IMG/VR virus record: IMGVR_UViG_3300020438_004435 | DNA: 64,000 nt | Reading direction: 5' to 3' (one strand) | Source of the DNA: a virus | In this document: positions 1 to 64,000 of the stretch, piece by piece | Position numbering within the stretch: position 1 is the stretch's first letter | How the letters are laid out: every line of letters begins with the position of its first letter | The notes under the pieces: model-generated | What the model was told of the DNA's origin: nothing | What the model saw: only the letters and a program-made list of their open reading frames with translations | Database searches by the model: none | Program-made: the position numbers and the translations under genes

Positions 1-282
1 ATTTAATCTTTTAATGGATATCAAATTAGGTCTAGAAAATGAAGCATCCAGATTATGTGTTTTAATATCTAATTTTAATGTTATATCATCAGACTGTATT
101 TCTACATCTTCTATACTTCTAGGGCTTGAAGGATATTTGGCATTAGGATAATTATCTATTATCAATTCCCTAACATGTGCTTCCACTATATCACCTACAC
201 CTCTCTGCATAATACCTCTACCCACCGGAATATAATCAGGCATTTCAGTATTTAATAGATATTCAATTTTCTCTATTTCCAA
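1..282 (-). CDS. Partial ORF running off the window start, not in the track; possible PD-(D/E)xK restriction-endonuclease-like protein
   Basis: Open frame from TTG at 282 to position 1 reads LEIEKIEYLLNTEMPDYIPVGRGIMQRGVGDIVEAHVRE...PRSIEDVEIQ...LDIKTHNLDASFSRPNLISIKRLN. The ED...DxK spacing is nuclease-like. Confidence 0.5.
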   Translation of the reverse strand, partial: MEIEKIEYLLNTEMPDYIPVGRGIMQRGVGDIVEAHVRELIIDNYPNAKYPSSPRSIEDVEIQSDDITLKLDIKTHNLDASFSRPNLISIKRLN

Positions 283-620
283 AATACCTGTATTAATACC
301 ATACATGTTGCTAATCCTAAGGATACCCAAGTTTTTGTATTTAATGGTTCATTCATAAACCACCATGTTAAAAATGCAAATGATATCATACCTAATGCAA
401 ATACAACCAATCGCTGTGGCCATAACAATCCATCAAATCCCTCATATGCCATTTTTGTAGCTATTATAAACAAATAACTAATAGGTATTCCTAATAATGA
501 TAATGTTATTGGATTCTTCTCAAACCATTTCCATACAAATTGTCCATTGATTTGAAGCCATACTAAAGTCTGTGTAATGAAAAATAACCCACTACTTATT
601 ATAATTAATTTTATATTCAT
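273..620 (-). CDS. Small integral membrane protein with about 4 TM helices (DMT/SMR-like topology)
   Basis: 115 aa with four hydrophobic segments. Confidence 0.55.
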   Translation of the reverse strand: MNIKLIIISSGLFFITQTLVWLQINGQFVWKWFEKNPITLSLLGIPISYLFIIATKMAYEGFDGLLWPQRLVVFALGMISFAFLTWWFMNEPLNTKTWVSLGLATCMVLIQVFWK

Positions 621-1073
621 CTATTCTATTATTGTTGTTGTAAAATATTTATTGAATTTTTTATATTCAGGTAATTCCATTAACCTCTTTTTTTGTCGAT
701 AATTATGAGATCCATTTTTTGATTTCATTTTCCAAAATGATTCCCTTTGTGGCCTTGGCTTATTAGCATCTGGATCAAACCTTGATCCAAATAATTTTGC
801 AATATACTCAGGAGTATGCCACTTGCCAATTATCTCCCAACCTGATCTATTTGCTGTTTTTCTTACATGATGATTCATTGTATATGATCCATCTGATAAA
901 AATAATTTATATCTATTAATACCAATTCTTTTAGATCCTATAACCATATATTCTTTTGGTTTATCTAATACCATTTCCATATCATCAATATAAACTATAC
1001 CGCCCTTTGGAGCTTTTAATTTAATATTTTTTAATACCTGACCATCACCATTTTTCAAAGGAATCCATACCAT
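621..1073 (-). CDS. Hypothetical protein; N-terminal domain shared with ORF 57517..58551
   Basis: LKNGDGQVLK...APKG...LDK.K...GIN.Y.L.L.D...TMN is matched in the second ORF. Confidence 0.75.
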   Translation of the reverse strand: MVWIPLKNGDGQVLKNIKLKAPKGGIVYIDDMEMVLDKPKEYMVIGSKRIGINRYKLFLSDGSYTMNHHVRKTANRSGWEIIGKWHTPEYIAKLFGSRFDPDANKPRPQRESFWKMKSKNGSHNYRQKKRLMELPEYKKFNKYFTTTIIE

Positions 1074-1074
1074 A

Positions 1075-1434
1075 TTAATCTTGATCTAATAATTTTGCAT
1101 AAGCAATTCTAACCTCATCCCTAAGATCCGATATTTCAGGACTACTTATAATACCTATCCTGAACGCTGAACTTGTAAGATAATTAAGACTTCTACGAAC
1201 CTTTAATGGATCAATCATATCTCCTAAATAATCCCTCATCTCAAGAATATTGGTTCTCATTATTTCTGGAGTCTTCCATGTCCCAACATATCTGGATCTC
1301 ATATCCTGCCATACTGGCTCAGCTACTACCATTTTAATATTAGCTGATCTAACCTCAGCTGCTGATGGATTGGACTCTGCAAATTTTTTACATTCCTCAC
1401 CATATAATCTTAATGTCTCTATTTTACGTTTCAT
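1075..1434 (-). CDS. Hypothetical protein
   Basis: 119-aa ORF packed 1 nt from each neighbour. Confidence 0.75.
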   Translation of the reverse strand: MKRKIETLRLYGEECKKFAESNPSAAEVRSANIKMVVAEPVWQDMRSRYVGTWKTPEIMRTNILEMRDYLGDMIDPLKVRRSLNYLTSSAFRIGIISSPEISDLRDEVRIAYAKLLDQD

Positions 1435-1435
1435 A

Positions 1436-1960
1436 TTAAAAGAAAAATTTATGTGTATTATCTATTTTTTTACTATCATTTCTAAACCCTATCAATTTAT
1501 CATATCTCCAAATCTCCTCATTATTCTTATTGAATACCTCTATCATACAATCCATAAATTGATTACACTCATTATGATAATAACCTTTTTTAAGCCATTT
1601 AGTATTTGTATTATACATATCCTTCCAAAGAATCAATCTTTCCGAATAAGAATAATTTACTAATAATTCCTTATTATTAATATCTCTATTCTCTTTATCA
1701 TATAAATCTCTAGATCCATATGTATCAATCTCTGATAATATAATATCAATTGCCTCAAAATTCTTAGCCGCCTTATATCCCATTATAAGACCTTCACACC
1801 AATTAACACATCTTTCCCATCTATCAACAGATTTATTATCATTAAAATAATTTTTTACCTTAGATAACTTTTCATCTAAACTAAATTTAGAACCTTTAAT
1901 AGAAGATCTAACTATTTGCCAATCAGCATTATATTTTGTAATATCTTTACTTTTTCTCAT
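1436..1960 (-). CDS. Hypothetical protein
   Basis: 174-aa ORF directly downstream of the promoter at 1977..2008. Confidence 0.75.
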   Translation of the reverse strand: MRKSKDITKYNADWQIVRSSIKGSKFSLDEKLSKVKNYFNDNKSVDRWERCVNWCEGLIMGYKAAKNFEAIDIILSEIDTYGSRDLYDKENRDINNKELLVNYSYSERLILWKDMYNTNTKWLKKGYYHNECNQFMDCMIEVFNKNNEEIWRYDKLIGFRNDSKKIDNTHKFFF

Positions 1961-1976
1961 CTCATTTATTTATATC

Positions 1977-2008
1977 TAAATATACGAAAAATATCTCATA
2001 TAACCAAA
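1977..2008 (-). promoter_or_regulatory. Bacteroidota-type housekeeping sigma promoter
   Basis: Minus strand reads TTTG (2008-2005), 20 nt, TATATTTA (1984-1977); resembles the -33 TTTG / -7 TAnnTTTG consensus. Confidence 0.7.
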
Positions 2009-2035
2009 TAATTTCGCTATTATTTTAGAAAGTTG

Positions 2036-2109
2036 TGAACCGAAAAGGATTCGAACCTTTGACCTATTGCTTAGAAGGCAATTGCTCTATCCAACTGAGC
2101 TACCGGTCC
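2036..2109 (-). tRNA. tRNA-Arg (anticodon TCT)
   Basis: Cloverleaf: GGACCGG/TCGGTTC acceptor stem, ATTGC-CT-TCT-AA-GCAAT anticodon arm, GGTTCGAAT T-loop; no encoded CCA. Confidence 0.95.
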
Positions 2110-2113
2110 ATTG

Positions 2114-2185
2114 TACTCCGACGGAGAATCGAACTCCGATTACATGGATGAAAACCATGCGTCCTAACCATTAGACGACCGGAGC
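2114..2185 (-). tRNA. tRNA-Glu (anticodon TTC)
   Basis: GCTCCGG/TCGGAGT acceptor stem, CATGG-TT-TTC-AT-CCATG anticodon arm, GTTCGAT T-loop; no encoded CCA. Confidence 0.93.
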
Positions 2186-2190
2186 AAATA

Positions 2191-2442
2191 TTAGTCTTTT
2201 ATCACCAATTCGTATTCGCCTGAGATATACTCTTTTCTACCCTTAGCATACTCTATTGGATTTTTTTGATGTGTCTTAAATGACGAATAACTATCCGGTC
2301 CATCTTTAAGTATTTGCACTTCACCATATCCTGGCCAGTGAGGTCCTTTAGTCATTTCTACTATAATTTGTTTTCTAACTGGCGTGTTAGAGTGATCCAT
2401 ATTGAACCACGCTTGTTTTAATAATGTTCTTTCTAAACTCAT
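2191..2442 (-). CDS. Hypothetical protein between tRNA genes
   Basis: 83-aa ORF with A-rich leader. Confidence 0.65.
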   Translation of the reverse strand: MSLERTLLKQAWFNMDHSNTPVRKQIIVEMTKGPHWPGYGEVQILKDGPDSYSSFKTHQKNPIEYAKGRKEYISGEYELVIKD

Positions 2443-2457
2443 AATTTTTAATTTTTG

Positions 2458-2531
<74 letters not shown>

Positions 2532-2533
2532 TG

Positions 2534-2713
2534 TTATATACATAACTTTTCTTTTAATCTTTTAACATGCTTACATTCCTGAAATGGTCTATACATAGCT
2601 GCTGGACATTCACATCCAAAATCATCATTAGATGTTCTGGATATCTTATAATATTTTAACTTACCAGTCTTCTTATCTCTAGATCCCATCTCACTATAAA
2701 ACCACTTTTCCAT
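2534..2713 (-). CDS. Small SWIM-type zinc-finger protein (59 aa, not in the track)
   Basis: MEKWFYSEMGSRDKKTGKLKYYKISRTSNDDFGCECPAAMYRPFQECKHVKRLKEKLCI has a CxC-x10-CxH motif. Confidence 0.7.
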   Translation of the reverse strand: MEKWFYSEMGSRDKKTGKLKYYKISRTSNDDFGCECPAAMYRPFQECKHVKRLKEKLCI

Positions 2714-2714
2714 A

Positions 2715-2819
2715 TTATATTAGTTTTCTTTTTTTTGCATCTTCAATAGATAAATACTCTATTTCGTCTGGCCATAATACTTCTACGTGATCTTTGTATA
2801 TTTTAATCTTTGGTCCCAT
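2715..2819 (-). CDS. 34-aa hypothetical protein (not in the track)
   Basis: MGPKIKIYKDHVEVLWPDEIEYLSIEDAKKRKLI fills the gap between neighbours with 1-nt spacers. Confidence 0.5.
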   Translation of the reverse strand: MGPKIKIYKDHVEVLWPDEIEYLSIEDAKKRKLI

Positions 2820-2820
2820 G

Positions 2821-3204
2821 TTACTGTATATTTTCTGATTCGTTAGCCATTGCCATATCTAATTCTAAAGAGCAAGGTATCTCCCCGTCTTCTTCAATAA
2901 TCTGTATGTCAGTCATAAGTGATAAAGCTTCTTGAGGAGTTATATGTAAGTTTTGAGGATTGTTTTGTCTTTGTACCTCTGTATAAACTACTATCTCTTG
3001 GTACATATCAATGTCGGAAGCTTTGATTAAGGTACCTTGGTCATCTAGATGAGATTTGAAGATTAATACTTCTCCAACTTGTACTAGGTCTGTTAACTCT
3101 TTTTTCGTCAACTTAAAGAAGTCTTCAGTAATTGTATATATGTGGTATTCAGTTACTGAATGTGATTGAGTTGATCTTGCTTGTAAATTTAATTTTGATT
3201 TCAT
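2821..3204 (-). CDS. Hypothetical acidic protein; C-terminal tail shared with the adjacent ORF
   Basis: 127 aa ending IPCSLELDMAMANESENIQ. Confidence 0.7.
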   Translation of the reverse strand: MKSKLNLQARSTQSHSVTEYHIYTITEDFFKLTKKELTDLVQVGEVLIFKSHLDDQGTLIKASDIDMYQEIVVYTEVQRQNNPQNLHITPQEALSLMTDIQIIEEDGEIPCSLELDMAMANESENIQ

Positions 3205-3265
3205 ATTATTGTATATTTTCTGATTCGTTAGCCCATTCCATATCTAATTCTTTTGAGCATGGTAC
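2821..3265. repeat. Direct repeat of about 60 nt (2821..2880 and 3206..3265)
   Basis: 51 of 60 positions identical by manual alignment; each copy encodes the last 19 residues and stop codon of one gene. Confidence 0.9.
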
Positions 3266-3484
3266 AATATTATGCTTTTCAACTAATGCATTGTATGCCT
3301 TATCATATTCCTTGTCGAATAGATCCAAGTCTAATGGAGTCGCATTTTCAAGAACGTATTGTTCATGATTCTTTTTTAGTGTTTCTAATTCAAATTCAAA
3401 CGCAACTCTTTCAGTTGTTTTATTATCAATTTCTTGTAGTCTAGCAATTTCAGTCTGCAACTCTTGTAATCTTTCTTTTGTCAT
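3206..3484 (-). CDS. Hypothetical coiled-coil protein
   Basis: 92 aa ending VPCSKELDMEWANESENIQ. Confidence 0.7.
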   Translation of the reverse strand: MTKERLQELQTEIARLQEIDNKTTERVAFEFELETLKKNHEQYVLENATPLDLDLFDKEYDKAYNALVEKHNIVPCSKELDMEWANESENIQ

Positions 3485-3485
3485 T

Positions 3486-3650
3486 TTATTTATATTTTTT
3501 AATCAATTCTTTATAGTTTTCCATGATGTAAATAATTTCTTCTTTATTTAATCCTGTTAACATTTTTACATTTGTTAAGTCGAACATATTTGTTACTCCG
3601 CTTAATCTACACCCTTCATATCTATTGAATTGTGTTTTAGTAATTTTCAT
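3486..3650 (-). CDS. 54-aa phage protein, DUF5049-like (not in the track)
   Basis: MKITKTQFNRYEGCRLSGVTNMFDLTNVKMLTGLNKEEIIYIMENYKELIKKYK contains an R.SG.TNMFD motif. Confidence 0.65.
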   Translation of the reverse strand: MKITKTQFNRYEGCRLSGVTNMFDLTNVKMLTGLNKEEIIYIMENYKELIKKYK

Positions 3651-3658
3651 ATCCGTTA

Positions 3659-3901
3659 TCATACTAATATCATATGTTTAGGAACATTATATATATTTCC
3701 ATTTATATTCACTTTACATTTTTTATGATTTACCTTTACTACCTCACAAGATACGCCAGCGAACTTAGGCGAATCTATTTGAACTTTCTGGCCTATCTTA
3801 AATCCGGAATGTTTCAAAGCCATCATTGTTTCTATTTGACCTTTTAATGTTTGTAATTCTTCATAAGACATTAAATGAAGATTTTCGAAATTTTTTTGCA
3901 T
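3659..3901 (-). CDS. Small protein with KOW/SH3-like C-terminus
   Basis: FKIGQKVQI...GVSCEVVKVNHKKCKV pattern. Confidence 0.6.
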   Translation of the reverse strand: MQKNFENLHLMSYEELQTLKGQIETMMALKHSGFKIGQKVQIDSPKFAGVSCEVVKVNHKKCKVNINGNIYNVPKHMILV

Positions 3902-3916
3902 TTTTTAATATTTTTA

Positions 3917-3990
3917 TTAGCACTCTAGAACTTTGTGTTCCTTATTATTTATATATAAATATACGAAGAATATCGCACTTTTCCTACAAA
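3917..3990 (-). promoter_or_regulatory. Promoter plus conserved 5' leader (copy 1)
   Basis: TATATTTA at 3963-3956, GAAC-N5-GTTC hairpin, then GAGTGCTAA; homologous to 5424..5493. Confidence 0.6.
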
Positions 3991-4114
3991 AATCGCAGGT
4001 ATTTTAATAAAGTTATGAACAATATTAATGGCCATTCTATGAATACAAGCCATGATATATTGATAGTATGATATAGTAAATTTAATAATATTATTAGTGT
4101 TATTAGTTCAATCA

Positions 4115-5407
4115 TTATACCGATCTTCCATTTTCATAAACATGCTTTACTGTTGGAAATCTTAATGATATTCCACCCTCCTGATTCTTTGTCTCTTCGA
4201 AGTATTGAACTGTAATAGTCTTACCTATAATCTTACTATGATCTTTACCGAACTCTTTTCTTTGTTCTAAAGAGAATCCTGATCCAACTCCAACCTTATG
4301 GCCTTTATGTTTAATCATAATTTGGCTTAAAGCATTTATAGTCTTTTCTTTACCTTCTGACACTATTCTAATATCTCCATTAGTAGCTCCCATAACCTTA
4401 TATTCCTCATCATGGAACTTCTTAACTTTTAATAGATTTTTTGTTCTCTTACCTTCATATTTTACATTCTTTCTTAACATGATACCTTCCCAATTATTAT
4501 CGGCAGCTAACTTAACCCATGTCTCAAAATGATCATCGCCTGTAATTACAGCTTGTTCTTCATACATTAAGTGATGCGAATAATTAGATGTAATTTGATA
4601 AAGAAAAGTCCTTAATGTTTGTAATCTATGCTCTAACCAACTAGAGTCAGCTTCTCCATTAAATTCCTTTATATGTAACATATCAAATATCTTAAATACT
4701 GGATCCTCGATAGTATGATCTTTTTTCTTAATTTCTTTCATTACACTTTGAAAATCTTCATTCATATTTTCATCTAGCAAACAAATCTCTCCATCAAATA
4801 CATAATTAACAATACCAGTAGATTCGATAGCCTTCTTTATTTTATCCAATGTTGTAAATTCATTTCCTACTCTAGAATATAATTTACATTTACCTTCTTC
4901 ATCAACAATAGCTAAACATCTTACTCCATCTAATTTTCTAGATGCATACCAGGTATCATTCCAATCTACTAATTTAGGCTCATATACATTAGCTAATGCT
5001 ACTTTGAATTCTGGTATTAAATTTGGAATAACCTTATTAATAACAGATTCAGAAGCTCTTATTTCAAGGTTTCTATCTAATATAGAGAATATAAGATCTT
5101 CGAATCCTTTATTAACCTCTACAAATCTATTAACTAATTTAATTGCATCATGACCTGTAACTTTTCTTGTTGCTAAAAAATCTAAAACCTGAAATAATGT
5201 ATGATGGCCTTGTGCTATCTTATCACTATTCTTCTTACAGTTCTTACTAGTAACATGATATTTGAAATAAGGATTATAAGTATAATATAATACCTTTGTA
5301 ATAAAGGAATCATCCTCTATACTTTTAATAATTTTCTTTTTCTCTAATAGAGAAGATGTAGATTTCATTCTATCTACAAACTCTTGTAACCTTTCTAATT
5401 CTTTCAT
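4115..5407 (-). CDS. lig: ATP-dependent DNA ligase
   Basis: Motif I RKLDGVRC, FDGEI, FKIFD, WEGIMLR, LLKVKK; OB-fold VGSGFS and SLRFPTV. Confidence 0.96.
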   Translation of the reverse strand: MKELERLQEFVDRMKSTSSLLEKKKIIKSIEDDSFITKVLYYTYNPYFKYHVTSKNCKKNSDKIAQGHHTLFQVLDFLATRKVTGHDAIKLVNRFVEVNKGFEDLIFSILDRNLEIRASESVINKVIPNLIPEFKVALANVYEPKLVDWNDTWYASRKLDGVRCLAIVDEEGKCKLYSRVGNEFTTLDKIKKAIESTGIVNYVFDGEICLLDENMNEDFQSVMKEIKKKDHTIEDPVFKIFDMLHIKEFNGEADSSWLEHRLQTLRTFLYQITSNYSHHLMYEEQAVITGDDHFETWVKLAADNNWEGIMLRKNVKYEGKRTKNLLKVKKFHDEEYKVMGATNGDIRIVSEGKEKTINALSQIMIKHKGHKVGVGSGFSLEQRKEFGKDHSKIIGKTITVQYFEETKNQEGGISLRFPTVKHVYENGRSV

Positions 5408-5423
5408 TATATTTTTAATTTTA

Positions 5424-5493
5424 TTAGCACTCTTGAGCTTCGCGCTCTTATTTATTTATATATAAATATACGAAAAATATATGACATATACAA
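5424..5493 (-). promoter_or_regulatory. Promoter plus conserved 5' leader (copy 2)
   Basis: TTG (5493-5491), 20 nt, TATATTTA (5470-5463), GAGC-N5-GCTC hairpin, GAGTGCTAA. Confidence 0.65.
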
Positions 5494-5544
5494 CCTTTTT
5501 CGCAGTTATTTTGCAAAAAAGTGTAAAAAGTTATGAAAAATTGA

Positions 5545-5943
5545 TTATTTTTTTACTTTTATGTGAATTACTTCCTGGACTTCAGTATTGATTCTTTTAA
5601 GTCCTTCATCGTTTGTAACTAGCATGCAATTTCTATAATTATCCCAATCAACCTGGTAAGTTGTGTCAAGAACGCCATTATTTAACATTTTTATAAGAAC
5701 ATTTAATGCATTAATAGTATATAATGTATTTGTCATTTTTTTACGATGTAATGAAATTGTATTTGCTAAAATATTTACCTGAGTAGATGCGTCTATATTA
5801 TATGTGCACATTAATTCCGGTGTTTCTTTACTTTTTAATACGAAAACCTTATTAAAAAGAATATCATATGATTCTATTATTGTATCAACCGTAGGGTGTA
5901 ATACCTTAGGTGATGAAAAAGTACATAGTAATTGTGTTCTCAT
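5545..5943 (-). CDS. Hypothetical phage protein
   Basis: 132-aa ORF with A-rich leader. Confidence 0.75.
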   Translation of the reverse strand: MRTQLLCTFSSPKVLHPTVDTIIESYDILFNKVFVLKSKETPELMCTYNIDASTQVNILANTISLHRKKMTNTLYTINALNVLIKMLNNGVLDTTYQVDWDNYRNCMLVTNDEGLKRINTEVQEVIHIKVKK

Positions 5944-5968
5944 TATTTATTCTTTTCTTCTTTTTGCA

Positions 5969-8038
5969 TTATATTTTTCCTAATACTTTTGAGCCATCCA
6001 TTATACTACCCCCTGATACTGAGAATGAGAACGTATCCCTACTTCCAGATCTTAAATCTACTTGTGTATACTTTGTTCCTTTTTCTGTTATAGAATGTAG
6101 AATCCACATTTTTACAGCAGTATAACCTTTACCCTTTTGAACACTTGATTCCACAACTACACCAGGTACGGATTTTCCATCCTTAACTGCATCGGTCATG
6201 TTCATAGCTTTAAGTTTATCTTCTCTAAATTCTTTTCCACTCTTTAGGTATTCCCAAGCTGTCCCACTAATATCTGCTCCGTATACTTTGAACATTGGTA
6301 AGTCCGTTTTTCCAAAATACATTTCCTTTTCCAATTCTACGAATTCTTCTAATACAGTTGTGACATCCTTTATTTCACCTTTAGAACTTGCAAGCATTTT
6401 TGTTAAGTGTTCATAAGCAGTAAAGTTAATCATAAGCTTTATTATATAATTTGCACCATCTTTTATATCTTTTATTGTATAATCTTCAGGACCTGCTGAT
6501 ATTTTTGTAGGATATATTCCGTCATTTGCGACGTTTAATAGTCTTTCTAAAATACTCCATTGTTGTTGAGCTTTGTTTAGTAGGTTATTAGAATATGACT
6601 TATCCTTATTCATGGCAGCTCTTGCAACCATCTCAGCATAGGCACCATAACTATATCTAGGTGATTTAGCTTCCTTTAACGTCAGAGGTGCTTTATTAAA
6701 TTCCTTTTTCATAAATGATTCGAGTGATGATGAAGGTTTATTCATACTAAACGTAAGGCTTTTTAGAACTGAGGATGAGAATTTAGCAACCTTGTTTTTT
6801 GCCTTATCTAATAAGGTTGTAAACTTATCCTTAATATATTTTAATCCCTGCTTAAAGTATTGTGCTAGGCCTTCATTTAATAAAAATCCTTTATCGCCAT
6901 GTTCAGCAATTTCCTTTTGTAGATAAACCCTCCATGTATCCATAGGTTCCTTTAATCCATACATATCTGCAAATGCTACCTGAATTCTACCTAGCTGGGC
7001 TCCGCCCTTTTTAAGTTTATTACTTATTTGAAAAAATTCAATACCGGATTCCGTTTTGCACTTGCCTGAACTATCGAATTCTATTTTCTCACTTTTCATT
7101 GCTGTGATAAGAGCTTGAGTACTTCCTTTAACTATAACCGTATCTGCTGTATTGTCCTTAAAGCCTGAAGTATCAAGATTTTTATTTTCATATCCAGCCT
7201 TATAATAATTACCTATACTTGAGTGTATAAAATTCCAACCTTTACAGCCATGTGCCGATGCAAATGCATGTACGCCGTTTGCTAATTCTAAAGCACGTAT
7301 TACATCAGGTATACCTTCTATAGCGCTTAGTCCAGAAGCTCCTGCATATTCGCCTGATTTACCTAAGGCAGACTTGAAAGCATTGATTGCACCCTCAACA
7401 TCTGATTGTTGAGCATTTGGAGTCATTATTTTTGTGTAGTAAGATGTAGGGTCAAAATATAATCCTGTACAAGCTGCTGATTCTAATTCTTTTTCTCCCC
7501 AAGATATCTTAAATGATGAAGATTTTTTTGTAGCATTCTTAAAAAGTTTTGACATCTTTGTTTTTGCACCGCTTATCTTATATGTTTTACCTCCAGCACT
7601 AATATATGCAATTTTAGGATTTGTTTCTCCTGGTGATAAGTCGACATCGATAGCATCGGATGTTTTTGCAACAACCGTATATGGTCCTTTTGGTGCATCC
7701 TTCCATACATTGAATGTTTGTGCTCCAGCTAGCTGTTCTGTTCCTACAGGCTTATCCCATACAGAAGACTCTACTAGTATACTTTCATCACTAATAATTT
7801 TTCCAACCTTTACACAGAATTCCTGAAATGTTTTTTCATTGAGGTGTTCTGATGGTTGTTGATCCTTACCAGTTGCACTTAGATTAGCTACTAATTCCTT
7901 AATAAATTTATGTGAAAAATTTTGTTCAAACAAAACCTCCATCAATGTTGTCAGATGGTTATCATTAGATACGTCAGGCATTCCATTACCTACTCGCCAA
8001 GACCATTCTCTTAATATTTTATCTGCGTTGAACTTCAT
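5969..8038 (-). CDS. Large hypothetical protein, possibly virion-internal
   Basis: 689 aa; several [L/I]-x-E sites (HLNE, LLNEG, TLKEA); upstream TATTTATA motif. Confidence 0.7.
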   Translation of the reverse strand: MKFNADKILREWSWRVGNGMPDVSNDNHLTTLMEVLFEQNFSHKFIKELVANLSATGKDQQPSEHLNEKTFQEFCVKVGKIISDESILVESSVWDKPVGTEQLAGAQTFNVWKDAPKGPYTVVAKTSDAIDVDLSPGETNPKIAYISAGGKTYKISGAKTKMSKLFKNATKKSSSFKISWGEKELESAACTGLYFDPTSYYTKIMTPNAQQSDVEGAINAFKSALGKSGEYAGASGLSAIEGIPDVIRALELANGVHAFASAHGCKGWNFIHSSIGNYYKAGYENKNLDTSGFKDNTADTVIVKGSTQALITAMKSEKIEFDSSGKCKTESGIEFFQISNKLKKGGAQLGRIQVAFADMYGLKEPMDTWRVYLQKEIAEHGDKGFLLNEGLAQYFKQGLKYIKDKFTTLLDKAKNKVAKFSSSVLKSLTFSMNKPSSSLESFMKKEFNKAPLTLKEAKSPRYSYGAYAEMVARAAMNKDKSYSNNLLNKAQQQWSILERLLNVANDGIYPTKISAGPEDYTIKDIKDGANYIIKLMINFTAYEHLTKMLASSKGEIKDVTTVLEEFVELEKEMYFGKTDLPMFKVYGADISGTAWEYLKSGKEFREDKLKAMNMTDAVKDGKSVPGVVVESSVQKGKGYTAVKMWILHSITEKGTKYTQVDLRSGSRDTFSFSVSGGSIMDGSKVLGKI

Positions 8039-8072
8039 ATCTTATATAAATAGAAATTTTATAGGGGAAACC

Positions 8073-9383
8073 TTACTGCAATACATTATAATTGTCTCCT
8101 CTCTTAGTTTTGATAGGAAAATATAGTGCTTCTTCTACATCATGTAAAAATGAATCCTCATCACTTGGGTGGTAATCAAATGTGAAGGAATCGTAAGTGT
8201 ATAAAATAAGTTTTGATTTATATTTATCCATAACATTAATTAATTTATCCAAAATTTTACTGTTATATTCTGTCTCTAATGATTGTAGAAAATAGTTTAA
8301 CAATTTCGGTGGATTCATATCCACTAGATTAGAAGCATATAACTTTCTTTTATATAAATATGTAGAAATATAACTTTTGGCCTTATATTCCTTCCACAAT
8401 TTCTTTGTAAATATATCTATTTTATTAAAAAATTCAATACTTTTCATTTCACTTGGAATACCTCCATATAAAATTCTAAATGATATTGTTTTAGCTTCTT
8501 TATATTCCTCGTCCGTTAATACATCCTTACCAAAATACTGCTTACCTAAATACATGTGAATAGATTCATCAGGAAATTTATAATCTATAACCTCAGCCAT
8601 CATTCTTAAATGGTATGCATCAAAATCACATTCAACAATTTTACCATTCTTAAATCTACTTATATATTTTTCCCTCGTGCCGTCTTCCTTATTAAGAGCC
8701 GCATAATTAATACCACCATATCTATTGGATGGTCTACCTGTACTAGTATATAAATTATATTGTGAATACTCAAACCCTTGCATAGTAAATAAACCCGATT
8801 CCTCTATTTTATATAAATTATATAAGGTATTGTTATTATACGTATTATATGCATCCCTATCCACCTTATCAAAATCATACTGTTTATACGCGATTTCCTT
8901 AAGTTTACGGCACTTTTCCAAGTGTTTGAATATAGGAATAAGGGTGCCAATCTTTGGAAAATTGTAATATTTACGTTCTATAAAATTATGAGCTACTGTA
9001 TTGTTATTTGATAATTCTAATGGTATATTAGTATGAAACCAATTAGCTAAATTGAGATCTAATATCTTTTCACTTTCAATCTTATTCCATTTTAATATAT
9101 GTAATAATTCCTTTTTATCTGGTGTAAGTATTTGTGTAAAATTTGATAATATTTTAGCCGCCTGATCAAGATCAAATGATGTTAAAGCTTCTGGGTGATT
9201 CATAGGAATAATAAACTCATGACCCTCATCCTTATCTATGCCTAAATATAAATAAAATAAACATAAATCATTTTTAGCTGGATGTTTGTATATATCAGAG
9301 AATATAGGTATCACAAAAGCCGTTGAAAACTTTTCCGACATATTAAATAAACTAACTACACTTTGTGGAGTTTCTACAATCAT
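8073..9383 (-). CDS. Family A DNA polymerase-like protein, short and apparently thumbless
   Basis: TSTGRPSN, motif A DFDAYHLRMMA, motif B AKTISFRILYGG, motif C YTYDSF. Confidence 0.85.
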   Translation of the reverse strand: MIVETPQSVVSLFNMSEKFSTAFVIPIFSDIYKHPAKNDLCLFYLYLGIDKDEGHEFIIPMNHPEALTSFDLDQAAKILSNFTQILTPDKKELLHILKWNKIESEKILDLNLANWFHTNIPLELSNNNTVAHNFIERKYYNFPKIGTLIPIFKHLEKCRKLKEIAYKQYDFDKVDRDAYNTYNNNTLYNLYKIEESGLFTMQGFEYSQYNLYTSTGRPSNRYGGINYAALNKEDGTREKYISRFKNGKIVECDFDAYHLRMMAEVIDYKFPDESIHMYLGKQYFGKDVLTDEEYKEAKTISFRILYGGIPSEMKSIEFFNKIDIFTKKLWKEYKAKSYISTYLYKRKLYASNLVDMNPPKLLNYFLQSLETEYNSKILDKLINVMDKYKSKLILYTYDSFTFDYHPSDEDSFLHDVEEALYFPIKTKRGDNYNVLQ

Positions 9384-9407
9384 AACCTTTTTTACCTTTT
9401 ACTTAAT

Positions 9408-9438
9408 TAAATATACAAAAATTAATTCAATTTACCAA
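9408..9438 (-). promoter_or_regulatory. Bacteroidota-type promoter upstream of the PolA-like gene
   Basis: TTG (9438-9436), 20 nt, TATATTTA (9415-9408). Confidence 0.6.
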
Positions 9439-10062
9439 CTAATCACCGCGGTAAACCTCATCGTATTTTGAATACTCTACATAATTGTAAATGATGGTAT
9501 GTAATTCAGCTATTTCTTTACTATTAGAGGCCACTGTTCTCATATTAGTATCTTCAACACCTGATTCCAAAAGCTTTCCATCCTTACCATATATATCATT
9601 TTTTGGACCTGATACTTTCCACTTCATTGTAATGGCTTTATATAGAAAGGGATTTATACCCTCATCCTTAGCATCGTATTTATCATACTGATCTTTATCT
9701 ATTTCCAAAATCGGAGCTGAGATATCATTTCTTTTTCTAATAAAATATCGCATCATATATCCACGAGTCATATCATCCTCATTTGGTAATATTATCTGAT
9801 AGTATGGATCATTAAATTTATAATCATGAGCTACATTATTTGATTCTGCTAATTTAATATATGTCCTTATAGTATCCGAATCATATGTAACCAGATTTCT
9901 CAATGGTTTACTAGAACCTTCATCAAATACTCTACCAGTATAAGGTCCAGTAGATGTTACATTATAATAACCAGTATAAGCAACATAATCCATTAACATA
10001 AATTTGGAGCCATCTGTATATTGATTTTCCTTTTTAATATGTGAGGGTGTATATCTTGCCAT
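9439..10062 (-). CDS. Hypothetical baseplate-region protein
   Basis: 207 aa, last gene of the tail/baseplate run; GGAGG SD. Confidence 0.55.
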   Translation of the reverse strand: MARYTPSHIKKENQYTDGSKFMLMDYVAYTGYYNVTSTGPYTGRVFDEGSSKPLRNLVTYDSDTIRTYIKLAESNNVAHDYKFNDPYYQIILPNEDDMTRGYMMRYFIRKRNDISAPILEIDKDQYDKYDAKDEGINPFLYKAITMKWKVSGPKNDIYGKDGKLLESGVEDTNMRTVASNSKEIAELHTIIYNYVEYSKYDEVYRGD

Positions 10063-10063
10063 T

Positions 10064-12508
10064 TTATCCTCCCGTCTCGCCGCCTTCTCTAGGTGCTGAA
10101 AGAATTTGAGTAATTAAATCCTTACATGCATCTACATCATCGATGGTAGATCTTTTATAAATTTTTGTTAGAAGATTTGTTATTTTTTCTTGCATTTGAT
10201 CTACCGTTAACCTTTCACTTTTTACCGTTTCTTCAGTCTTACCTTCAATTCCTTCTTCACCAACCGTAATTCCTTCACTATCCAAAGACATTACCATTGC
10301 ATTAGGATAAATGTATGATGCATCTCCCGGTTTGTTTCCAATACCAAATGTACCTAATCTTTCCTGTTTAGTAATGTCATCTATTTTATTACCCGCTACC
10401 TCAAGATCGGTTAATTTTTCATCAGCGGTTGATAATTTACTATAATGCAATTTAGTATATGCATCATTCTGTGGTAGGAATCTCATTATACAATCTATAT
10501 CAGTAGACCAATCAGTAACCGAAATAGAATGTTTTACATCCTTTACGAAAAAATATACCTGATTTTGATATCTGGTTGGTATATAATCTATCATAAATCC
10601 TTGACCGAATTGTAATCCTGATATACCATCTATTTCAAAGCTACAATCCAATGGAATTAATTTACTAGCTTGCAATTCATTTTTTTGTTCCGCTTCACCA
10701 GTAAATCCTGTATTAGCTCCAAGAGCTAACATTTGTTTCATTCCATTAGGAATTTTTGATTTGAAATCTAATTTACGTAAAATACCATGTTGCCTGCCAG
10801 CTGGTAATTCGGTTACATAAACATTATCATTTAATGTAAAATTATCATCTACTACTGAACATATATTAGGATACATTTCATCTACTACCATTCTAAAATT
10901 CCATGGATTACCACATGCCTCATTTATACTAGATAATAATGCTTCCATATACCCTTCTAGAGTATCTTCTTCCTGAGTTATTCTTATACATTCATTTACA
11001 TTAACAAATATATTTCCAAGATATCCGGCTGATAAAGGATCATTTAGAGACATTGCCCCTGAACTGTCTTCTGGTTCGATTATACCTGCTAGATAAATTG
11101 CTTCATCAATTTTTTGAACAGCAAATAAATCCACTTCATCAGGACCACTTAAACCTGATGGTCTATTAGCTGTCTTTACAGCAGGAGTATAATGGGTATC
11201 TCCTACCTGGCCAGGAATTAAACATACTGAAGGATCCGATGATAATAAAAATTTATCATTACCTATAACTGAAGTGTACATTGGCTCATCACCTGTATTA
11301 TTCATATCACTACCAATCTTCATTGTCATTAGTGGGCCAGATGCTGGTGTTGTCTTATCGCCTTCTCCTGCTTCCCTAGTTGCAGCACTAGTAACCTTAT
11401 ATAAAGGATTTATTATCTTATCTATCAGATCTCCAAATTTAACAAAGTTAAATCTATCAGATGTAGTTTTTGCTAAATCGGATTCAATTGTTTCCCTAAA
11501 TTTAGATGTAGATCCAAATTTATAGGAATATACTTTTAATTTTACATCTGGTATGCCAATTTGATCTTTTAATTTAATATTCTTTTCCTCAATACTACTG
11601 ACATTATCGTAAATTTGTTTACCTATAGTAAGTAGGGCAGATGATAATCTACTTTCTTTTGCTTTATCTTTATCATCCTTATTTTCCCCTTGCTGTGATA
11701 CTGGAGCAGCTAGTGGCATATTTAATGTAGTATCGCCCATTGCTGTAACTTCCGTTTTACAATCAAAGGACATATCATCTCTTAGGTTCCAAGAAAAATT
11801 AACTGTATATCCAAACATAGCATCATAACAACCTCCTGAAGCTTTTCTTCTTTTATTAATTTCTTGCTGAACCTTTGTTGGATTTTTTAATATCTCATCA
11901 TCTAAAGGCATTAGATTTAATGGTTCATTATGATTTACAGACCAACCCCACTCTACCAAAATTCTTATTCCAGGGGTCATATAAAAGGTTTCGAATCTTT
12001 CAAGATCATCTAAATGATAACATACCCAATCTATAGAAGCTTTTTTTAATGCCCCTCTTGACCCTTTATAATTTATTGTTACACCCTTTATACCAGGCAT
12101 AGGTTTTAATCCTCTCTGGATACCTTGAGCTCTTATTTCATCTAAGGATGGATTTTCATTTTCATTAAATTTATAAATACCACTATACATTTGATCAAAT
12201 CCTTCTCGCCTACCAAATGTATCAGTATCCTTACCCTTTGCATGTCCTGCAAATAAGATGTGTTCAAATCTAGTAGAATTTGAAAATTCACCATTCCATA
12301 ATTCTTCCTTCTTTTCACCCTCTTTAGTAGAACCTGCAGTATCTGGCAATGGCACAGCATTTGATACTATTCTTATATATGGTGTTTTTTGATGATGCCA
12401 ATACCTATCTTCTGCAGGAACTCCTGGTATGTGTTTTGCTAGACCTTTAATACGTCTTAACAATTCCTCTCGAACATATGGTAATGGTGCGCTATTAAAT
12501 AATGGCAT
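10064..12508 (-). CDS. Putative baseplate hub protein (gp27/gpD-like)
   Basis: 814 aa with PMPGIKGV...ILVEWGWS and a C-terminal IDGISGLQFGQGF beta region; follows the LysM-like gene. Confidence 0.6.
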   Translation of the reverse strand: MPLFNSAPLPYVREELLRRIKGLAKHIPGVPAEDRYWHHQKTPYIRIVSNAVPLPDTAGSTKEGEKKEELWNGEFSNSTRFEHILFAGHAKGKDTDTFGRREGFDQMYSGIYKFNENENPSLDEIRAQGIQRGLKPMPGIKGVTINYKGSRGALKKASIDWVCYHLDDLERFETFYMTPGIRILVEWGWSVNHNEPLNLMPLDDEILKNPTKVQQEINKRRKASGGCYDAMFGYTVNFSWNLRDDMSFDCKTEVTAMGDTTLNMPLAAPVSQQGENKDDKDKAKESRLSSALLTIGKQIYDNVSSIEEKNIKLKDQIGIPDVKLKVYSYKFGSTSKFRETIESDLAKTTSDRFNFVKFGDLIDKIINPLYKVTSAATREAGEGDKTTPASGPLMTMKIGSDMNNTGDEPMYTSVIGNDKFLLSSDPSVCLIPGQVGDTHYTPAVKTANRPSGLSGPDEVDLFAVQKIDEAIYLAGIIEPEDSSGAMSLNDPLSAGYLGNIFVNVNECIRITQEEDTLEGYMEALLSSINEACGNPWNFRMVVDEMYPNICSVVDDNFTLNDNVYVTELPAGRQHGILRKLDFKSKIPNGMKQMLALGANTGFTGEAEQKNELQASKLIPLDCSFEIDGISGLQFGQGFMIDYIPTRYQNQVYFFVKDVKHSISVTDWSTDIDCIMRFLPQNDAYTKLHYSKLSTADEKLTDLEVAGNKIDDITKQERLGTFGIGNKPGDASYIYPNAMVMSLDSEGITVGEEGIEGKTEETVKSERLTVDQMQEKITNLLTKIYKRSTIDDVDACKDLITQILSAPREGGETGG

Positions 12509-12512
12509 ATAA

Positions 12513-12845
12513 CTACTCCTGTTTTATATTATTAATGGTATCTAATTTAGATAAGATAGCAGATATATCCTTAGGAATTATTAACTGAGTACCTGGTGTT
12601 ACGAATAAGCTATCTCCTGGTAGATTGTTAGCGGCAGCTATAACCCACCAAAGGGTTCTATCGTTATAAAAACGATTAGCTAAATTATCTAATCTATCTA
12701 CTATAGAAGCAATAATAATATTGTCTGTAGTCTTTGTCGTAACCTCAGGTATAATAGTCGTAGTCTTAATAAGTTTATTAAAACGAGGATCTACCTGATC
12801 TATATTAGTGGCTTTTTTCTTTTTATTATATGAATATCTTCCCAT
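12513..12845 (-). CDS. LysM-like / tail protein X baseplate component
   Basis: DRLDNLANRFYNDRTLWWVIAAANNL...PGTQLIIP. Confidence 0.85.
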   Translation of the reverse strand: MGRYSYNKKKKATNIDQVDPRFNKLIKTTTIIPEVTTKTTDNIIIASIVDRLDNLANRFYNDRTLWWVIAAANNLPGDSLFVTPGTQLIIPKDISAILSKLDTINNIKQE

Positions 12846-15800
12846 TATTCTAACTCCAATTTAGCCATTTGTTCAAAAAAGTCTTTATGACCAGCATCCA
12901 TTTCTTCCTCCGTACCAGGTCCTATATGACGACCTACTATTTCCCCAAATGCTGTAGTTTTTGGTGTTGAGCCAATAGGAGTAAATCCTATTTGTACATT
13001 AAGAAATTTAGGTAATTGAGCAACGTCTTCCATTTCTTCTAGGTTTATTTCCCATGGAGAATTTTCATCAACGGCAATAGTTACACTGCTAAGAAATCCA
13101 GAGGTTCTATATAGATAGTCTCCTAATGTTAATTTTATTAGAGGACCGATCATAGTATCAGGTGTAGCACTAGTTCCTTCATCTGCATAATGAGGATAAC
13201 ATAATCCTATTAAATAATTTACCTTTTTATACATTAATAATAATTCCTGCCTGGACATACATACTACCATCAATCCAAATGATATTGCTCTTTCAGCTCC
13301 ACCATAATGATAAACCTTATCAGCTCTACCTATATATTTTTGATCCGACCAATTTGGTGTAATATTATCTGAGAACCCAGAAATGTATGATCTAAATCTT
13401 AATTGCTTATCTGCATATATATCTTCCATTACTAATTTTACTAAGTCCCTTTTATTACCATGAGTATCTATGGCTGTTGGCTTACCCTCATCTCCATTAA
13501 GCTTCCACATATAATCATCCATATTAAGTGGAATCCTATAATCTGCTCTATCTCTATCATCTTTATAATCCTGAAATCCAAACTTAGCTGTTAAATTATT
13601 TTTTTCATAGTCAGCTGCTTTTCCAAGACCTGTACCTGTAAAATTGGATCCTTGTTTTTTAAGATCCTTACGAAAATCATTATGGCTTGTTCCACCATCA
13701 GCCATTTTTTTAGCATTGTCAGCAGTAATACCATATGAACTTACTAAATACTTAGCTATTTGAGGTCCAGCAAATTTACCTTCCGTATTTTCATATTCAA
13801 GGCCTTTTCCATCTATATGATTGGTTTGATTTTCATATCGTCTTATCGTTGTACCGCCTATACCATATAATGATTTAGGTCCTCCAAATACATCATCTGA
13901 TAACCTGTCTATCTTCTGACCTTTAATTCCTAATAAATTTGCTATGCCTAAAAATCCACCAGCTCCTAAAGGATCATCGCTTAATATTAAATCATCTTTA
14001 AGAGCTATTAAGGTATTACCTGCGCCTTTACCTTTTGATACCGCTGAACCAGCAGGAGTTGATGAATCATATCCATCATTTAATACATTATGAGCATCTA
14101 CTGCTGCTTCATAATCCGAATTTCCTTCGCCCATACCCAGTGGTATTAAACCATGTCTTTTGAATCTTATACCGAAATGTCCCGTAGCAACTGTAGCCAA
14201 CATATTAATAGGTAAAAATACTCTTGTTCTTCTTCCAAGGAATGTCATATCTGTTTCTACCCTTGGATTAGATGCTTGCAATCCTACCTGTTTCAAAAAC
14301 CACAATACTCCTTTAATAGGATTATCAATTAATGATTTACCTAATCGAACTACATCTTGTAAACCTCTATTTGTAAGAGTTACAAAGCCTCCTCTAAATG
14401 CTCCTTCATCAAATGTAGAACCTCCTAGTCCCCAGGTCTGACCTATATCTCTTAATATATAAGGTTCCTTTGATTCCTTTATTCCCGTTGGATCATCACC
14501 GGTTCCTCCAAATCTTAAATCATGACCATATATTAATGATTTATCATAATCATAGCTAGATACCTGATCTTGTAATTCTTTTCTTGCATATCCCTCTATT
14601 TGTGATGAAATTTCTCCATCAGCATATGATAATTTATGTACAAAATAATTTGGGTTACCTTCAACTGAATTAAATTTAGCTTTAGTATCGCCGAAAAATG
14701 GAATTCTAGGAACACCATCAGGTACTCCAGATGGTCCTGTGGTTGCTGGAATTATCATTTCCATTTGACCAAGTATATCATCTCTCAATGTAGCTTCTGC
14801 TAGGAAACTTTTTGGATGTGAATCATTTATAGTAATATCAGTAGTAAAATTATTTATTAAATCTCCATACTTATTACCTTCAATTCCATTAAAATTAGGT
14901 CTTCCTGGATCAGTAGGCACAATTCCTTGTATACTAGCTGGATCAGCATTATATAAATTAAATGAAGGACCAAATCCTTGATTTATTGTTATTGATGGAT
15001 TGATAGGTACCTGAGCTTCTATATGAGATGTGAATATTCCTGCAGCATCTCTAAATAAACCATTATACATTAACCTACCATCTTGAACAGTATCTGGATA
15101 AGTATATGTCATTGTTCCAGGGGATCCATTTATTCCTAAGTATTGTGTATCTGTTTGATTTAATGTAAACCCTGTAGATCCATATATATTATCATCAAAA
15201 TAATTTACAGGTGTGCCTATGGTTCCTAATCCTAATCCGCTATTATCTGGATATGTGAATTCCTGGCCTGATATTCCTTCGAACTTACTTGCTTCACCTG
15301 TATTAAATGCATTGTCAAATTGACCTATTCGTGCATTTGTAATTGTCTGTATTCCAGAAGTCGTATCTATTGTACTCGATTCATGTCTACCATCTGGAGT
15401 TGTAGGAGTATCATCTATTGTACTCGATTCATGTCTTCCAGTAGGTGTAGTAGGACCATCATCAATAGTACTTGATTCATGTCTACCATCAGGTGTTGTA
15501 GGGCTTGAATCAATATCGGATGAATCATGTCTACCAGTTAGTGTAGAATTAATAGGAGCTGTGTCACTACTTTCATGTCTACCAGTAGGTGTAGTAGCAC
15601 TAGAATCAATATCAGATGATTCGTGCCTACCAGTCAATGTAGAATTTACTGGAGCTGTATCACTAGAATCATGTCTTCCTGTTAATGTAGAATTAACGGG
15701 TGCTGTATCACTCGACTCATGTCTTCCTGTTAATGTAGAATTTTCAGGAGCGATATCACTTGATTCATGTCTTCCTGATAATAATGAATTTAATGGTGCT

Positions 15801-16558
15801 GTATCACTAGCCTGATTATTAGCTCCTAATGTAGAATTTAATGGAGCCGTATTACTTGTTTGATTATTCGCACCTAGGGTTGAATTTAGAGGAGCTGTAT
15901 CGCTTGATAAATGTCTTCCTCTAACTGGTGTTAAATTTTGTGCAGGAGTATTACTAGCTTGATTATTTGCTCCTAATGTAGAGTTAATAGGTGCTGTGTC
16001 ACTTGATAGATGCCTACCTGTCTGCGGAGTTAAATTAGTACCAGCTGGTGTTGGTGCCTCATGTCTACCTGTCTGTGGTGATAAATTGGTAGCTGGTATA
16101 TCAGATTTCAAATTAGGATTAAATTGGCTAACATTCAATGGAGCTATATCCGATTTCAAATTAGGATTAAATTGACTAACATCGAGTGGAGCTATATCAG
16201 ATTTCAAATTAGGATTAAATTGGCTTACATTTATTGGAGCTATATCCGATTTGAGATTTGGATTAAATTGACTAACATTTAATGGTGCTATATCTGATTT
16301 TAGATTAGGATTAAATTGGCTAACATCTAATGGGGCTATATCCGATTTTAGATTAGGATTGAAATTGCTAACATCTAAAGGAGCTATATTACTTGAATTA
16401 TGTCTACCTGTTGGAAATGATATAGTAGTAGCAGGTATATTACTTGAATTATGTCTTCCAGTTGGGAATGATATAATTACAGGAGATATTCCACTTGAAT
16501 TATGCCTTCCTGTTGGAAAGCTAATTTTCATTGGTTCTGCTGGTATTCTTTTCGCCAT
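12845..16558 (-). CDS. Tail tube initiator / baseplate protein with about 400 aa of N-terminal tandem repeats
   Basis: C-terminal FRSYISGFSDNITPNW...YIGRADKVYHYGGAERAISF domain; lies between tape measure and LysM genes. Confidence 0.7.
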   Translation of the reverse strand: MAKRIPAEPMKISFPTGRHNSSGISPVIISFPTGRHNSSNIPATTISFPTGRHNSSNIAPLDVSNFNPNLKSDIAPLDVSQFNPNLKSDIAPLNVSQFNPNLKSDIAPINVSQFNPNLKSDIAPLDVSQFNPNLKSDIAPLNVSQFNPNLKSDIPATNLSPQTGRHEAPTPAGTNLTPQTGRHLSSDTAPINSTLGANNQASNTPAQNLTPVRGRHLSSDTAPLNSTLGANNQTSNTAPLNSTLGANNQASDTAPLNSLLSGRHESSDIAPENSTLTGRHESSDTAPVNSTLTGRHDSSDTAPVNSTLTGRHESSDIDSSATTPTGRHESSDTAPINSTLTGRHDSSDIDSSPTTPDGRHESSTIDDGPTTPTGRHESSTIDDTPTTPDGRHESSTIDTTSGIQTITNARIGQFDNAFNTGEASKFEGISGQEFTYPDNSGLGLGTIGTPVNYFDDNIYGSTGFTLNQTDTQYLGINGSPGTMTYTYPDTVQDGRLMYNGLFRDAAGIFTSHIEAQVPINPSITINQGFGPSFNLYNADPASIQGIVPTDPGRPNFNGIEGNKYGDLINNFTTDITINDSHPKSFLAEATLRDDILGQMEMIIPATTGPSGVPDGVPRIPFFGDTKAKFNSVEGNPNYFVHKLSYADGEISSQIEGYARKELQDQVSSYDYDKSLIYGHDLRFGGTGDDPTGIKESKEPYILRDIGQTWGLGGSTFDEGAFRGGFVTLTNRGLQDVVRLGKSLIDNPIKGVLWFLKQVGLQASNPRVETDMTFLGRRTRVFLPINMLATVATGHFGIRFKRHGLIPLGMGEGNSDYEAAVDAHNVLNDGYDSSTPAGSAVSKGKGAGNTLIALKDDLILSDDPLGAGGFLGIANLLGIKGQKIDRLSDDVFGGPKSLYGIGGTTIRRYENQTNHIDGKGLEYENTEGKFAGPQIAKYLVSSYGITADNAKKMADGGTSHNDFRKDLKKQGSNFTGTGLGKAADYEKNNLTAKFGFQDYKDDRDRADYRIPLNMDDYMWKLNGDEGKPTAIDTHGNKRDLVKLVMEDIYADKQLRFRSYISGFSDNITPNWSDQKYIGRADKVYHYGGAERAISFGLMVVCMSRQELLLMYKKVNYLIGLCYPHYADEGTSATPDTMIGPLIKLTLGDYLYRTSGFLSSVTIAVDENSPWEINLEEMEDVAQLPKFLNVQIGFTPIGSTPKTTAFGEIVGRHIGPGTEEEMDAGHKDFFEQMAKLELE
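15360..16530 (-). repeat. Coding tandem array of 48-51 nt (16-17 aa) units
   Basis: 3x ISFPTGRHNSS, 6x VSxFNPNLKSDI, 3x NSTLGANNQ, 9 consecutive GRH[E/D]SS units. Confidence 0.95.
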
Positions 16559-16562
16559 ATTC

Positions 16563-19500
16563 TTATGCCCTTACTGATGCAAGTCCAACTGCTTTACCAA
16601 CAGCTGCTCCATCCATTTCTATTACTCTACCCTGAGCTACTAATTCTATTAACATTTGATTTTGCTTAACTAATACTTCTATTGCATTTGCCATTCTTGT
16701 AGAATCTCCATTACTACCACCACCTTGACCTAGATCAGTTCCTGCTATTATACTATCCTTGTTATTTAATGCAAAGGTTCCTTCCTCTGTCATGATCGTT
16801 CTATCACCATATCCTGCAGGAGGTTTCTCTCCTGGCATGAACATATCATCCGGTTTATTTAGGCCTTTCCAACCCAAGTGATTAACTTCAGGTATATAAT
16901 AATCACCCAACCTGATTTCGAAGTTAAATGGATATTGTATATATGCCTTGAGTGTTTGAGCAAGGCCCTCAATCTTTTTACCCATTTTAGCAAAAGATTC
17001 CTTAATGCTAGTCCACATCTTTCCAGGCCATGCTTTGATTTTATCTCCAAAATCGGAAAATTTTTGTTTTACCATTGTCCATCCTTTAGAGAACCATTCA
17101 CCAATAGCCGTTCCAATGCCTGAGAACCACTCTCCAATGCCACCTAGCCAATCCATCATTTTTTCACCAAATGACATATTAGCATATTCCAATTCAGCTA
17201 GTTTTTCCTCTTCAAATTCCATTACCTGATCATGAACATCTTTTGATTCAGCAAAAGCTTTTAATTTTTCTCGCATCTCCTTACCATCCTGAAGACCTGA
17301 TGCTAGTAATCTTTGTTTTTCTTGTTCAATTAAATCCTTTTCGAAACTTGCTGAGGCAGCTGCTAAATCAGCTCTTACTTGTTGTTGACCTACCATATCG
17401 GTAGTCATATCTGTCATAAAGTCACCGAATCCATCTAGAGGATCACTAGCCCTAAATGTAGTATCTCCAAATTCTGCCATAGCACGAGCCATGATCTGTT
17501 CTTGTTCTTGTACATCAGTAACACCTGTCTTATCAAATAATTGTGCAAAGTATTGATTTTTAGCAGCTTCATTTTGATTAAAGAATTCCGCCATTGTAGC
17601 TTTATCTTTACCTGTTGAATTAGCAAAATCTGTCATTTGCTTTTCCATTAAATCTGAACTCATGCCTAATCCGGATAACATAGCTACTTCATCATCACCC
17701 CACATACTTCTATTACCGGCTATAGTCTCCTGAAGAAAAGCATCAGCCTTAGCTGCGTCTGCTTGTAGTTTTTCAGAATTTGTTCTTTCCTCAATCGCTG
17801 CATTTAATTCTGCAGAAGTTTCTGTCATGGCTTTTGATATATCTTCTAATTTGGCTAATTCCTCTGCATTACCTCTTGCTTCGAATTTCATAGAGGCTAA
17901 CATTTGATCCGTGACGGATGATGACATTGCTAATTTATCTGCCTGTTCTTGAGCAATTCTAGATGCAGCATCAACATCATTTTCAAATATGGTTAATTTA
18001 CCAGCCATTTTACCAGCTGCATATCCAACTAGTGCTCCAATACCCGCACCTAATAATGTTCCTACTACCGGTATCACAGATCCAATTGCTGCTCCTGCCA
18101 TAGCTCCTGTCGCTGCTCCACTTGCTCCTGTTACTGCTGCAGCTTTCTTTTGTCCTGATGTTGAGGTTCCTGCTTCATTTAGATCTTTTGCAGACATATA
18201 AGCAGCTGCTCCTAATCCTAATGCTCCTCCTACTACACCAGCGCCACCTAATGCGGTTCCTCCTAATGAAGCTGTTTTTCCACCTGCTAACATAGATCCA
18301 AATTGTGCAACTCGGCCTCCTTTTATCATTCTACTTGCAGCTTTACCTCCTCCCTTTAATCCACCTTTCTGAAAAGCTTTTAATAATCTACCAAATCCTT
18401 TTGATCCTCCTTTACCGCCAGCCCCAAAACCTCCATCAGTAGTAACATTCATAGGATTCATTTTTGATCCTCTTGCAAAGAAGCCTCCGCCAAGTCCCTC
18501 AAATAAACTACCTATCTTTCCAGGAAATAATCCTTTAATTAAAGGACCGAACATTCCTACTACTTTTTTAGCAGCAAATCCAGCCATTAAAACATTTACA
18601 AATCCTTTCGTTGCATTACCTCCTCCAACTAATTTTAGAGCTCCTTTAATCATCCCACCAATAGGGGAATCATTAAGAAATTTAATAGCTGATTTGATAC
18701 CTGATATTACAGTTTTGATTATAGTCCTTATAGTTTCTAGGAAATGTGTTAATCCAACTTCAAATTGTTCGGAATTTATAAAATTCATAAATCCTTTTTC
18801 AAGATCCTTAATATCTCCACCAAATACTTTAAGGAATATATCCCCAATACGTATTGCTATCTTTTCCATTACAGATAGACCGGTTTCTAATTGACCCATT
18901 ACCTTAACCTGCTGATCTAATAATTTGGTTTCCTTTCCTTTTCTTTTAGCTGCTTCATCTTCTTGACCCTTTTTGGTTTTATTACCTTTAAGCATCTTTT
19001 CCATTTCACCAAGTTCTAATCCGGCAGCTTTAGCCATTGCCTCTTTTTGGAAGATATTCATTTTATTAAATTCTTCAATACCACCCATCTGTTTAAGAAC
19101 CTCTTGAGAAGCTCCTAATGCATCTCCAGACATTGCTAATTCTCTAGCTTTCTGAAGATTAATATTTTTACCTGTAAGTAATTGAGCTTCCATTTCAGCT
19201 TCAATAGAACTTTCAAAATCCAATAGTCCTTTAGCTACCTTGGCCATATCATCCATCGATATACCCATACGTCTAGCTTCAATTGCCGCATTTCTTACAT
19301 TATCTGCTGTTCCACCAAACATTGTTCTTGTTTCGGTTGATGCATTGGCTATATCCTGGAATACTAATTGAGCATTTAATCCATACATATCGGACATGGC
19401 ATATGTTGATTCAACCATGGCTGCAGCTGTATCCTCAGAGAATCCGGTCATGAGCATCATATTATCCATTACCTTAGCTGAATCCTCTGCACTTAATCCT

Positions 19501-20648
19501 ATACCTAATCTTAATTTGGTAGCTGAGTCTACTAATTTACCAGATACATTATATACACTACCTAATTGATCGGATAGTGCTGCTGTCATTTCAGCTGCTC
19601 CTTCTAATGATGAAGCAAATCCTTCACCAGAAGCCCTAAATCTATCTTGCATTTGTTTAGCTAATGCTAAATTTCTTTCTTGATATACTCCCTGGCCAGC
19701 TAATGCTTTATTGACTCTATCTTGCTCCTCTGCTAATTGTACACCTCTCTGACGCATTGTTTCATAACGTTTTAATCCAACAGCTAATAACCCCGTCATA
19801 AGAGTTAAAGGATTTGTTACAATATTTTTTAATGTAGAGAATATTTGACCAGCAGCTCCAGTCTGCTGTTCCATCGTATTTAATATATCTTTGGATAATT
19901 TTTCACGCCTCTGTTCCATCAACTCGGCCTTTGATGCTGCTTCTAATCCCTTCTGTGCTAGTAAAAGCTTTTTTTCATCCTCTGTATTACCTAATTGCTT
20001 GGCTATAGCTATTTCATTAGCAAGGTTTCTTAACTCCTCTTCAAATGGAACTATCTCTGTTTCAAACCCTAAAGCTTCTTTTAGAAATTTACTTCGGCTT
20101 TTCATACTACCAGCAACCTGTTGTTGAATCTTCTGAACACCATCAATAGTATCGGATACACCTTCTAATTCTTCACGTCTTTTTGCAGTAAGGTTACCCA
20201 TTAATTCCTCTTGTATTTGCATCTTAGAAGAAAATTGTACAGCTGTTTGTAATTTTTTAGCCATATCATTATATACAGCTGGTCTGCCTGCTTCCTGTTT
20301 GAAAAATTCTTTTTCGGAGTCTTGGATCTTCCTACGTATGGCTTGTTCATCACCTAAGGTCTTTATCTGATCACGTTTAAGGTCTGTATTTCTTTGTGCA
20401 AGTTCATTGGCTCTGGCTCTTGCTTCATTAGCCTTTTCCTCTAATTCTAATACAAGTCTTTGAATTTTTCCACGCTTTCGCTGATCTCCTTCTGTAGAAG
20501 CTTCTACTTGCGCGGCTTGCAATTGGGTTTCAAGTTGCCGAGCTAGTTGTTCTGAATTTTTGTGTAGTTGTTTTCCACGCTCAACATATATCTGATTGAG
20601 CCTTTCTTCACTATTTATAAAATCTTTTGGATCTATTCGCCTAGCCAT
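16563..20648 (-). CDS. Tape measure protein
   Basis: 1361 aa, helical and A/Q/E-rich, with a central GxxxG hydrophobic stretch; downstream of the chaperone and tube genes. Confidence 0.88.
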   Translation of the reverse strand: MARRIDPKDFINSEERLNQIYVERGKQLHKNSEQLARQLETQLQAAQVEASTEGDQRKRGKIQRLVLELEEKANEARARANELAQRNTDLKRDQIKTLGDEQAIRRKIQDSEKEFFKQEAGRPAVYNDMAKKLQTAVQFSSKMQIQEELMGNLTAKRREELEGVSDTIDGVQKIQQQVAGSMKSRSKFLKEALGFETEIVPFEEELRNLANEIAIAKQLGNTEDEKKLLLAQKGLEAASKAELMEQRREKLSKDILNTMEQQTGAAGQIFSTLKNIVTNPLTLMTGLLAVGLKRYETMRQRGVQLAEEQDRVNKALAGQGVYQERNLALAKQMQDRFRASGEGFASSLEGAAEMTAALSDQLGSVYNVSGKLVDSATKLRLGIGLSAEDSAKVMDNMMLMTGFSEDTAAAMVESTYAMSDMYGLNAQLVFQDIANASTETRTMFGGTADNVRNAAIEARRMGISMDDMAKVAKGLLDFESSIEAEMEAQLLTGKNINLQKARELAMSGDALGASQEVLKQMGGIEEFNKMNIFQKEAMAKAAGLELGEMEKMLKGNKTKKGQEDEAAKRKGKETKLLDQQVKVMGQLETGLSVMEKIAIRIGDIFLKVFGGDIKDLEKGFMNFINSEQFEVGLTHFLETIRTIIKTVISGIKSAIKFLNDSPIGGMIKGALKLVGGGNATKGFVNVLMAGFAAKKVVGMFGPLIKGLFPGKIGSLFEGLGGGFFARGSKMNPMNVTTDGGFGAGGKGGSKGFGRLLKAFQKGGLKGGGKAASRMIKGGRVAQFGSMLAGGKTASLGGTALGGAGVVGGALGLGAAAYMSAKDLNEAGTSTSGQKKAAAVTGASGAATGAMAGAAIGSVIPVVGTLLGAGIGALVGYAAGKMAGKLTIFENDVDAASRIAQEQADKLAMSSSVTDQMLASMKFEARGNAEELAKLEDISKAMTETSAELNAAIEERTNSEKLQADAAKADAFLQETIAGNRSMWGDDEVAMLSGLGMSSDLMEKQMTDFANSTGKDKATMAEFFNQNEAAKNQYFAQLFDKTGVTDVQEQEQIMARAMAEFGDTTFRASDPLDGFGDFMTDMTTDMVGQQQVRADLAAASASFEKDLIEQEKQRLLASGLQDGKEMREKLKAFAESKDVHDQVMEFEEEKLAELEYANMSFGEKMMDWLGGIGEWFSGIGTAIGEWFSKGWTMVKQKFSDFGDKIKAWPGKMWTSIKESFAKMGKKIEGLAQTLKAYIQYPFNFEIRLGDYYIPEVNHLGWKGLNKPDDMFMPGEKPPAGYGDRTIMTEEGTFALNNKDSIIAGTDLGQGGGSNGDSTRMANAIEVLVKQNQMLIELVAQGRVIEMDGAAVGKAVGLASVRA

Positions 20649-20662
20649 GAACTATCACTCCA

Positions 20663-20929
20663 CTATTTTTTGGATTTATTACCTATAACATACCAGTCAT
20701 ATATCTTTGACCATTTATCATAATGGTGCGCGAATGCAGGACTTTCCTTTCTACGGGCTTGAACTGCTTTTTCTAAATCCTTTGTAGCTTTTTCGAATTC
20801 CTTGGTATATCTTTTTAATTTAGCATCGCCTTGCATTGCCATATAAAACTTACCTCGTTTATGAGTAGTTTTTAATAACCCCCATAACTTACTAAGTATA
20901 CCTTCATTCATTTTTGGTGTTCTTGCCAT
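20663..20929 (-). CDS. Hypothetical protein
   Basis: 88 aa with AGGAG SD. Confidence 0.7.
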   Translation of the reverse strand: MARTPKMNEGILSKLWGLLKTTHKRGKFYMAMQGDAKLKRYTKEFEKATKDLEKAVQARRKESPAFAHHYDKWSKIYDWYVIGNKSKK

Positions 20930-20992
20930 AGTATAATTCTCCTATATTCTATTTGTATAGTATAGATATAAATATGTAAAAAGTATAAAATA

Positions 20993-21226
20993 CTATGATT
21001 TTACCGTCGGTGGTCTGTGAACTTTAGGTCTTGGTGTTTCCGTTTCCTTACCTTGATTAGCATCATTCTGAGCTTTTACAGCGTCTGCTACTTCCTTCAA
21101 ATAGAATTTACGCAAGTATAAAGGCATGTCATATACATCAGCATGGGTAAAGCCCTTACCATAATAAGTAAGTGTAAAAATATCCCTATGAATTAAGGGT
21201 TTATGACTTGGAGTTAGGCCAAAAAA
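20993..21226 (-). CDS. -1 frame extension of the tail assembly chaperone (gpT/gpE'-like; not in the track)
   Basis: The -1 frame reads FFGLTPSHKPLIHRDIFTLTYYGKGFTHADVYDMPLYLRKFYLKEV...TVKS* and begins at the GGGTTTTTTTG slippery run. Confidence 0.8.
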   Translation of the reverse strand, partial: FFGLTPSHKPLIHRDIFTLTYYGKGFTHADVYDMPLYLRKFYLKEVADAVKAQNDANQGKETETPRPKVHRPPTVKS

Positions 21227-22022
21227 ACCCGCTGTCGATCGGAAGATCGACTACCTCATCATGCCCACAGTGTTCACAATCAAATCTAAATTGCATTGCT
21301 ACATCTGGTCCAATATTTTTAATTTGCCTACGTAATTCCAATGAATCTCGTGCCATTAATTCATTATCAACGAAATCCCTAATAGCCTTAGTATCTCTAT
21401 TACCATCAATAGCTATAATCTGGTGTTTAAGTCTAGTAGTTAATTCCTGACTAGGACCATTTTTAGCTGCAAATTTGGCTAAACCTTTTAATTCAGCTTC
21501 CAAGGATTTATCCTTACGACCTGTCATCAATTGGAATGTAATTTCTCTTTTAGATACTGGTAGAATAGACTTGAATTCATTTAGACCCTTTTCATATTGG
21601 GTAAAGTCTATTTCTTTATGAGGCATTTGTGATAAATCAATTATTAAATCATTCTTCTCTCCACATGCAGGACATTTCATTGCTACTTCATAGTCCTTAC
21701 CATATCCTAAGATCCTAGCTGCTATCATAATAGCATTCTTATCACCTGTTATGATATCATCATAATTACATGGAGTAACTATTAATCCTTTTAATAATTT
21801 ATCGAGTACCACACCCTTTTTAATTAGATTAGCAGAGGTAAGGATATCCTCATCTCTTGCTGACATGTATCTCATTTCTATCTGACCAGAAGCTAAAGGA
21901 TGGTCTTTTGGGTAAAACCATCCTTCGCTTGGTAAGTCAACGAGTTCCGTTGGGTATTTTGAATTGATCTGAGGAGCTACCTCAGGTTTTGTGCTGTTTG
22001 TAGACTTATTTCCGTCTTCCAT
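21201..22022 (-). CDS. Tail/baseplate assembly chaperone (T4 gp26-like fold, gpG position)
   Basis: YPTELVDLPSEG, MSARDEDIL, CPACG and CEHCG zinc motifs, ends FFWP; follows the tube gene. Confidence 0.8.
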   Translation of the reverse strand: MEDGNKSTNSTKPEVAPQINSKYPTELVDLPSEGWFYPKDHPLASGQIEMRYMSARDEDILTSANLIKKGVVLDKLLKGLIVTPCNYDDIITGDKNAIMIAARILGYGKDYEVAMKCPACGEKNDLIIDLSQMPHKEIDFTQYEKGLNEFKSILPVSKREITFQLMTGRKDKSLEAELKGLAKFAAKNGPSQELTTRLKHQIIAIDGNRDTKAIRDFVDNELMARDSLELRRQIKNIGPDVAMQFRFDCEHCGHDEVVDLPIDSGFFWPNSKS

Positions 22023-22062
22023 AACTTATTCTCCTATATGTTAATAACTTTTATTTATTTAA

Positions 22063-22554
22063 TTAGTACTGTAGTATTGCGTAATCGTACTTAAGGGTAA
22101 GACCCATAGTTACGAATGCTTCACCACTAGACCAATCTAAATCACCTGCTGTTGTAGATAGTATGAATGCACCTTTAAGTGTCCATTCTTCTACCTTATC
22201 ACCTACAGGACCTAATACATTGAATGTAATATCTTTCTTATAGAAATCAGCGTATCCATCTCGACCAGTAACGGATTCGTGTGATAGTCTAACCCATTCC
22301 ATTACAGCTTGTGCAGCTGAAGGGACTACAGGATCATATAATTCTATTGATACATCTTGCCAATCGCCTTTTCCTTTAAGCTTTCTTTTGACGTTAATGT
22401 GATCAAGAACTACCTCACCAAATGTTATTGATGGTCTTGAAGTTTTCTTAATTAAATATGCAGGAATACCATCTATATACATGATAAACCTGTTTTGCAT
22501 TTTTGGTTCAAATGCGGTAAACATTGCTTCTGTTGGGTCGATTAATTGTGCCAT
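22063..22554 (-). CDS. Tail tube protein (T4 gp19-like)
   Basis: FEPKMQNRF, RPSITF, LYDPVVPS...VMEW, YKKDI, EEWTLKGAF, LKYDYA. Confidence 0.93.
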   Translation of the reverse strand: MAQLIDPTEAMFTAFEPKMQNRFIMYIDGIPAYLIKKTSRPSITFGEVVLDHINVKRKLKGKGDWQDVSIELYDPVVPSAAQAVMEWVRLSHESVTGRDGYADFYKKDITFNVLGPVGDKVEEWTLKGAFILSTTAGDLDWSSGEAFVTMGLTLKYDYAILQY

Positions 22555-22628
22555 TTGTTCTCCTCGTTTATTCTGTTTCTACATATATAAATATGTATCT
22601 TTATAAAAAGTATCCTCTTTTTTAATTA

Positions 22629-25600
22629 TTATTCAGGGAATACCGCTCCTGTTGGTAAAATATTAAAGTCTAATATAATAAATTCTGCTGATTTAGCTGG
22701 TTGCAAGAATATTTCACCGATCATTTGATTTCTATCAATTACATCAGCTGTATTATTCGATTCATCCATTATTACTTTGAATGCATATATACCTTGTCTT
22801 TGTTGTACACTTTCAAAATATGGATTAGCTATATTTAAGAATCTATTTCTTGTAGCTGTAGTATTGTTTTCGAATACTAAGTATTTAGTTGCAGATGCAA
22901 TAAATTTCTTAGCTGCGATTAATAATCTTCTTACATTAATTCTATCAAGTGCAGATGGTCTAGCTTGTAAAGTCTTTTGACCCCATACTGATATACCTTC
23001 CTTGAACGTTGCAATTGGATTAACTCTACCTTCATATAAATCATCTCTCTCAGCATGTGTTAATCTTGATTCCACTTCAAGGGCTGTAGTTAACATACCT
23101 CTATTGAAACCTGCTGGAGCGAACCATTCAAATGCTACATTATCATTATGAGATATAACTCCACCTGCTACTACTGATGGTGGAACCCATACTGGCTTGT
23201 TAATATCACTATCCATGATCTTAACCCAAGGCCAATAAGTTGCTGTATAATTTGAATCGAATGATTTTACTACGTTTGTTATAGTAGACATTCCTAATCC
23301 TTCCATAGATGATTGCTTACCTATTGAATCCATTATATAGAATGTATCCGCTCTATCCTCAGCTACATTTTTAGCGTATGTAGTTACAGGCGCGTGATCT
23401 TTCATATTAGGACCAGGAGTAAGAATCATGTTAATATCTATTTCATCCGGATTAGATATTGCATTTAATGCTCTTTTATAAGCAAGTGCTCCATCTTTTT
23501 CCATTGTTGATAAGTCATATCCTAGCATATTAGTTGCTGATATATCAGAACCTCTTGCTATGTATCTAGCTGGATTCAATCCATCAAATCCTCCTTGGAA
23601 AGGTACCATAAATTTCTTTGTTTGAAGGTTTATAGTTGTTCCTGTTGGAGTAATTGCTGCACCTGCTCCTGAATCTAATGAAGCAGAAGGATGTTGGAAA
23701 CAATTAGCTAAATTAAATGCTTTATTATTTCCTACTGCAGGAGCATTACCACCAGCTGGTGAAGAATCAGGTAAAGGCATTAAATAATTTAGGTTATCTG
23801 AATCCGTATAATCAAATCCATAAAACACTTTCTTATTATATACGTTATCTAATACTTGTGATCCTTTCTTAGCTAGGTTTTTACCTACCATATCATTATA
23901 TGTTCCTAAATGCCCTTCACCATTTCCAATGAATGATGCACTTGGTAAACTACCGTGTGTTCCATTTAATGGTTCTAATAAAGCTGCAAATCCAAATGGA
24001 ACTAATTCTGCTGATGTACCTTTATCTTTTACATCTTCAGGTAATTCAACCCAAATGTATTGAGATAAATTAGGATAATCACCATACATTGTTACTTTAC
24101 CATCTGCATCTATTTCTTGGTATCTATCACCAATCACTCTACCAATAAAGTTTGGATTATCTGGATCTAATGTTAAATTATTCCATTGCTCTACAATTTC
24201 TGGTCTTCTATCAGAGTCACCTGATTTTTTCCATGGAGATTGAACTGCATGTACTGAACCTTCAAGATCTACTCTTCTTAATTGTACTGAGAATGTTCCG
24301 TATTCCGATCCCGCAACTGTACCAGCTCCTTTTACATTAAGTATACCAGCTTTAATTTGGTAACTCATTGCTGGTCCGTGTGCTCTTGTATGGAATTTGA
24401 ATAGGTTAGTTGTTTTTCCACCAACTTTTTGTGAGGTAATCCATGGTGTTCTTGCTTCATATCCATCTTTTACACTATATCCGTAAGAAATATCATTTTG
24501 AATTGATTTTACTTGAACCTGTGCTGATGAATCAGCTGCGTAAGATGCAGAAGCATAATTCTTAAACCACATGTAAGTATATACTGGCTTATATCTATCT
24601 TTCGGAGACATTCCAAATACTTTAGTTAAATGATTTGAACTATTAGGATTAACAGATGCAGAATAAGCAGTTGCTGTAGTAAGAATATTACCAGTATCTG
24701 CATGACCTGTATCAAAGTTAGTATTGTTAGTATACGTAGCTCCTAAAGATCCACCTCCTGATCCTGAGAAGTATAATACGAATGAATCTGCATCAGATCC
24801 ACCTTGTTGTGTTGTTTGTATAGATGCTGTTAAAGATTGTGCATCTGCAGACCATTCAGGAGCTCCTACTGTTCCACGTCCTGATACGGATTGAGAATAA
24901 GCAGCATCTGCTGATCTACCTGTTAAGGTATTTTCAATAGTAAGCGATCCACTACCTGCTCCTAATGTAGCTGAAAATATTTGTTCACTATTTTGTGTTA
25001 CCGAATTAATTGCATCTTTAGTTATACGTGCAAATGTTCCTGACATATAAGATCCAGAAGCAAAGTATGTTTTAACACCAGCTGTTCCTGCTACTATAGT
25101 ATTACGTCCACTTGATTGTGATACATAAGCACTATTACCTGCTCCACCATAAGATGCTGAAGTAAGGAATAAGTGTATATTAGATGCTGAAGCTTCGTGA
25201 GAACCTGTTGTAGCATGAATATATTTACCTAAGTCCCAATCTGCTCCTACATGGAATCCATAATTAGAAGCTCCATCATCTGCATCTAAATTAGGTTGAT
25301 CACAGTTAATCATTTTAACTAATGATTGTGCCTGATTAAATGCATTAGTTCCTGCTTGGAATGAACCTACTCTAGATCCTGGTGAATCTGCTGCAGGATC
25401 TGCTGATCCTAATACTGTATATGTTAAATCTGTTCCACCCGTTACTCCACCTGGTATAAAGATTACTGCTTTATGAGTTGCTGTAGTAGTAGTTGTAAGA
25501 ACTATACCTCTACCTGAAGCCATTGTTCCGTCACTACCAAGAGATGAAGATAGGAATGCTGTTCCATGAGCTCTATCAGAAGGACTGGTTACATCGCCAT

Positions 25601-26477
25601 TTCCAACTAATGGATCATTAGGTCTTTTCATTGAAGTTGCTACTAATTCATCTGTTCCATGAGTATATCCATGTCTAAATGTTTTTTGATATAAAGATGA
25701 TGTTACCACACCACTATCTAATATAACATTAAGATCAACTGCATGCACGTGATCAAAATATGTAGCTACTGTTCTAATAGCTCCGCCATACTCTACTCTT
25801 ACAGGTGCAGCAGCTTGCAATGAAGCTGAGAACCAGAAGAAGTGTGATTCACTTTCCTGATCTTCTCCTCCTGTATATCCTGTTGTAGATATATCAGAGT
25901 CTTGTGAGTTATATGAAGAATTAAGTACAAAGTAACTTCCACTAAATGATCCAGAGAAGTTAGAACCACCAATAGGGAAATGTTTACCAGCTTCAGTATC
26001 TTTAATAAATTGAGTAATTTGATTCGCCTTATTCGTAGATCCGGTCATAATAAATTTAGTAATTTCTTCCGTACCATCACCCAATTTAGGTGTAAAGTAT
26101 GCATCACTATCTACATGAGTTGGATGATATACAGCTACAACGTTATTACCGCCGGCTAATGTAGTATCACTTGATCCACTCATTACTAATTCCACTAAAT
26201 ATGGTGAATACCCACTTAGACCTACAACTCTTACAATTGTTACTGTTCCCGCGCTTTTCAAGTATTCCTCTACTGCATATGGAACATAGCTGTCTTGCGT
26301 CTTAGGGCCAAATACTTGTTCAAATTCACTGAATGATTCTATTACAGTTGGTTCGAATGCTGGACCTTTAATTGTTGGTCCTATGATTGCGGCTCCTATT
26401 GACGAAATACCTGCTGGTAAAAATGATAAATCACGCTCGTTGGTAAATACGCCTGGGCTTACTATTTTCTCTGCCAT
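22629..26477 (-). CDS. Tail sheath protein, copy 1, with large insertion
   Basis: SPGVFTNERD N-terminus; WFAPAGFNRG, LYEGRVNPI, WGQKTL, RINVRRLL C-terminal domain. Confidence 0.95.
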   Translation of the reverse strand: MAEKIVSPGVFTNERDLSFLPAGISSIGAAIIGPTIKGPAFEPTVIESFSEFEQVFGPKTQDSYVPYAVEEYLKSAGTVTIVRVVGLSGYSPYLVELVMSGSSDTTLAGGNNVVAVYHPTHVDSDAYFTPKLGDGTEEITKFIMTGSTNKANQITQFIKDTEAGKHFPIGGSNFSGSFSGSYFVLNSSYNSQDSDISTTGYTGGEDQESESHFFWFSASLQAAAPVRVEYGGAIRTVATYFDHVHAVDLNVILDSGVVTSSLYQKTFRHGYTHGTDELVATSMKRPNDPLVGNGDVTSPSDRAHGTAFLSSSLGSDGTMASGRGIVLTTTTTATHKAVIFIPGGVTGGTDLTYTVLGSADPAADSPGSRVGSFQAGTNAFNQAQSLVKMINCDQPNLDADDGASNYGFHVGADWDLGKYIHATTGSHEASASNIHLFLTSASYGGAGNSAYVSQSSGRNTIVAGTAGVKTYFASGSYMSGTFARITKDAINSVTQNSEQIFSATLGAGSGSLTIENTLTGRSADAAYSQSVSGRGTVGAPEWSADAQSLTASIQTTQQGGSDADSFVLYFSGSGGGSLGATYTNNTNFDTGHADTGNILTTATAYSASVNPNSSNHLTKVFGMSPKDRYKPVYTYMWFKNYASASYAADSSAQVQVKSIQNDISYGYSVKDGYEARTPWITSQKVGGKTTNLFKFHTRAHGPAMSYQIKAGILNVKGAGTVAGSEYGTFSVQLRRVDLEGSVHAVQSPWKKSGDSDRRPEIVEQWNNLTLDPDNPNFIGRVIGDRYQEIDADGKVTMYGDYPNLSQYIWVELPEDVKDKGTSAELVPFGFAALLEPLNGTHGSLPSASFIGNGEGHLGTYNDMVGKNLAKKGSQVLDNVYNKKVFYGFDYTDSDNLNYLMPLPDSSPAGGNAPAVGNNKAFNLANCFQHPSASLDSGAGAAITPTGTTINLQTKKFMVPFQGGFDGLNPARYIARGSDISATNMLGYDLSTMEKDGALAYKRALNAISNPDEIDINMILTPGPNMKDHAPVTTYAKNVAEDRADTFYIMDSIGKQSSMEGLGMSTITNVVKSFDSNYTATYWPWVKIMDSDINKPVWVPPSVVAGGVISHNDNVAFEWFAPAGFNRGMLTTALEVESRLTHAERDDLYEGRVNPIATFKEGISVWGQKTLQARPSALDRINVRRLLIAAKKFIASATKYLVFENNTTATRNRFLNIANPYFESVQQRQGIYAFKVIMDESNNTADVIDRNQMIGEIFLQPAKSAEFIILDFNILPTGAVFPE

Positions 26478-26509
26478 GTTTTAACTCCTCTTTATTCTAT
26501 TATAATATC

Positions 26510-29212
26510 TTATTCTGGAAAGGCTGCGCCTGTTGGTAAAATGTTAAAGTCTAATATGATGAACTCAGCTGCCTTAGCAGGTTGTAAGAATAATTCCCCG
26601 ATCATTTGATTTCTATCAATTACATCTGGTGTATTATTGGATTCATCCATTATTACCTTAAACGCATACAAGCCCTGTCTTTGCTGAATTGATTCCAAAT
26701 AAGGATTAACTATATTTAGGAATCTATTTCTAGTTGCTGTTGTGTTATTTTCAAATACTAAATATTTAGTTGCTGAAGCAATAAATTTCTTAACAGCAAT
26801 TAATAATCTTCTTACATTAACTCTATCCAATGCTGATGGTTTTGCTTGAAGTGTTTTTTGACCCCATATACAAACTCCTTGTCCAGGGAATGTAGCTATA
26901 GGATTTACTCTACCTTCATATAAATCATCTCTTTCATCATGTGTTAATCTACTCTTAACTTCAATTACTTCAGTTAGAGTTCCTCTATTCAATCCTGCTG
27001 GAGCAAACCATTCAAATGCTACTTTGTCATTAAATGCTATTGCACCAGGAATTACAACTGATGGTGGAACCCATACTGGTTTATTGATATCCGTATCAAG
27101 GATTTTTACCCATGGATAATAAGTTGCTGTATAATTAGAGTCGAATGCTTTTACTGTATCTGTTACAGTTGTAATGTTATCACCATATGATGCTGCATCC
27201 ATTACATAGAAAGCGTCTCCTCTATCTTCACAAGTATTTTTTGCATGTGTAGTAATGCCTGAGTGTAATCTGTGATCTGCACCAGGAGTAGCCATCATAT
27301 TGATATCATATTCATCTGGATTAGATACTGCGTTAACAGCTCTTTTATATGCTAAGGTTCCATCCTTCTGTGCTGTTGAACAATCAAAGCCAAATAAATT
27401 AGCTGCTGATATATCTCCTGCTAATCCAACGAATCTTGAAGGATTGTATCCATCAAAACCACCTTGGAATGGAATTGCAAATTTCTTAGTTGCTAAATTA
27501 ATTGTTGATCCACCTGGTGTAATATTTTCACCTCTAGGTGTTGTTCCTGCATCTAATGACGCAGAAGGGTGTTGCCAGCAATCACTTAAATTAAATGCTT
27601 TATTATTTCCAGATGTTGTTGATGCATTTGGTAAATTTGTTAAGTAATTTAAGTTATCAACATTTGTAAAATCAAATCCGTAGAATACTGCTTTATTATA
27701 AACACCATCCATAATTTGTTTTTTATTTCTTTCTTCATTTCCATTTTCAGATTCACCATATACACCTATTGTAGATGCTGATGGAACGCCTTTGAATGTA
27801 GAAGGAACTGGTTCTATTAGAGCTGCATATCCGAAAGGAACTAATTCAGCAGAGATACCTTGATCTTTTACCTCATCAGGAATTTCTAACCAAATATAAT
27901 TTGATTTATTAGCATAGTCACCATATACAGTAACCTTACCATCAGCATCAATAGATTGATATCTATCACCAACTGCTCTACCTAAGAAATTTGGATTATT
28001 AGGATCTAATGTTAAATTATTAAATTGTTCTACTATCTCAGGTGATCTGTCTGAATCATTTGATTTTTTATAAGGTGTTCTGTTAGCTAATACTGAACCA
28101 TCAACCTTAACTCTTCTCAATTGTAATGAGAAAGAACCATATTCGGATCCTGCAACAGTTCCAGCTGCTCTTACATTTAATATACAAGCTTTGATTTCAT
28201 GGTTTACTGATGTTCCATGAGCTCTAGTGTGTATCTTAAATAAATTTACCGTTTTACCACCTACCTTTTGTGATACAATAAATGGTGTTCTTGCTTCATA
28301 TCCATTCTTAGTAGCATATACTTGATTATATTTTATTTCAGTGGATGTATTACCTGCTGCCATATTACCATTAAATGATCCACCACCTACAACTACTGAA
28401 GGAACAGTTTTAGATCCTACTGTTGTATGTGCCGCATAAGATGCAGAAGCTGCATTCTTAAACCAATATTTCAAATATACAGGTTTATATCTATCCTTTG
28501 GTGTTGTTCCAAATACTTTGTCGATTAAGAATTCACTTGAAGGATTTAATGATGCTGAGTAAGCAGTGTCACCTGTTTTTGTTGTGTTTACGTGATTTTT
28601 TGATCCTGCACCAGCTACCTTAACTGCATGTCCTGTTGTAAAGTTCGTTGTTGAACCATAAGGTATTGCATTACCAGCACTATCTTGTTCTGATGGATGG
28701 CTTGAGGCACTTAAAAATAATAGGAATCCACTTGCATCACCAAAATCTTTTCTTCTAACTACATTATCTTCTGCACCATCACCATTTACTCCAGCTTTAG
28801 TATTAGATGCCGATATAGCATACCATTTTGCTGTTGGATCTACTTGACCAGGAGCTAATACAGCTACTGTTCTTCCGCCCACATCTGGAGATGCATCAAG
28901 ATTGTAACTACCAGAAACAGCTATATCAATAGCTTGTTCTAAATATCCTGATAATCCTAAAATTCTTACAATTGTTACTCGACCTGCACTCTTAAGATAC
29001 ATTTCAACCGTATAAGGAACATATGATTCTTTGGATTTTGGGCCAAAAACAGCTTCAAATTCCTTAAATGATTCGATAATGGTTGGTTCAAATGCTGGTC
29101 CCTTTACTGTAGGTCCTATAATTGCAGCACCAATTTCTCCGATTGATGCTGGTAAAAAAGATAAGTCTCTTTCGTTGGTAAATACACCAGGACTAACTAT
29201 TTTTTCTGCCAT
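26510..29212 (-). CDS. Tail sheath protein, copy 2
   Basis: Same N-terminal 22 aa as copy 1; WFAPAGLNRG, VNPIATFPG, RVNVRRLL. Confidence 0.95.
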   Translation of the reverse strand: MAEKIVSPGVFTNERDLSFLPASIGEIGAAIIGPTVKGPAFEPTIIESFKEFEAVFGPKSKESYVPYTVEMYLKSAGRVTIVRILGLSGYLEQAIDIAVSGSYNLDASPDVGGRTVAVLAPGQVDPTAKWYAISASNTKAGVNGDGAEDNVVRRKDFGDASGFLLFLSASSHPSEQDSAGNAIPYGSTTNFTTGHAVKVAGAGSKNHVNTTKTGDTAYSASLNPSSEFLIDKVFGTTPKDRYKPVYLKYWFKNAASASYAAHTTVGSKTVPSVVVGGGSFNGNMAAGNTSTEIKYNQVYATKNGYEARTPFIVSQKVGGKTVNLFKIHTRAHGTSVNHEIKACILNVRAAGTVAGSEYGSFSLQLRRVKVDGSVLANRTPYKKSNDSDRSPEIVEQFNNLTLDPNNPNFLGRAVGDRYQSIDADGKVTVYGDYANKSNYIWLEIPDEVKDQGISAELVPFGYAALIEPVPSTFKGVPSASTIGVYGESENGNEERNKKQIMDGVYNKAVFYGFDFTNVDNLNYLTNLPNASTTSGNNKAFNLSDCWQHPSASLDAGTTPRGENITPGGSTINLATKKFAIPFQGGFDGYNPSRFVGLAGDISAANLFGFDCSTAQKDGTLAYKRAVNAVSNPDEYDINMMATPGADHRLHSGITTHAKNTCEDRGDAFYVMDAASYGDNITTVTDTVKAFDSNYTATYYPWVKILDTDINKPVWVPPSVVIPGAIAFNDKVAFEWFAPAGLNRGTLTEVIEVKSRLTHDERDDLYEGRVNPIATFPGQGVCIWGQKTLQAKPSALDRVNVRRLLIAVKKFIASATKYLVFENNTTATRNRFLNIVNPYLESIQQRQGLYAFKVIMDESNNTPDVIDRNQMIGELFLQPAKAAEFIILDFNILPTGAAFPE

Positions 29213-29225
29213 GTTTTAGCTCCTC

Positions 29226-29504
29226 TTAATTTTTGGCCGGAGTGAATGTCCCTGTTTGTGGGTCCAATGTTCCAGCTCCATATTTCTGATTCAATTCCTT
29301 AACTAGTTCACGTTCATCTGTCTCTAGTTGTATAATATCGTTGCGGAGGTTTTCTTCAGCTTGATCTATACCATCAAGTTGTCTCGAAACCTGGAACTTT
29401 TGCAGACTTAGTTGTCCAAATAGGGCTGTTTTTTGTTGGTAGCCTGTTTGAATATCTTTAATTTTTTTTAATTCATCGTCTGTAAATTTTACTTCTGTGC
29501 TCAT
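29226..29504 (-). CDS. Small coiled-coil protein, possibly a fibre chaperone
   Basis: 92 aa with heptad pattern, immediately after the large fibre gene. Confidence 0.55.
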   Translation of the reverse strand: MSTEVKFTDDELKKIKDIQTGYQQKTALFGQLSLQKFQVSRQLDGIDQAEENLRNDIIQLETDERELVKELNQKYGAGTLDPQTGTFTPAKN

Positions 29505-29593
29505 AACTATCTCCTTTGCTTTTATACATTATTTGTCTTAAATAAATATATAAAATCACCCTCAAACACTCATTAATTTAATATTTTCTACTA

Positions 29594-32500
29594 TTATGGA
29601 TATATTAATGCTGCTCCTTGAACAGTCGCTAAACTCATATATTCTACATTTGCAGTCTTCGCAGCTGACCCTAAACCATTGTAAACCATCAGTCCAAAAT
29701 AAAGAGGGTCTGCTGTAGGTATTCCATCTCCAGTATACTCATGAATCAATTGCATAGGACTTGTCACACCTAAAGTGTTCGTATCGGCTTTTGCTGCATA
29801 AAATGAAACCTTATTAATTCCATCCCAATGCATAGCATATTCTACTACCTGATTATCTTGATCTATAGTTTGAGCTGATGCAAAATCTGTTGCAATTGTT
29901 CCAGCGCTGTTAAAAGTAGCTGCTAATTCAACCTTAGTATTTCCATGAGCTTTTTTTACAAATCCCAATCTATCCGTTCCTGCGCCTGCTGCGGTAAGAT
30001 GAAATGCTGCAGTGTCAAATACTCTTTCAGATAATCCCCAGAAAAATTCCATACCATCTGCATCAGATAAATTGAATTTAATTTTAGCCCACCATTGAGC
30101 TCCTGAAGAAAGATCTGCTTGTGCACATGTAATTGGTTTAAGAGTGGTAGCAATTGCTGTTTGGTTACCATCTGCTGTTCCTGTAGTTAAATTAAATGAA
30201 CCATAAGGAAGTGTAGAAGAGATTGCCGTTCCTACAGCTGCACTATTGTCTGTATCGTGTTCCCATATTGATGTAAGTCCTCCTATATTTTTACCTTGTA
30301 TACCATCAACTACTCCATGCAGATTTGATGGATCTATAGTCATTACCTTAATATGAGGTTGTAGTCCAGACACCATCGGAGGTGCTGTTGCATGGAACGG
30401 ATCTTCTAATGCTGATCCTGATGTTATAGCTATGTTGGTTCCTTTATTTCCATTCTGTGTTAAAATAATAGAACTTGAATTGTTACCAGTTAGAGTAGTA
30501 AATGATCCAGTTCCTGCAGAAATGTTAGATGTTGCACTACCTGTAATATTTCCTGATGCAGTTACGTGGTTTAATAATAGATTTCCATCACCTGAATTTC
30601 CAAGTTCAATACCCTTTTCATCACTAATGCTTGGATTTGCAAATTTTCTATCTCCAACCCAATAGTTAGTACCATATATAGCCCCACTTGAACTAATTTG
30701 TCCTACGGAATATATCGAACCACCTAATAGTTCACCGCTGGAAGATATTGTACTAGCACTTACATATCCTTGTGCCCATATATTTCCTGATGATGTATAA
30801 TGGCCTCTTGTTATTGCTACAGACGAACCATATATTTCTAATGCGGAAGCTGATATCCAACCTGACATTGAAATATTACCAGCTGATGCGGAAATAAATT
30901 CCATTCCTACCCCGGATCCTGCATGATCTTTAACAGATGGATCACCGTGACCGATAAATAAGGAGTTACTTGCACTAATATCACCTTTTACTTGTAAGGT
31001 TTTAGTAGGATGCATTCTAGTATGATGTCCTAAACCAAGATATTGAATATCACCTGAACCTGTAGCCCATATCATATTACCAATATTCATTTGATGACTT
31101 GCAGATGGGCTAGCCATTGATATTCTATGGCCAATACCTATATTGCCAAATGGAATACGATGTGGATCATTTCTCATACCCTTACCTACCATATTACCAC
31201 CAGCATGTGTTCCTATAAATATACTACCTGAAAGTGATGTTTCTAATGATTGTACAGCTGTATATGCATGTGATCCAGTTTGACCACCTGCAAGAGCTCC
31301 TATTATTACATTTTGCGAACCGGATCTATTAAGATGAGATGCAGCGTCTCCTACTATTACATTATGTTTTGGATTTGATTGAGAACCTGAAGCTTTTATC
31401 AATCTACCTAATTGATGAGCTGCATTAGCTCCTACAATTACATTGTTAGAACCTGAGCGCATGGCTCCTGCTGCCATATGACCCATAATAGTATTATTTA
31501 GTGCTTCGCCAGCTGCTAACTGGTATGCAGCTTGTGAACCAATTGCTGTATTTCCTGATCCTGATAATGTCTTACCTGCTTGATATCCTAATGATGTAGC
31601 ATATCTAGCTACGCGGTCAGTTTGCCATGGTCCTACATGAACTGAACCTATACCAGCATAATTTTGATCTTTAGAAGGATTCCATTGATGTGTTCTTTTA
31701 TGCACTGGATCCAACATCATCCATGAAGCTTCATTGTCATCCGCTTCATTGTTATATCCTATCTTATAATTAGAACCAGATATCATACTAGCAGAGAATA
31801 CAGCTATACTTGAATTTATTCCAATGGATGATGATCCCACAAAGAATTTATCTACAAATAAATCTCCACTTGCACTTATCGAACCTTTAATTGTTAATGC
31901 CTTTGATGCCGATATTGTTCCTATTCCTACCCTTGCTCCTGGATAATAATCTGTATTTTGATCACCGGCTGCACCATATGTTCCTATGCTTGATTTACTT
32001 CCTGATATAGTTACAGCTGGTACTTGATTTATTAATTCATCACTATTTCCATTAGCGGTTGATCCTGTAAAGAAATAAAATGGTGCATTTTCATTATAAA
32101 ATCTATTTGCATTATTAGTATCTTTTCTAAAAAATATTTTTTCAGCATGAGCACTATCATGAACCATAATGGATGCAGAATTATTAAATATTAAATTATG
32201 ACTCATTGATACTACACCATTAAATGATGCTGCAAATTCTCCACCTGCTGGCTTAAATACATCTAATGCTATATTAGCTTCATCATTAATCTCTGGTGTA
32301 GTAGACCAATGTGCTTTCTGTCCAATAGTTAATACCTTTTCAACCATTGCATTTTCAAATGATCCGGAATTTTGTACGAATATAGAACCTGTAACATCTA
32401 TATCTCCATGATTGTGTTGTCCTCCACTAATCATCAATGCAGACATTGAAACATTAGATACTATACCATACTTATCTGTTTCCTCATTATTGGAACCACT

Positions 32501-35236
32501 AATACGCATAGTTCCATAATGGAATGATTTACCATATACACTTAATGCACCACCTCTTGATTTAGGATTCGCACTTGCTCTTTCAGTCCAACCATGTCCT
32601 GTGAATCTTTTTGAATCTAATCTTGTTTGAACAAATACTCCTGAACCAGATACTTTAAGTGATCCAGATCTTTTATTATATTTTGCGGTTCCTGTAGAAC
32701 CTGATATCATTAAGGAACCTGTAAAGTTTACAGTACCTGATACTTCTAATGTAGCATTTGGTGCAGAGATACCACCCATACCAATTCTATATCGTACTCT
32801 ATGTCCACCATTAGTTAATGATGTATGATGAGCTGGTCCAAATACCATTGAATTACTTTGACTAACTACTGAATCCTTTCCAATTGCAGTTCCATTAACT
32901 ACCCTTTGGCCATGTCTGTCAAAGGCTGCAGCTTGGGCTTCTGATCCAATGCAAAGCATATATTCTGCAGCACTATCATTGCTATTCCCCTTACTGGATG
33001 TTCCAAACCCAGCTCTAAAGCCTATATATGTATTGAAACTTCCAGAGGTAATTACCCTACCAGCATTTCTACCGATTGATATATTGTCTTGACCATCTCT
33101 ATTATTTTGCATTACAGAATAACCTACACTAATATTATAATCACCCTCTTGAAGTTGAGACATATTATTGGTTCCTATAGCAGTATTCCCATCTGCATTT
33201 AATAATGCATTAGACATACATGCATAACCTACTGCGGTATTCAATCCTCCTGTTGTTAATTCATCACCCGTTAATGATCCTAGAAATGTATTTCTGTTTC
33301 CAGTGGTTATTTTTTCACCTGCATTATGTCCAATCAATATATTTGAATATCCAGTTGTAAGCGCTTGACCAGCATCTTGACCAAAAATATAATTTGTCTT
33401 CGTTGCGCTACCTGATAAGAATAAAGTCTTTGAATGGTTAAAGTGTATTCCGTTTGTAGCATCTGCCTCATGATATGCAAGAATGTGCATTTCAGGGCCA
33501 TCTTTTTTTGTAAAACTAGATGCAGAAAATCTACCTCTAACTACATTAATCGATCCACTAATAGTTAATGCATGTTCAAATACTGATTTATTTGTTGAAG
33601 CAAAGCCATTGATGAATGATCCACTTGATGGATTCATTCTTATACCTACATGTGATTGAGATCCTGTTACAATAAGAGAATGGTTAGGTTTATGTAATGC
33701 TAATCCTTCTGTTCCATCAGATTGACTAACAAAATGACCAAATATTAACTTATCATCCTTCATTGCTATATATTTTGAATTATGCCCGTGCTTACCCGCT
33801 CCTGAATTAGTTTTTAATTCAATTGCTACCTGGTCATAAGATGATTCGAATCTAGCTAATGTGCTATCCGAGTGTGATACATGTAATCTTGCAGATGGTT
33901 CTGTTCCTCCTACTTGATTATCAAATACATTTATACCTAAACCTACATCACCTGTATTACTTATCTTAATTAATTCTTTTCTTGCGTATGAGTGTGGACT
34001 TGTATATGCTCTAATAGATAAAGATTCAGTATGAGTAGCTCGTCTTGGGGTAGTTGATACGGATCCACTGCCAGACATTGTAGACATTTCCCAATGGGAT
34101 AATCCAGATCTTAATACTAATGATGCTGATGCATCTGATCCTGAAGATTCTATTCTTGTTCTAGCATGTGCTGATGAGCTTACAAATAAATTTGAATCAC
34201 TAGGTAATGCTGATGCTGATGGAGCATTAATTGCTACTCTATACTGACCGCCCTTACCAATACCTTCTGTGCTACTTTGATCTGCTACGCTTCCCGTTGC
34301 TGATCCTAAAAATATATTTGCATAAACAGAATTTATATTTAATACATCCTCTCCTCTATGTTTATCATGGATTCTTACCGCATCATTAGCTAAATTAAGA
34401 TATGACCAATGTGCTATTCGACCTAATTTATATCCTTGCACTCCCGCATCACCATCTCCATAATTGTGACCTGGATCAGCTATGGTTAAAAGGTGTGACA
34501 TTAGAACAGGATTGTCTTGCCCTGGTTCTAAATAAGTTCCTGCTTTATTACTTCCTGTTGTTCCTATTCCTATACCATTTAGAAAATAACTATCTGAGCC
34601 TGATTGAAATATACTACCAGTTACGGTCATTGTATCATCAGACTCTGCTCCAAATTTTGATGAACCACTTGTATATATAATTGATTGAGATACTACCTCT
34701 GAATGAAATTCCTGAGCCCATATTGTATCCAATACAATTAATGAACCTGTAATTACTGCATTACCATATACATCCAATGCAGCATCCTGTCCACCAAATC
34801 TTGGTACATTATATTGACCAGTTCCGGTTCCTCTATTTACTACGGCAGGCTTTTGATCTTCAATTACAGGATTATCTAAATATATAAATTTAGCTTGGCC
34901 TATATTTCTAAATGTGCATGAATGACTTACTGTTAAAGATCCAGTTATCCAAGTATGGCCTGTAAATTGATGTTTGTCATCGCATATGCTATCACCCAAC
35001 CATGTAGATCCTGAATTAGATAGTTCATGAGATATACGAACATATGATGCTGTCAAATTAGTAACCTCAAGGTTGCCTAATGACATATTACTACTTGTAA
35101 TGGAATTTGGTATATTAAGGTCGTTTACTCTTGACCCCGTACCATCATACATTTCAAAGTCAGCGCGCTCGTATTGTACAAGTCGCTGAAAACTATTTTT
35201 TATCTTATTGCTTGATAAATCGCCTGGGTTTGCCAT
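29594..35236 (-). CDS. Large tail fibre / adhesin-like virion protein
   Basis: 1880 aa, S/G/T-rich, with YadA-head-like N-x-x-I-G repeats (NILIGHNAG, NTFLG, NTAVG, NTAIG). Confidence 0.75.
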   Translation of the reverse strand: MANPGDLSSNKIKNSFQRLVQYERADFEMYDGTGSRVNDLNIPNSITSSNMSLGNLEVTNLTASYVRISHELSNSGSTWLGDSICDDKHQFTGHTWITGSLTVSHSCTFRNIGQAKFIYLDNPVIEDQKPAVVNRGTGTGQYNVPRFGGQDAALDVYGNAVITGSLIVLDTIWAQEFHSEVVSQSIIYTSGSSKFGAESDDTMTVTGSIFQSGSDSYFLNGIGIGTTGSNKAGTYLEPGQDNPVLMSHLLTIADPGHNYGDGDAGVQGYKLGRIAHWSYLNLANDAVRIHDKHRGEDVLNINSVYANIFLGSATGSVADQSSTEGIGKGGQYRVAINAPSASALPSDSNLFVSSSAHARTRIESSGSDASASLVLRSGLSHWEMSTMSGSGSVSTTPRRATHTESLSIRAYTSPHSYARKELIKISNTGDVGLGINVFDNQVGGTEPSARLHVSHSDSTLARFESSYDQVAIELKTNSGAGKHGHNSKYIAMKDDKLIFGHFVSQSDGTEGLALHKPNHSLIVTGSQSHVGIRMNPSSGSFINGFASTNKSVFEHALTISGSINVVRGRFSASSFTKKDGPEMHILAYHEADATNGIHFNHSKTLFLSGSATKTNYIFGQDAGQALTTGYSNILIGHNAGEKITTGNRNTFLGSLTGDELTTGGLNTAVGYACMSNALLNADGNTAIGTNNMSQLQEGDYNISVGYSVMQNNRDGQDNISIGRNAGRVITSGSFNTYIGFRAGFGTSSKGNSNDSAAEYMLCIGSEAQAAAFDRHGQRVVNGTAIGKDSVVSQSNSMVFGPAHHTSLTNGGHRVRYRIGMGGISAPNATLEVSGTVNFTGSLMISGSTGTAKYNKRSGSLKVSGSGVFVQTRLDSKRFTGHGWTERASANPKSRGGALSVYGKSFHYGTMRISGSNNEETDKYGIVSNVSMSALMISGGQHNHGDIDVTGSIFVQNSGSFENAMVEKVLTIGQKAHWSTTPEINDEANIALDVFKPAGGEFAASFNGVVSMSHNLIFNNSASIMVHDSAHAEKIFFRKDTNNANRFYNENAPFYFFTGSTANGNSDELINQVPAVTISGSKSSIGTYGAAGDQNTDYYPGARVGIGTISASKALTIKGSISASGDLFVDKFFVGSSSIGINSSIAVFSASMISGSNYKIGYNNEADDNEASWMMLDPVHKRTHQWNPSKDQNYAGIGSVHVGPWQTDRVARYATSLGYQAGKTLSGSGNTAIGSQAAYQLAAGEALNNTIMGHMAAGAMRSGSNNVIVGANAAHQLGRLIKASGSQSNPKHNVIVGDAASHLNRSGSQNVIIGALAGGQTGSHAYTAVQSLETSLSGSIFIGTHAGGNMVGKGMRNDPHRIPFGNIGIGHRISMASPSASHQMNIGNMIWATGSGDIQYLGLGHHTRMHPTKTLQVKGDISASNSLFIGHGDPSVKDHAGSGVGMEFISASAGNISMSGWISASALEIYGSSVAITRGHYTSSGNIWAQGYVSASTISSSGELLGGSIYSVGQISSSGAIYGTNYWVGDRKFANPSISDEKGIELGNSGDGNLLLNHVTASGNITGSATSNISAGTGSFTTLTGNNSSSIILTQNGNKGTNIAITSGSALEDPFHATAPPMVSGLQPHIKVMTIDPSNLHGVVDGIQGKNIGGLTSIWEHDTDNSAAVGTAISSTLPYGSFNLTTGTADGNQTAIATTLKPITCAQADLSSGAQWWAKIKFNLSDADGMEFFWGLSERVFDTAAFHLTAAGAGTDRLGFVKKAHGNTKVELAATFNSAGTIATDFASAQTIDQDNQVVEYAMHWDGINKVSFYAAKADTNTLGVTSPMQLIHEYTGDGIPTADPLYFGLMVYNGLGSAAKTANVEYMSLATVQGAALIYP

Positions 35237-35270
35237 ATTATTACTTTATCCTATCTTTATTATATAAATA

Positions 35271-36185
35271 TTAACCAAAGATCTTTTTCATCTCTTCTGC
35301 AGTGGCAACTCTTGTGCCAAACTTTACATTAGTAGCTGATATTGTTTTCTTCATGTTAACTTCCTTTCCTATGTCTTTTGGTATAAGTCCTGCATTAACC
35401 GTAAGTCCTAATGTGCATCTTGTTACTCTTTCACCATCCGCGCCTGTTTGCGTTTCAAAATCATATGATTGTCCTACAGTATTAAATTTATATGTAGAAC
35501 CCCAAGCCGCTCCTTGATGGTAAGTAAACATTTCTACTAAACCATTGAGTTGTTCTATAAAATCCGTCCATATTAATAATTCATAAGATATTACTACAAA
35601 ATCAGGAACCGCTATTGAATAGTATTCATATCTTTTATTTCTCCCACCTTGTAATATAGAAAATCTATCATATTGATTTTGTGTATTATATTTTGGAGAA
35701 TAATGATTTATAACATTGCCCTCACCTTGTAATACTTTATTCCTTGCCAATTCATTATTATTGGTCATTGAATTTCTTTTATAAGCTATGATGGGTAAAT
35801 TTTGTTTTCCTCTCCCATCTCTTAATGCAGCTAATTTTTGCATTGAGGTCCATTTCTCAGGTGAGGAATAGACTACAGGCACTTTAACCTTTTTACCTTG
35901 TTCCAAAATATATGGATCAATTTGTTGTTCAATATATCTTTTTACATTAAAATCTACATCATATAAAGTAAGACTAATATCTTTAACATTATCATCATCC
36001 CTTCTAATCTGAGTAGACCTATTAGGTTTAGTAGGTTTAGGTTCAGGAGTTGTAAATCTTGGAGAATTAGGATTTACAGGAGTCGCACCTGGAGCTGATT
36101 CATTATCAGGCCTAGCTACTACTACCGGATTCATCGCAGCTGGATGAAATCTATGTAATGTCGGTGTCGGTCTTTTTCTAGCCAT
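35271..36185 (-). CDS. Tail terminator / sheath stabiliser (gp15-like)
   Basis: VPVVYSSPEKW, LPIIAYKR, VPDFVVISYELLIWT. Confidence 0.75.
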   Translation of the reverse strand: MARKRPTPTLHRFHPAAMNPVVVARPDNESAPGATPVNPNSPRFTTPEPKPTKPNRSTQIRRDDDNVKDISLTLYDVDFNVKRYIEQQIDPYILEQGKKVKVPVVYSSPEKWTSMQKLAALRDGRGKQNLPIIAYKRNSMTNNNELARNKVLQGEGNVINHYSPKYNTQNQYDRFSILQGGRNKRYEYYSIAVPDFVVISYELLIWTDFIEQLNGLVEMFTYHQGAAWGSTYKFNTVGQSYDFETQTGADGERVTRCTLGLTVNAGLIPKDIGKEVNMKKTISATNVKFGTRVATAEEMKKIFG

Positions 36186-36188
36186 ATC

Positions 36189-36731
36189 TTATATATTTTT
36201 TGGGTAATCGTATTTAGTTGTTTCTGAATTACCATATCTTGGATCCTCGATTTGTATTCTACTCATTCTTGTCATATGGCAATTACATACAATACTATGT
36301 GAATTACCCCATTCTGTACCTGCTTTAGAATAATCAGGATCCTTTCCTCCTACAATTTGATTTTCTACTAATGTATCTATTTCAAAATATGCTTTATCCC
36401 ATTCTATCAAATCTCCAACCTCAGGAACAAAATCTTGTGCATGGGATGGTAGATCCAAAAACTCATGTCGTAAAAATGCAAATGTTGCTCTTTGTTGTAA
36501 ATCAATTCCAAATGATTCTTCTGCATATTCTTGATCTTCTCTTGTTATTATACATGGTATTTTTACTCCCGCATAATATGTTTTATTAATTCCCTCACCA
36601 TATACATTTGTATCAGATTCATCCATAATAAGTTTATAAAACAATATTTCGGTTCTAATAATTTTATTTATTAGTTCCTGATTTAATTGTCTAAATAGAC
36701 TTATATCTCTCTGTCCTGTAAATAATGGCAT
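36189..36731 (-). CDS. Neck / head-closure protein (gp14-like)
   Basis: NVYGEG...PEVGDLIEWDKAYFEID. Confidence 0.75.
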   Translation of the reverse strand: MPLFTGQRDISLFRQLNQELINKIIRTEILFYKLIMDESDTNVYGEGINKTYYAGVKIPCIITREDQEYAEESFGIDLQQRATFAFLRHEFLDLPSHAQDFVPEVGDLIEWDKAYFEIDTLVENQIVGGKDPDYSKAGTEWGNSHSIVCNCHMTRMSRIQIEDPRYGNSETTKYDYPKNI

Positions 36732-36733
36732 AT

Positions 36734-37906
36734 CTATCCTATATAAATTTTAAGTGGTACTCTAGCAATCGATTGTTGTAAATTTTCCGTTTCTTCTCTT
36801 TGTTTTTCTAATTGTGACCTTCTACTTGTCGCTTCTAGGTTCTCTCTTAATTCGTTTACTAATCTTTCCTTTTCTGTTGTAGCTTCCTGTCTTAGGGTTT
36901 CTCCATCCAATGATACATCTGCATTTGGAATAGGAATAGAATTATATTTTCCTCTGACAATACCTAATAATTCCTTAGCTGATGCTAAAGTATATTTTCT
37001 AATCCATTGTCTACCAACTGAGTTAATATTTCGATATGGTATATTATCATATGGTATATTACTATAATCGGATATCACCGCAGAACCTGATGTCGCCCAA
37101 TCATTATCTCTTAATGGATTATCCTTTTCTCTAGTAACAATATACTCAAAAAATAATTTTTGAGATTGTTGTGGTATTGGAAATATTTTTAATTTATTAT
37201 TTCTTAATTGAAATGAGTAAGCTGATTTTCTTATTTGGTCATTAAATTCAATAGCTTGTATTCTAAGAACATCCGCATAGGTAGGCATTAATAAAAAGCT
37301 TACTCCTGGAGAATAATTACCCCAACCGAATCCATCTAGCATACCCTGTGATCCAGCTCCTGATCCTACATAAGGATCAAAGAATCTATTAATTGCTGGA
37401 GTAGCATCATTATATATTCTTCTAACTTCTATTTGATTACCACTTTCACTAACATTACCCCATAAATTTTGTAAATCATAATCTTGCTGGCTTGATGATA
37501 CCATTATAGAACCTGTCTTAAATTCTATATTACCACCTTCCTCACTTTCCGTTCCATATTTTTTAGATAATCGTATAGTAGAGCCGAATGAAGGAGTTAT
37601 ATCCTTTCCAGTAAAATTACTAGCTGATGTAAATCCTTTCACATCTAACATATTATCACGTATATTAAATTGATTAACCTGGGCACCGTATTCAGCTACT
37701 GATTCCTCAAAGCAAGCATAAATATTAATATCCTGTAATTCAATATCTACTAAAGGATATCCTAATTTTTGAGCTACGAAGATAGCAGTGTTGGGTCCAT
37801 CTGTTTGAAAGCTTGCATCAGCATCATATAATGCTAATGGTGTATTTCCACTAATTGATGATCCACTGCCGGGCCAAATTGGTATGTCTACTCCTTTGTT
37901 TGCCAT
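36734..37906 (-). CDS. Neck protein (gp13-like)
   Basis: KLGYPLVDIEL, WIRKYTLASAKELLGIVRGKY, LDGETL. Confidence 0.85.
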   Translation of the reverse strand: MANKGVDIPIWPGSGSSISGNTPLALYDADASFQTDGPNTAIFVAQKLGYPLVDIELQDINIYACFEESVAEYGAQVNQFNIRDNMLDVKGFTSASNFTGKDITPSFGSTIRLSKKYGTESEEGGNIEFKTGSIMVSSSQQDYDLQNLWGNVSESGNQIEVRRIYNDATPAINRFFDPYVGSGAGSQGMLDGFGWGNYSPGVSFLLMPTYADVLRIQAIEFNDQIRKSAYSFQLRNNKLKIFPIPQQSQKLFFEYIVTREKDNPLRDNDWATSGSAVISDYSNIPYDNIPYRNINSVGRQWIRKYTLASAKELLGIVRGKYNSIPIPNADVSLDGETLRQEATTEKERLVNELRENLEATSRRSQLEKQREETENLQQSIARVPLKIYIG

Positions 37907-37957
37907 TTTCTATTTCCTCTTTAATAAAGTATTCGTCTATTATAAATATGAAGTTTT

Positions 37958-38626
37958 CTAGGAATGTGGGAAGTTATCGTAAACTTCTAGTAAATCTTTT
38001 AATATAGGATGTCTATAATTTTCATGCAGAGTTACTGTATGCATTCCTTTGACCGATTTTATATTGGATAGGAATGATAGGCCGCTATCTTTATGTCTTT
38101 TTAGATCAACCTGATTTATATCACCACAGAACATCATTCTACTTCCTACTCCAACTCTTTGTAATATCATTAATGTTTGGCTATTATCTAAATTTTGACA
38201 TTCATCAACTATCACAGTTGAATTGGTAAATGTTCTACCTCTCATGTATGATACTGGAACTATCTCTATTTGTTCCATCGCCACCATAGCATCGATTCTT
38301 TCCCTACGTAATAGTTGATACATGTTTCCATATATAGGTGCTACCCATGGATCCATTTTATCCTTAATGTTTCCTGGTAAATGACCTATGTCTTCCTTTG
38401 AAATTGTAGGTCTTGTTATTATTATTTTAGTTGCCCATTTATCTAATAATGATTGTAATGCAATTTGGCAAGCTAAAAGTGTTTTTCCTGAACCTGCTTC
38501 ACCTAATAATACCGATACATCATTTTCTAATATTTGAGCTTTTGCCTTCTTTTGTTCTTCAGTAAGTGAAATTTTGAATCTATAACCTTTTTTAACATTC
38601 TTCGGTCGATCTTTCTTCATTGACAT
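37958..38626 (-). CDS. phoH: PhoH family protein
   Basis: Walker A GEAGSGKT, ITRP, YMRGRTF, VDECQN, GDINQVDL. Confidence 0.95.
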   Translation of the reverse strand: MSMKKDRPKNVKKGYRFKISLTEEQKKAKAQILENDVSVLLGEAGSGKTLLACQIALQSLLDKWATKIIITRPTISKEDIGHLPGNIKDKMDPWVAPIYGNMYQLLRRERIDAMVAMEQIEIVPVSYMRGRTFTNSTVIVDECQNLDNSQTLMILQRVGVGSRMMFCGDINQVDLKRHKDSGLSFLSNIKSVKGMHTVTLHENYRHPILKDLLEVYDNFPHS

Positions 38627-38684
38627 ATAATTCTCCTGAAACTAATGATTTATTATAAATAGTTGTTTTCAGACTGAAGTATAA

Positions 38685-38715
38685 AAAAAGACCTCCCTAA
38701 ATAGGAGGTCTTTTT
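38685..38715 (-). terminator. Rho-independent terminator after the major capsid gene
   Basis: AAAAAGACCTCC-N7-GGAGGTCTTTTT stem with A/T tracts on both sides. Confidence 0.88.
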
Positions 38716-38737
38716 AATGAAATATATTAAAGTGATA

Positions 38738-40522
38738 TTACAGAGTATGTAATCCTCTAACTTCAATCTTACCATAGAATTCTGGTCTAACGATCTTCTT
38801 CGCGTAACGCGTCATTACACCTTTTCTTGGTGTAAAGTTTTTCGGATCGTAAACTAGTGGAGTCATAATTAATGGAACATATGGAGCATATACAGCACCA
38901 GTTTCCAAGAATTGAGTTCCTCTAAAGCCCATCAAGATAGTATTCTGAACCATGTAAGGATTTTTGTAAACAGTAAATCTGTTATTCAATTGTCCTACTT
39001 TCTGAACACCCATTGCAAATTGAGATGAGTTACCATCTGTGTTTGCAGCATATCCAGGAATTGATTCTAATACAGTAGCTACATCTGGAGAACAAACTAA
39101 CCAGTTTGCACCACCACGCATAGTTTTTTGGTGAATCTTGTTACTAACTTTTTGGATTTTAGTTCCTAAAGTTTGGAACCAAAGACCTTGGTTGTAAGCT
39201 TCACCAGTATTAGCACCTACCCAAATGTTATTACCATCGTATTTTTCACCAATAGTAACTGACCATCTTTCAGTAGTTAATGCATTTCTTTGTAACATGT
39301 CTAAAATTTCTAAATCAATCTCTTGTGAGATGTATTCAGATAACATAGAAGTTAATTCAGCTTCAGCATCAATAGAGTGGTAAGCATTTAAGTCTTGAGC
39401 GAACTCAGGAGTCCAAACAGCTTTCAACTTTCTAGTCTTAGCTACGATTGGAATACTTCTCATTTCTAAATTGATTTCTGGAATAGCTAAATCAGTTTCA
39501 GGGTTTGCAGCTGTAGCAGCTGTAGTAGTTTCAAAGTCACCTCTAGTGATATCAGTTGGAGTTTTAATAAACTGAACCTTATATCCTTCTTGTGACGATG
39601 CACCTGAACCAGATACTACGAACTGAATAAATGTTCCATTTGCTTTTTCATTACCGCTTGAATCAGTTAATTTAGTAAATTCAGAAAATACTTTTTCAAC
39701 TATCTTAAAGTTTTTACTAGTTACTGTTGAACCTGACGTATGCGTTAATTGGAATGCTCTTACAGCTTCCTTATCTAGGAACTTATGTCCTGTTGATCCA
39801 TCTGCATCAGTAAAGATAGATGAAGTAGCGAAGTAATATCTAGCTACTGCTTTACCACCTAATGCTTCAGCAACGTTTCCACCTGTTCCACCGTGGAACT
39901 GGCCTGCATAAGATTGTGAGAATACAGTATTGAAATTGTAATCTACTCCTCTTAATGAAGCTGTTGTTACTGAAATACCTTGGTCACCAGATCCACCTGA
40001 GTGGCCTGCTGCACCATCTGTTTTAGCACCTGCAGTTTCAACATACTTGTTAGTATATCCATATCTACCTGCACCATAAAGACCTTCAGTTGGGTCTCCT
40101 GATTCATTTGTTTCACCGAATACAGAGTCTTTTTGTGATGTTCTACCTTGAGCAGTTTTGAAGTCTGCAACCGAAGTTCCATACTTATAATCAAGATAGA
40201 AGATAAGACCTGACGGTAAGTTCATAGGTTGAACTGATACGAAATCTTTGGCAGCAATTTCTGCGAAGATTCTTCTAACTAAAGGTAAAGCTACACCTGA
40301 CCACTCTTCCGAGTTTGATGCAGTACCTGTTCTAGATGATTCATCGATAAGTTGCTTAGCTTGATTCTCTAAAAGAACCGCCATACCGTGTTTTTCGTAA
40401 TCGTTATCCAACCCTTCTAAAAGACCAGTCTTCATCCATTTTCCTACAACTGCTTTTGTTTCAGTCAATTGTTGTCTATGGATGTTACTAGTATTGTCTA
40501 AAATGTTTCTAACACTTTCCAT
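38738..40522 (-). CDS. Major capsid protein (T4 gp23-like)
   Basis: VSVQPMNLPSGLIFY, KTRKLKAVWTPEFAQDLNAYH, YAPYVPL, GVMTRYA. Confidence 0.97.
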   Translation of the reverse strand: MESVRNILDNTSNIHRQQLTETKAVVGKWMKTGLLEGLDNDYEKHGMAVLLENQAKQLIDESSRTGTASNSEEWSGVALPLVRRIFAEIAAKDFVSVQPMNLPSGLIFYLDYKYGTSVADFKTAQGRTSQKDSVFGETNESGDPTEGLYGAGRYGYTNKYVETAGAKTDGAAGHSGGSGDQGISVTTASLRGVDYNFNTVFSQSYAGQFHGGTGGNVAEALGGKAVARYYFATSSIFTDADGSTGHKFLDKEAVRAFQLTHTSGSTVTSKNFKIVEKVFSEFTKLTDSSGNEKANGTFIQFVVSGSGASSQEGYKVQFIKTPTDITRGDFETTTAATAANPETDLAIPEINLEMRSIPIVAKTRKLKAVWTPEFAQDLNAYHSIDAEAELTSMLSEYISQEIDLEILDMLQRNALTTERWSVTIGEKYDGNNIWVGANTGEAYNQGLWFQTLGTKIQKVSNKIHQKTMRGGANWLVCSPDVATVLESIPGYAANTDGNSSQFAMGVQKVGQLNNRFTVYKNPYMVQNTILMGFRGTQFLETGAVYAPYVPLIMTPLVYDPKNFTPRKGVMTRYAKKIVRPEFYGKIEVRGLHTL

Positions 40523-40539
40523 TTTCTTTTCTCCTTGGG

Positions 40540-50822: not shown

Positions 50823-50850
50823 ATAATTTTTCTCACTTTTTAATATCTTA

Positions 50851-50871
50851 CTCCCGGAACTAGTCCGGGAG
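50851..50871. terminator. GC-rich stem-loop, possible terminator or processing site
   Basis: CTCCCGGA-ACTAG-TCCGGGAG; no clear U-tract on the minus strand. Confidence 0.45.
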
Positions 50872-50903
50872 CTTTGATATTGTTATTCAATCGGTATTAG
50901 CTA

Positions 50904-51485
50904 TTATGCAAATACTGATAGGTTTGCCGCTATACCTGTTCCAGATGATTCCATATGGGCATTACAACCCCATGATGTACCATTGTATGTAAATGTTATC
51001 GTTGAACCTATACCTGGTCCTCCGTTTGTTAAACCAACTACATTTAATCTGTAGTCTGCTGCTACTGATACGTCTACTGATTTAATTAGTCCAGTTGCTG
51101 ATCCTGTTGCACCAGTTGTTCTAATTACAGCTGATCCTACAGTGAAAGTTTCATCAGATGAATCACCTGCGTAAACTTGAGTTTCACCATTACCTACTGC
51201 TGCAATATAAAGCATTTTAATTGTGTCTCCAGCTTTAGAATCTGCTCTTTTAGGTAGTGTATACGTTGCTGCGTCTGTGTCAGTTACGTGATAAATAGTA
51301 TTTTTAGCTAATGTTGCTGCTGCAGATAATGTTGTTATACCTGTAAAGTGTGCTAGTGTTGCAACATATCCAACACCGTCTACTAAATCATTAAAGTGTC
51401 TTGCTTTTGCAGGAACTGAAGCTAGTCTGTTGTCTCCTGTACCTCTTGGACTCGCGTTTGCGAAATCGATTTTTGTTAATGCCAT
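50904..51485 (-). CDS. Putative virion structural protein (A/G/T-rich beta protein)
   Basis: 193 aa with AGGAG SD, followed by the stem-loop. Confidence 0.55.
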   Translation of the reverse strand: MALTKIDFANASPRGTGDNRLASVPAKARHFNDLVDGVGYVATLAHFTGITTLSAAATLAKNTIYHVTDTDAATYTLPKRADSKAGDTIKMLYIAAVGNGETQVYAGDSSDETFTVGSAVIRTTGATGSATGLIKSVDVSVAADYRLNVVGLTNGGPGIGSTITFTYNGTSWGCNAHMESSGTGIAANLSVFA

Positions 51486-51496
51486 TTTTTAATCTC

Positions 51497-51817
51497 CTAT
51501 AGATTTTTTTCTGCTTCCGCTAGAGCTGCTTCTAAATCCGCTATTGTTTGATCGTTCTTTTTAACGTTCTTTTTTGCGTCTTTAACTTGCTTACTTCTAC
51601 CATCTGCAGATTTAGTTAATTCGGTTAGTTCGTTATTAAGTTTTTGTTTTTTAACATTAACCTCCTGAATTTGAGATTCTAACCGTTTAACCTCATCATC
51701 ATTCTTTTTAATTTTTGGATTTATTTTTCGTCCTTTAGCTTTTGCTGCAAGCAATATAGCTAAAATAGATCCTATTAGTCCTATTATAAATAGTATTGAT
51801 TTTTTTATCTTACCCAT
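51497..51817 (-). CDS. N-terminal TM plus coiled-coil protein (spanin/holin-like)
   Basis: SILFIIGLIGSILAILLAA followed by heptads. Confidence 0.5.
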   Translation of the reverse strand: MGKIKKSILFIIGLIGSILAILLAAKAKGRKINPKIKKNDDEVKRLESQIQEVNVKKQKLNNELTELTKSADGRSKQVKDAKKNVKKNDQTIADLEAALAEAEKNL

Positions 51818-51819
51818 TT

Positions 51820-52170
51820 TTAACTCTGTTCCTTTTCAGTAAAATTATATTTATCATCTATATACTTCTTAAAGTATGAATACATTTTATTCATTAGGTC
51901 TGTATTATCCTTAAGATTGTTTAATGCATTAACTACAGTTTGTTTATCAATTTGATTTTGTTCTGGTGTTTTTGCTGGATCATTTGGTTTTCTTATAAAA
52001 TCTACATAATTAGGCATCGCTCCTAATGTGGTAGTTAATTGTAAAACATAATCATTCATTGACTGTATCATCTTATCTAACCTTTCATCACCTTCAGAAG
52101 CCTTTGCTTGTTCCTGCTCGATCATAAATTGTTTTATGCGCCAATCTCTATCACTAAATTGTTTTGCCAT
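51820..52170 (-). CDS. Hypothetical protein
   Basis: 116 aa with AGGAG SD. Confidence 0.65.
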   Translation of the reverse strand: MAKQFSDRDWRIKQFMIEQEQAKASEGDERLDKMIQSMNDYVLQLTTTLGAMPNYVDFIRKPNDPAKTPEQNQIDKQTVVNALNNLKDNTDLMNKMYSYFKKYIDDKYNFTEKEQS

Positions 52171-52179
52171 TATATTCTC

Positions 52180-52392
52180 CTAGTTCCAAAAAATTAATTT
52201 ACCTAGAATACCTACAAGGACTACCCAGATTGACCATAAAGTCTTTTGAGCACCTTTTCTAAATGAGGTGTTCTTGTTAACCCTTGATATAGTTCCATTA
52301 TCTGGATCTAGTAATCTAACTTTTATTTCCCTAACATCAGATTTGATTGATATTAATTCGTCGTGTAGTTGTTGGTTTGTTAATCTTGCCAT
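52180..52392 (-). CDS. Small protein with C-terminal TM helix (holin-like)
   Basis: Short coiled coil then LWSIWVVLVGILGKLIFW. Confidence 0.5.
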   Translation of the reverse strand: MARLTNQQLHDELISIKSDVREIKVRLLDPDNGTISRVNKNTSFRKGAQKTLWSIWVVLVGILGKLIFWN

Positions 52393-52394
52393 TA

Positions 52395-52595
52395 TTATTC
52401 GCCTAAGTTAACGCCTTTGTTTGAAACATGTTCTCCAACATTACCTGCTGCATATATTCCAAATACCCATTTAACAAATTCTGCCCATTGAGTAAAGTCC
52501 GCTTGTTTAGTTGCTACAAATACTATTGATGCTAAAAATAGAATCATTGCGAACATTAATTTTTTACTTTGCAATTGTGTCTTAAGATTGCTCAT
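52395..52595 (-). CDS. Small two-TM protein (holin-like)
   Basis: 66 aa with two hydrophobic segments. Confidence 0.5.
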   Translation of the reverse strand: MSNLKTQLQSKKLMFAMILFLASIVFVATKQADFTQWAEFVKWVFGIYAAGNVGEHVSNKGVNLGE

Positions 52596-53211
52596 CTTCT
52601 TTCTCCGATTTTAATTCATTATACTTACTACCAAGTCTTGCCTGTTCCCTTAAATCATCCTTGAATGATTCAAATTGCGTTTGTATTTTTTCATTTATTG
52701 AATCCACAGATTCAGGTAATTTCCATTTTTCAACCTTACCATCACTATTTACATAATCCATTTGTGTAAAGGTATTTTTAATTATATCAACTTCCTGTTC
52801 TGCTTCCTTAATAAATGATTCTACATTTTCTTGTATTTTTTGTCTTTCATAATTACCGTATATATCTTCACCCTTTACATATCCTTCACACATCATTAAT
52901 GTTTCTTCCTTAACTACACAATCATGACATTTATTTTCCCTTGTAACAAATTTATGATCAAATCTGGTTAATTTCTTTTTACAATTAGGACAATCATTAG
53001 TATTAATTAATTTTCTAATTTTATCAAATCTACTTACCTTAGATTTATACCCATCCTTCTGTATCCATTTTTGACCATTTGCATCTACCCATTCATCACC
53101 TACAATTCTTTCTGATTGATCCTTTTCAAATCCAACGGTTGCCTTAGTCTGTGATCTATGAGATCCTCTTAACATCTCATTGACCGCTTTAATATTTTTT
53201 AATTTACTCAT
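52582..53211 (-). CDS. Hypothetical protein with CxxC...CxxC zinc motif
   Basis: CPNC...CHDC. Confidence 0.65.
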   Translation of the reverse strand: MSKLKNIKAVNEMLRGSHRSQTKATVGFEKDQSERIVGDEWVDANGQKWIQKDGYKSKVSRFDKIRKLINTNDCPNCKKKLTRFDHKFVTRENKCHDCVVKEETLMMCEGYVKGEDIYGNYERQKIQENVESFIKEAEQEVDIIKNTFTQMDYVNSDGKVEKWKLPESVDSINEKIQTQFESFKDDLREQARLGSKYNELKSEKEDEQS

Positions 53212-53223
53212 AACTATTTTTCC

Positions 53224-54144
53224 CTATCTCATTAATATATCATCGTACATTGATAAATCACGATCATAAACTTTATTATTTACCTTCTTAATTGGAAAGG
53301 ATCTTAAATCCAATGTATTCCCATTATCCAATTGAACATTATATCCATTCACAGCAACTACCTTTGCTTTTTCATCTCTAGCTACTTTACCAAATTTGAA
53401 AAATCTATCATAAGTAATTATATCACCACGATTTGGTTTTAACTGCTTTTGCATAAACGCCATTTGACTTTTAGATAATTTATCATTTAATAATTTTTTC
53501 TTTTCATCAACTGTTTCGTTTTTGCCTTTTTCATACTTATCTTTAATCTTACCTATTTCTTCATGGTTCTCACCCTTACCAGCTGCAGATTGTATTTTTT
53601 TCATTCCTTCCTTACCATACTTCTTAACGCCGGCTTTATATAATATACCACTTTCTTTTAATTTGCCTTCTTTAATCTGAACCCTGCCTTGGTGTGCCAA
53701 TCTCTTATCAAGTTCCGTACTAGATATCATGTCTCCCTTAACACCATCACCAAAGATAGCCATCCACTCATCCTGAAATGCCTTGGACCATGTTTCGCCC
53801 TTGGCTCCTGATTTGTGTCCTGTGAAGTGCACCATCGCACCCATTTTAGATTTCTTTGCAAAGTTTCTTGGTGGTTTTTGTATTGGATATTTTTTGAGGT
53901 TTTTCCATATAACACCTTCGGTTATAGATTTACCTTTAAGGTAATTGATTATTTCCTCTCTGACTATTCCGCGAATTTGTTCTTCTTGTTTTGACATAAG
54001 TTTCTTTATCCTAAATTTTAATGCCGGTCTTCCATTTATAGTAGGTTGACCTTTATCATCAGTACCTATATTTTTTACTTCCACTGGCTTATTCTTAAAC
54101 CTGCCTGTAAGTATAGTGTCTCCTATTTCTAAATCAATCTTCAT
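53224..54144 (-). CDS. Modular putative internal head protein
   Basis: KOW/SH3-like IGDTILTGRFKNK domain; later modules follow ITE, LKE and VDE sites. Confidence 0.6.
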   Translation of the reverse strand: MKIDLEIGDTILTGRFKNKPVEVKNIGTDDKGQPTINGRPALKFRIKKLMSKQEEQIRGIVREEIINYLKGKSITEGVIWKNLKKYPIQKPPRNFAKKSKMGAMVHFTGHKSGAKGETWSKAFQDEWMAIFGDGVKGDMISSTELDKRLAHQGRVQIKEGKLKESGILYKAGVKKYGKEGMKKIQSAAGKGENHEEIGKIKDKYEKGKNETVDEKKKLLNDKLSKSQMAFMQKQLKPNRGDIITYDRFFKFGKVARDEKAKVVAVNGYNVQLDNGNTLDLRSFPIKKVNNKVYDRDLSMYDDILMR

Positions 54145-54160
54145 ATAAATAATTAGAGCA

Positions 54161-56560
54161 TTACATATAAAATAAGCCAGTAATCTGGTTTACAGGTGCA
54201 AATGCTCCAGTAAATTTATAAGTTTTGCCCTTATATATAAATACTATACCTTCTGATGGAACCACTCTTGAAAACCCTCCAATTGCTTGTATCTTTTCCA
54301 GTTGTTGAGCTACTCTAGCTAATTTTTTAGGATCTCCTCCAGCTTTTACTCCTGCTATTGCTCTATCTACCTGCTTTCTCATATCCTGTACCGCTTTATC
54401 AGGATTTGCTGCTAGGAATCCTGATGCGTTTGTTAATATTTCAGCCCCTACCTCAAAAAATAAGGTTTCCATAGCAAACATATTTTTCTTTACCTGTGCA
54501 GCATGATTTTCTTTATCAATTGTCTTTGCCCAAGATAATGTTTTTTCGTCTTCTATATTTTTTTTATTTAATCTATATGATTTATCAAAAAATGCCCAAC
54601 GTTTAGTTAGTCCTACTAATATATCATTTGATACTGTTAAAGGGGCTTTGGTGGTAATAAAATTTTCCCACCACTTTTGATGATATAAAGATAAAGTATC
54701 ATTATCCGATAATTTGAATTCGGATTTAATTTTATTTAATTTACCAAAAAATTTACCTTTCATTTTACCATAATCCTGATGAGCTTTGACTTTAAGAATA
54801 TTTGGACCAATGATACTAAAACTTTTTTGAACATTAGCATTTACCTGTCTTATCATACCAGCTAACATTCTTGCACCATCTGATAAGGCTCCTACTGCGC
54901 TACCATTTTTATATTGTAATACATTATGGAATTGTAAATAGGGTGCATCATAATTTATAACATTTGCAGATGCTGGATATATAATTTCCATATTAACCCA
55001 ATTATTACCTTTATCAAATATTTTATCTCTTTGTTTATCATTTATAGATTTGAATGCCTTACCTAAATCCCTCATAGCATAATTAAATGCTTTTTCTATA
55101 TTTCCTCTTCCAGCAAATTTAGAAGCTATATCTCTAGCACTTACTCCGCCTCTTTTTATATCGCCTGCATTTCTTGCTGCCTTCAAAGATCCATTCCATG
55201 TAACAAATAAATTTTGACCATCGGTCTTCTCGGTAGCAATTGTCTCCCTGCTTAGATTACCCTGTAGGCCCATATCTATGATATTTTTCAAATCACCAAA
55301 TGTTAATCCCTTATCATCAAATGGATGTTGCATATGTCCATAAGCACCACCTTCCGTTAAAATTTGTTTAGCTGCCCATGATCCTAGGTTCTCGGATAAT
55401 TTTTTATATTTATTAGCTTTTACATTTTGTTTAATAATTTTTGTAATTTTAGGATCTGGTTTATTTGGTTCCTTAATTTTATCACCGGCTACATTTTTCT
55501 TACCTACCGCTGTTTCGGAATCAACCCAATTTATTAATTGCATGCCAACTGCTGTTGATATTTTTTTAATGTGTTTTTTCCACTTTCTATAAGCTGCAGT
55601 TGTAGGAATATCATATTGATTATTAGGTGACATTACTCCTTGATCTCCAGCTGGAAAGTATGATACTGCAGTAATTGGTCCATCTGGATATTTTACATCG
55701 TTAGCATGATCCTCGGGTGTAGGTATATCACTATCACCTAATATAGTATCACCATCACCTTTGGATAATAAAAATTTAACAACATAAAATCCCATTTTTT
55801 CAGCAACCTTTGTTTGAGATTTTTTATATCCTCTAATAGAAGAAAATCCATGACTTGGTCCATCATCTACCTCATTACCTTTTGAAGCTCCTGTTGTTGA
55901 TGCCTCTTTGATAATTTTTGGAAAATCATTTTCAACTATGAATTGTTCTATAATAGATTCATTTAATTTTTCTAATTTTTTAACAATCCAATCATAATTT
56001 TTTGTATGTCCAAATATACCTTTATATATTTTTTCTTTTTTCTTTTGGTCAAGATTCTTATCTCCTAACACCGCTCGTAGTGTAGTCCCTGACATTTCCC
56101 CGTAACCTGGTACGTTCATTGAAACATGAGGAGCTATGATAGTATATGCGCCATCTTTATACCCTACTTCAGCTTTACCTTTCCATGGACGAAAGAATTT
56201 ACCACCTAATCTAGATGCATCTTTTTCTCCAACCATAAATACTACGGCTGTAGTTTCTGGATCGTATTTACTTAATATTTCTTGTGCTTTATATGGGTTA
56301 CGGACTTGCTTTAATTTACTGCCCAATCCATATGCAGATATAATTTTTTTCTTTTCCGAAAATGAAAATGGAGATTTAGGAGCAGAAACTTTGTTTGATG
56401 TTCCTATATATGCATCCTTGAATTTGCCTTGAAGCCATTTGAATGCTTGTGCATGGTGAGCTCCCATTGGTTGGAATCTACCTGGATATATAGCTACTAC
56501 TTTTTTTATAGTAACATCCTCTTTAATAATTTGATTAACTATCCAATTTGCTAATTTCAC
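54161..56560 (-). CDS. Fusion of a HIGH-class nucleotidyltransferase-like domain and an RNA-ligase-like nucleotidyltransferase domain
   Basis: N-terminal IYPGRFQPMGAHH...VGEKDASR; C-terminal EKTDGQN (motif I), MEII (III), SEGIVF (IV), YKFTG (V). Confidence 0.75.
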   Translation of the reverse strand: MKLANWIVNQIIKEDVTIKKVVAIYPGRFQPMGAHHAQAFKWLQGKFKDAYIGTSNKVSAPKSPFSFSEKKKIISAYGLGSKLKQVRNPYKAQEILSKYDPETTAVVFMVGEKDASRLGGKFFRPWKGKAEVGYKDGAYTIIAPHVSMNVPGYGEMSGTTLRAVLGDKNLDQKKKEKIYKGIFGHTKNYDWIVKKLEKLNESIIEQFIVENDFPKIIKEASTTGASKGNEVDDGPSHGFSSIRGYKKSQTKVAEKMGFYVVKFLLSKGDGDTILGDSDIPTPEDHANDVKYPDGPITAVSYFPAGDQGVMSPNNQYDIPTTAAYRKWKKHIKKISTAVGMQLINWVDSETAVGKKNVAGDKIKEPNKPDPKITKIIKQNVKANKYKKLSENLGSWAAKQILTEGGAYGHMQHPFDDKGLTFGDLKNIIDMGLQGNLSRETIATEKTDGQNLFVTWNGSLKAARNAGDIKRGGVSARDIASKFAGRGNIEKAFNYAMRDLGKAFKSINDKQRDKIFDKGNNWVNMEIIYPASANVINYDAPYLQFHNVLQYKNGSAVGALSDGARMLAGMIRQVNANVQKSFSIIGPNILKVKAHQDYGKMKGKFFGKLNKIKSEFKLSDNDTLSLYHQKWWENFITTKAPLTVSNDILVGLTKRWAFFDKSYRLNKKNIEDEKTLSWAKTIDKENHAAQVKKNMFAMETLFFEVGAEILTNASGFLAANPDKAVQDMRKQVDRAIAGVKAGGDPKKLARVAQQLEKIQAIGGFSRVVPSEGIVFIYKGKTYKFTGAFAPVNQITGLFYM

Positions 56561-57261
56561 TTTGACTTCCTCAATTCTAATTCCTTTTTAATCCAAGATT
56601 TTGCAATATGATTCTGTATTGGTTTGTTTACAAATTTATTTGCTGCCTTAATAACGGAATCAGGAAAGTCCTTTTTTTCCGAATTATCTACTACTAACAT
56701 ATTACTAGCACCAAAAGCACCTTGAAATTTTCCTAAATTATTTTGACAAGCTTGCCAATACTCTTTTACTATTTTTTCAGGTAATGTTCTATCTCGCTCT
56801 TCATTTCGTTTTAATGCAACATCTAATGATGTGTTTACGAATACCATAAATGTATCATAACCTAATTTTTCTAATCTTTTTTTTCTATCTACAATTTTAT
56901 TATAATTATGGCCTGTTCCATCTATAAGTAATCCAAGCTTACCTTTTATATAATGTTCCAATTGTGATGCTACTGCTTTCTTTGCCTTTTTCCTAAGGAC
57001 TTGTGATTGAGCAAATTGGTCTGCATCCATTTTAGATAGATCTGTTCCTAAGCCTGCTCTTTTAAGTGAAGCTTCAAAGGCTGAATCTGTATTAACGCCC
57101 TTTAATCCTTTTGCAGATACAAATGGCATTCTCTCTGGTATACCAAATAATTCGGATGCGGCATATGATTTACCACTACCAGGTCCGCCACCTGTGAATA
57201 CAGCTTTGAATATACCTGGATCGTATACTCCTTCATTTAACAGGTCAACTAATTTAATCAT
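56557..57261 (-). CDS. P-loop kinase (Pnk/zeta-toxin/AAA_33-like)
   Basis: GGGPGSGKS Walker A, LLIDGTG, FVNTSLDVALKRNEERDR lid motif. Confidence 0.8.
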   Translation of the reverse strand: MIKLVDLLNEGVYDPGIFKAVFTGGGPGSGKSYAASELFGIPERMPFVSAKGLKGVNTDSAFEASLKRAGLGTDLSKMDADQFAQSQVLRKKAKKAVASQLEHYIKGKLGLLIDGTGHNYNKIVDRKKRLEKLGYDTFMVFVNTSLDVALKRNEERDRTLPEKIVKEYWQACQNNLGKFQGAFGASNMLVVDNSEKKDFPDSVIKAANKFVNKPIQNHIAKSWIKKELELRKSK

Positions 57262-57523
57262 ATTTTATCACCTTTAATATAAGGTCTCCAGAACCCTTTA
57301 TAACTCTATGCCATTCTCCCTTTTTAATGAAAATTTCATTATTTAAGGATTCAGGGATTTCATTATCAAATTGAAACTTCCAATCAGTATCATGCGTAGA
57401 TTTAATCAATCTATCTTCCCTATCCCTATGCCAAACTAATTCCATTTCATCTACATTAGATGAAAATTTTCTTATATTTGCATTGCCTTCTATATGTTCC
57501 TTATATGGATAACTCATTACCAA
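57254..57523 (-). CDS. Small cupin-fold protein
   Basis: WHRDRE...IFIKKGEWHRVIKG. Confidence 0.6.
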   Translation of the reverse strand: MVMSYPYKEHIEGNANIRKFSSNVDEMELVWHRDREDRLIKSTHDTDWKFQFDNEIPESLNNEIFIKKGEWHRVIKGSGDLILKVIKYD

Positions 57524-58551
57524 TATCTTGATGCGCCTTTACCTAATCCTAATTGTTTGGCATATCGTGGAAGATTACAAGACCAATATCCTGGAGATGT
57601 TCTATCTTTCTTTTTATCACATTGATGTCTTGATGCAAAGTTTTGTGATGCTTCCTTATTTCCAATTCTAGCTTTTAATCCGCCTGAACCAAATGCTACC
57701 TTCTTTACCTTATCACCATCCTTTACATAAACATAATAAGCCTTTGATCCACCTCTTTTAGGTTTATTTAATGCTACCTCTTTTCCTCTATGCAGGATTT
57801 CATTTTTCATAGGTAAATCTAATGGTACCTTACTACCCTCATATATTCCATATTCACCAAGACTTGTTTCCATTAAACTTTTATCCATACCATTTAATTT
57901 AATTCTATTTTCGATATGCATTTTTCTAGCTTCATTTATTAAATCTAAATGAGACGCAGTTCCATATCTAAAAACACACTCATGAATAGGTATATTATTT
58001 TCGATATGATAGTTAAGGCCTTTTGAAGGAAGAATTAAATATTCTTCATTAATTTCTTTCTGTGACATAATTTGTGCTCTTTTTTTTGCATATTTAGCTT
58101 TACGTTTTTGTAACATTTTTACCCAACCGGTATTTCCTGATTTCTCTGCAGTAGCTCTATGTTTAGTAGCTGCTTGTGTTTTTTTAGATAAAGCCTTTAA
58201 CTGATCCTTTTCAGTATCGGTTTTATTTACACCTGGAACATCTACTTCGTGTTTTGATTTGTCATCCATTTTATTCTCCGCTTTTCTTACCATACTCCAT
58301 TTAGGAATTTTTTTACCTTTATATTCACCATCCATTTTGAAATTCATAGTTCGATAATTTTTACCTTCCTTGTCCTTCAAACTTAATTGATACTTATTAA
58401 TTCCTTTTCTGGAATTTTTAACCACCTTGAGAACCTTACCTTTATCTAATTTCTTACCTCCAAGTTTGGTGCCCTTTGGGGCTCTAATAGAATCTCCTTT
58501 AAGAACCTGTCCATCATAGTTTTTAAGATCTATTTTAATTTCGTTCTTCAT
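57517..58551 (-). CDS. Modular hypothetical protein
   Basis: N-domain shared with 621..1073; C-domain LNKPKRGG...FASRHQC...GYWSC. Confidence 0.65.
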   Translation of the reverse strand: MKNEIKIDLKNYDGQVLKGDSIRAPKGTKLGGKKLDKGKVLKVVKNSRKGINKYQLSLKDKEGKNYRTMNFKMDGEYKGKKIPKWSMVRKAENKMDDKSKHEVDVPGVNKTDTEKDQLKALSKKTQAATKHRATAEKSGNTGWVKMLQKRKAKYAKKRAQIMSQKEINEEYLILPSKGLNYHIENNIPIHECVFRYGTASHLDLINEARKMHIENRIKLNGMDKSLMETSLGEYGIYEGSKVPLDLPMKNEILHRGKEVALNKPKRGGSKAYYVYVKDGDKVKKVAFGSGGLKARIGNKEASQNFASRHQCDKKKDRTSPGYWSCNLPRYAKQLGLGKGASRYW

Positions 58552-58566
58552 ATAAATAAATAGGGC

Positions 58567-59391
58567 TTAAACTCCAATAAACTTGGAAATATTAGCCGTT
58601 GCTACTCCTTTGATTTTAGAAATATTAGCTGATGCTACTCCTATTGATTGATGTCCATATCCAGATGCTGCTGGTGTATATGTAATTATTATACGCGGAT
58701 CTCTCGATGTCCCTGTATAATTATCCAAATATACACCTGTTCCGGTTGTGGCATTTTCCTCACTAGATCCTATAAATCCTGAATCCGCTTCAGCGTATTT
58801 ATAATCAACATTAGAATCCATTACCCCAAAAGTAAAATTACCTGTTCCATCTACCGCAGCTTGAACGGCAGCTATTCCGTCCGAAGTTAAATCAAATGAA
58901 TCTAATTGATCCGTGTTAGACATGTTGATAGCGCTTGTTATTAGAGTATTACCAAATGTATATGCATCGAATCCTGTAGGTGGAAGAGAATCAGCTACTG
59001 ATGGAGCAGAACTATAATGATTACTTAATGATACTCCTCTACCGGTTGAACCATTGTTTCCAAATCCGAATAAGCCAATGGATACTCCTGTTACTGTTGC
59101 TCCTGTTAAATCCGCTGCATGGCCTCCATTGTGTAATCCATCAAAGGATACTACTAATCTTCTGATATACCAAACAGTACCGCCTCTACCTGATTCAGCC
59201 CAAGCTCCCCATCCCTGGCCAGAAGCACCAGAGGTACTAAGATAACTTGAAATTACTTCTGCGGTTATGACTTCACCACCACCTGCATAAATATCATCCA
59301 TTGCTTGATGAGATTGATTTTCTTCATTCATTCCTGAAATTGACATTCCTACGACAAAATCCGTTTTTGGAAAACATGTTACCGTTGCCAT
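58567..59391 (-). CDS. Putative virion structural / fibre-associated protein
   Basis: 274 aa, G/S/T-rich, directly after the fibre gene. Confidence 0.55.
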   Translation of the reverse strand: MATVTCFPKTDFVVGMSISGMNEENQSHQAMDDIYAGGGEVITAEVISSYLSTSGASGQGWGAWAESGRGGTVWYIRRLVVSFDGLHNGGHAADLTGATVTGVSIGLFGFGNNGSTGRGVSLSNHYSSAPSVADSLPPTGFDAYTFGNTLITSAINMSNTDQLDSFDLTSDGIAAVQAAVDGTGNFTFGVMDSNVDYKYAEADSGFIGSSEENATTGTGVYLDNYTGTSRDPRIIITYTPAASGYGHQSIGVASANISKIKGVATANISKFIGV

Positions 59392-59392
59392 A

Positions 59393-62300
59393 TTATGATC
59401 TCAATACGTAAGCGTTAGAAGGATTAAAATATAATGTATTATTAGTAGCATCTACTACATGACCTATAATTCTAGTATAATCGCCGGATGCTCCAATAGC
59501 TTCAGCCATGTCTCCTGGTGTTGTAGAAAGATACACCTTACCACCTCTAGTACTCAATGCAGTGGAGGATCTAATGAATCCTCTAATTAACATTCCAGAT
59601 GCATCAGAACTGTTTCCACAAGCTACAGCTAACATACCCGTAGATGCTGCTAATGTATCTGCATCTGTATGTGTCCATCCTCCAGATGAATTTAGATAAT
59701 ATAAATCTCCTGCAGTTGTATCCGTGTTACCAAAATATACAACCTCACCCTCATGTTCACCTGCTGCAGAGAAGTTTAATACATTATTTTGATATATTCT
59801 ATCTCCTGATATAGATCCTGATACTCCTCCAGTTGCAGAAATTACACCTGATGCAGAAACAAATCCAGTAATACTTGTATCACCTTCTAACTGAATATCA
59901 CTAGCAGCATCTAAAGTAATTGTTGTAGCAGCTACCTCTATATCATTTGCAGTTGGAGAATTAATAAAAGCATTAGCATCTCTAAATTGTAATTTGGTAG
60001 TAGTTCCAAAGGTTTTTACACCAGTAAATGTTTGTGCTGTAGTTAGGTGAGCTGTATCAGCATCCATATTTGCTGAAGCTAAAATACCTGTAACACCTAT
60101 AGAAGTAGCATTAGCTGCGCCAGTAAAACCTTGAGCAGCTTCTGAACCTAAAGCAACTTGTAAATTTCTTGATGTTTCTAAAGCTGTTGCAGTATTAGCA
60201 TTACCAGTTGTGTCTGCATTCTTTTGAGCGAATCTTGCACCAATGGCTTTAGAAGACATTATGTGTGCATCCGCATCTACAAATTCAGAGGCAATATCAA
60301 TGTCATCAATTGTGTGACCACCAATTGTATAATTTGCTGAGATTAAAGTGCCCGTTATTGCTGCATCACCTAATACATTTAATCTACTTGAACTTACAGT
60401 TCCATTTACGGTTAATCCAATTACATTTGGTTTTGCATTTAGAATACCAACTGATTCCATAAATACTGATTTACCTGAACCGAATCCTCCAAAACTTGAA
60501 CTAGTAAATAAAGTATAAGCTTGATTTTCAGCTGGATTTGTAGCTTCAGGTCCTTCTGCTCCTCCAAACATATTCAGGATATATGCTCCAGCAACATCTG
60601 GATGTGCTTGACCGCCTCCAGCTACACCAGTTCCATCATTAGAGATCGAAGAAAGTGTTCCTGATACTGTATGATAAACTCCCAGTAGCTTCTCATTTGA
60701 TCCATTTGTATAAGCTTTCTTTAATCTAACAGTATTTACAATACCATATAAACGTTTAGATCCACCAGTGTCATTAACCTCGGTTACCATTCTGATACCA
60801 GACATATTTCTATTACCGCCCCAACCGGTCGTTTCAGCCAATTTAATAGATGAGGTTGCATTATAAGGTACAGCTGAACCACCTAGAGATGTAATTTGTC
60901 CTTTCATTTCAAAATATGCTGCTGCATTGTCATCACCATATTGAGGATGGCCAGCACCTTGAACAAATAATCCAGTTTGTAATTCTCCATTAGAACTATT
61001 ATCATATGGAGTAAATTGTATTACTGCAGCTGGGCGTATTACTGATTCCTGACCATATCCTGTATACTCATCATCTCCATCAGCTATAGAATCAATAACC
61101 TCTAATTTTCCTGATATATCAATACCGCCAGTATTTACTTCTACAATTTCTGTGGATCCTGCATCTAATATTATTTTATCATCTGTAGTAAAGTCTATAG
61201 TGGTATCATTGGCTGCTCTACCAATTATCGTACCAGTATTATATAATGTTGTAATACCAGTTTGTGCTCCTGATGCAGCTGGAGCCGATCCCCATGATAT
61301 ATCTGTTCCATCGCTTAATAAAACTTCACCATTACTTCCAAGAGCTAATGCGGCAGGATCTCCACTTGCATCTCCATAAATTATTTTTCCTCTGGCTAAT
61401 CCTGCCATCTTTGCAAGAGTAACTTGGTTATCACCAATGTGAGCTGTATCAACTGCTCCTGCAGCTAATTCATCAGAATCAACAGCATCGTCGGCTAACA
61501 TCGCATTTGTTATACCAGCTGCTTTTACTCTGATAGCATCAGAATTTATTTCAATTGAACTATCATCAACACCTACTGCTAATACACCACTACTTACGGC
61601 TAGACCATCTCCAGCTAGAAAAGTTCCCAATCTAGAAATATCTGATCTTCTAATTGTTCCAGCATCGCTAATTATAAATTCGTCAGTAGCCGCAATTGCA
61701 GCTCCAATATCCGTAAGACCTGAAACGATATTATTATTAAGCATCGAACCTTCTACTGAAGTTGCTGCTATTGTTAAAGCGCCAGCTGATAAACTAGCAT
61801 CACCTGATAATGTAGTCCATGAAGGATCGCCGTTTGCATCTGCAACAAGTATCTTACCATTTGCTCCTGCAGCTAATGCACTAGGATCTCCACTAGCATC
61901 ACCAACAATTATTTTACCACGAGCTAGGCCTGCCATTTTAGCTAGAGTAACCGCGTTATCAGCTATCTCATCTGTATCAGCGGCATTATCAGCTAACATT
62001 GCATTTGTTATACCCGCTGCCTTAACCCTAATGGCATCAGAATTTATTTCAATTGATGAATCATCAACTCCTACCGCAAGAACTCCACTTGATACAGCTA
62101 GGCCATCTCCTGCTAGGAATGTTCCTAATCTTGATATATCAGATCTTCTAATTGTTCCAGCATCACTAATAATAAATTCATCTGTTGCAGCTATCGCGGC
62201 ACCTATATCTGTTAATCCAGATACTATATTATTATTTAACATTGATCCTTCAACTGTAGTAGCCCCTATTGTAAGTGCTCCTGCAGATAATGTTAAATCA

Positions 62301-64000
62301 CCAGATACTGTTGTCCAAGATAAATCCCCATTGGCATCAGCTACTAATATTTTTCCGTTTGCTCCTGCTGCTAATGCTGCTGGATCCCCAGAAGCATCTC
62401 CATAAATTATTTTACCACGTGCAAGACCTGCCATTTTAGCTAGAGTAACTTGATTATCGGCGATATGCGCAGTATCAACTGCCCCGGCTGCTAATTCATC
62501 GGAATCAACTGCGTCATCTGCTAACATTGCGTTTGTTATACCTGCCGCTTTGACCCTAATAGCATCTGAAGATATTTCTATAGAACTATCATCAACCCCA
62601 ACAGCTAGCACTCCACTACTCACCGCTAATCCGTCACCTGCTAGGAATGTTCCTAATCTGGAAACATCGGTTCTTCTAATTGTGCCGGCATCACTTATTA
62701 TGATTTCATCTGTAGAAGCTATTGCAGCTCCAATATCCGTAAGGCCAGATACTATATTATTATTAAGCATTGACCCTTCGATTGATGTTGCAGCAATTGT
62801 TAAAGCCCCAGCTGATAAACTAGCATCTCCAGAAAGAGTAGTCCAAGATAAATCTCCATTGGCATCAGCTACTAATATTTTTCCATTTGCCCCTGCAGCT
62901 AATGCACTAGGATCACCCGATGAGTCTCCAACTATTATTTTTCCTCTAGCTAGTCCTGCCATTTTGGCTAACGTTATTTGATTGTCGGCAATATGTGCTG
63001 TGTCTATAGAACCATCTGCATAGTGTTCAGAGTCAATTGAATCATTAGCTATTTTAGATCCATCAATTGCATCAGCGGCGATATAGTCTGCTGCTATTGC
63101 AGTTCCTTGCCAAGTTCCTGTTCCAATTGTTCCTACTGTTGTTAAACTGGTGTTCCCTGCTATTGGGGAATAGATTGCAGTTAGGTTTGAACCGGCTACA
63201 TAGATAGCTCTACCAACTGTCATATCAAGACCAATATCTGTATTATCAGATACTACTTTAGATGTATGCACTCTTGTAAATGTTCCCCTACCCATTGATG
63301 CGGTTGCTGCTGAACTACCTGTAATATTTCCTGACATACTGATAGCGCCAACAAACATATCGCCATAATTACTAGGCTTCGATCCACTACCAACTATTAA
63401 GGTATTAAATGAACCACTTGTAAATGATCCAAAACTTCCACTTACTGTTCCATGGACATTTAATCCAGTAGAATGAACTAATGCAGTCTCAACATTATCT
63501 ATATCAAATATTATTTTATCATCAGTTCCGAAATCAATAGTATTATTTTGAGAATTTCCACCAATGATCAAACTATTGTGTTTAATAGAGGTTATTCCTG
63601 TTTGTGCTCCAGATGCTGCTGGTGCTGATCCCCATGATATGTCTGTTCCATCACTTAATAAAACTGTACCATTACTTCCAAGAGCTAATGCGGCAGGATC
63701 TCCACTTGCATCTCCATAAATTATTTTTCCTCTGGCTAATCCAGCCATTTTAGCAAGAGTAACTTTATTTGCACCTATTGTAGTTGCACCATCACCAGTA
63801 ATTGTTACGTCTCCACTCATTGCTGTAGAGGTTGCTTCATTGCCAGCATTTCCTATTAATATATTACCATCATTAAGGGCTGCTAATTTTGTAAATGCTA
63901 TAGCGGCTGAAGCTGCTACTGAGGCATTGACAACTGCATTTGAAGCTAATTTATCTGCGTCAACCGCATCGTCGGCTATCATTGCCGTAGCAATTCCTCC
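59393..64000 (-). CDS. Long fibre protein with tandem modules, probably 5'-partial
   Basis: Frame is open to the window end; five TLAKMAGLARGKII motifs; A/G/S/T/D-rich. Confidence 0.85.
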   Translation of the reverse strand, partial: GGIATAMIADDAVDADKLASNAVVNASVAASAAIAFTKLAALNDGNILIGNAGNEATSTAMSGDVTITGDGATTIGANKVTLAKMAGLARGKIIYGDASGDPAALALGSNGTVLLSDGTDISWGSAPAASGAQTGITSIKHNSLIIGGNSQNNTIDFGTDDKIIFDIDNVETALVHSTGLNVHGTVSGSFGSFTSGSFNTLIVGSGSKPSNYGDMFVGAISMSGNITGSSAATASMGRGTFTRVHTSKVVSDNTDIGLDMTVGRAIYVAGSNLTAIYSPIAGNTSLTTVGTIGTGTWQGTAIAADYIAADAIDGSKIANDSIDSEHYADGSIDTAHIADNQITLAKMAGLARGKIIVGDSSGDPSALAAGANGKILVADANGDLSWTTLSGDASLSAGALTIAATSIEGSMLNNNIVSGLTDIGAAIASTDEIIISDAGTIRRTDVSRLGTFLAGDGLAVSSGVLAVGVDDSSIEISSDAIRVKAAGITNAMLADDAVDSDELAAGAVDTAHIADNQVTLAKMAGLARGKIIYGDASGDPAALAAGANGKILVADANGDLSWTTVSGDLTLSAGALTIGATTVEGSMLNNNIVSGLTDIGAAIAATDEFIISDAGTIRRSDISRLGTFLAGDGLAVSSGVLAVGVDDSSIEINSDAIRVKAAGITNAMLADNAADTDEIADNAVTLAKMAGLARGKIIVGDASGDPSALAAGANGKILVADANGDPSWTTLSGDASLSAGALTIAATSVEGSMLNNNIVSGLTDIGAAIAATDEFIISDAGTIRRSDISRLGTFLAGDGLAVSSGVLAVGVDDSSIEINSDAIRVKAAGITNAMLADDAVDSDELAAGAVDTAHIGDNQVTLAKMAGLARGKIIYGDASGDPAALALGSNGEVLLSDGTDISWGSAPAASGAQTGITTLYNTGTIIGRAANDTTIDFTTDDKIILDAGSTEIVEVNTGGIDISGKLEVIDSIADGDDEYTGYGQESVIRPAAVIQFTPYDNSSNGELQTGLFVQGAGHPQYGDDNAAAYFEMKGQITSLGGSAVPYNATSSIKLAETTGWGGNRNMSGIRMVTEVNDTGGSKRLYGIVNTVRLKKAYTNGSNEKLLGVYHTVSGTLSSISNDGTGVAGGGQAHPDVAGAYILNMFGGAEGPEATNPAENQAYTLFTSSSFGGFGSGKSVFMESVGILNAKPNVIGLTVNGTVSSSRLNVLGDAAITGTLISANYTIGGHTIDDIDIASEFVDADAHIMSSKAIGARFAQKNADTTGNANTATALETSRNLQVALGSEAAQGFTGAANATSIGVTGILASANMDADTAHLTTAQTFTGVKTFGTTTKLQFRDANAFINSPTANDIEVAATTITLDAASDIQLEGDTSITGFVSASGVISATGGVSGSISGDRIYQNNVLNFSAAGEHEGEVVYFGNTDTTAGDLYYLNSSGGWTHTDADTLAASTGMLAVACGNSSDASGMLIRGFIRSSTALSTRGGKVYLSTTPGDMAEAIGASGDYTRIIGHVVDATNNTLYFNPSNAYVLRS
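61328..63742. repeat. Fibre repeat region: three tandem 498-528 nt modules bracketed by a 75-nt exact direct repeat
   Basis: 61328..61402 is identical to 63668..63742; KMAGLARG motifs near 62960, 62432, 61934 and 61406. Confidence 0.9.

Follow-up and report, generated by a model that had tools for sequence, protein, structure and literature searches.

Gene layout, host markers and the phage bS21

The window, a 64,000-nucleotide stretch of viral DNA, belongs to a T4-like jumbo myophage, about half of the genes of which carry Shine-Dalgarno (SD) signals; all window genes lie on the minus strand. The features relevant here are as follows.

273..9383, minus: SD-less block with a PolA-like gene, a 689-aa gene, a DNA ligase, small accessory ORFs and three tRNAs (0/15 GGAG/GAGG; ligase and PolA-like domains)
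2457..2531, minus: tRNA-Ala(TGC) of Bacteroidota type, a host marker (tRNA pattern match)
9410..9438, minus: putative promoter, a host-type motif exactly at the boundary between SD-positive and SD-less genes (motif match)
9439..29504, minus: tail module with baseplate wedge, tape-measure/lysin, hub, tube and two sheaths; SD leaders (PHROG matches; leader scan)
36734..48535, minus: head module with TerL, portal, prohead protease, putative scaffold, major capsid, PhoH and neck (domain and PHROG matches)
41881..42258, minus: bS21 (rpsU), 125 aa, between two small post-protease genes and the scaffold gene (Pfam PF01165, E=1.5e-16; PHROG 21469; PDB bS21 matches)
41968..41970, minus: Gly97, at the anti-SD-masking Tyr54 position of F. 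johnsoniae (KPS Ser+12; aligned to the Tyr of PDB 9i5v bS21)
42130..42258, minus: basic N-terminal extension of bS21, about 43 aa, with the end motif hydrophobic-x-Gly (I40-E41-G42) (alignments)
42259..42321, minus: host-type promoter motif (TTG-N~18-YGTATATT; putative promoter by motif match) and the SD-less A-rich bS21 leader
42608..42617, minus: extended SD in front of the 90-aa gene that immediately precedes bS21 (9-10 bp of complementarity with the 16S tail of Bacteroidota; -13.3 to -14.5 kcal/mol)

The scaffold gene is named from its position. The sequence-only reading had posited a phage-encoded rpsU, and the gene is present, its product scoring 60.2 bits against the PF01165 profile (curated cut-off 27). 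The AlphaFold model has a bS21 core and a long C-terminal helix, with a low-confidence N terminus (residues 1-30); the best Foldseek matches of this model are bS21/bS21m, none at E 0.001. The N-terminal extension, which in alignments is absent from host bS21, makes the protein basic at that end (13 K/R among residues 1-44), and in relatives it usually ends in hydrophobic-Pro-Gly. The Gly97 position is non-aromatic in 61/61 close homologues; four marine Bacteroidota hosts have Tyr or His there.

A Bacteroidota-type host, as proposed earlier, is likely, the tRNA-Ala and the promoter motif giving strong though indirect support. With the anticodon stem left free, 118/120 records matched by the tRNA-Ala pattern are from Bacteroidota, and the tRNA-Ala of a relative, G039, is also of this type (96% to a Bacteroidota copy). 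Searching plasmids for GroEL yielded no host information. The promoter motif, common to this phage and the cultured Flavobacterium phage immuto, occurs in 9 copies in 73 kb, compared with 0.85 in shuffled sequence and 2 on the other strand; further copies are at 5493, 2007 and 48586, and it precedes bS21 in 7/7 clade members. The SD-less leaders are A-rich at -13..-10, as in immuto.

The closest cultured relatives, with syntenic head and tail modules, are vB_FspM_immuto (Immutovirus; capsid 61%) and phage Mel-JY01 (capsid 53%). Unlike the present phage, immuto has neither bS21 nor SDs, whereas Mel-JY01 carries a short bS21 at the corresponding locus, with Lys at 54 and its own SD, and more widespread SDs. 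The host of Mel-JY01 as deposited is Microcystis.

Distribution of SD signals

Bacteroidota ribosomes normally ignore SD docking signals. The sequence-only reading described a sharp split, with SD-less accessory genes and SD-led structural genes; within the window this holds, but it fails when genes of the same phage from outside the window are included. GGAG/GAGG at -18..-4 is present in 0/15 genes at 273-9383 versus 22/42 at 9439-59391, bS21 being excluded (Fisher p=1.6e-4), and the class comparison of leader pairing energies that had been called for gives means of -1.05 and -6.05 kcal/mol, respectively, a significant difference inside the window (Mann-Whitney p=1.4e-6). GGAG alone precedes 19/42 starts, as against 4.5% of 379 internal in-frame ATGs. 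The A/T-rich leaders quoted for 3901, 5407 and 2442 are as quoted, and all 18 starts listed as SD-led have GGAG 5-9 nt upstream, in the form AGGAG in 15/18; the start at 52595 is a 19th.

Structural genes are not uniformly SD-led. The head module has strong SDs at scaffold, capsid and PhoH; weak or partial motifs only are found at TerL, portal, protease, neck, 35236 and 16558, and there is no motif at 36185, 54144 or 58551. Most of the phage SDs pair at -6 to -9 kcal/mol; the extended SD of the 90-aa gene is not conserved in relatives. In general high-copy genes are SD-led and low-copy enzymes are without SDs. bS21 itself, lying amid the head genes, has no SD (leader pairing energy about 0 to +0.8 kcal/mol).

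About 45 further genes of this phage, the genome of which is roughly 199 kb with much of it outside the sample, were obtained from overlapping contigs that are 99-100% identical in the overlaps. SDs occur at 17/45 of these non-virion genes, compared with 22/42 in the structural region (p=0.20), including those for SSB, RecA, RNR, dNK, QueC, GroES, GroEL and glycosyltransferases. A strict division into accessory/early and structural/late genes is thus not supported, and a late-only SD class for this phage is ruled out: with SDs on SSB, RecA and RNR a late-only switch does not fit. Relatives G044, G045 and G043 come nearer to confining SDs to late structural genes. The SD class here is that of abundant proteins, of middle plus late type; the SD-less genes, on closer description, are those placed immediately after a host-type promoter, those for low-copy replication enzymes, the small accessory ORFs and bS21.

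bS21 type and SD use across relatives

Dereplication at 85% capsid identity left 115 relatives. Of those with an extension-type bS21, 39/40 have an SD-led capsid gene; this class was recognised by a regular expression, which overlooked about three members. Without a head-module bS21 the figure is 3/31, where an empty slot is no proof of absence because most relatives are fragments. Starts in the relatives were called without regard to SDs, and some (L576, L615) were miscalled. SDs had been expected to be missing where bS21 is, and mostly they are (28/31 capsid leaders SD-less), although the association is weak after phylogenetic correction; the same SD enrichment in bS21-less relatives, which would have counted against the earlier claim, was thus largely not found. 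The tree has only about 7 bS21-state changes and 8 SD-state changes, giving 3 independent pairs on starred branches, and a sign test is not significant. The three exceptions, L510, L527 and L596, which have capsid SDs, form one clade of incomplete contigs.

The leader of the extension-type bS21 gene is SD-less in 40/40, though its neighbours are SD-led. For bS21 genes without an extension, the start taken was the candidate that scored best, so the 33 cases of bS21 with its 'own SD' there are true by definition; the 9/9 SD-led bS21 genes of the G025 clade are an unbiased count. G025-type clades have SDs genome-wide, including on bS21 itself, and TTGAC-type promoters; they probably infect SD-using hosts, so inflating the raw bS21-SD correlation. 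Short host-like bS21 (L342, L478, L486, L488) pairs with SD-less capsid genes, and the complete genome of G017, whose host-like bS21 has Tyr54 and no extension, is SD-less genome-wide, as is immuto (GGAG/GAGG 1-2%; SDs at 1/50 over syntenic genes in immuto). No bS21 was found in the complete genomes of immuto and G067. Residual SDs occur occasionally on scaffold genes of the otherwise SD-less L296, L342 and L486.

Tyr/Phe54 is retained in 15/40 extension-type bS21 proteins, nearly all of which go with capsid SDs; loss of Tyr54 is therefore not required, and as sole determinant it is ruled out. On the sequences compared, SD use is tracked better by the extension than by Tyr54 loss.

A possible bS21-based route to SD reading

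The observations suggest, rather than prove, that the phage re-tunes host ribosomes toward its own messages via an altered bS21. The reading that we favour, at a probability of about 0.55, is that phage bS21, made early, releases the anti-SD for the translation of abundant proteins, both middle and late. Its own host-type promoter motif suggests that bS21 is expressed earlier than the late structural genes; transcribed from this promoter and with an SD-less A-rich leader, it could be made by unmodified host ribosomes. The phage protein would then replace host bS21 in 30S subunits and, lacking Tyr54 and having the basic extension, would fail to hold, or would actively free, the 16S 3' tail otherwise sequestered by host bS21, bS18 and bS6. 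Ribosomes so converted would prefer phage mRNAs led by AGGAG to the SD-less ones of the host. More tentatively, a widespread bS21 subtype, with a basic N-terminal extension ending hydrophobic-Pro-Gly, may turn SD-blind Bacteroidota ribosomes into SD-reading ones, providing a private translation channel: the SD-less switch protein first, then abundant phage proteins via SDs missing from host mRNAs.

Tyr54 takes part in anti-SD sequestration in Flavobacterium ribosomes (PMC7797042), and an AGGAGGU reporter is translated 1.7 to >2-fold more when bS21 carries Y54A or lacks its C terminus (PMC9976891). Counting against the mechanism, AGGA gives no gain in F. johnsoniae even when bS21 is absent; AGGAG is not among the F. 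johnsoniae reporters found in the accessible descriptions.

Of the alternatives the best surviving, though unlikely, is that the host, a non-Bacteroidia or unusual Bacteroidota lineage, reads SDs itself, with SD strength following protein abundance, the SD-less block being a local accessory cluster, and bS21-SD covariation coming from shared ancestry plus host. The 17/45 non-virion genes with SDs, the high-copy bias that abundance tuning predicts, the few independent contrasts on the tree and the apparently SD-using hosts of sister clades all fit this. A comparison of GGTGA with GGTGT, aimed at the host 16S tail, leans the same way at 7:0 in clade leaders, but comes from about 3 orthologous sites and is not significant. 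However, the tRNA-Ala genes here and in G039 are of Bacteroidota type, Flavobacteriales genomes typically have only one strong SD (PMC9976891), and the promoter motif and A-rich leader profile fit immuto, not G025. Nor does it explain why extension-type bS21 is SD-less within SD-led modules when the G025-clade gene is SD-led.

Somewhat less likely again is that another phage product removes or modifies host bS21, bS18 or bS6, so freeing the anti-SD, with phage bS21 an accessory that stabilises or refills the platform. McNutt et al. speculate on a phage factor removing host bS21 (PMC9976891), and both the pairing of Tyr54-keeping phage bS21 with SDs and the SD-positive clade without a head-module bS21 are in keeping with it; on the other hand, no such factor was identified, ribosomes without bS21 initiate poorly on weak-SD and SD-less mRNAs, and SD use closely follows the extension subtype. 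Least probable is the reading in which the GGAG motifs are left over from an ancestral host that used SDs, or work without 16S pairing as purine-rich, unstructured leaders, with bS21 serving, e.g., ribosome maintenance. In its favour, the family seems to span hosts and a few scaffold SDs linger in SD-less relatives. Against it, the motifs are maintained, at SD spacing, even between capsids that share only 50-60% identity, and because a G at -12/-13 lowers translation in Flavobacterium, relics would be expected to erode, as they have in immuto.

Release of the anti-SD by phage bS21 would use the same proposed lever as rpsU autoregulation in Flavobacterium (Jha 2021, PMC7797042; McNutt 2023, PMC9976891), in that the bS21 state sets anti-SD availability, but the other way round. 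In the host it is rpsU that carries an extended SD (below -13 kcal/mol), the remaining genes having none; no such SD precedes phage rpsU, the leader of which pairs at about 0 kcal/mol, and many other phage genes have short SDs. As far as the accessible text goes, the freshwater Bacteroidetes myoviruses of Chen et al. 2022 (PMC9723584) are likewise large myophages with an inferred Bacteroidota host and have bS21 among TerL, portal, protease and capsid (within about five genes), and substitution of phage bS21 into host ribosomes is proposed there too. By contrast, their bS21 is on the opposite strand to the structural genes, here on the same strand, and retains Tyr54 or an aromatic, where the present protein has Gly97 and a 43-aa extension. 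In the same text the conclusion is that the anti-SD stays blocked by phage bS21, and no analysis of SDs on the phages' own genes was found there. A literature search, with subscription journals mostly outside its coverage, returned no paper in which phage bS21 is connected with the distribution of SDs.

bS21 is the commonest viral ribosomal protein. In phages of Bacteroidota it has been held, in print, to keep the anti-SD masked; the present data point the opposite way, and single out AGGAG-led mRNAs of the phage as the target class, with the extension and position 54 as candidate determinants. If true, this would be a virus-made specialised ribosome, and possibly a tool for orthogonal SD-dependent expression in Bacteroidota.

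Genome content and probable host

As judged from profile searches, the window belongs to a T4-like jumbo myophage; its genes all lie on the minus strand, the virion matches being to TerL, portal, prohead protease, major capsid, PhoH, neck, two sheaths, tube, hub and tape-measure/lysin, and the structural genes are followed by a PolA-like gene, a DNA ligase, small ORFs and three tRNAs. The longest contig with the window's bS21 cluster is 198,865 bp. The nearest cultured capsids are those of Flavobacterium phage immuto (61%) and Mel-JY01 (53%; PP395634.1, L005), the latter deposited as a Microcystis phage, perhaps mistakenly, but placed by capsid tree and synteny in the window's phage family. 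The sheath and fibre genes are as follows.

22629-26477 and 26510-29212, minus strand: pair of tail sheath genes in tandem, encoding 1282 and 900 aa
59393-64000, minus strand, and 1-9999 of L628 (a contig of the same phage): 5068-aa tail-fibre-like protein, the end of which is the last ORF, extending past the window

Other contigs of this phage carry a 7-deazaguanine pathway (PTPS/QueD, QueC, radical SAM, FolE) and a glycosyltransferase cluster (L624 689-5947; L632 12054-20960), suggesting DNA or virion modification. Relatives have tmRNA genes (L161 13184-13476; L171 6168-6460; L163, L126 and G044), two of which are permuted according to ARAGORN, with tags starting GEQ.

The host is probably a member of the Bacteroidota, because the tRNA-Ala pattern (Bacteroidota in 118/120 among the matches listed), a host-type promoter motif (9 copies in 73 kb versus 0.85 in shuffles; 17 in immuto), similar, not identical, to the Bacteroidota -33/-7 consensus (PMC6847099), and an A-rich -13..-10 profile common to the SD-less leaders of the window and of immuto all point that way, if indirectly. 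A second motif, TATTTATA, probably a late promoter, precedes several structural genes (38661, 37948, 35270, 22593, 20974, 8052 and 41772, minus strand) and occurs in immuto and relatives too. A duplicated leader element, GTGCTAAT then an A-run, stands before both the ligase and an 80-aa gene (5430 and 3923, minus strand), each copy preceded by a similar promoter block.

Shine-Dalgarno usage in the window and beyond

The SD-less block proposed in the sequence-only reading is borne out, GGAG/GAGG preceding 0/15 starts in 273-9383 versus 22/42 in the structural region, 9439-59391 (p=1.6e-4), with mean leader pairing energies of -1.05 and -6.05 kcal/mol, respectively (p=1.4e-6). GGAG-to-start spacing is 5-9 nt, 4.5% of internal ATGs are preceded by GGAG, and a promoter-like motif (9410-9438) falls on the boundary. 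The SD distribution in the window is thus real and non-random.

Its interpretation as a strict early/late, accessory versus structural, split did not hold. Among 45 non-virion genes from contigs continuing the genome (99-100% identical in overlaps), 17 have GGAG/GAGG, no different from the structural region (p=0.20); they include SSB, RecA, RNR, dNK, QueC, GroES, GroEL and glycosyltransferases, while SDs are lacking from DnaB, PolB, the clamp loader and most of the genes that a host-type promoter immediately precedes. With all non-structural genes pooled, the difference is modest (17/60 versus 22/42, p=0.022). The SDs of this phage are not late-only. SD breadth differs between clades, since in two near-complete relatives, G044 and G045, SDs are much more concentrated on virion genes than in the window's phage (high-copy virion genes, 4/4; replication genes, 1/8 and 2/9). 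Scaffold, capsid, sheath and tube form a constant SD core across clades.

The phage bS21 and the anti-SD

41881-42258, minus strand: bS21, by profile search, encoded within the head module on the head-gene strand
42608-42617, minus strand: SD of the 90-aa gene that precedes bS21, able to pair over 9-10 bp with the 16S tail of Bacteroidota (-13 to -14.5 kcal/mol)

The SD of the 90-aa gene approaches host rpsU strength and is not kept by relatives. The bS21 leader itself is SD-less and lies behind its own host-type promoter motif, as in 7/7 clade members. The protein has a basic extension of ~43 aa, with Gly42 invariant, and Gly97 at the position of Bacteroidota Tyr54, where an aromatic residue is found in 0/61 close homologues. 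A Trp-containing C-terminal motif (42033-41881; W116 and A124 invariant), which takes the protein past host bS21 length, is conserved in the subfamily. In one clade of relatives (L326, L338, L359, L558, L341, L563, L324, L303 and L555), a late-type motif, mostly TATTTATA, lies ~85 nt upstream of bS21, then a conserved hairpin and U-run just before its leader, possibly a small RNA or an element that terminates transcription or controls translation.

Bacteroidota ribosomes sequester the anti-SD, with a contribution from bS21 Tyr54 (PMC7797042); Y54A or C-terminal loss favours AGGAGGU, a strong SD, 1.7 to >2-fold, but not AGGA (PMC9976891). We infer, with a probability of about 0.55, that phage bS21 would be made early by unmodified host ribosomes and become part of ribosomes, releasing the 16S tail, such that initiation would then prefer AGGAG-led phage mRNAs. 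McNutt et al. 2023 (PMC9976891) raised bS21 exchange as speculation; our literature search turned up none that treats how SDs are distributed in bS21-encoding phages of this kind. Chen et al. 2022 (PMC9723584) described Bacteroidota phages whose bS21 likewise neighbours the head genes but is encoded on the other strand and retains Tyr54, neither of which applies to the window, and concluded that the anti-SD remains blocked.

bS21 subtype and SD use among relatives

In 115 dereplicated relatives, scored for capsid leader pairing at -4 kcal/mol or better, a capsid SD is present in 39/40 with extension-type bS21 versus 3/31 without head-module bS21; the same enrichment in relatives lacking bS21, which would have told against a bS21 link, is thus largely absent. 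Immuto, which has no bS21, has SDs at 1/50 genes syntenic with the window. The extension-type genes have SD-less leaders in 40/40 cases. Four short host-like bS21 (L342, L478, L486, L488) co-occur with SD-less capsid genes, and the complete genome G017 is SD-less along its whole length, its short host-like bS21, which has Tyr54, being encoded outside the head module. The tree requires just 7 bS21-state and 8 SD-state changes, and a sign test on 3 independent pairs from well-supported branches was not significant.

That the host itself is SD-competent is the foremost alternative, though an unlikely one. The clade of G025 probably does infect an SD-using host, as indicated by its genome-wide SDs, an SD on its own bS21, which lacks the extension, a tRNA-Ala unlike that of Bacteroidota, and promoters of the TTGAC type; it is not counted as support for the bS21-SD association, part of which is confounded by host differences. 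Action of another phage factor on the ribosomal platform is somewhat less likely still; one bS21-less clade carries scaffold and capsid SDs. It is improbable that the GGAG motifs are relics or act without pairing.

Tyr or Phe is kept at position 54 in 15/40 extension-type proteins, so the extension is a better correlate than Tyr54 loss, and SD use in these phages correlates best with the extension subtype. The SDs are somewhat weaker in Tyr54-retaining phages (-3.7 versus -4.8).

Follow-up and report, generated by a model that had tools for sequence, protein, structure and literature searches.

The T4 genes pseT and rnlA, which encode PseT (Pnkp) and RNA ligase 1 (RnlA), are expressed early or at mid-infection. 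In the T4 record neither is part of the head-gene cluster, and RnlA is labelled 'RNA ligase 1 and tail fiber attachment catalyst'. T4 also packages the internal proteins IPI-III and Alt, which carry a capsid-targeting sequence (IPII and IPIII start with MKTYQEFIAE, Alt with MELITELFDE), are cut by gp21 after L/I-x-E and are injected with the DNA. Virion mass spectrometry detected a 'cytidylyltransferase' in the T4-like cyanophages S-CREM2 (PMC10665884) and S-SZBM1 (PMC9146016), and the polyvalent proteins of phages and conjugative elements string catalytic domains together in one polypeptide that is predicted to be delivered along with DNA (PMC5512222).

The locus described here has features in common with each of these systems. 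It occupies positions 54161-57523 of a 64,000-nt stretch of marine phage DNA (the window) and consists, as originally predicted, of three overlapping genes, whose reading frames and overlaps were confirmed on the minus strand. The 799-aa fusion protein is encoded at 54161-56560 from a GTG start that overlaps the stop of the 234-aa P-loop kinase gene (56557-57261) by 4 nt (GTGA), and the kinase gene in turn overlaps the small gene by 8 nt. The Shine-Dalgarno sequences GAGGAAG and AGGTGA stand ahead of the starts of the first two genes, those of the fusion and the kinase. The small gene encodes 89 aa if read from TTG 57523 (57254-57523), but more probably starts at ATG 57517 (57254-57517, 87 aa), where TAATG forms an overlap with the upstream stop. 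Its product, previously called a cupin, has no match in Pfam, PHROG or NCBIfam; among named Atlas clusters the closest one has Cupin_2 in 16% of members, so that the gene stands and its cupin identity is a weak lead. Present in 2 of 80 related loci, there between TerL and portal, it does not accompany the cassette as a conserved partner. Between fibre gene and terminase the genes run close together in one direction, and no minus-strand terminator was found there. The fusion gene sits between the fibre gene and the head genes.

We propose that the cassette encodes a kit for repairing polynucleotide ends that is produced along with the head proteins, packed, trimmed and injected, a reading to which we assign a probability of about 0.4. 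The genes, folds, motifs, conserved position, domain fusions and conservation of junction Glu residues were observed, whereas we infer all activities of the enzymes and their substrate, as well as packaging, cleavage and injection.

The fusion (100% identical to protein cluster P0004, with 1796 relatives) has three parts: a HIGH nucleotidyltransferase, a middle module and a C-terminal covalent-nucleotidyltransferase domain. The last of these, residues 404-799 (54164-55351, minus strand), is RNA-ligase-like by fold and motifs. Motifs I (K445-T-D-G), Ia (R463), III (E525), IIIa (F544/H545), IV (E770-G-I-V-F) and V (K777-G-K779...K782) were located, and relatives show little or no variation at K445xDG, R463, E525, E770-G and G785. 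With the AF2 model (pLDDT 90), the best VIA matches are all RNA ligases, at Z scores of 9.6-7.9 over ~190 residues: NgrRnl (9.6), Trl1-LIG (8.6, with a second Trl1 value of 8.2), REL1 (8.1), Rnl2 (8.0) and Rnl1 (7.9). These alignments cover model residues 10-400, yet only ~190 are aligned; the secondary structure of the model places a helical insert of ~170 aa (residues 595-765; 54266-54778, minus strand) between motifs IIIa and IV. At the sequence level the link to RNA ligases is weak: hhalign paired T4 Rnl2 with motifs I and Ia, and T4 Rnl1 with motifs I and III, at probabilities of 8% and <1%. Pfam does not recognise the ligase-like domain, and PF09414 was matched in 7/45 relatives with a best score of 0.0011. 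The fold search and the invariant columns nonetheless bear out the predicted ligase-superfamily domain with motifs I, III, IV and V. Its fold comes nearest to that of RNA ligases, and the domain represents an RNA-ligase-like type of a new kind.

The fusion family comprises 3302 representatives at 50% identity and was found, among 185,579 species genomes, on phage-like DNA only; it thus appears restricted to phages. The gene nearly always lies just upstream of terminase, portal and S77 prohead protease. TerL is downstream on the same strand in 77/80 related IMG/VR loci and the S77 protease was detected in 27/80, counts that are not independent since the sequences are related. Both conserved downstream neighbours are present in the window, the large terminase at 46952-48535 and the T4-type portal at 45067-46926, followed by a T4 gp21-type prohead protease (Peptidase_S77) at 43036-43662 (PF03420, 1.8e-33), all on the minus strand. 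This near-universal place directly upstream of TerL would be explained if the proteins acted on the DNA of the phage itself, while it is being packaged or afterwards, sealing nicks or modifying or capping genome ends (for example by 5'-adenylylation) against exonucleases, and DNA ligases do occur among the fold matches of the C-terminal domain (Z 5-7). We regard such a role as very improbable, because RNA ligases rank above DNA ligases in both fold searches, the AF2 model contains no OB domain and no DNA-binding domain, and the fusion of one relative, P0213, to a CCA-adding enzyme points to tRNA. Moreover, a separate, ordinary DNA ligase is encoded at 4115-5407, so the RNA-ligase-like domain is not the replicative ligase. 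Among 30 close terminase relatives with enough upstream sequence, 19 have the fusion gene and 11 do not; it is therefore not essential for packaging.

The N-terminal domain, residues 15-219 (55904-56518, minus strand), belongs to the HIGH class (HUP) of nucleotidyltransferases, with SGTTLR and, at residues 27-36, GRFQPMGAHH, in which GAHH replaces HxGH and the first His is lost. Its AF2 model (pLDDT ~95) best matched, in Foldseek, the NadM NMNAT 2qjo (8.5e-6) and the PPAT 3k9w (9e-6); the profile matched the NMNAT 2qjt in the PDB (1.5e-4), and PF01467 was matched in 23/45 relatives. The call of an atypical HIGH transferase is upheld by these matches, and on the model the domain is NMNAT/PPAT-like. 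It is followed by a variable middle module (residues 220-403; 55352-55903, minus strand) between IIKE219 and ILTE403, with a conserved VDDGP and poor model confidence (pLDDT ~40-60, AF2); the homologue in Microcystis phage Mel-JY01 lacks it.

By its profile matches, the 234-aa protein falls in the Zeta/Pnk/PSTK group of P-loop kinases: it matched Pfam Zeta_toxin above the family cut-off (3.8e-10), the polynucleotide kinase family phrog_505 (6e-7) and the T4 PseT kinase domain (hhalign probability 76%, E 2e-5). These tests agree with the earlier Pnk-like assignment. P-loop kinases and HIGH transferases often occur together in a two-step pattern, and the original prediction had considered NadR-type NAD salvage beside T4-like repair. 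In a nucleotide-cofactor supply of NadR/NadM type, the kinase would phosphorylate a nucleoside or precursor and the NMNAT-like domain would adenylylate it to NAD+ or a related dinucleotide, countering NAD+-depleting defences or feeding NAD+-using enzymes, while the ligase-like domain would use or transfer the nucleotide. Consistent with this, the N-terminal domain best matches NadM and archaeal NMNAT and has GRFQP and SGTxxR of NMNAT type, a cyanophage virion protein has been called NMNAT-like (PMC10665884), phage NMNATs with a fused Nudix or kinase domain have been described (PMC7824862), the ADP-ribosyltransferase (ART) domain of the relative P0207 would use NAD+, and 2/45 relatives have a weak match (0.021) to the adenylation domain of NAD-dependent ligases. 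We nevertheless consider cofactor supply improbable. The transferase scores 15.6 bits against an NCBIfam NMNAT cut-off of 127, PPAT matches it equally well and its version of HxGH lacks the first His; the kinase has no AAA_28/RNK or dephospho-CoA kinase match, and in the window no Nampt or other source of NMN was found. The NadR-type salvage reading is not supported by these results.

The HD, CCA-adding and Pnk-like kinase partners fused in relatives point instead to RNA ends; these relatives reach 1,000-2,000 aa, and an ART domain also occurs among them. P0135 combines NTase, HD and ligase, and P0213 has the order NTase, DUF5661, AAA_33/KTI12 kinase, HD, PolyA_pol head (CCA-adding, 2.8e-30), RNA-binding domain and ligase. 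A kinase shares a polypeptide with NTase and ligase in 6/150 representatives, in two domain orders, but the kinase is adjacent in only a minority, 22/80 ligase loci and 2/30 loci of terminase relatives. Fusions to kinase, HD and CCA-adding domains give independent support to the resemblance to T4 Pnk/Rnl, and by sequence they favour RNA or tRNA end repair over NadR-type salvage.

The case for capsid packaging comes from the leaders and domain junctions. The fusion starts with a 14-residue leader, (M)KLANWIVNQIIKE (56519-56560, minus strand), which ends in I-K-E and is a candidate capsid-targeting sequence or propeptide; the kinase starts with the 10-residue leader MIKLVDLLNE, followed by GVYDPG. 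Both resemble the capsid-targeting sequence of T4 IPII/IPIII. E10 of the kinase is invariant (alignment A3, 21 sequences), and x-E directly precedes GVYD/GIYD in all 56 distinct kinase N-termini listed for 121 relatives, except that in one of them, P0292, it precedes an inserted SH3-like module; x-E|GV still precedes the kinase domain inside fusions. All three protease sites proposed for the fusion (IIKE14, IIKE219 and ILTE403) are present and lie at domain borders. With gaps excluded, E14 is found in 45/47 aligned relatives, next to a variable position 13, and E219 in 48/49, with a variable P2 residue. At the ligase border the claim holds less fully: hydrophobic-x-E directly precedes the GGAxGH motif in 102/130 representatives, and in the other 28 the Glu is replaced by M, C or A, including P0131 (LLLM), which is encoded beside an S77 gene.

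The same enzymes could instead be late cytoplasmic or morphogenetic proteins, keeping tRNA or RNA intact during heavy late translation of virion proteins or having a second role in assembly as T4 RnlA does, with the hydrophobic-x-Glu segments being structural parts of domains or linkers and not sites for a protease. The double label of RnlA, the location of the fusion gene between fibre and head genes, and the substitutions at the ligase border, where LL-x-[E/M/C]-GG is conserved as a block, are in keeping with this reading, which we judge rather unlikely. Against it stand the closeness of the leaders to the T4 capsid-targeting sequence, Glu residues that are nearly invariant amid variable linkers, and the detection of distant cyanophage transferase relatives in virions (PMC10665884, PMC9146016). 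The distribution of [LI]xE sites also argues against it: all 8 in the window fusion, three of them at the C-terminal end of the middle module, fall outside its two folded domains (P ~4e-5), and family-wide the observed/expected ratio is 1.98 between domains and 0.37, 0.43 and 0.23 within ligase, NTase and kinase, unlike TerL (1.05) and portal (0.92). However, T4 Alt is known to be packaged and yet shows no depletion (8 observed, 7.8 expected), nor do the three cyanophage transferases; packaged proteins need not avoid [LI]xE, and the depletion test is therefore not validated. Kinase and fusion may travel inside the capsid and enter the host together with the phage DNA. With an S77 protease encoded in the same module, virion delivery with polyprotein cleavage of the fusion at the candidate sites is plausible.

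In the end-repair reading that we prefer, the hydrophobic-x-Glu leaders would load kinase and fusion into the prohead, where the S77 protease would trim them and perhaps cut the fusion at E219 and E403, and both proteins would enter the cell with the DNA. The Pnk-like kinase would phosphorylate 5'-OH ends, and the C-terminal domain, as a divergent ATP-dependent RNA ligase, would be adenylylated on Lys445, pass AMP to the 5'-phosphate end and seal it, the helical insert replacing the specificity domain usually appended to ligases. The NMNAT/PPAT-like domain is the constant partner of the ligase-like domain, with nucleotidyl transfer to an NMN-type mononucleotide or to an RNA end as candidate reactions; to our knowledge, a HIGH transferase has no precedent in RNA repair. 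Against this reading, no 3'-end-healing domain (phosphatase or 2H) was found in the phage, HD occurs only in some relatives, the kinase adjoins few of the related loci and the fusion itself is missing from part of the terminase relatives. If injected, the enzymes could mend broken tRNA or RNA ahead of any phage gene expression.

Among known systems, NadR and NadM have in common with the cassette the NMNAT-type fold, the GRFQP motif and, in NadR, the neighbouring P-loop kinase; the window transferase differs in falling below the NMNAT cut-off and in its altered HxGH, and the kinase is of the Pnk/Zeta and not the RNK type. Trl1, the fungal and plant tRNA ligase (ligase-kinase-CPD), likewise joins a P-loop polynucleotide kinase and a ligase in one system, and its adenylyltransferase domain is among the top folds, whereas the cassette has no 2H cyclic phosphodiesterase, another domain order and a HIGH transferase. 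Like polyvalent proteins, the fusion relatives gather many catalytic domains in one phage polypeptide, but no MuF or portal fusion was found here; the paper on polyvalent proteins (PMC5512222) states that their 2H domains never occurred together with ATP-grasp RNA ligases, and a term search of it returned no zeta-toxin kinase, polynucleotide kinase or cytidylyltransferase. The cyanophage 'cytidylyltransferase' or NMNAT-like virion proteins (T4-GC190; S-CREM2 gp154, S-SZBM1_140, S-PM2p142 and P-SSM2_194) are HIGH transferases that share GRFxP, K(S/N)P(F/L) and (M/L)S(G/A)(T/S)xxR with the window N-terminal domain and have comparable leaders (MKNFSSFLTE in S-CREM2 gp154, MKSFSQFLTE in P-SSM2_194). 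The relationship is distant (probability ~40%; hhalign E 3e-4 over 149 columns for the gp154 family and 2.4e-4 for S-PM2p142): the HxGH of these proteins is canonical or nearly so, they have no ligase-like domain, and they are located elsewhere in the genome. T4 PseT has the P-loop, catalytic Asp and Arg lid in common with the window kinase, which lacks the HAD 3'-phosphatase domain; RnlA is, like the window C-terminal domain, a KxDG covalent nucleotidyltransferase of RNA-ligase fold, from which the latter is set apart as a separate clade with the IIIa-IV insert and a fused HIGH transferase. Unlike pseT and rnlA, the window genes form part of the late head module and encode propeptide-like leaders. 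In this they resemble T4 IPI-III and Alt, with 10-14-residue leaders ending in hydrophobic-x-Glu, a genome that also encodes an S77 protease of the gp21 family and, as for Alt, an enzyme as cargo, one fusion relative even having an ART domain; what would distinguish the putative cargo of the window phage is its nature as RNA-repair and nucleotidyl-transfer enzymes, with possible internal polyprotein cleavage.

The three overlapping genes most likely encode a predicted RNA end-repair set, namely a kinase and a member of a new RNA-ligase-like clade, linked with an NMNAT-like transferase; the set is most likely made together with the head proteins and is possibly delivered in the capsid. They sit in the part of a myovirus genome (low GC, ~33%) that encodes the structural and packaging proteins, with head genes of T4 type. 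Its minus strand carries two sheath genes (22629-29212), a PhoH-like ATPase gene (37958-38626; 2.2e-57) that immediately follows the major head protein gene (38738-40522) within the structural module, a Peptidase_S77 prohead protease gene (S77; 43036-43662; PF03420-type, 1.8e-33), a T4-type portal gene (45067-46926), the large terminase gene (TerL; 46952-48535) and a fibre-like gene of at least 1529 aa (59393-63982). An ordinary DNA ligase with an OB domain is encoded at 4115-5407.

The three overlapping reading frames of the original prediction are real, and they are translationally coupled. The gene for the 799-aa fusion (54161-56560, minus strand), in which an N-terminal transferase domain and a C-terminal ligase-like domain flank a middle module, has a GTG start that overlaps the kinase stop (GTGA) and is preceded by GAGGAAG; the 234-aa kinase gene (56557-57261, minus strand) is preceded by AGGTGA; and for the small gene (57254-57517, minus strand) the likeliest start is the ATG at position 57517, within a TAATG overlap, which gives 87 rather than 89 aa. 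The genes from the fibre-like gene to the terminase are co-directional, the gaps around the cassette measure 0-16 nt, and no minus-strand terminator was found in the 48-64 kb interval, so that the cassette appears to belong to the late structural transcription unit; a sigma-70 promoter scan gave hits at chance level. Only one strong hairpin occurs in 48-64 kb. It is formed by a GC-rich 8-bp inverted repeat (CTCCCGGA...TCCGGGAG) at 50851-50871, in an 81-nt gap between the ORFs at 50904-51485 and 50403-50822, and may mark a processing site or, though it has no T-run, a terminator.

Relatives of the fusion are numerous: 1796 are close, clustering at 50% identity leaves 3302 representatives, and a relative is encoded on at least 551 IMG/VR stretches. 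Many family members reach 1,000-2,000 aa, and some are stand-alone C-domains of ~420 aa. A blastn search with the 3.4-kb region returned no match among 50,697 phage records, and tblastn with the fusion identified three phage records only; relatives are labelled ‘cytidyltransferase-like’ in BFVD and GenBank and otherwise ‘hypothetical’ in public records. Among 185,579 species genomes the family was confined to 12 MAG contigs, seven of which reach at least 3 kb past the match; TerL is present in six, and of these portal in five and S77 in three. These neighbours identify the MAG contigs as phage DNA, and the family is essentially phage-restricted.

Of the 80 IMG/VR loci located via the C-domain, 77 have TerL downstream in the same orientation, 27 have a detected S77 gene and 22 have the kinase upstream. 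When loci were instead collected through the terminase (at least 59% identity and at least 7 kb of upstream sequence), the fusion was present in 19 of 30 and the kinase in two. The transferase-ligase pair is thus a frequent but dispensable element of the head module, with the kinase as its optional partner. For the homologue in Microcystis phage Mel-JY01 (WWT39297), a phage on which a literature search found no paper, neither of the two upstream genes is a kinase. Downstream of the fusion gene, the neighbour that recurs most often (47/80 loci) is a 209-aa ORF (52582-53211, minus strand), which is mildly enriched (1.45) in [LI]xE, the candidate protease site. Directly after the fusion gene comes one for 306 aa (53224-54144, minus strand), which starts with an SH3/KOW-like module (IGDTILTGRFKNKPVEVK) that tblastn placed in 24/80 related loci, and that is elsewhere fused between a leader and either a kinase (P0292) or a ligase-like domain (P0224, P0187, P0271).

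The C-domain (residues 404-799) was modelled by AF2 with a pLDDT of 90 and a pTM of 0.87. Foldseek found nothing in the PDB below an E-value of 0.01, and its top rows are nearly all RNA ligases: T4 Rnl1, archaeal dimeric ligases (2vug, 8uce), Trl1, Rnl2 and REL1. A VIA search, which is independent of Foldseek, matched six RNA-ligase clades at Z 9.6-7.9, with ~190 residues aligned across model residues 10-400 (NgrRnl 9.6 over 187 aa, Trl1-LIG 8.6 and 8.2, REL1 8.1, Rnl2 8.0, Rnl1 7.9); DNA ligases reached Z 5-7. Across 45 diverse sequences, the K, D and G of motif I (K445-T-D-G) are invariant, R463, E525, E770-G and G785 show little or no variation, and F544/H545 and K777-G-K779/K782 are also conserved. 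Covalent nucleotidyltransferase motifs Ia, III, IIIa, IV and V thereby occur in order on a nucleotidyltransferase fold, where motifs IV and V were assigned by order and conservation rather than by residue-level structural alignment. At low probability, hhalign placed EKTDGQN on EKIHGTN (K35) of T4 Rnl2, and KTDG and NMEIIYP on KEDG (K99) and NFEFVAP of T4 Rnl1, with E525 on E159.

The fold searches and conserved motifs therefore bear out the ligase-superfamily domain, with motifs I, III, IV and V, that had been proposed. The window protein had no match to Pfam RNA_ligase (PF09414, the Rnl2/REL1/Rnl5 type), which was weakly matched by 7/45 relatives (best 0.0011), and in phmmer and profile searches of PDB sequences only the N-domain matched, with no ligase hit for the C-domain. 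About 170 helical residues (595-765) separate motifs IIIa and IV, the protein ends 14 residues past G785, and no OB domain was seen in the C-domain model. The C-domain is a separate ligase-superfamily clade that Pfam does not recognise; a literature search found no paper on it.

The N-domain (15-219) was likewise well modelled (pLDDT ~95 over residues 20-210, AF2), and the fold of the proposed atypical HIGH-class transferase is supported by a per-domain Foldseek search, which returned HIGH nucleotidyltransferases with probability 1.0 (NadM NMNAT 2qjo, 8.5e-6; PPAT 3k9w, 9e-6), and by the family profile, which matched NMNAT 2qjt (1.5e-4), archaeal NMNAT MJ0541 via GRFQPF-HxGH, and PPAT over 170 residues. 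Its GRFQPMGAHH motif keeps the Arg and the last His, with Gly at the first-His position of HxGH (G-A-H-H), and SGTTLR fits an NMNAT-type second motif. Against Pfam CTP_transf_like (PF01467) the window protein scored 15.5, below the cut-off of 21, and 23/45 relatives matched at the listing threshold of E<=5 (best 2.5e-8). PPAT matches the domain as well as NMNAT does, and PRK01153 gives 15.6 bits against an NCBIfam cut-off of 127; since this is below the NMNAT family cut-off, we file the domain at the superfamily level only. The middle module (220-403) has a pLDDT of ~40-60 (AF2) and retains a VDDGP motif; it is missing from the 639-aa homologue of phage Mel-JY01.

The kinase exceeds the Pfam gathering threshold for Zeta_toxin (PF06414; 40 bits, cut-off 22.3, E 3.8e-10), matches AAA_33, AAA_17 and dNK below their cut-offs, and also matches AAA_18. 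Its PHROG matches are 12810 (8.5e-44) and 505, ‘polynucleotide kinase’ (6e-7), while NCBIfam and PDB searches returned only seryl-tRNA(Sec) kinase, making PSTK the best solved relative. In hhalign (probability 76%, E 2e-5), a 21-sequence profile aligned with the PseT kinase domain from T4, placing GPGSGKS on GCPGSGKS, D59 on D35, and R152/R156 on R122/R126. The features of the T4 Pnkp type, a P-loop, a catalytic Asp after strand 2 and an Arg lid, are thus present; the position equivalent to PseT R38 is Phe. The alignment spans only residues 3-148 of the 301-aa PseT, and no 3'-phosphatase (HAD) domain was found on the kinase. ‘Pnk-like P-loop kinase’ describes the protein fairly.

Two functions had been put forward for this combination, T4 Pnk/Rnl-like RNA repair and NadR-type NAD salvage, and the best functional evidence comes from fusions in relatives. 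Six of 150 representatives have the kinase in one polypeptide with the transferase and ligase, in two domain orders; an HD phosphohydrolase is inserted in one transferase-ligase protein (P0135), and an ADP-ribosyltransferase domain is present in another relative (P0207). A metagenomic protein of 1930 aa (P0213) combines transferase, DUF5661, an AAA_33/KTI12 kinase, HD, a CCA-adding enzyme (PolyA_pol head domain and RNA-binding domain, 2.8e-30) and the ligase-like domain, and, judged by its domains, is a complete predicted tRNA repair toolkit in a single phage protein. Kinase, phosphohydrolase, CCA-adding enzyme and RNA ligase together form a set for healing and sealing tRNA ends, which favours the RNA-repair reading, with its predicted ligase, over NadR. 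NAD salvage would account for an NMNAT-like domain beside a kinase, and the HIGH transferase, the most constant partner of the ligase domain, may carry out NAD-type chemistry; however, the Pfam search of the kinase gave no match to AAA_28 (RNK-type), and the transferase falls short of the NMNAT family, which together argue against a NadR-type system.

The third gene of the cassette had been called a cupin. The gene and its overlap stand, but the 87-aa product had no match in Pfam, PHROG or NCBIfam, and the lead to Cupin_2 is weak, since this family occurs in 16% of members of the nearest named Atlas cluster (score 0.94). The gene was present in 2/80 IMG/VR loci, there between TerL and portal, and the small protein is unrelated to the cassette. 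In relatives L061 and L066, homologues of the 87-aa gene and of the 344-aa gene (57517-58551, minus strand) are paired between terminase and portal, not upstream of the kinase, which suggests that the two form a small mobile unit within the head module.

The case for carriage of the enzymes in the virion starts from their leaders and from the S77 protease encoded in the same module. The T4 protease of this type, gp21, prefers L/I-x-E and also cleaves itself. The kinase starts with MIKLVDLLNE/G, whose Glu never changes across the 21 aligned sequences and recurs, after a residue that varies, in 56 distinct N-termini (from 121 relatives); the fusion starts with (M)KLANWIVNQIIKE/D. In the T4 record, leaders of the same kind open IPII and IPIII (MKTYQEFIAE/A) and Alt (MELITELFDE/D). 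The cassette therefore has what marks a T4-type internal protein, a short leader ending in L/I-x-E and a gp21-family protease in the same genome. A capsid-targeting sequence of ~10 aa has been described (PMC9958956), and S77-family proteases cut after x-X-Glu, or AXE in SPN3US (PMC10052503). Further support, by analogy, comes from LC-MS virion proteomes of T4-like cyanophages, which contain a ‘cytidylyltransferase’ (S-CREM2 gp154, PMC10665884; S-SZBM1_140, PMC9146016); NMNAT-like proteins in virions of the cyanomyoviruses S-CBWM1 and S-SCSM1 are cited in PMC10665884. This cyanophage family matches the N-domain profile over 149 columns (E 3e-4; also 2.4e-4), and two of the three members compared carry similar leaders (MKNFSSFLTE in S-CREM2 gp154, MKSFSQFLTE in P-SSM2_194). 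A BFVD match to an S-PM2 ‘cytidyltransferase-like’ protein is unconfirmed, as S-PM2p143 reached only E 0.34 against the C-domain profile.

Candidate sites also mark the domain borders of the fusion (IIKE14, IIKE219, ILTE403). The window protein has eight [LI]xE sites, all of them at residues 12-14, 199-219 and 362-403 and none in the two folded domains (P ~4e-5). Among relatives, whose shared descent means that neither conservation nor [LI]xE counts are independent, E14 (45/47) and E219 (48/49) are the best-conserved residues of their linkers, and the observed/expected ratio for [LI]xE is 0.37 in ligase, 0.43 in transferase and 0.23 in kinase domains, compared with 1.98 for the stretches between domains, 1.05 for TerL, 0.92 for portal and 2.17 for the protease itself; the ratios for [LI]xD and [LI]xQ are near 1 in ligase and transferase domains, and scatter in the kinase (1.39, 0.63). 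Where the kinase is part of a fusion, its domain is still preceded by x-E/GV. We considered the depletion of [LI]xE within domains as a signature of protease exposure, and the family signal is strong, but T4 Alt is packaged and undepleted (8 observed, 7.8 expected), so that it is suggestive rather than a validated signature. Moreover, M, C or A replaces E before the ligase domain in 28/130 representatives. A different protease was sought in phages with M or C, and the one context examined, that of P0131, which lacks this Glu, also has an S77 gene. Weighing these comparisons, we would put packaging of the cassette proteins at roughly even odds, and the predicted internal cleavage of the fusion somewhat lower.

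Other proteins of the window have similar motifs. The leader of a 139-aa ORF (50403-50822, minus strand), MARLKDLLNE, is nearly that of the kinase, and a second hydrophobic-x-E ends at residue 23; this ORF, which had no family match, is a candidate for a further capsid-targeted protein. Between portal and protease, a 277-aa ORF (44163-44996, minus strand) has a leader ending in ILFE at residue 14 and six hydrophobic-hydrophobic-x-E motifs (1.3 expected); it probably belongs to the prohead core or scaffold, to be degraded by the protease. In the S77 homologues of related loci (L006-L177), [LI]xE is 2.2-fold over-represented (352 observed, 162 expected), consistent with self-cleavage as in gp21.

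We assign a probability of about 0.3 to the reading in which these very common marine and freshwater phages with T4-like heads preload their capsids with an RNA-repair machine. Capsid-targeting leaders would bring in the 5'-kinase and the transferase-ligase polyprotein, the prohead protease would cut the latter into separate enzymes, and these, injected along with the DNA, would undo tRNA/RNA cleavage by host defences before phage gene expression. The ligase-like domain would then represent a new RNA-ligase clade, and the NMNAT-like domain would add a step new to RNA repair, for example local NAD+/nucleotide supply or RNA-end nucleotidylation. Among unannotated enzyme families in aquatic phages, that of the fusion is one of the larger; if the reading is true, RNA repair delivered by the virion itself would be a counter-defence acting before transcription, and the ‘cytidylyltransferase’ that recurs in cyanophage virions could be given a function. 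The transferase-ligase architecture is not described in the polyvalent-protein paper (PMC5512222), which reports no RNA ligases alongside its 2H domains. The known kinds of system that come nearest to the cassette are T4 Pnkp/Rnl repair, the T4 internal proteins and Alt, and the polyvalent proteins.
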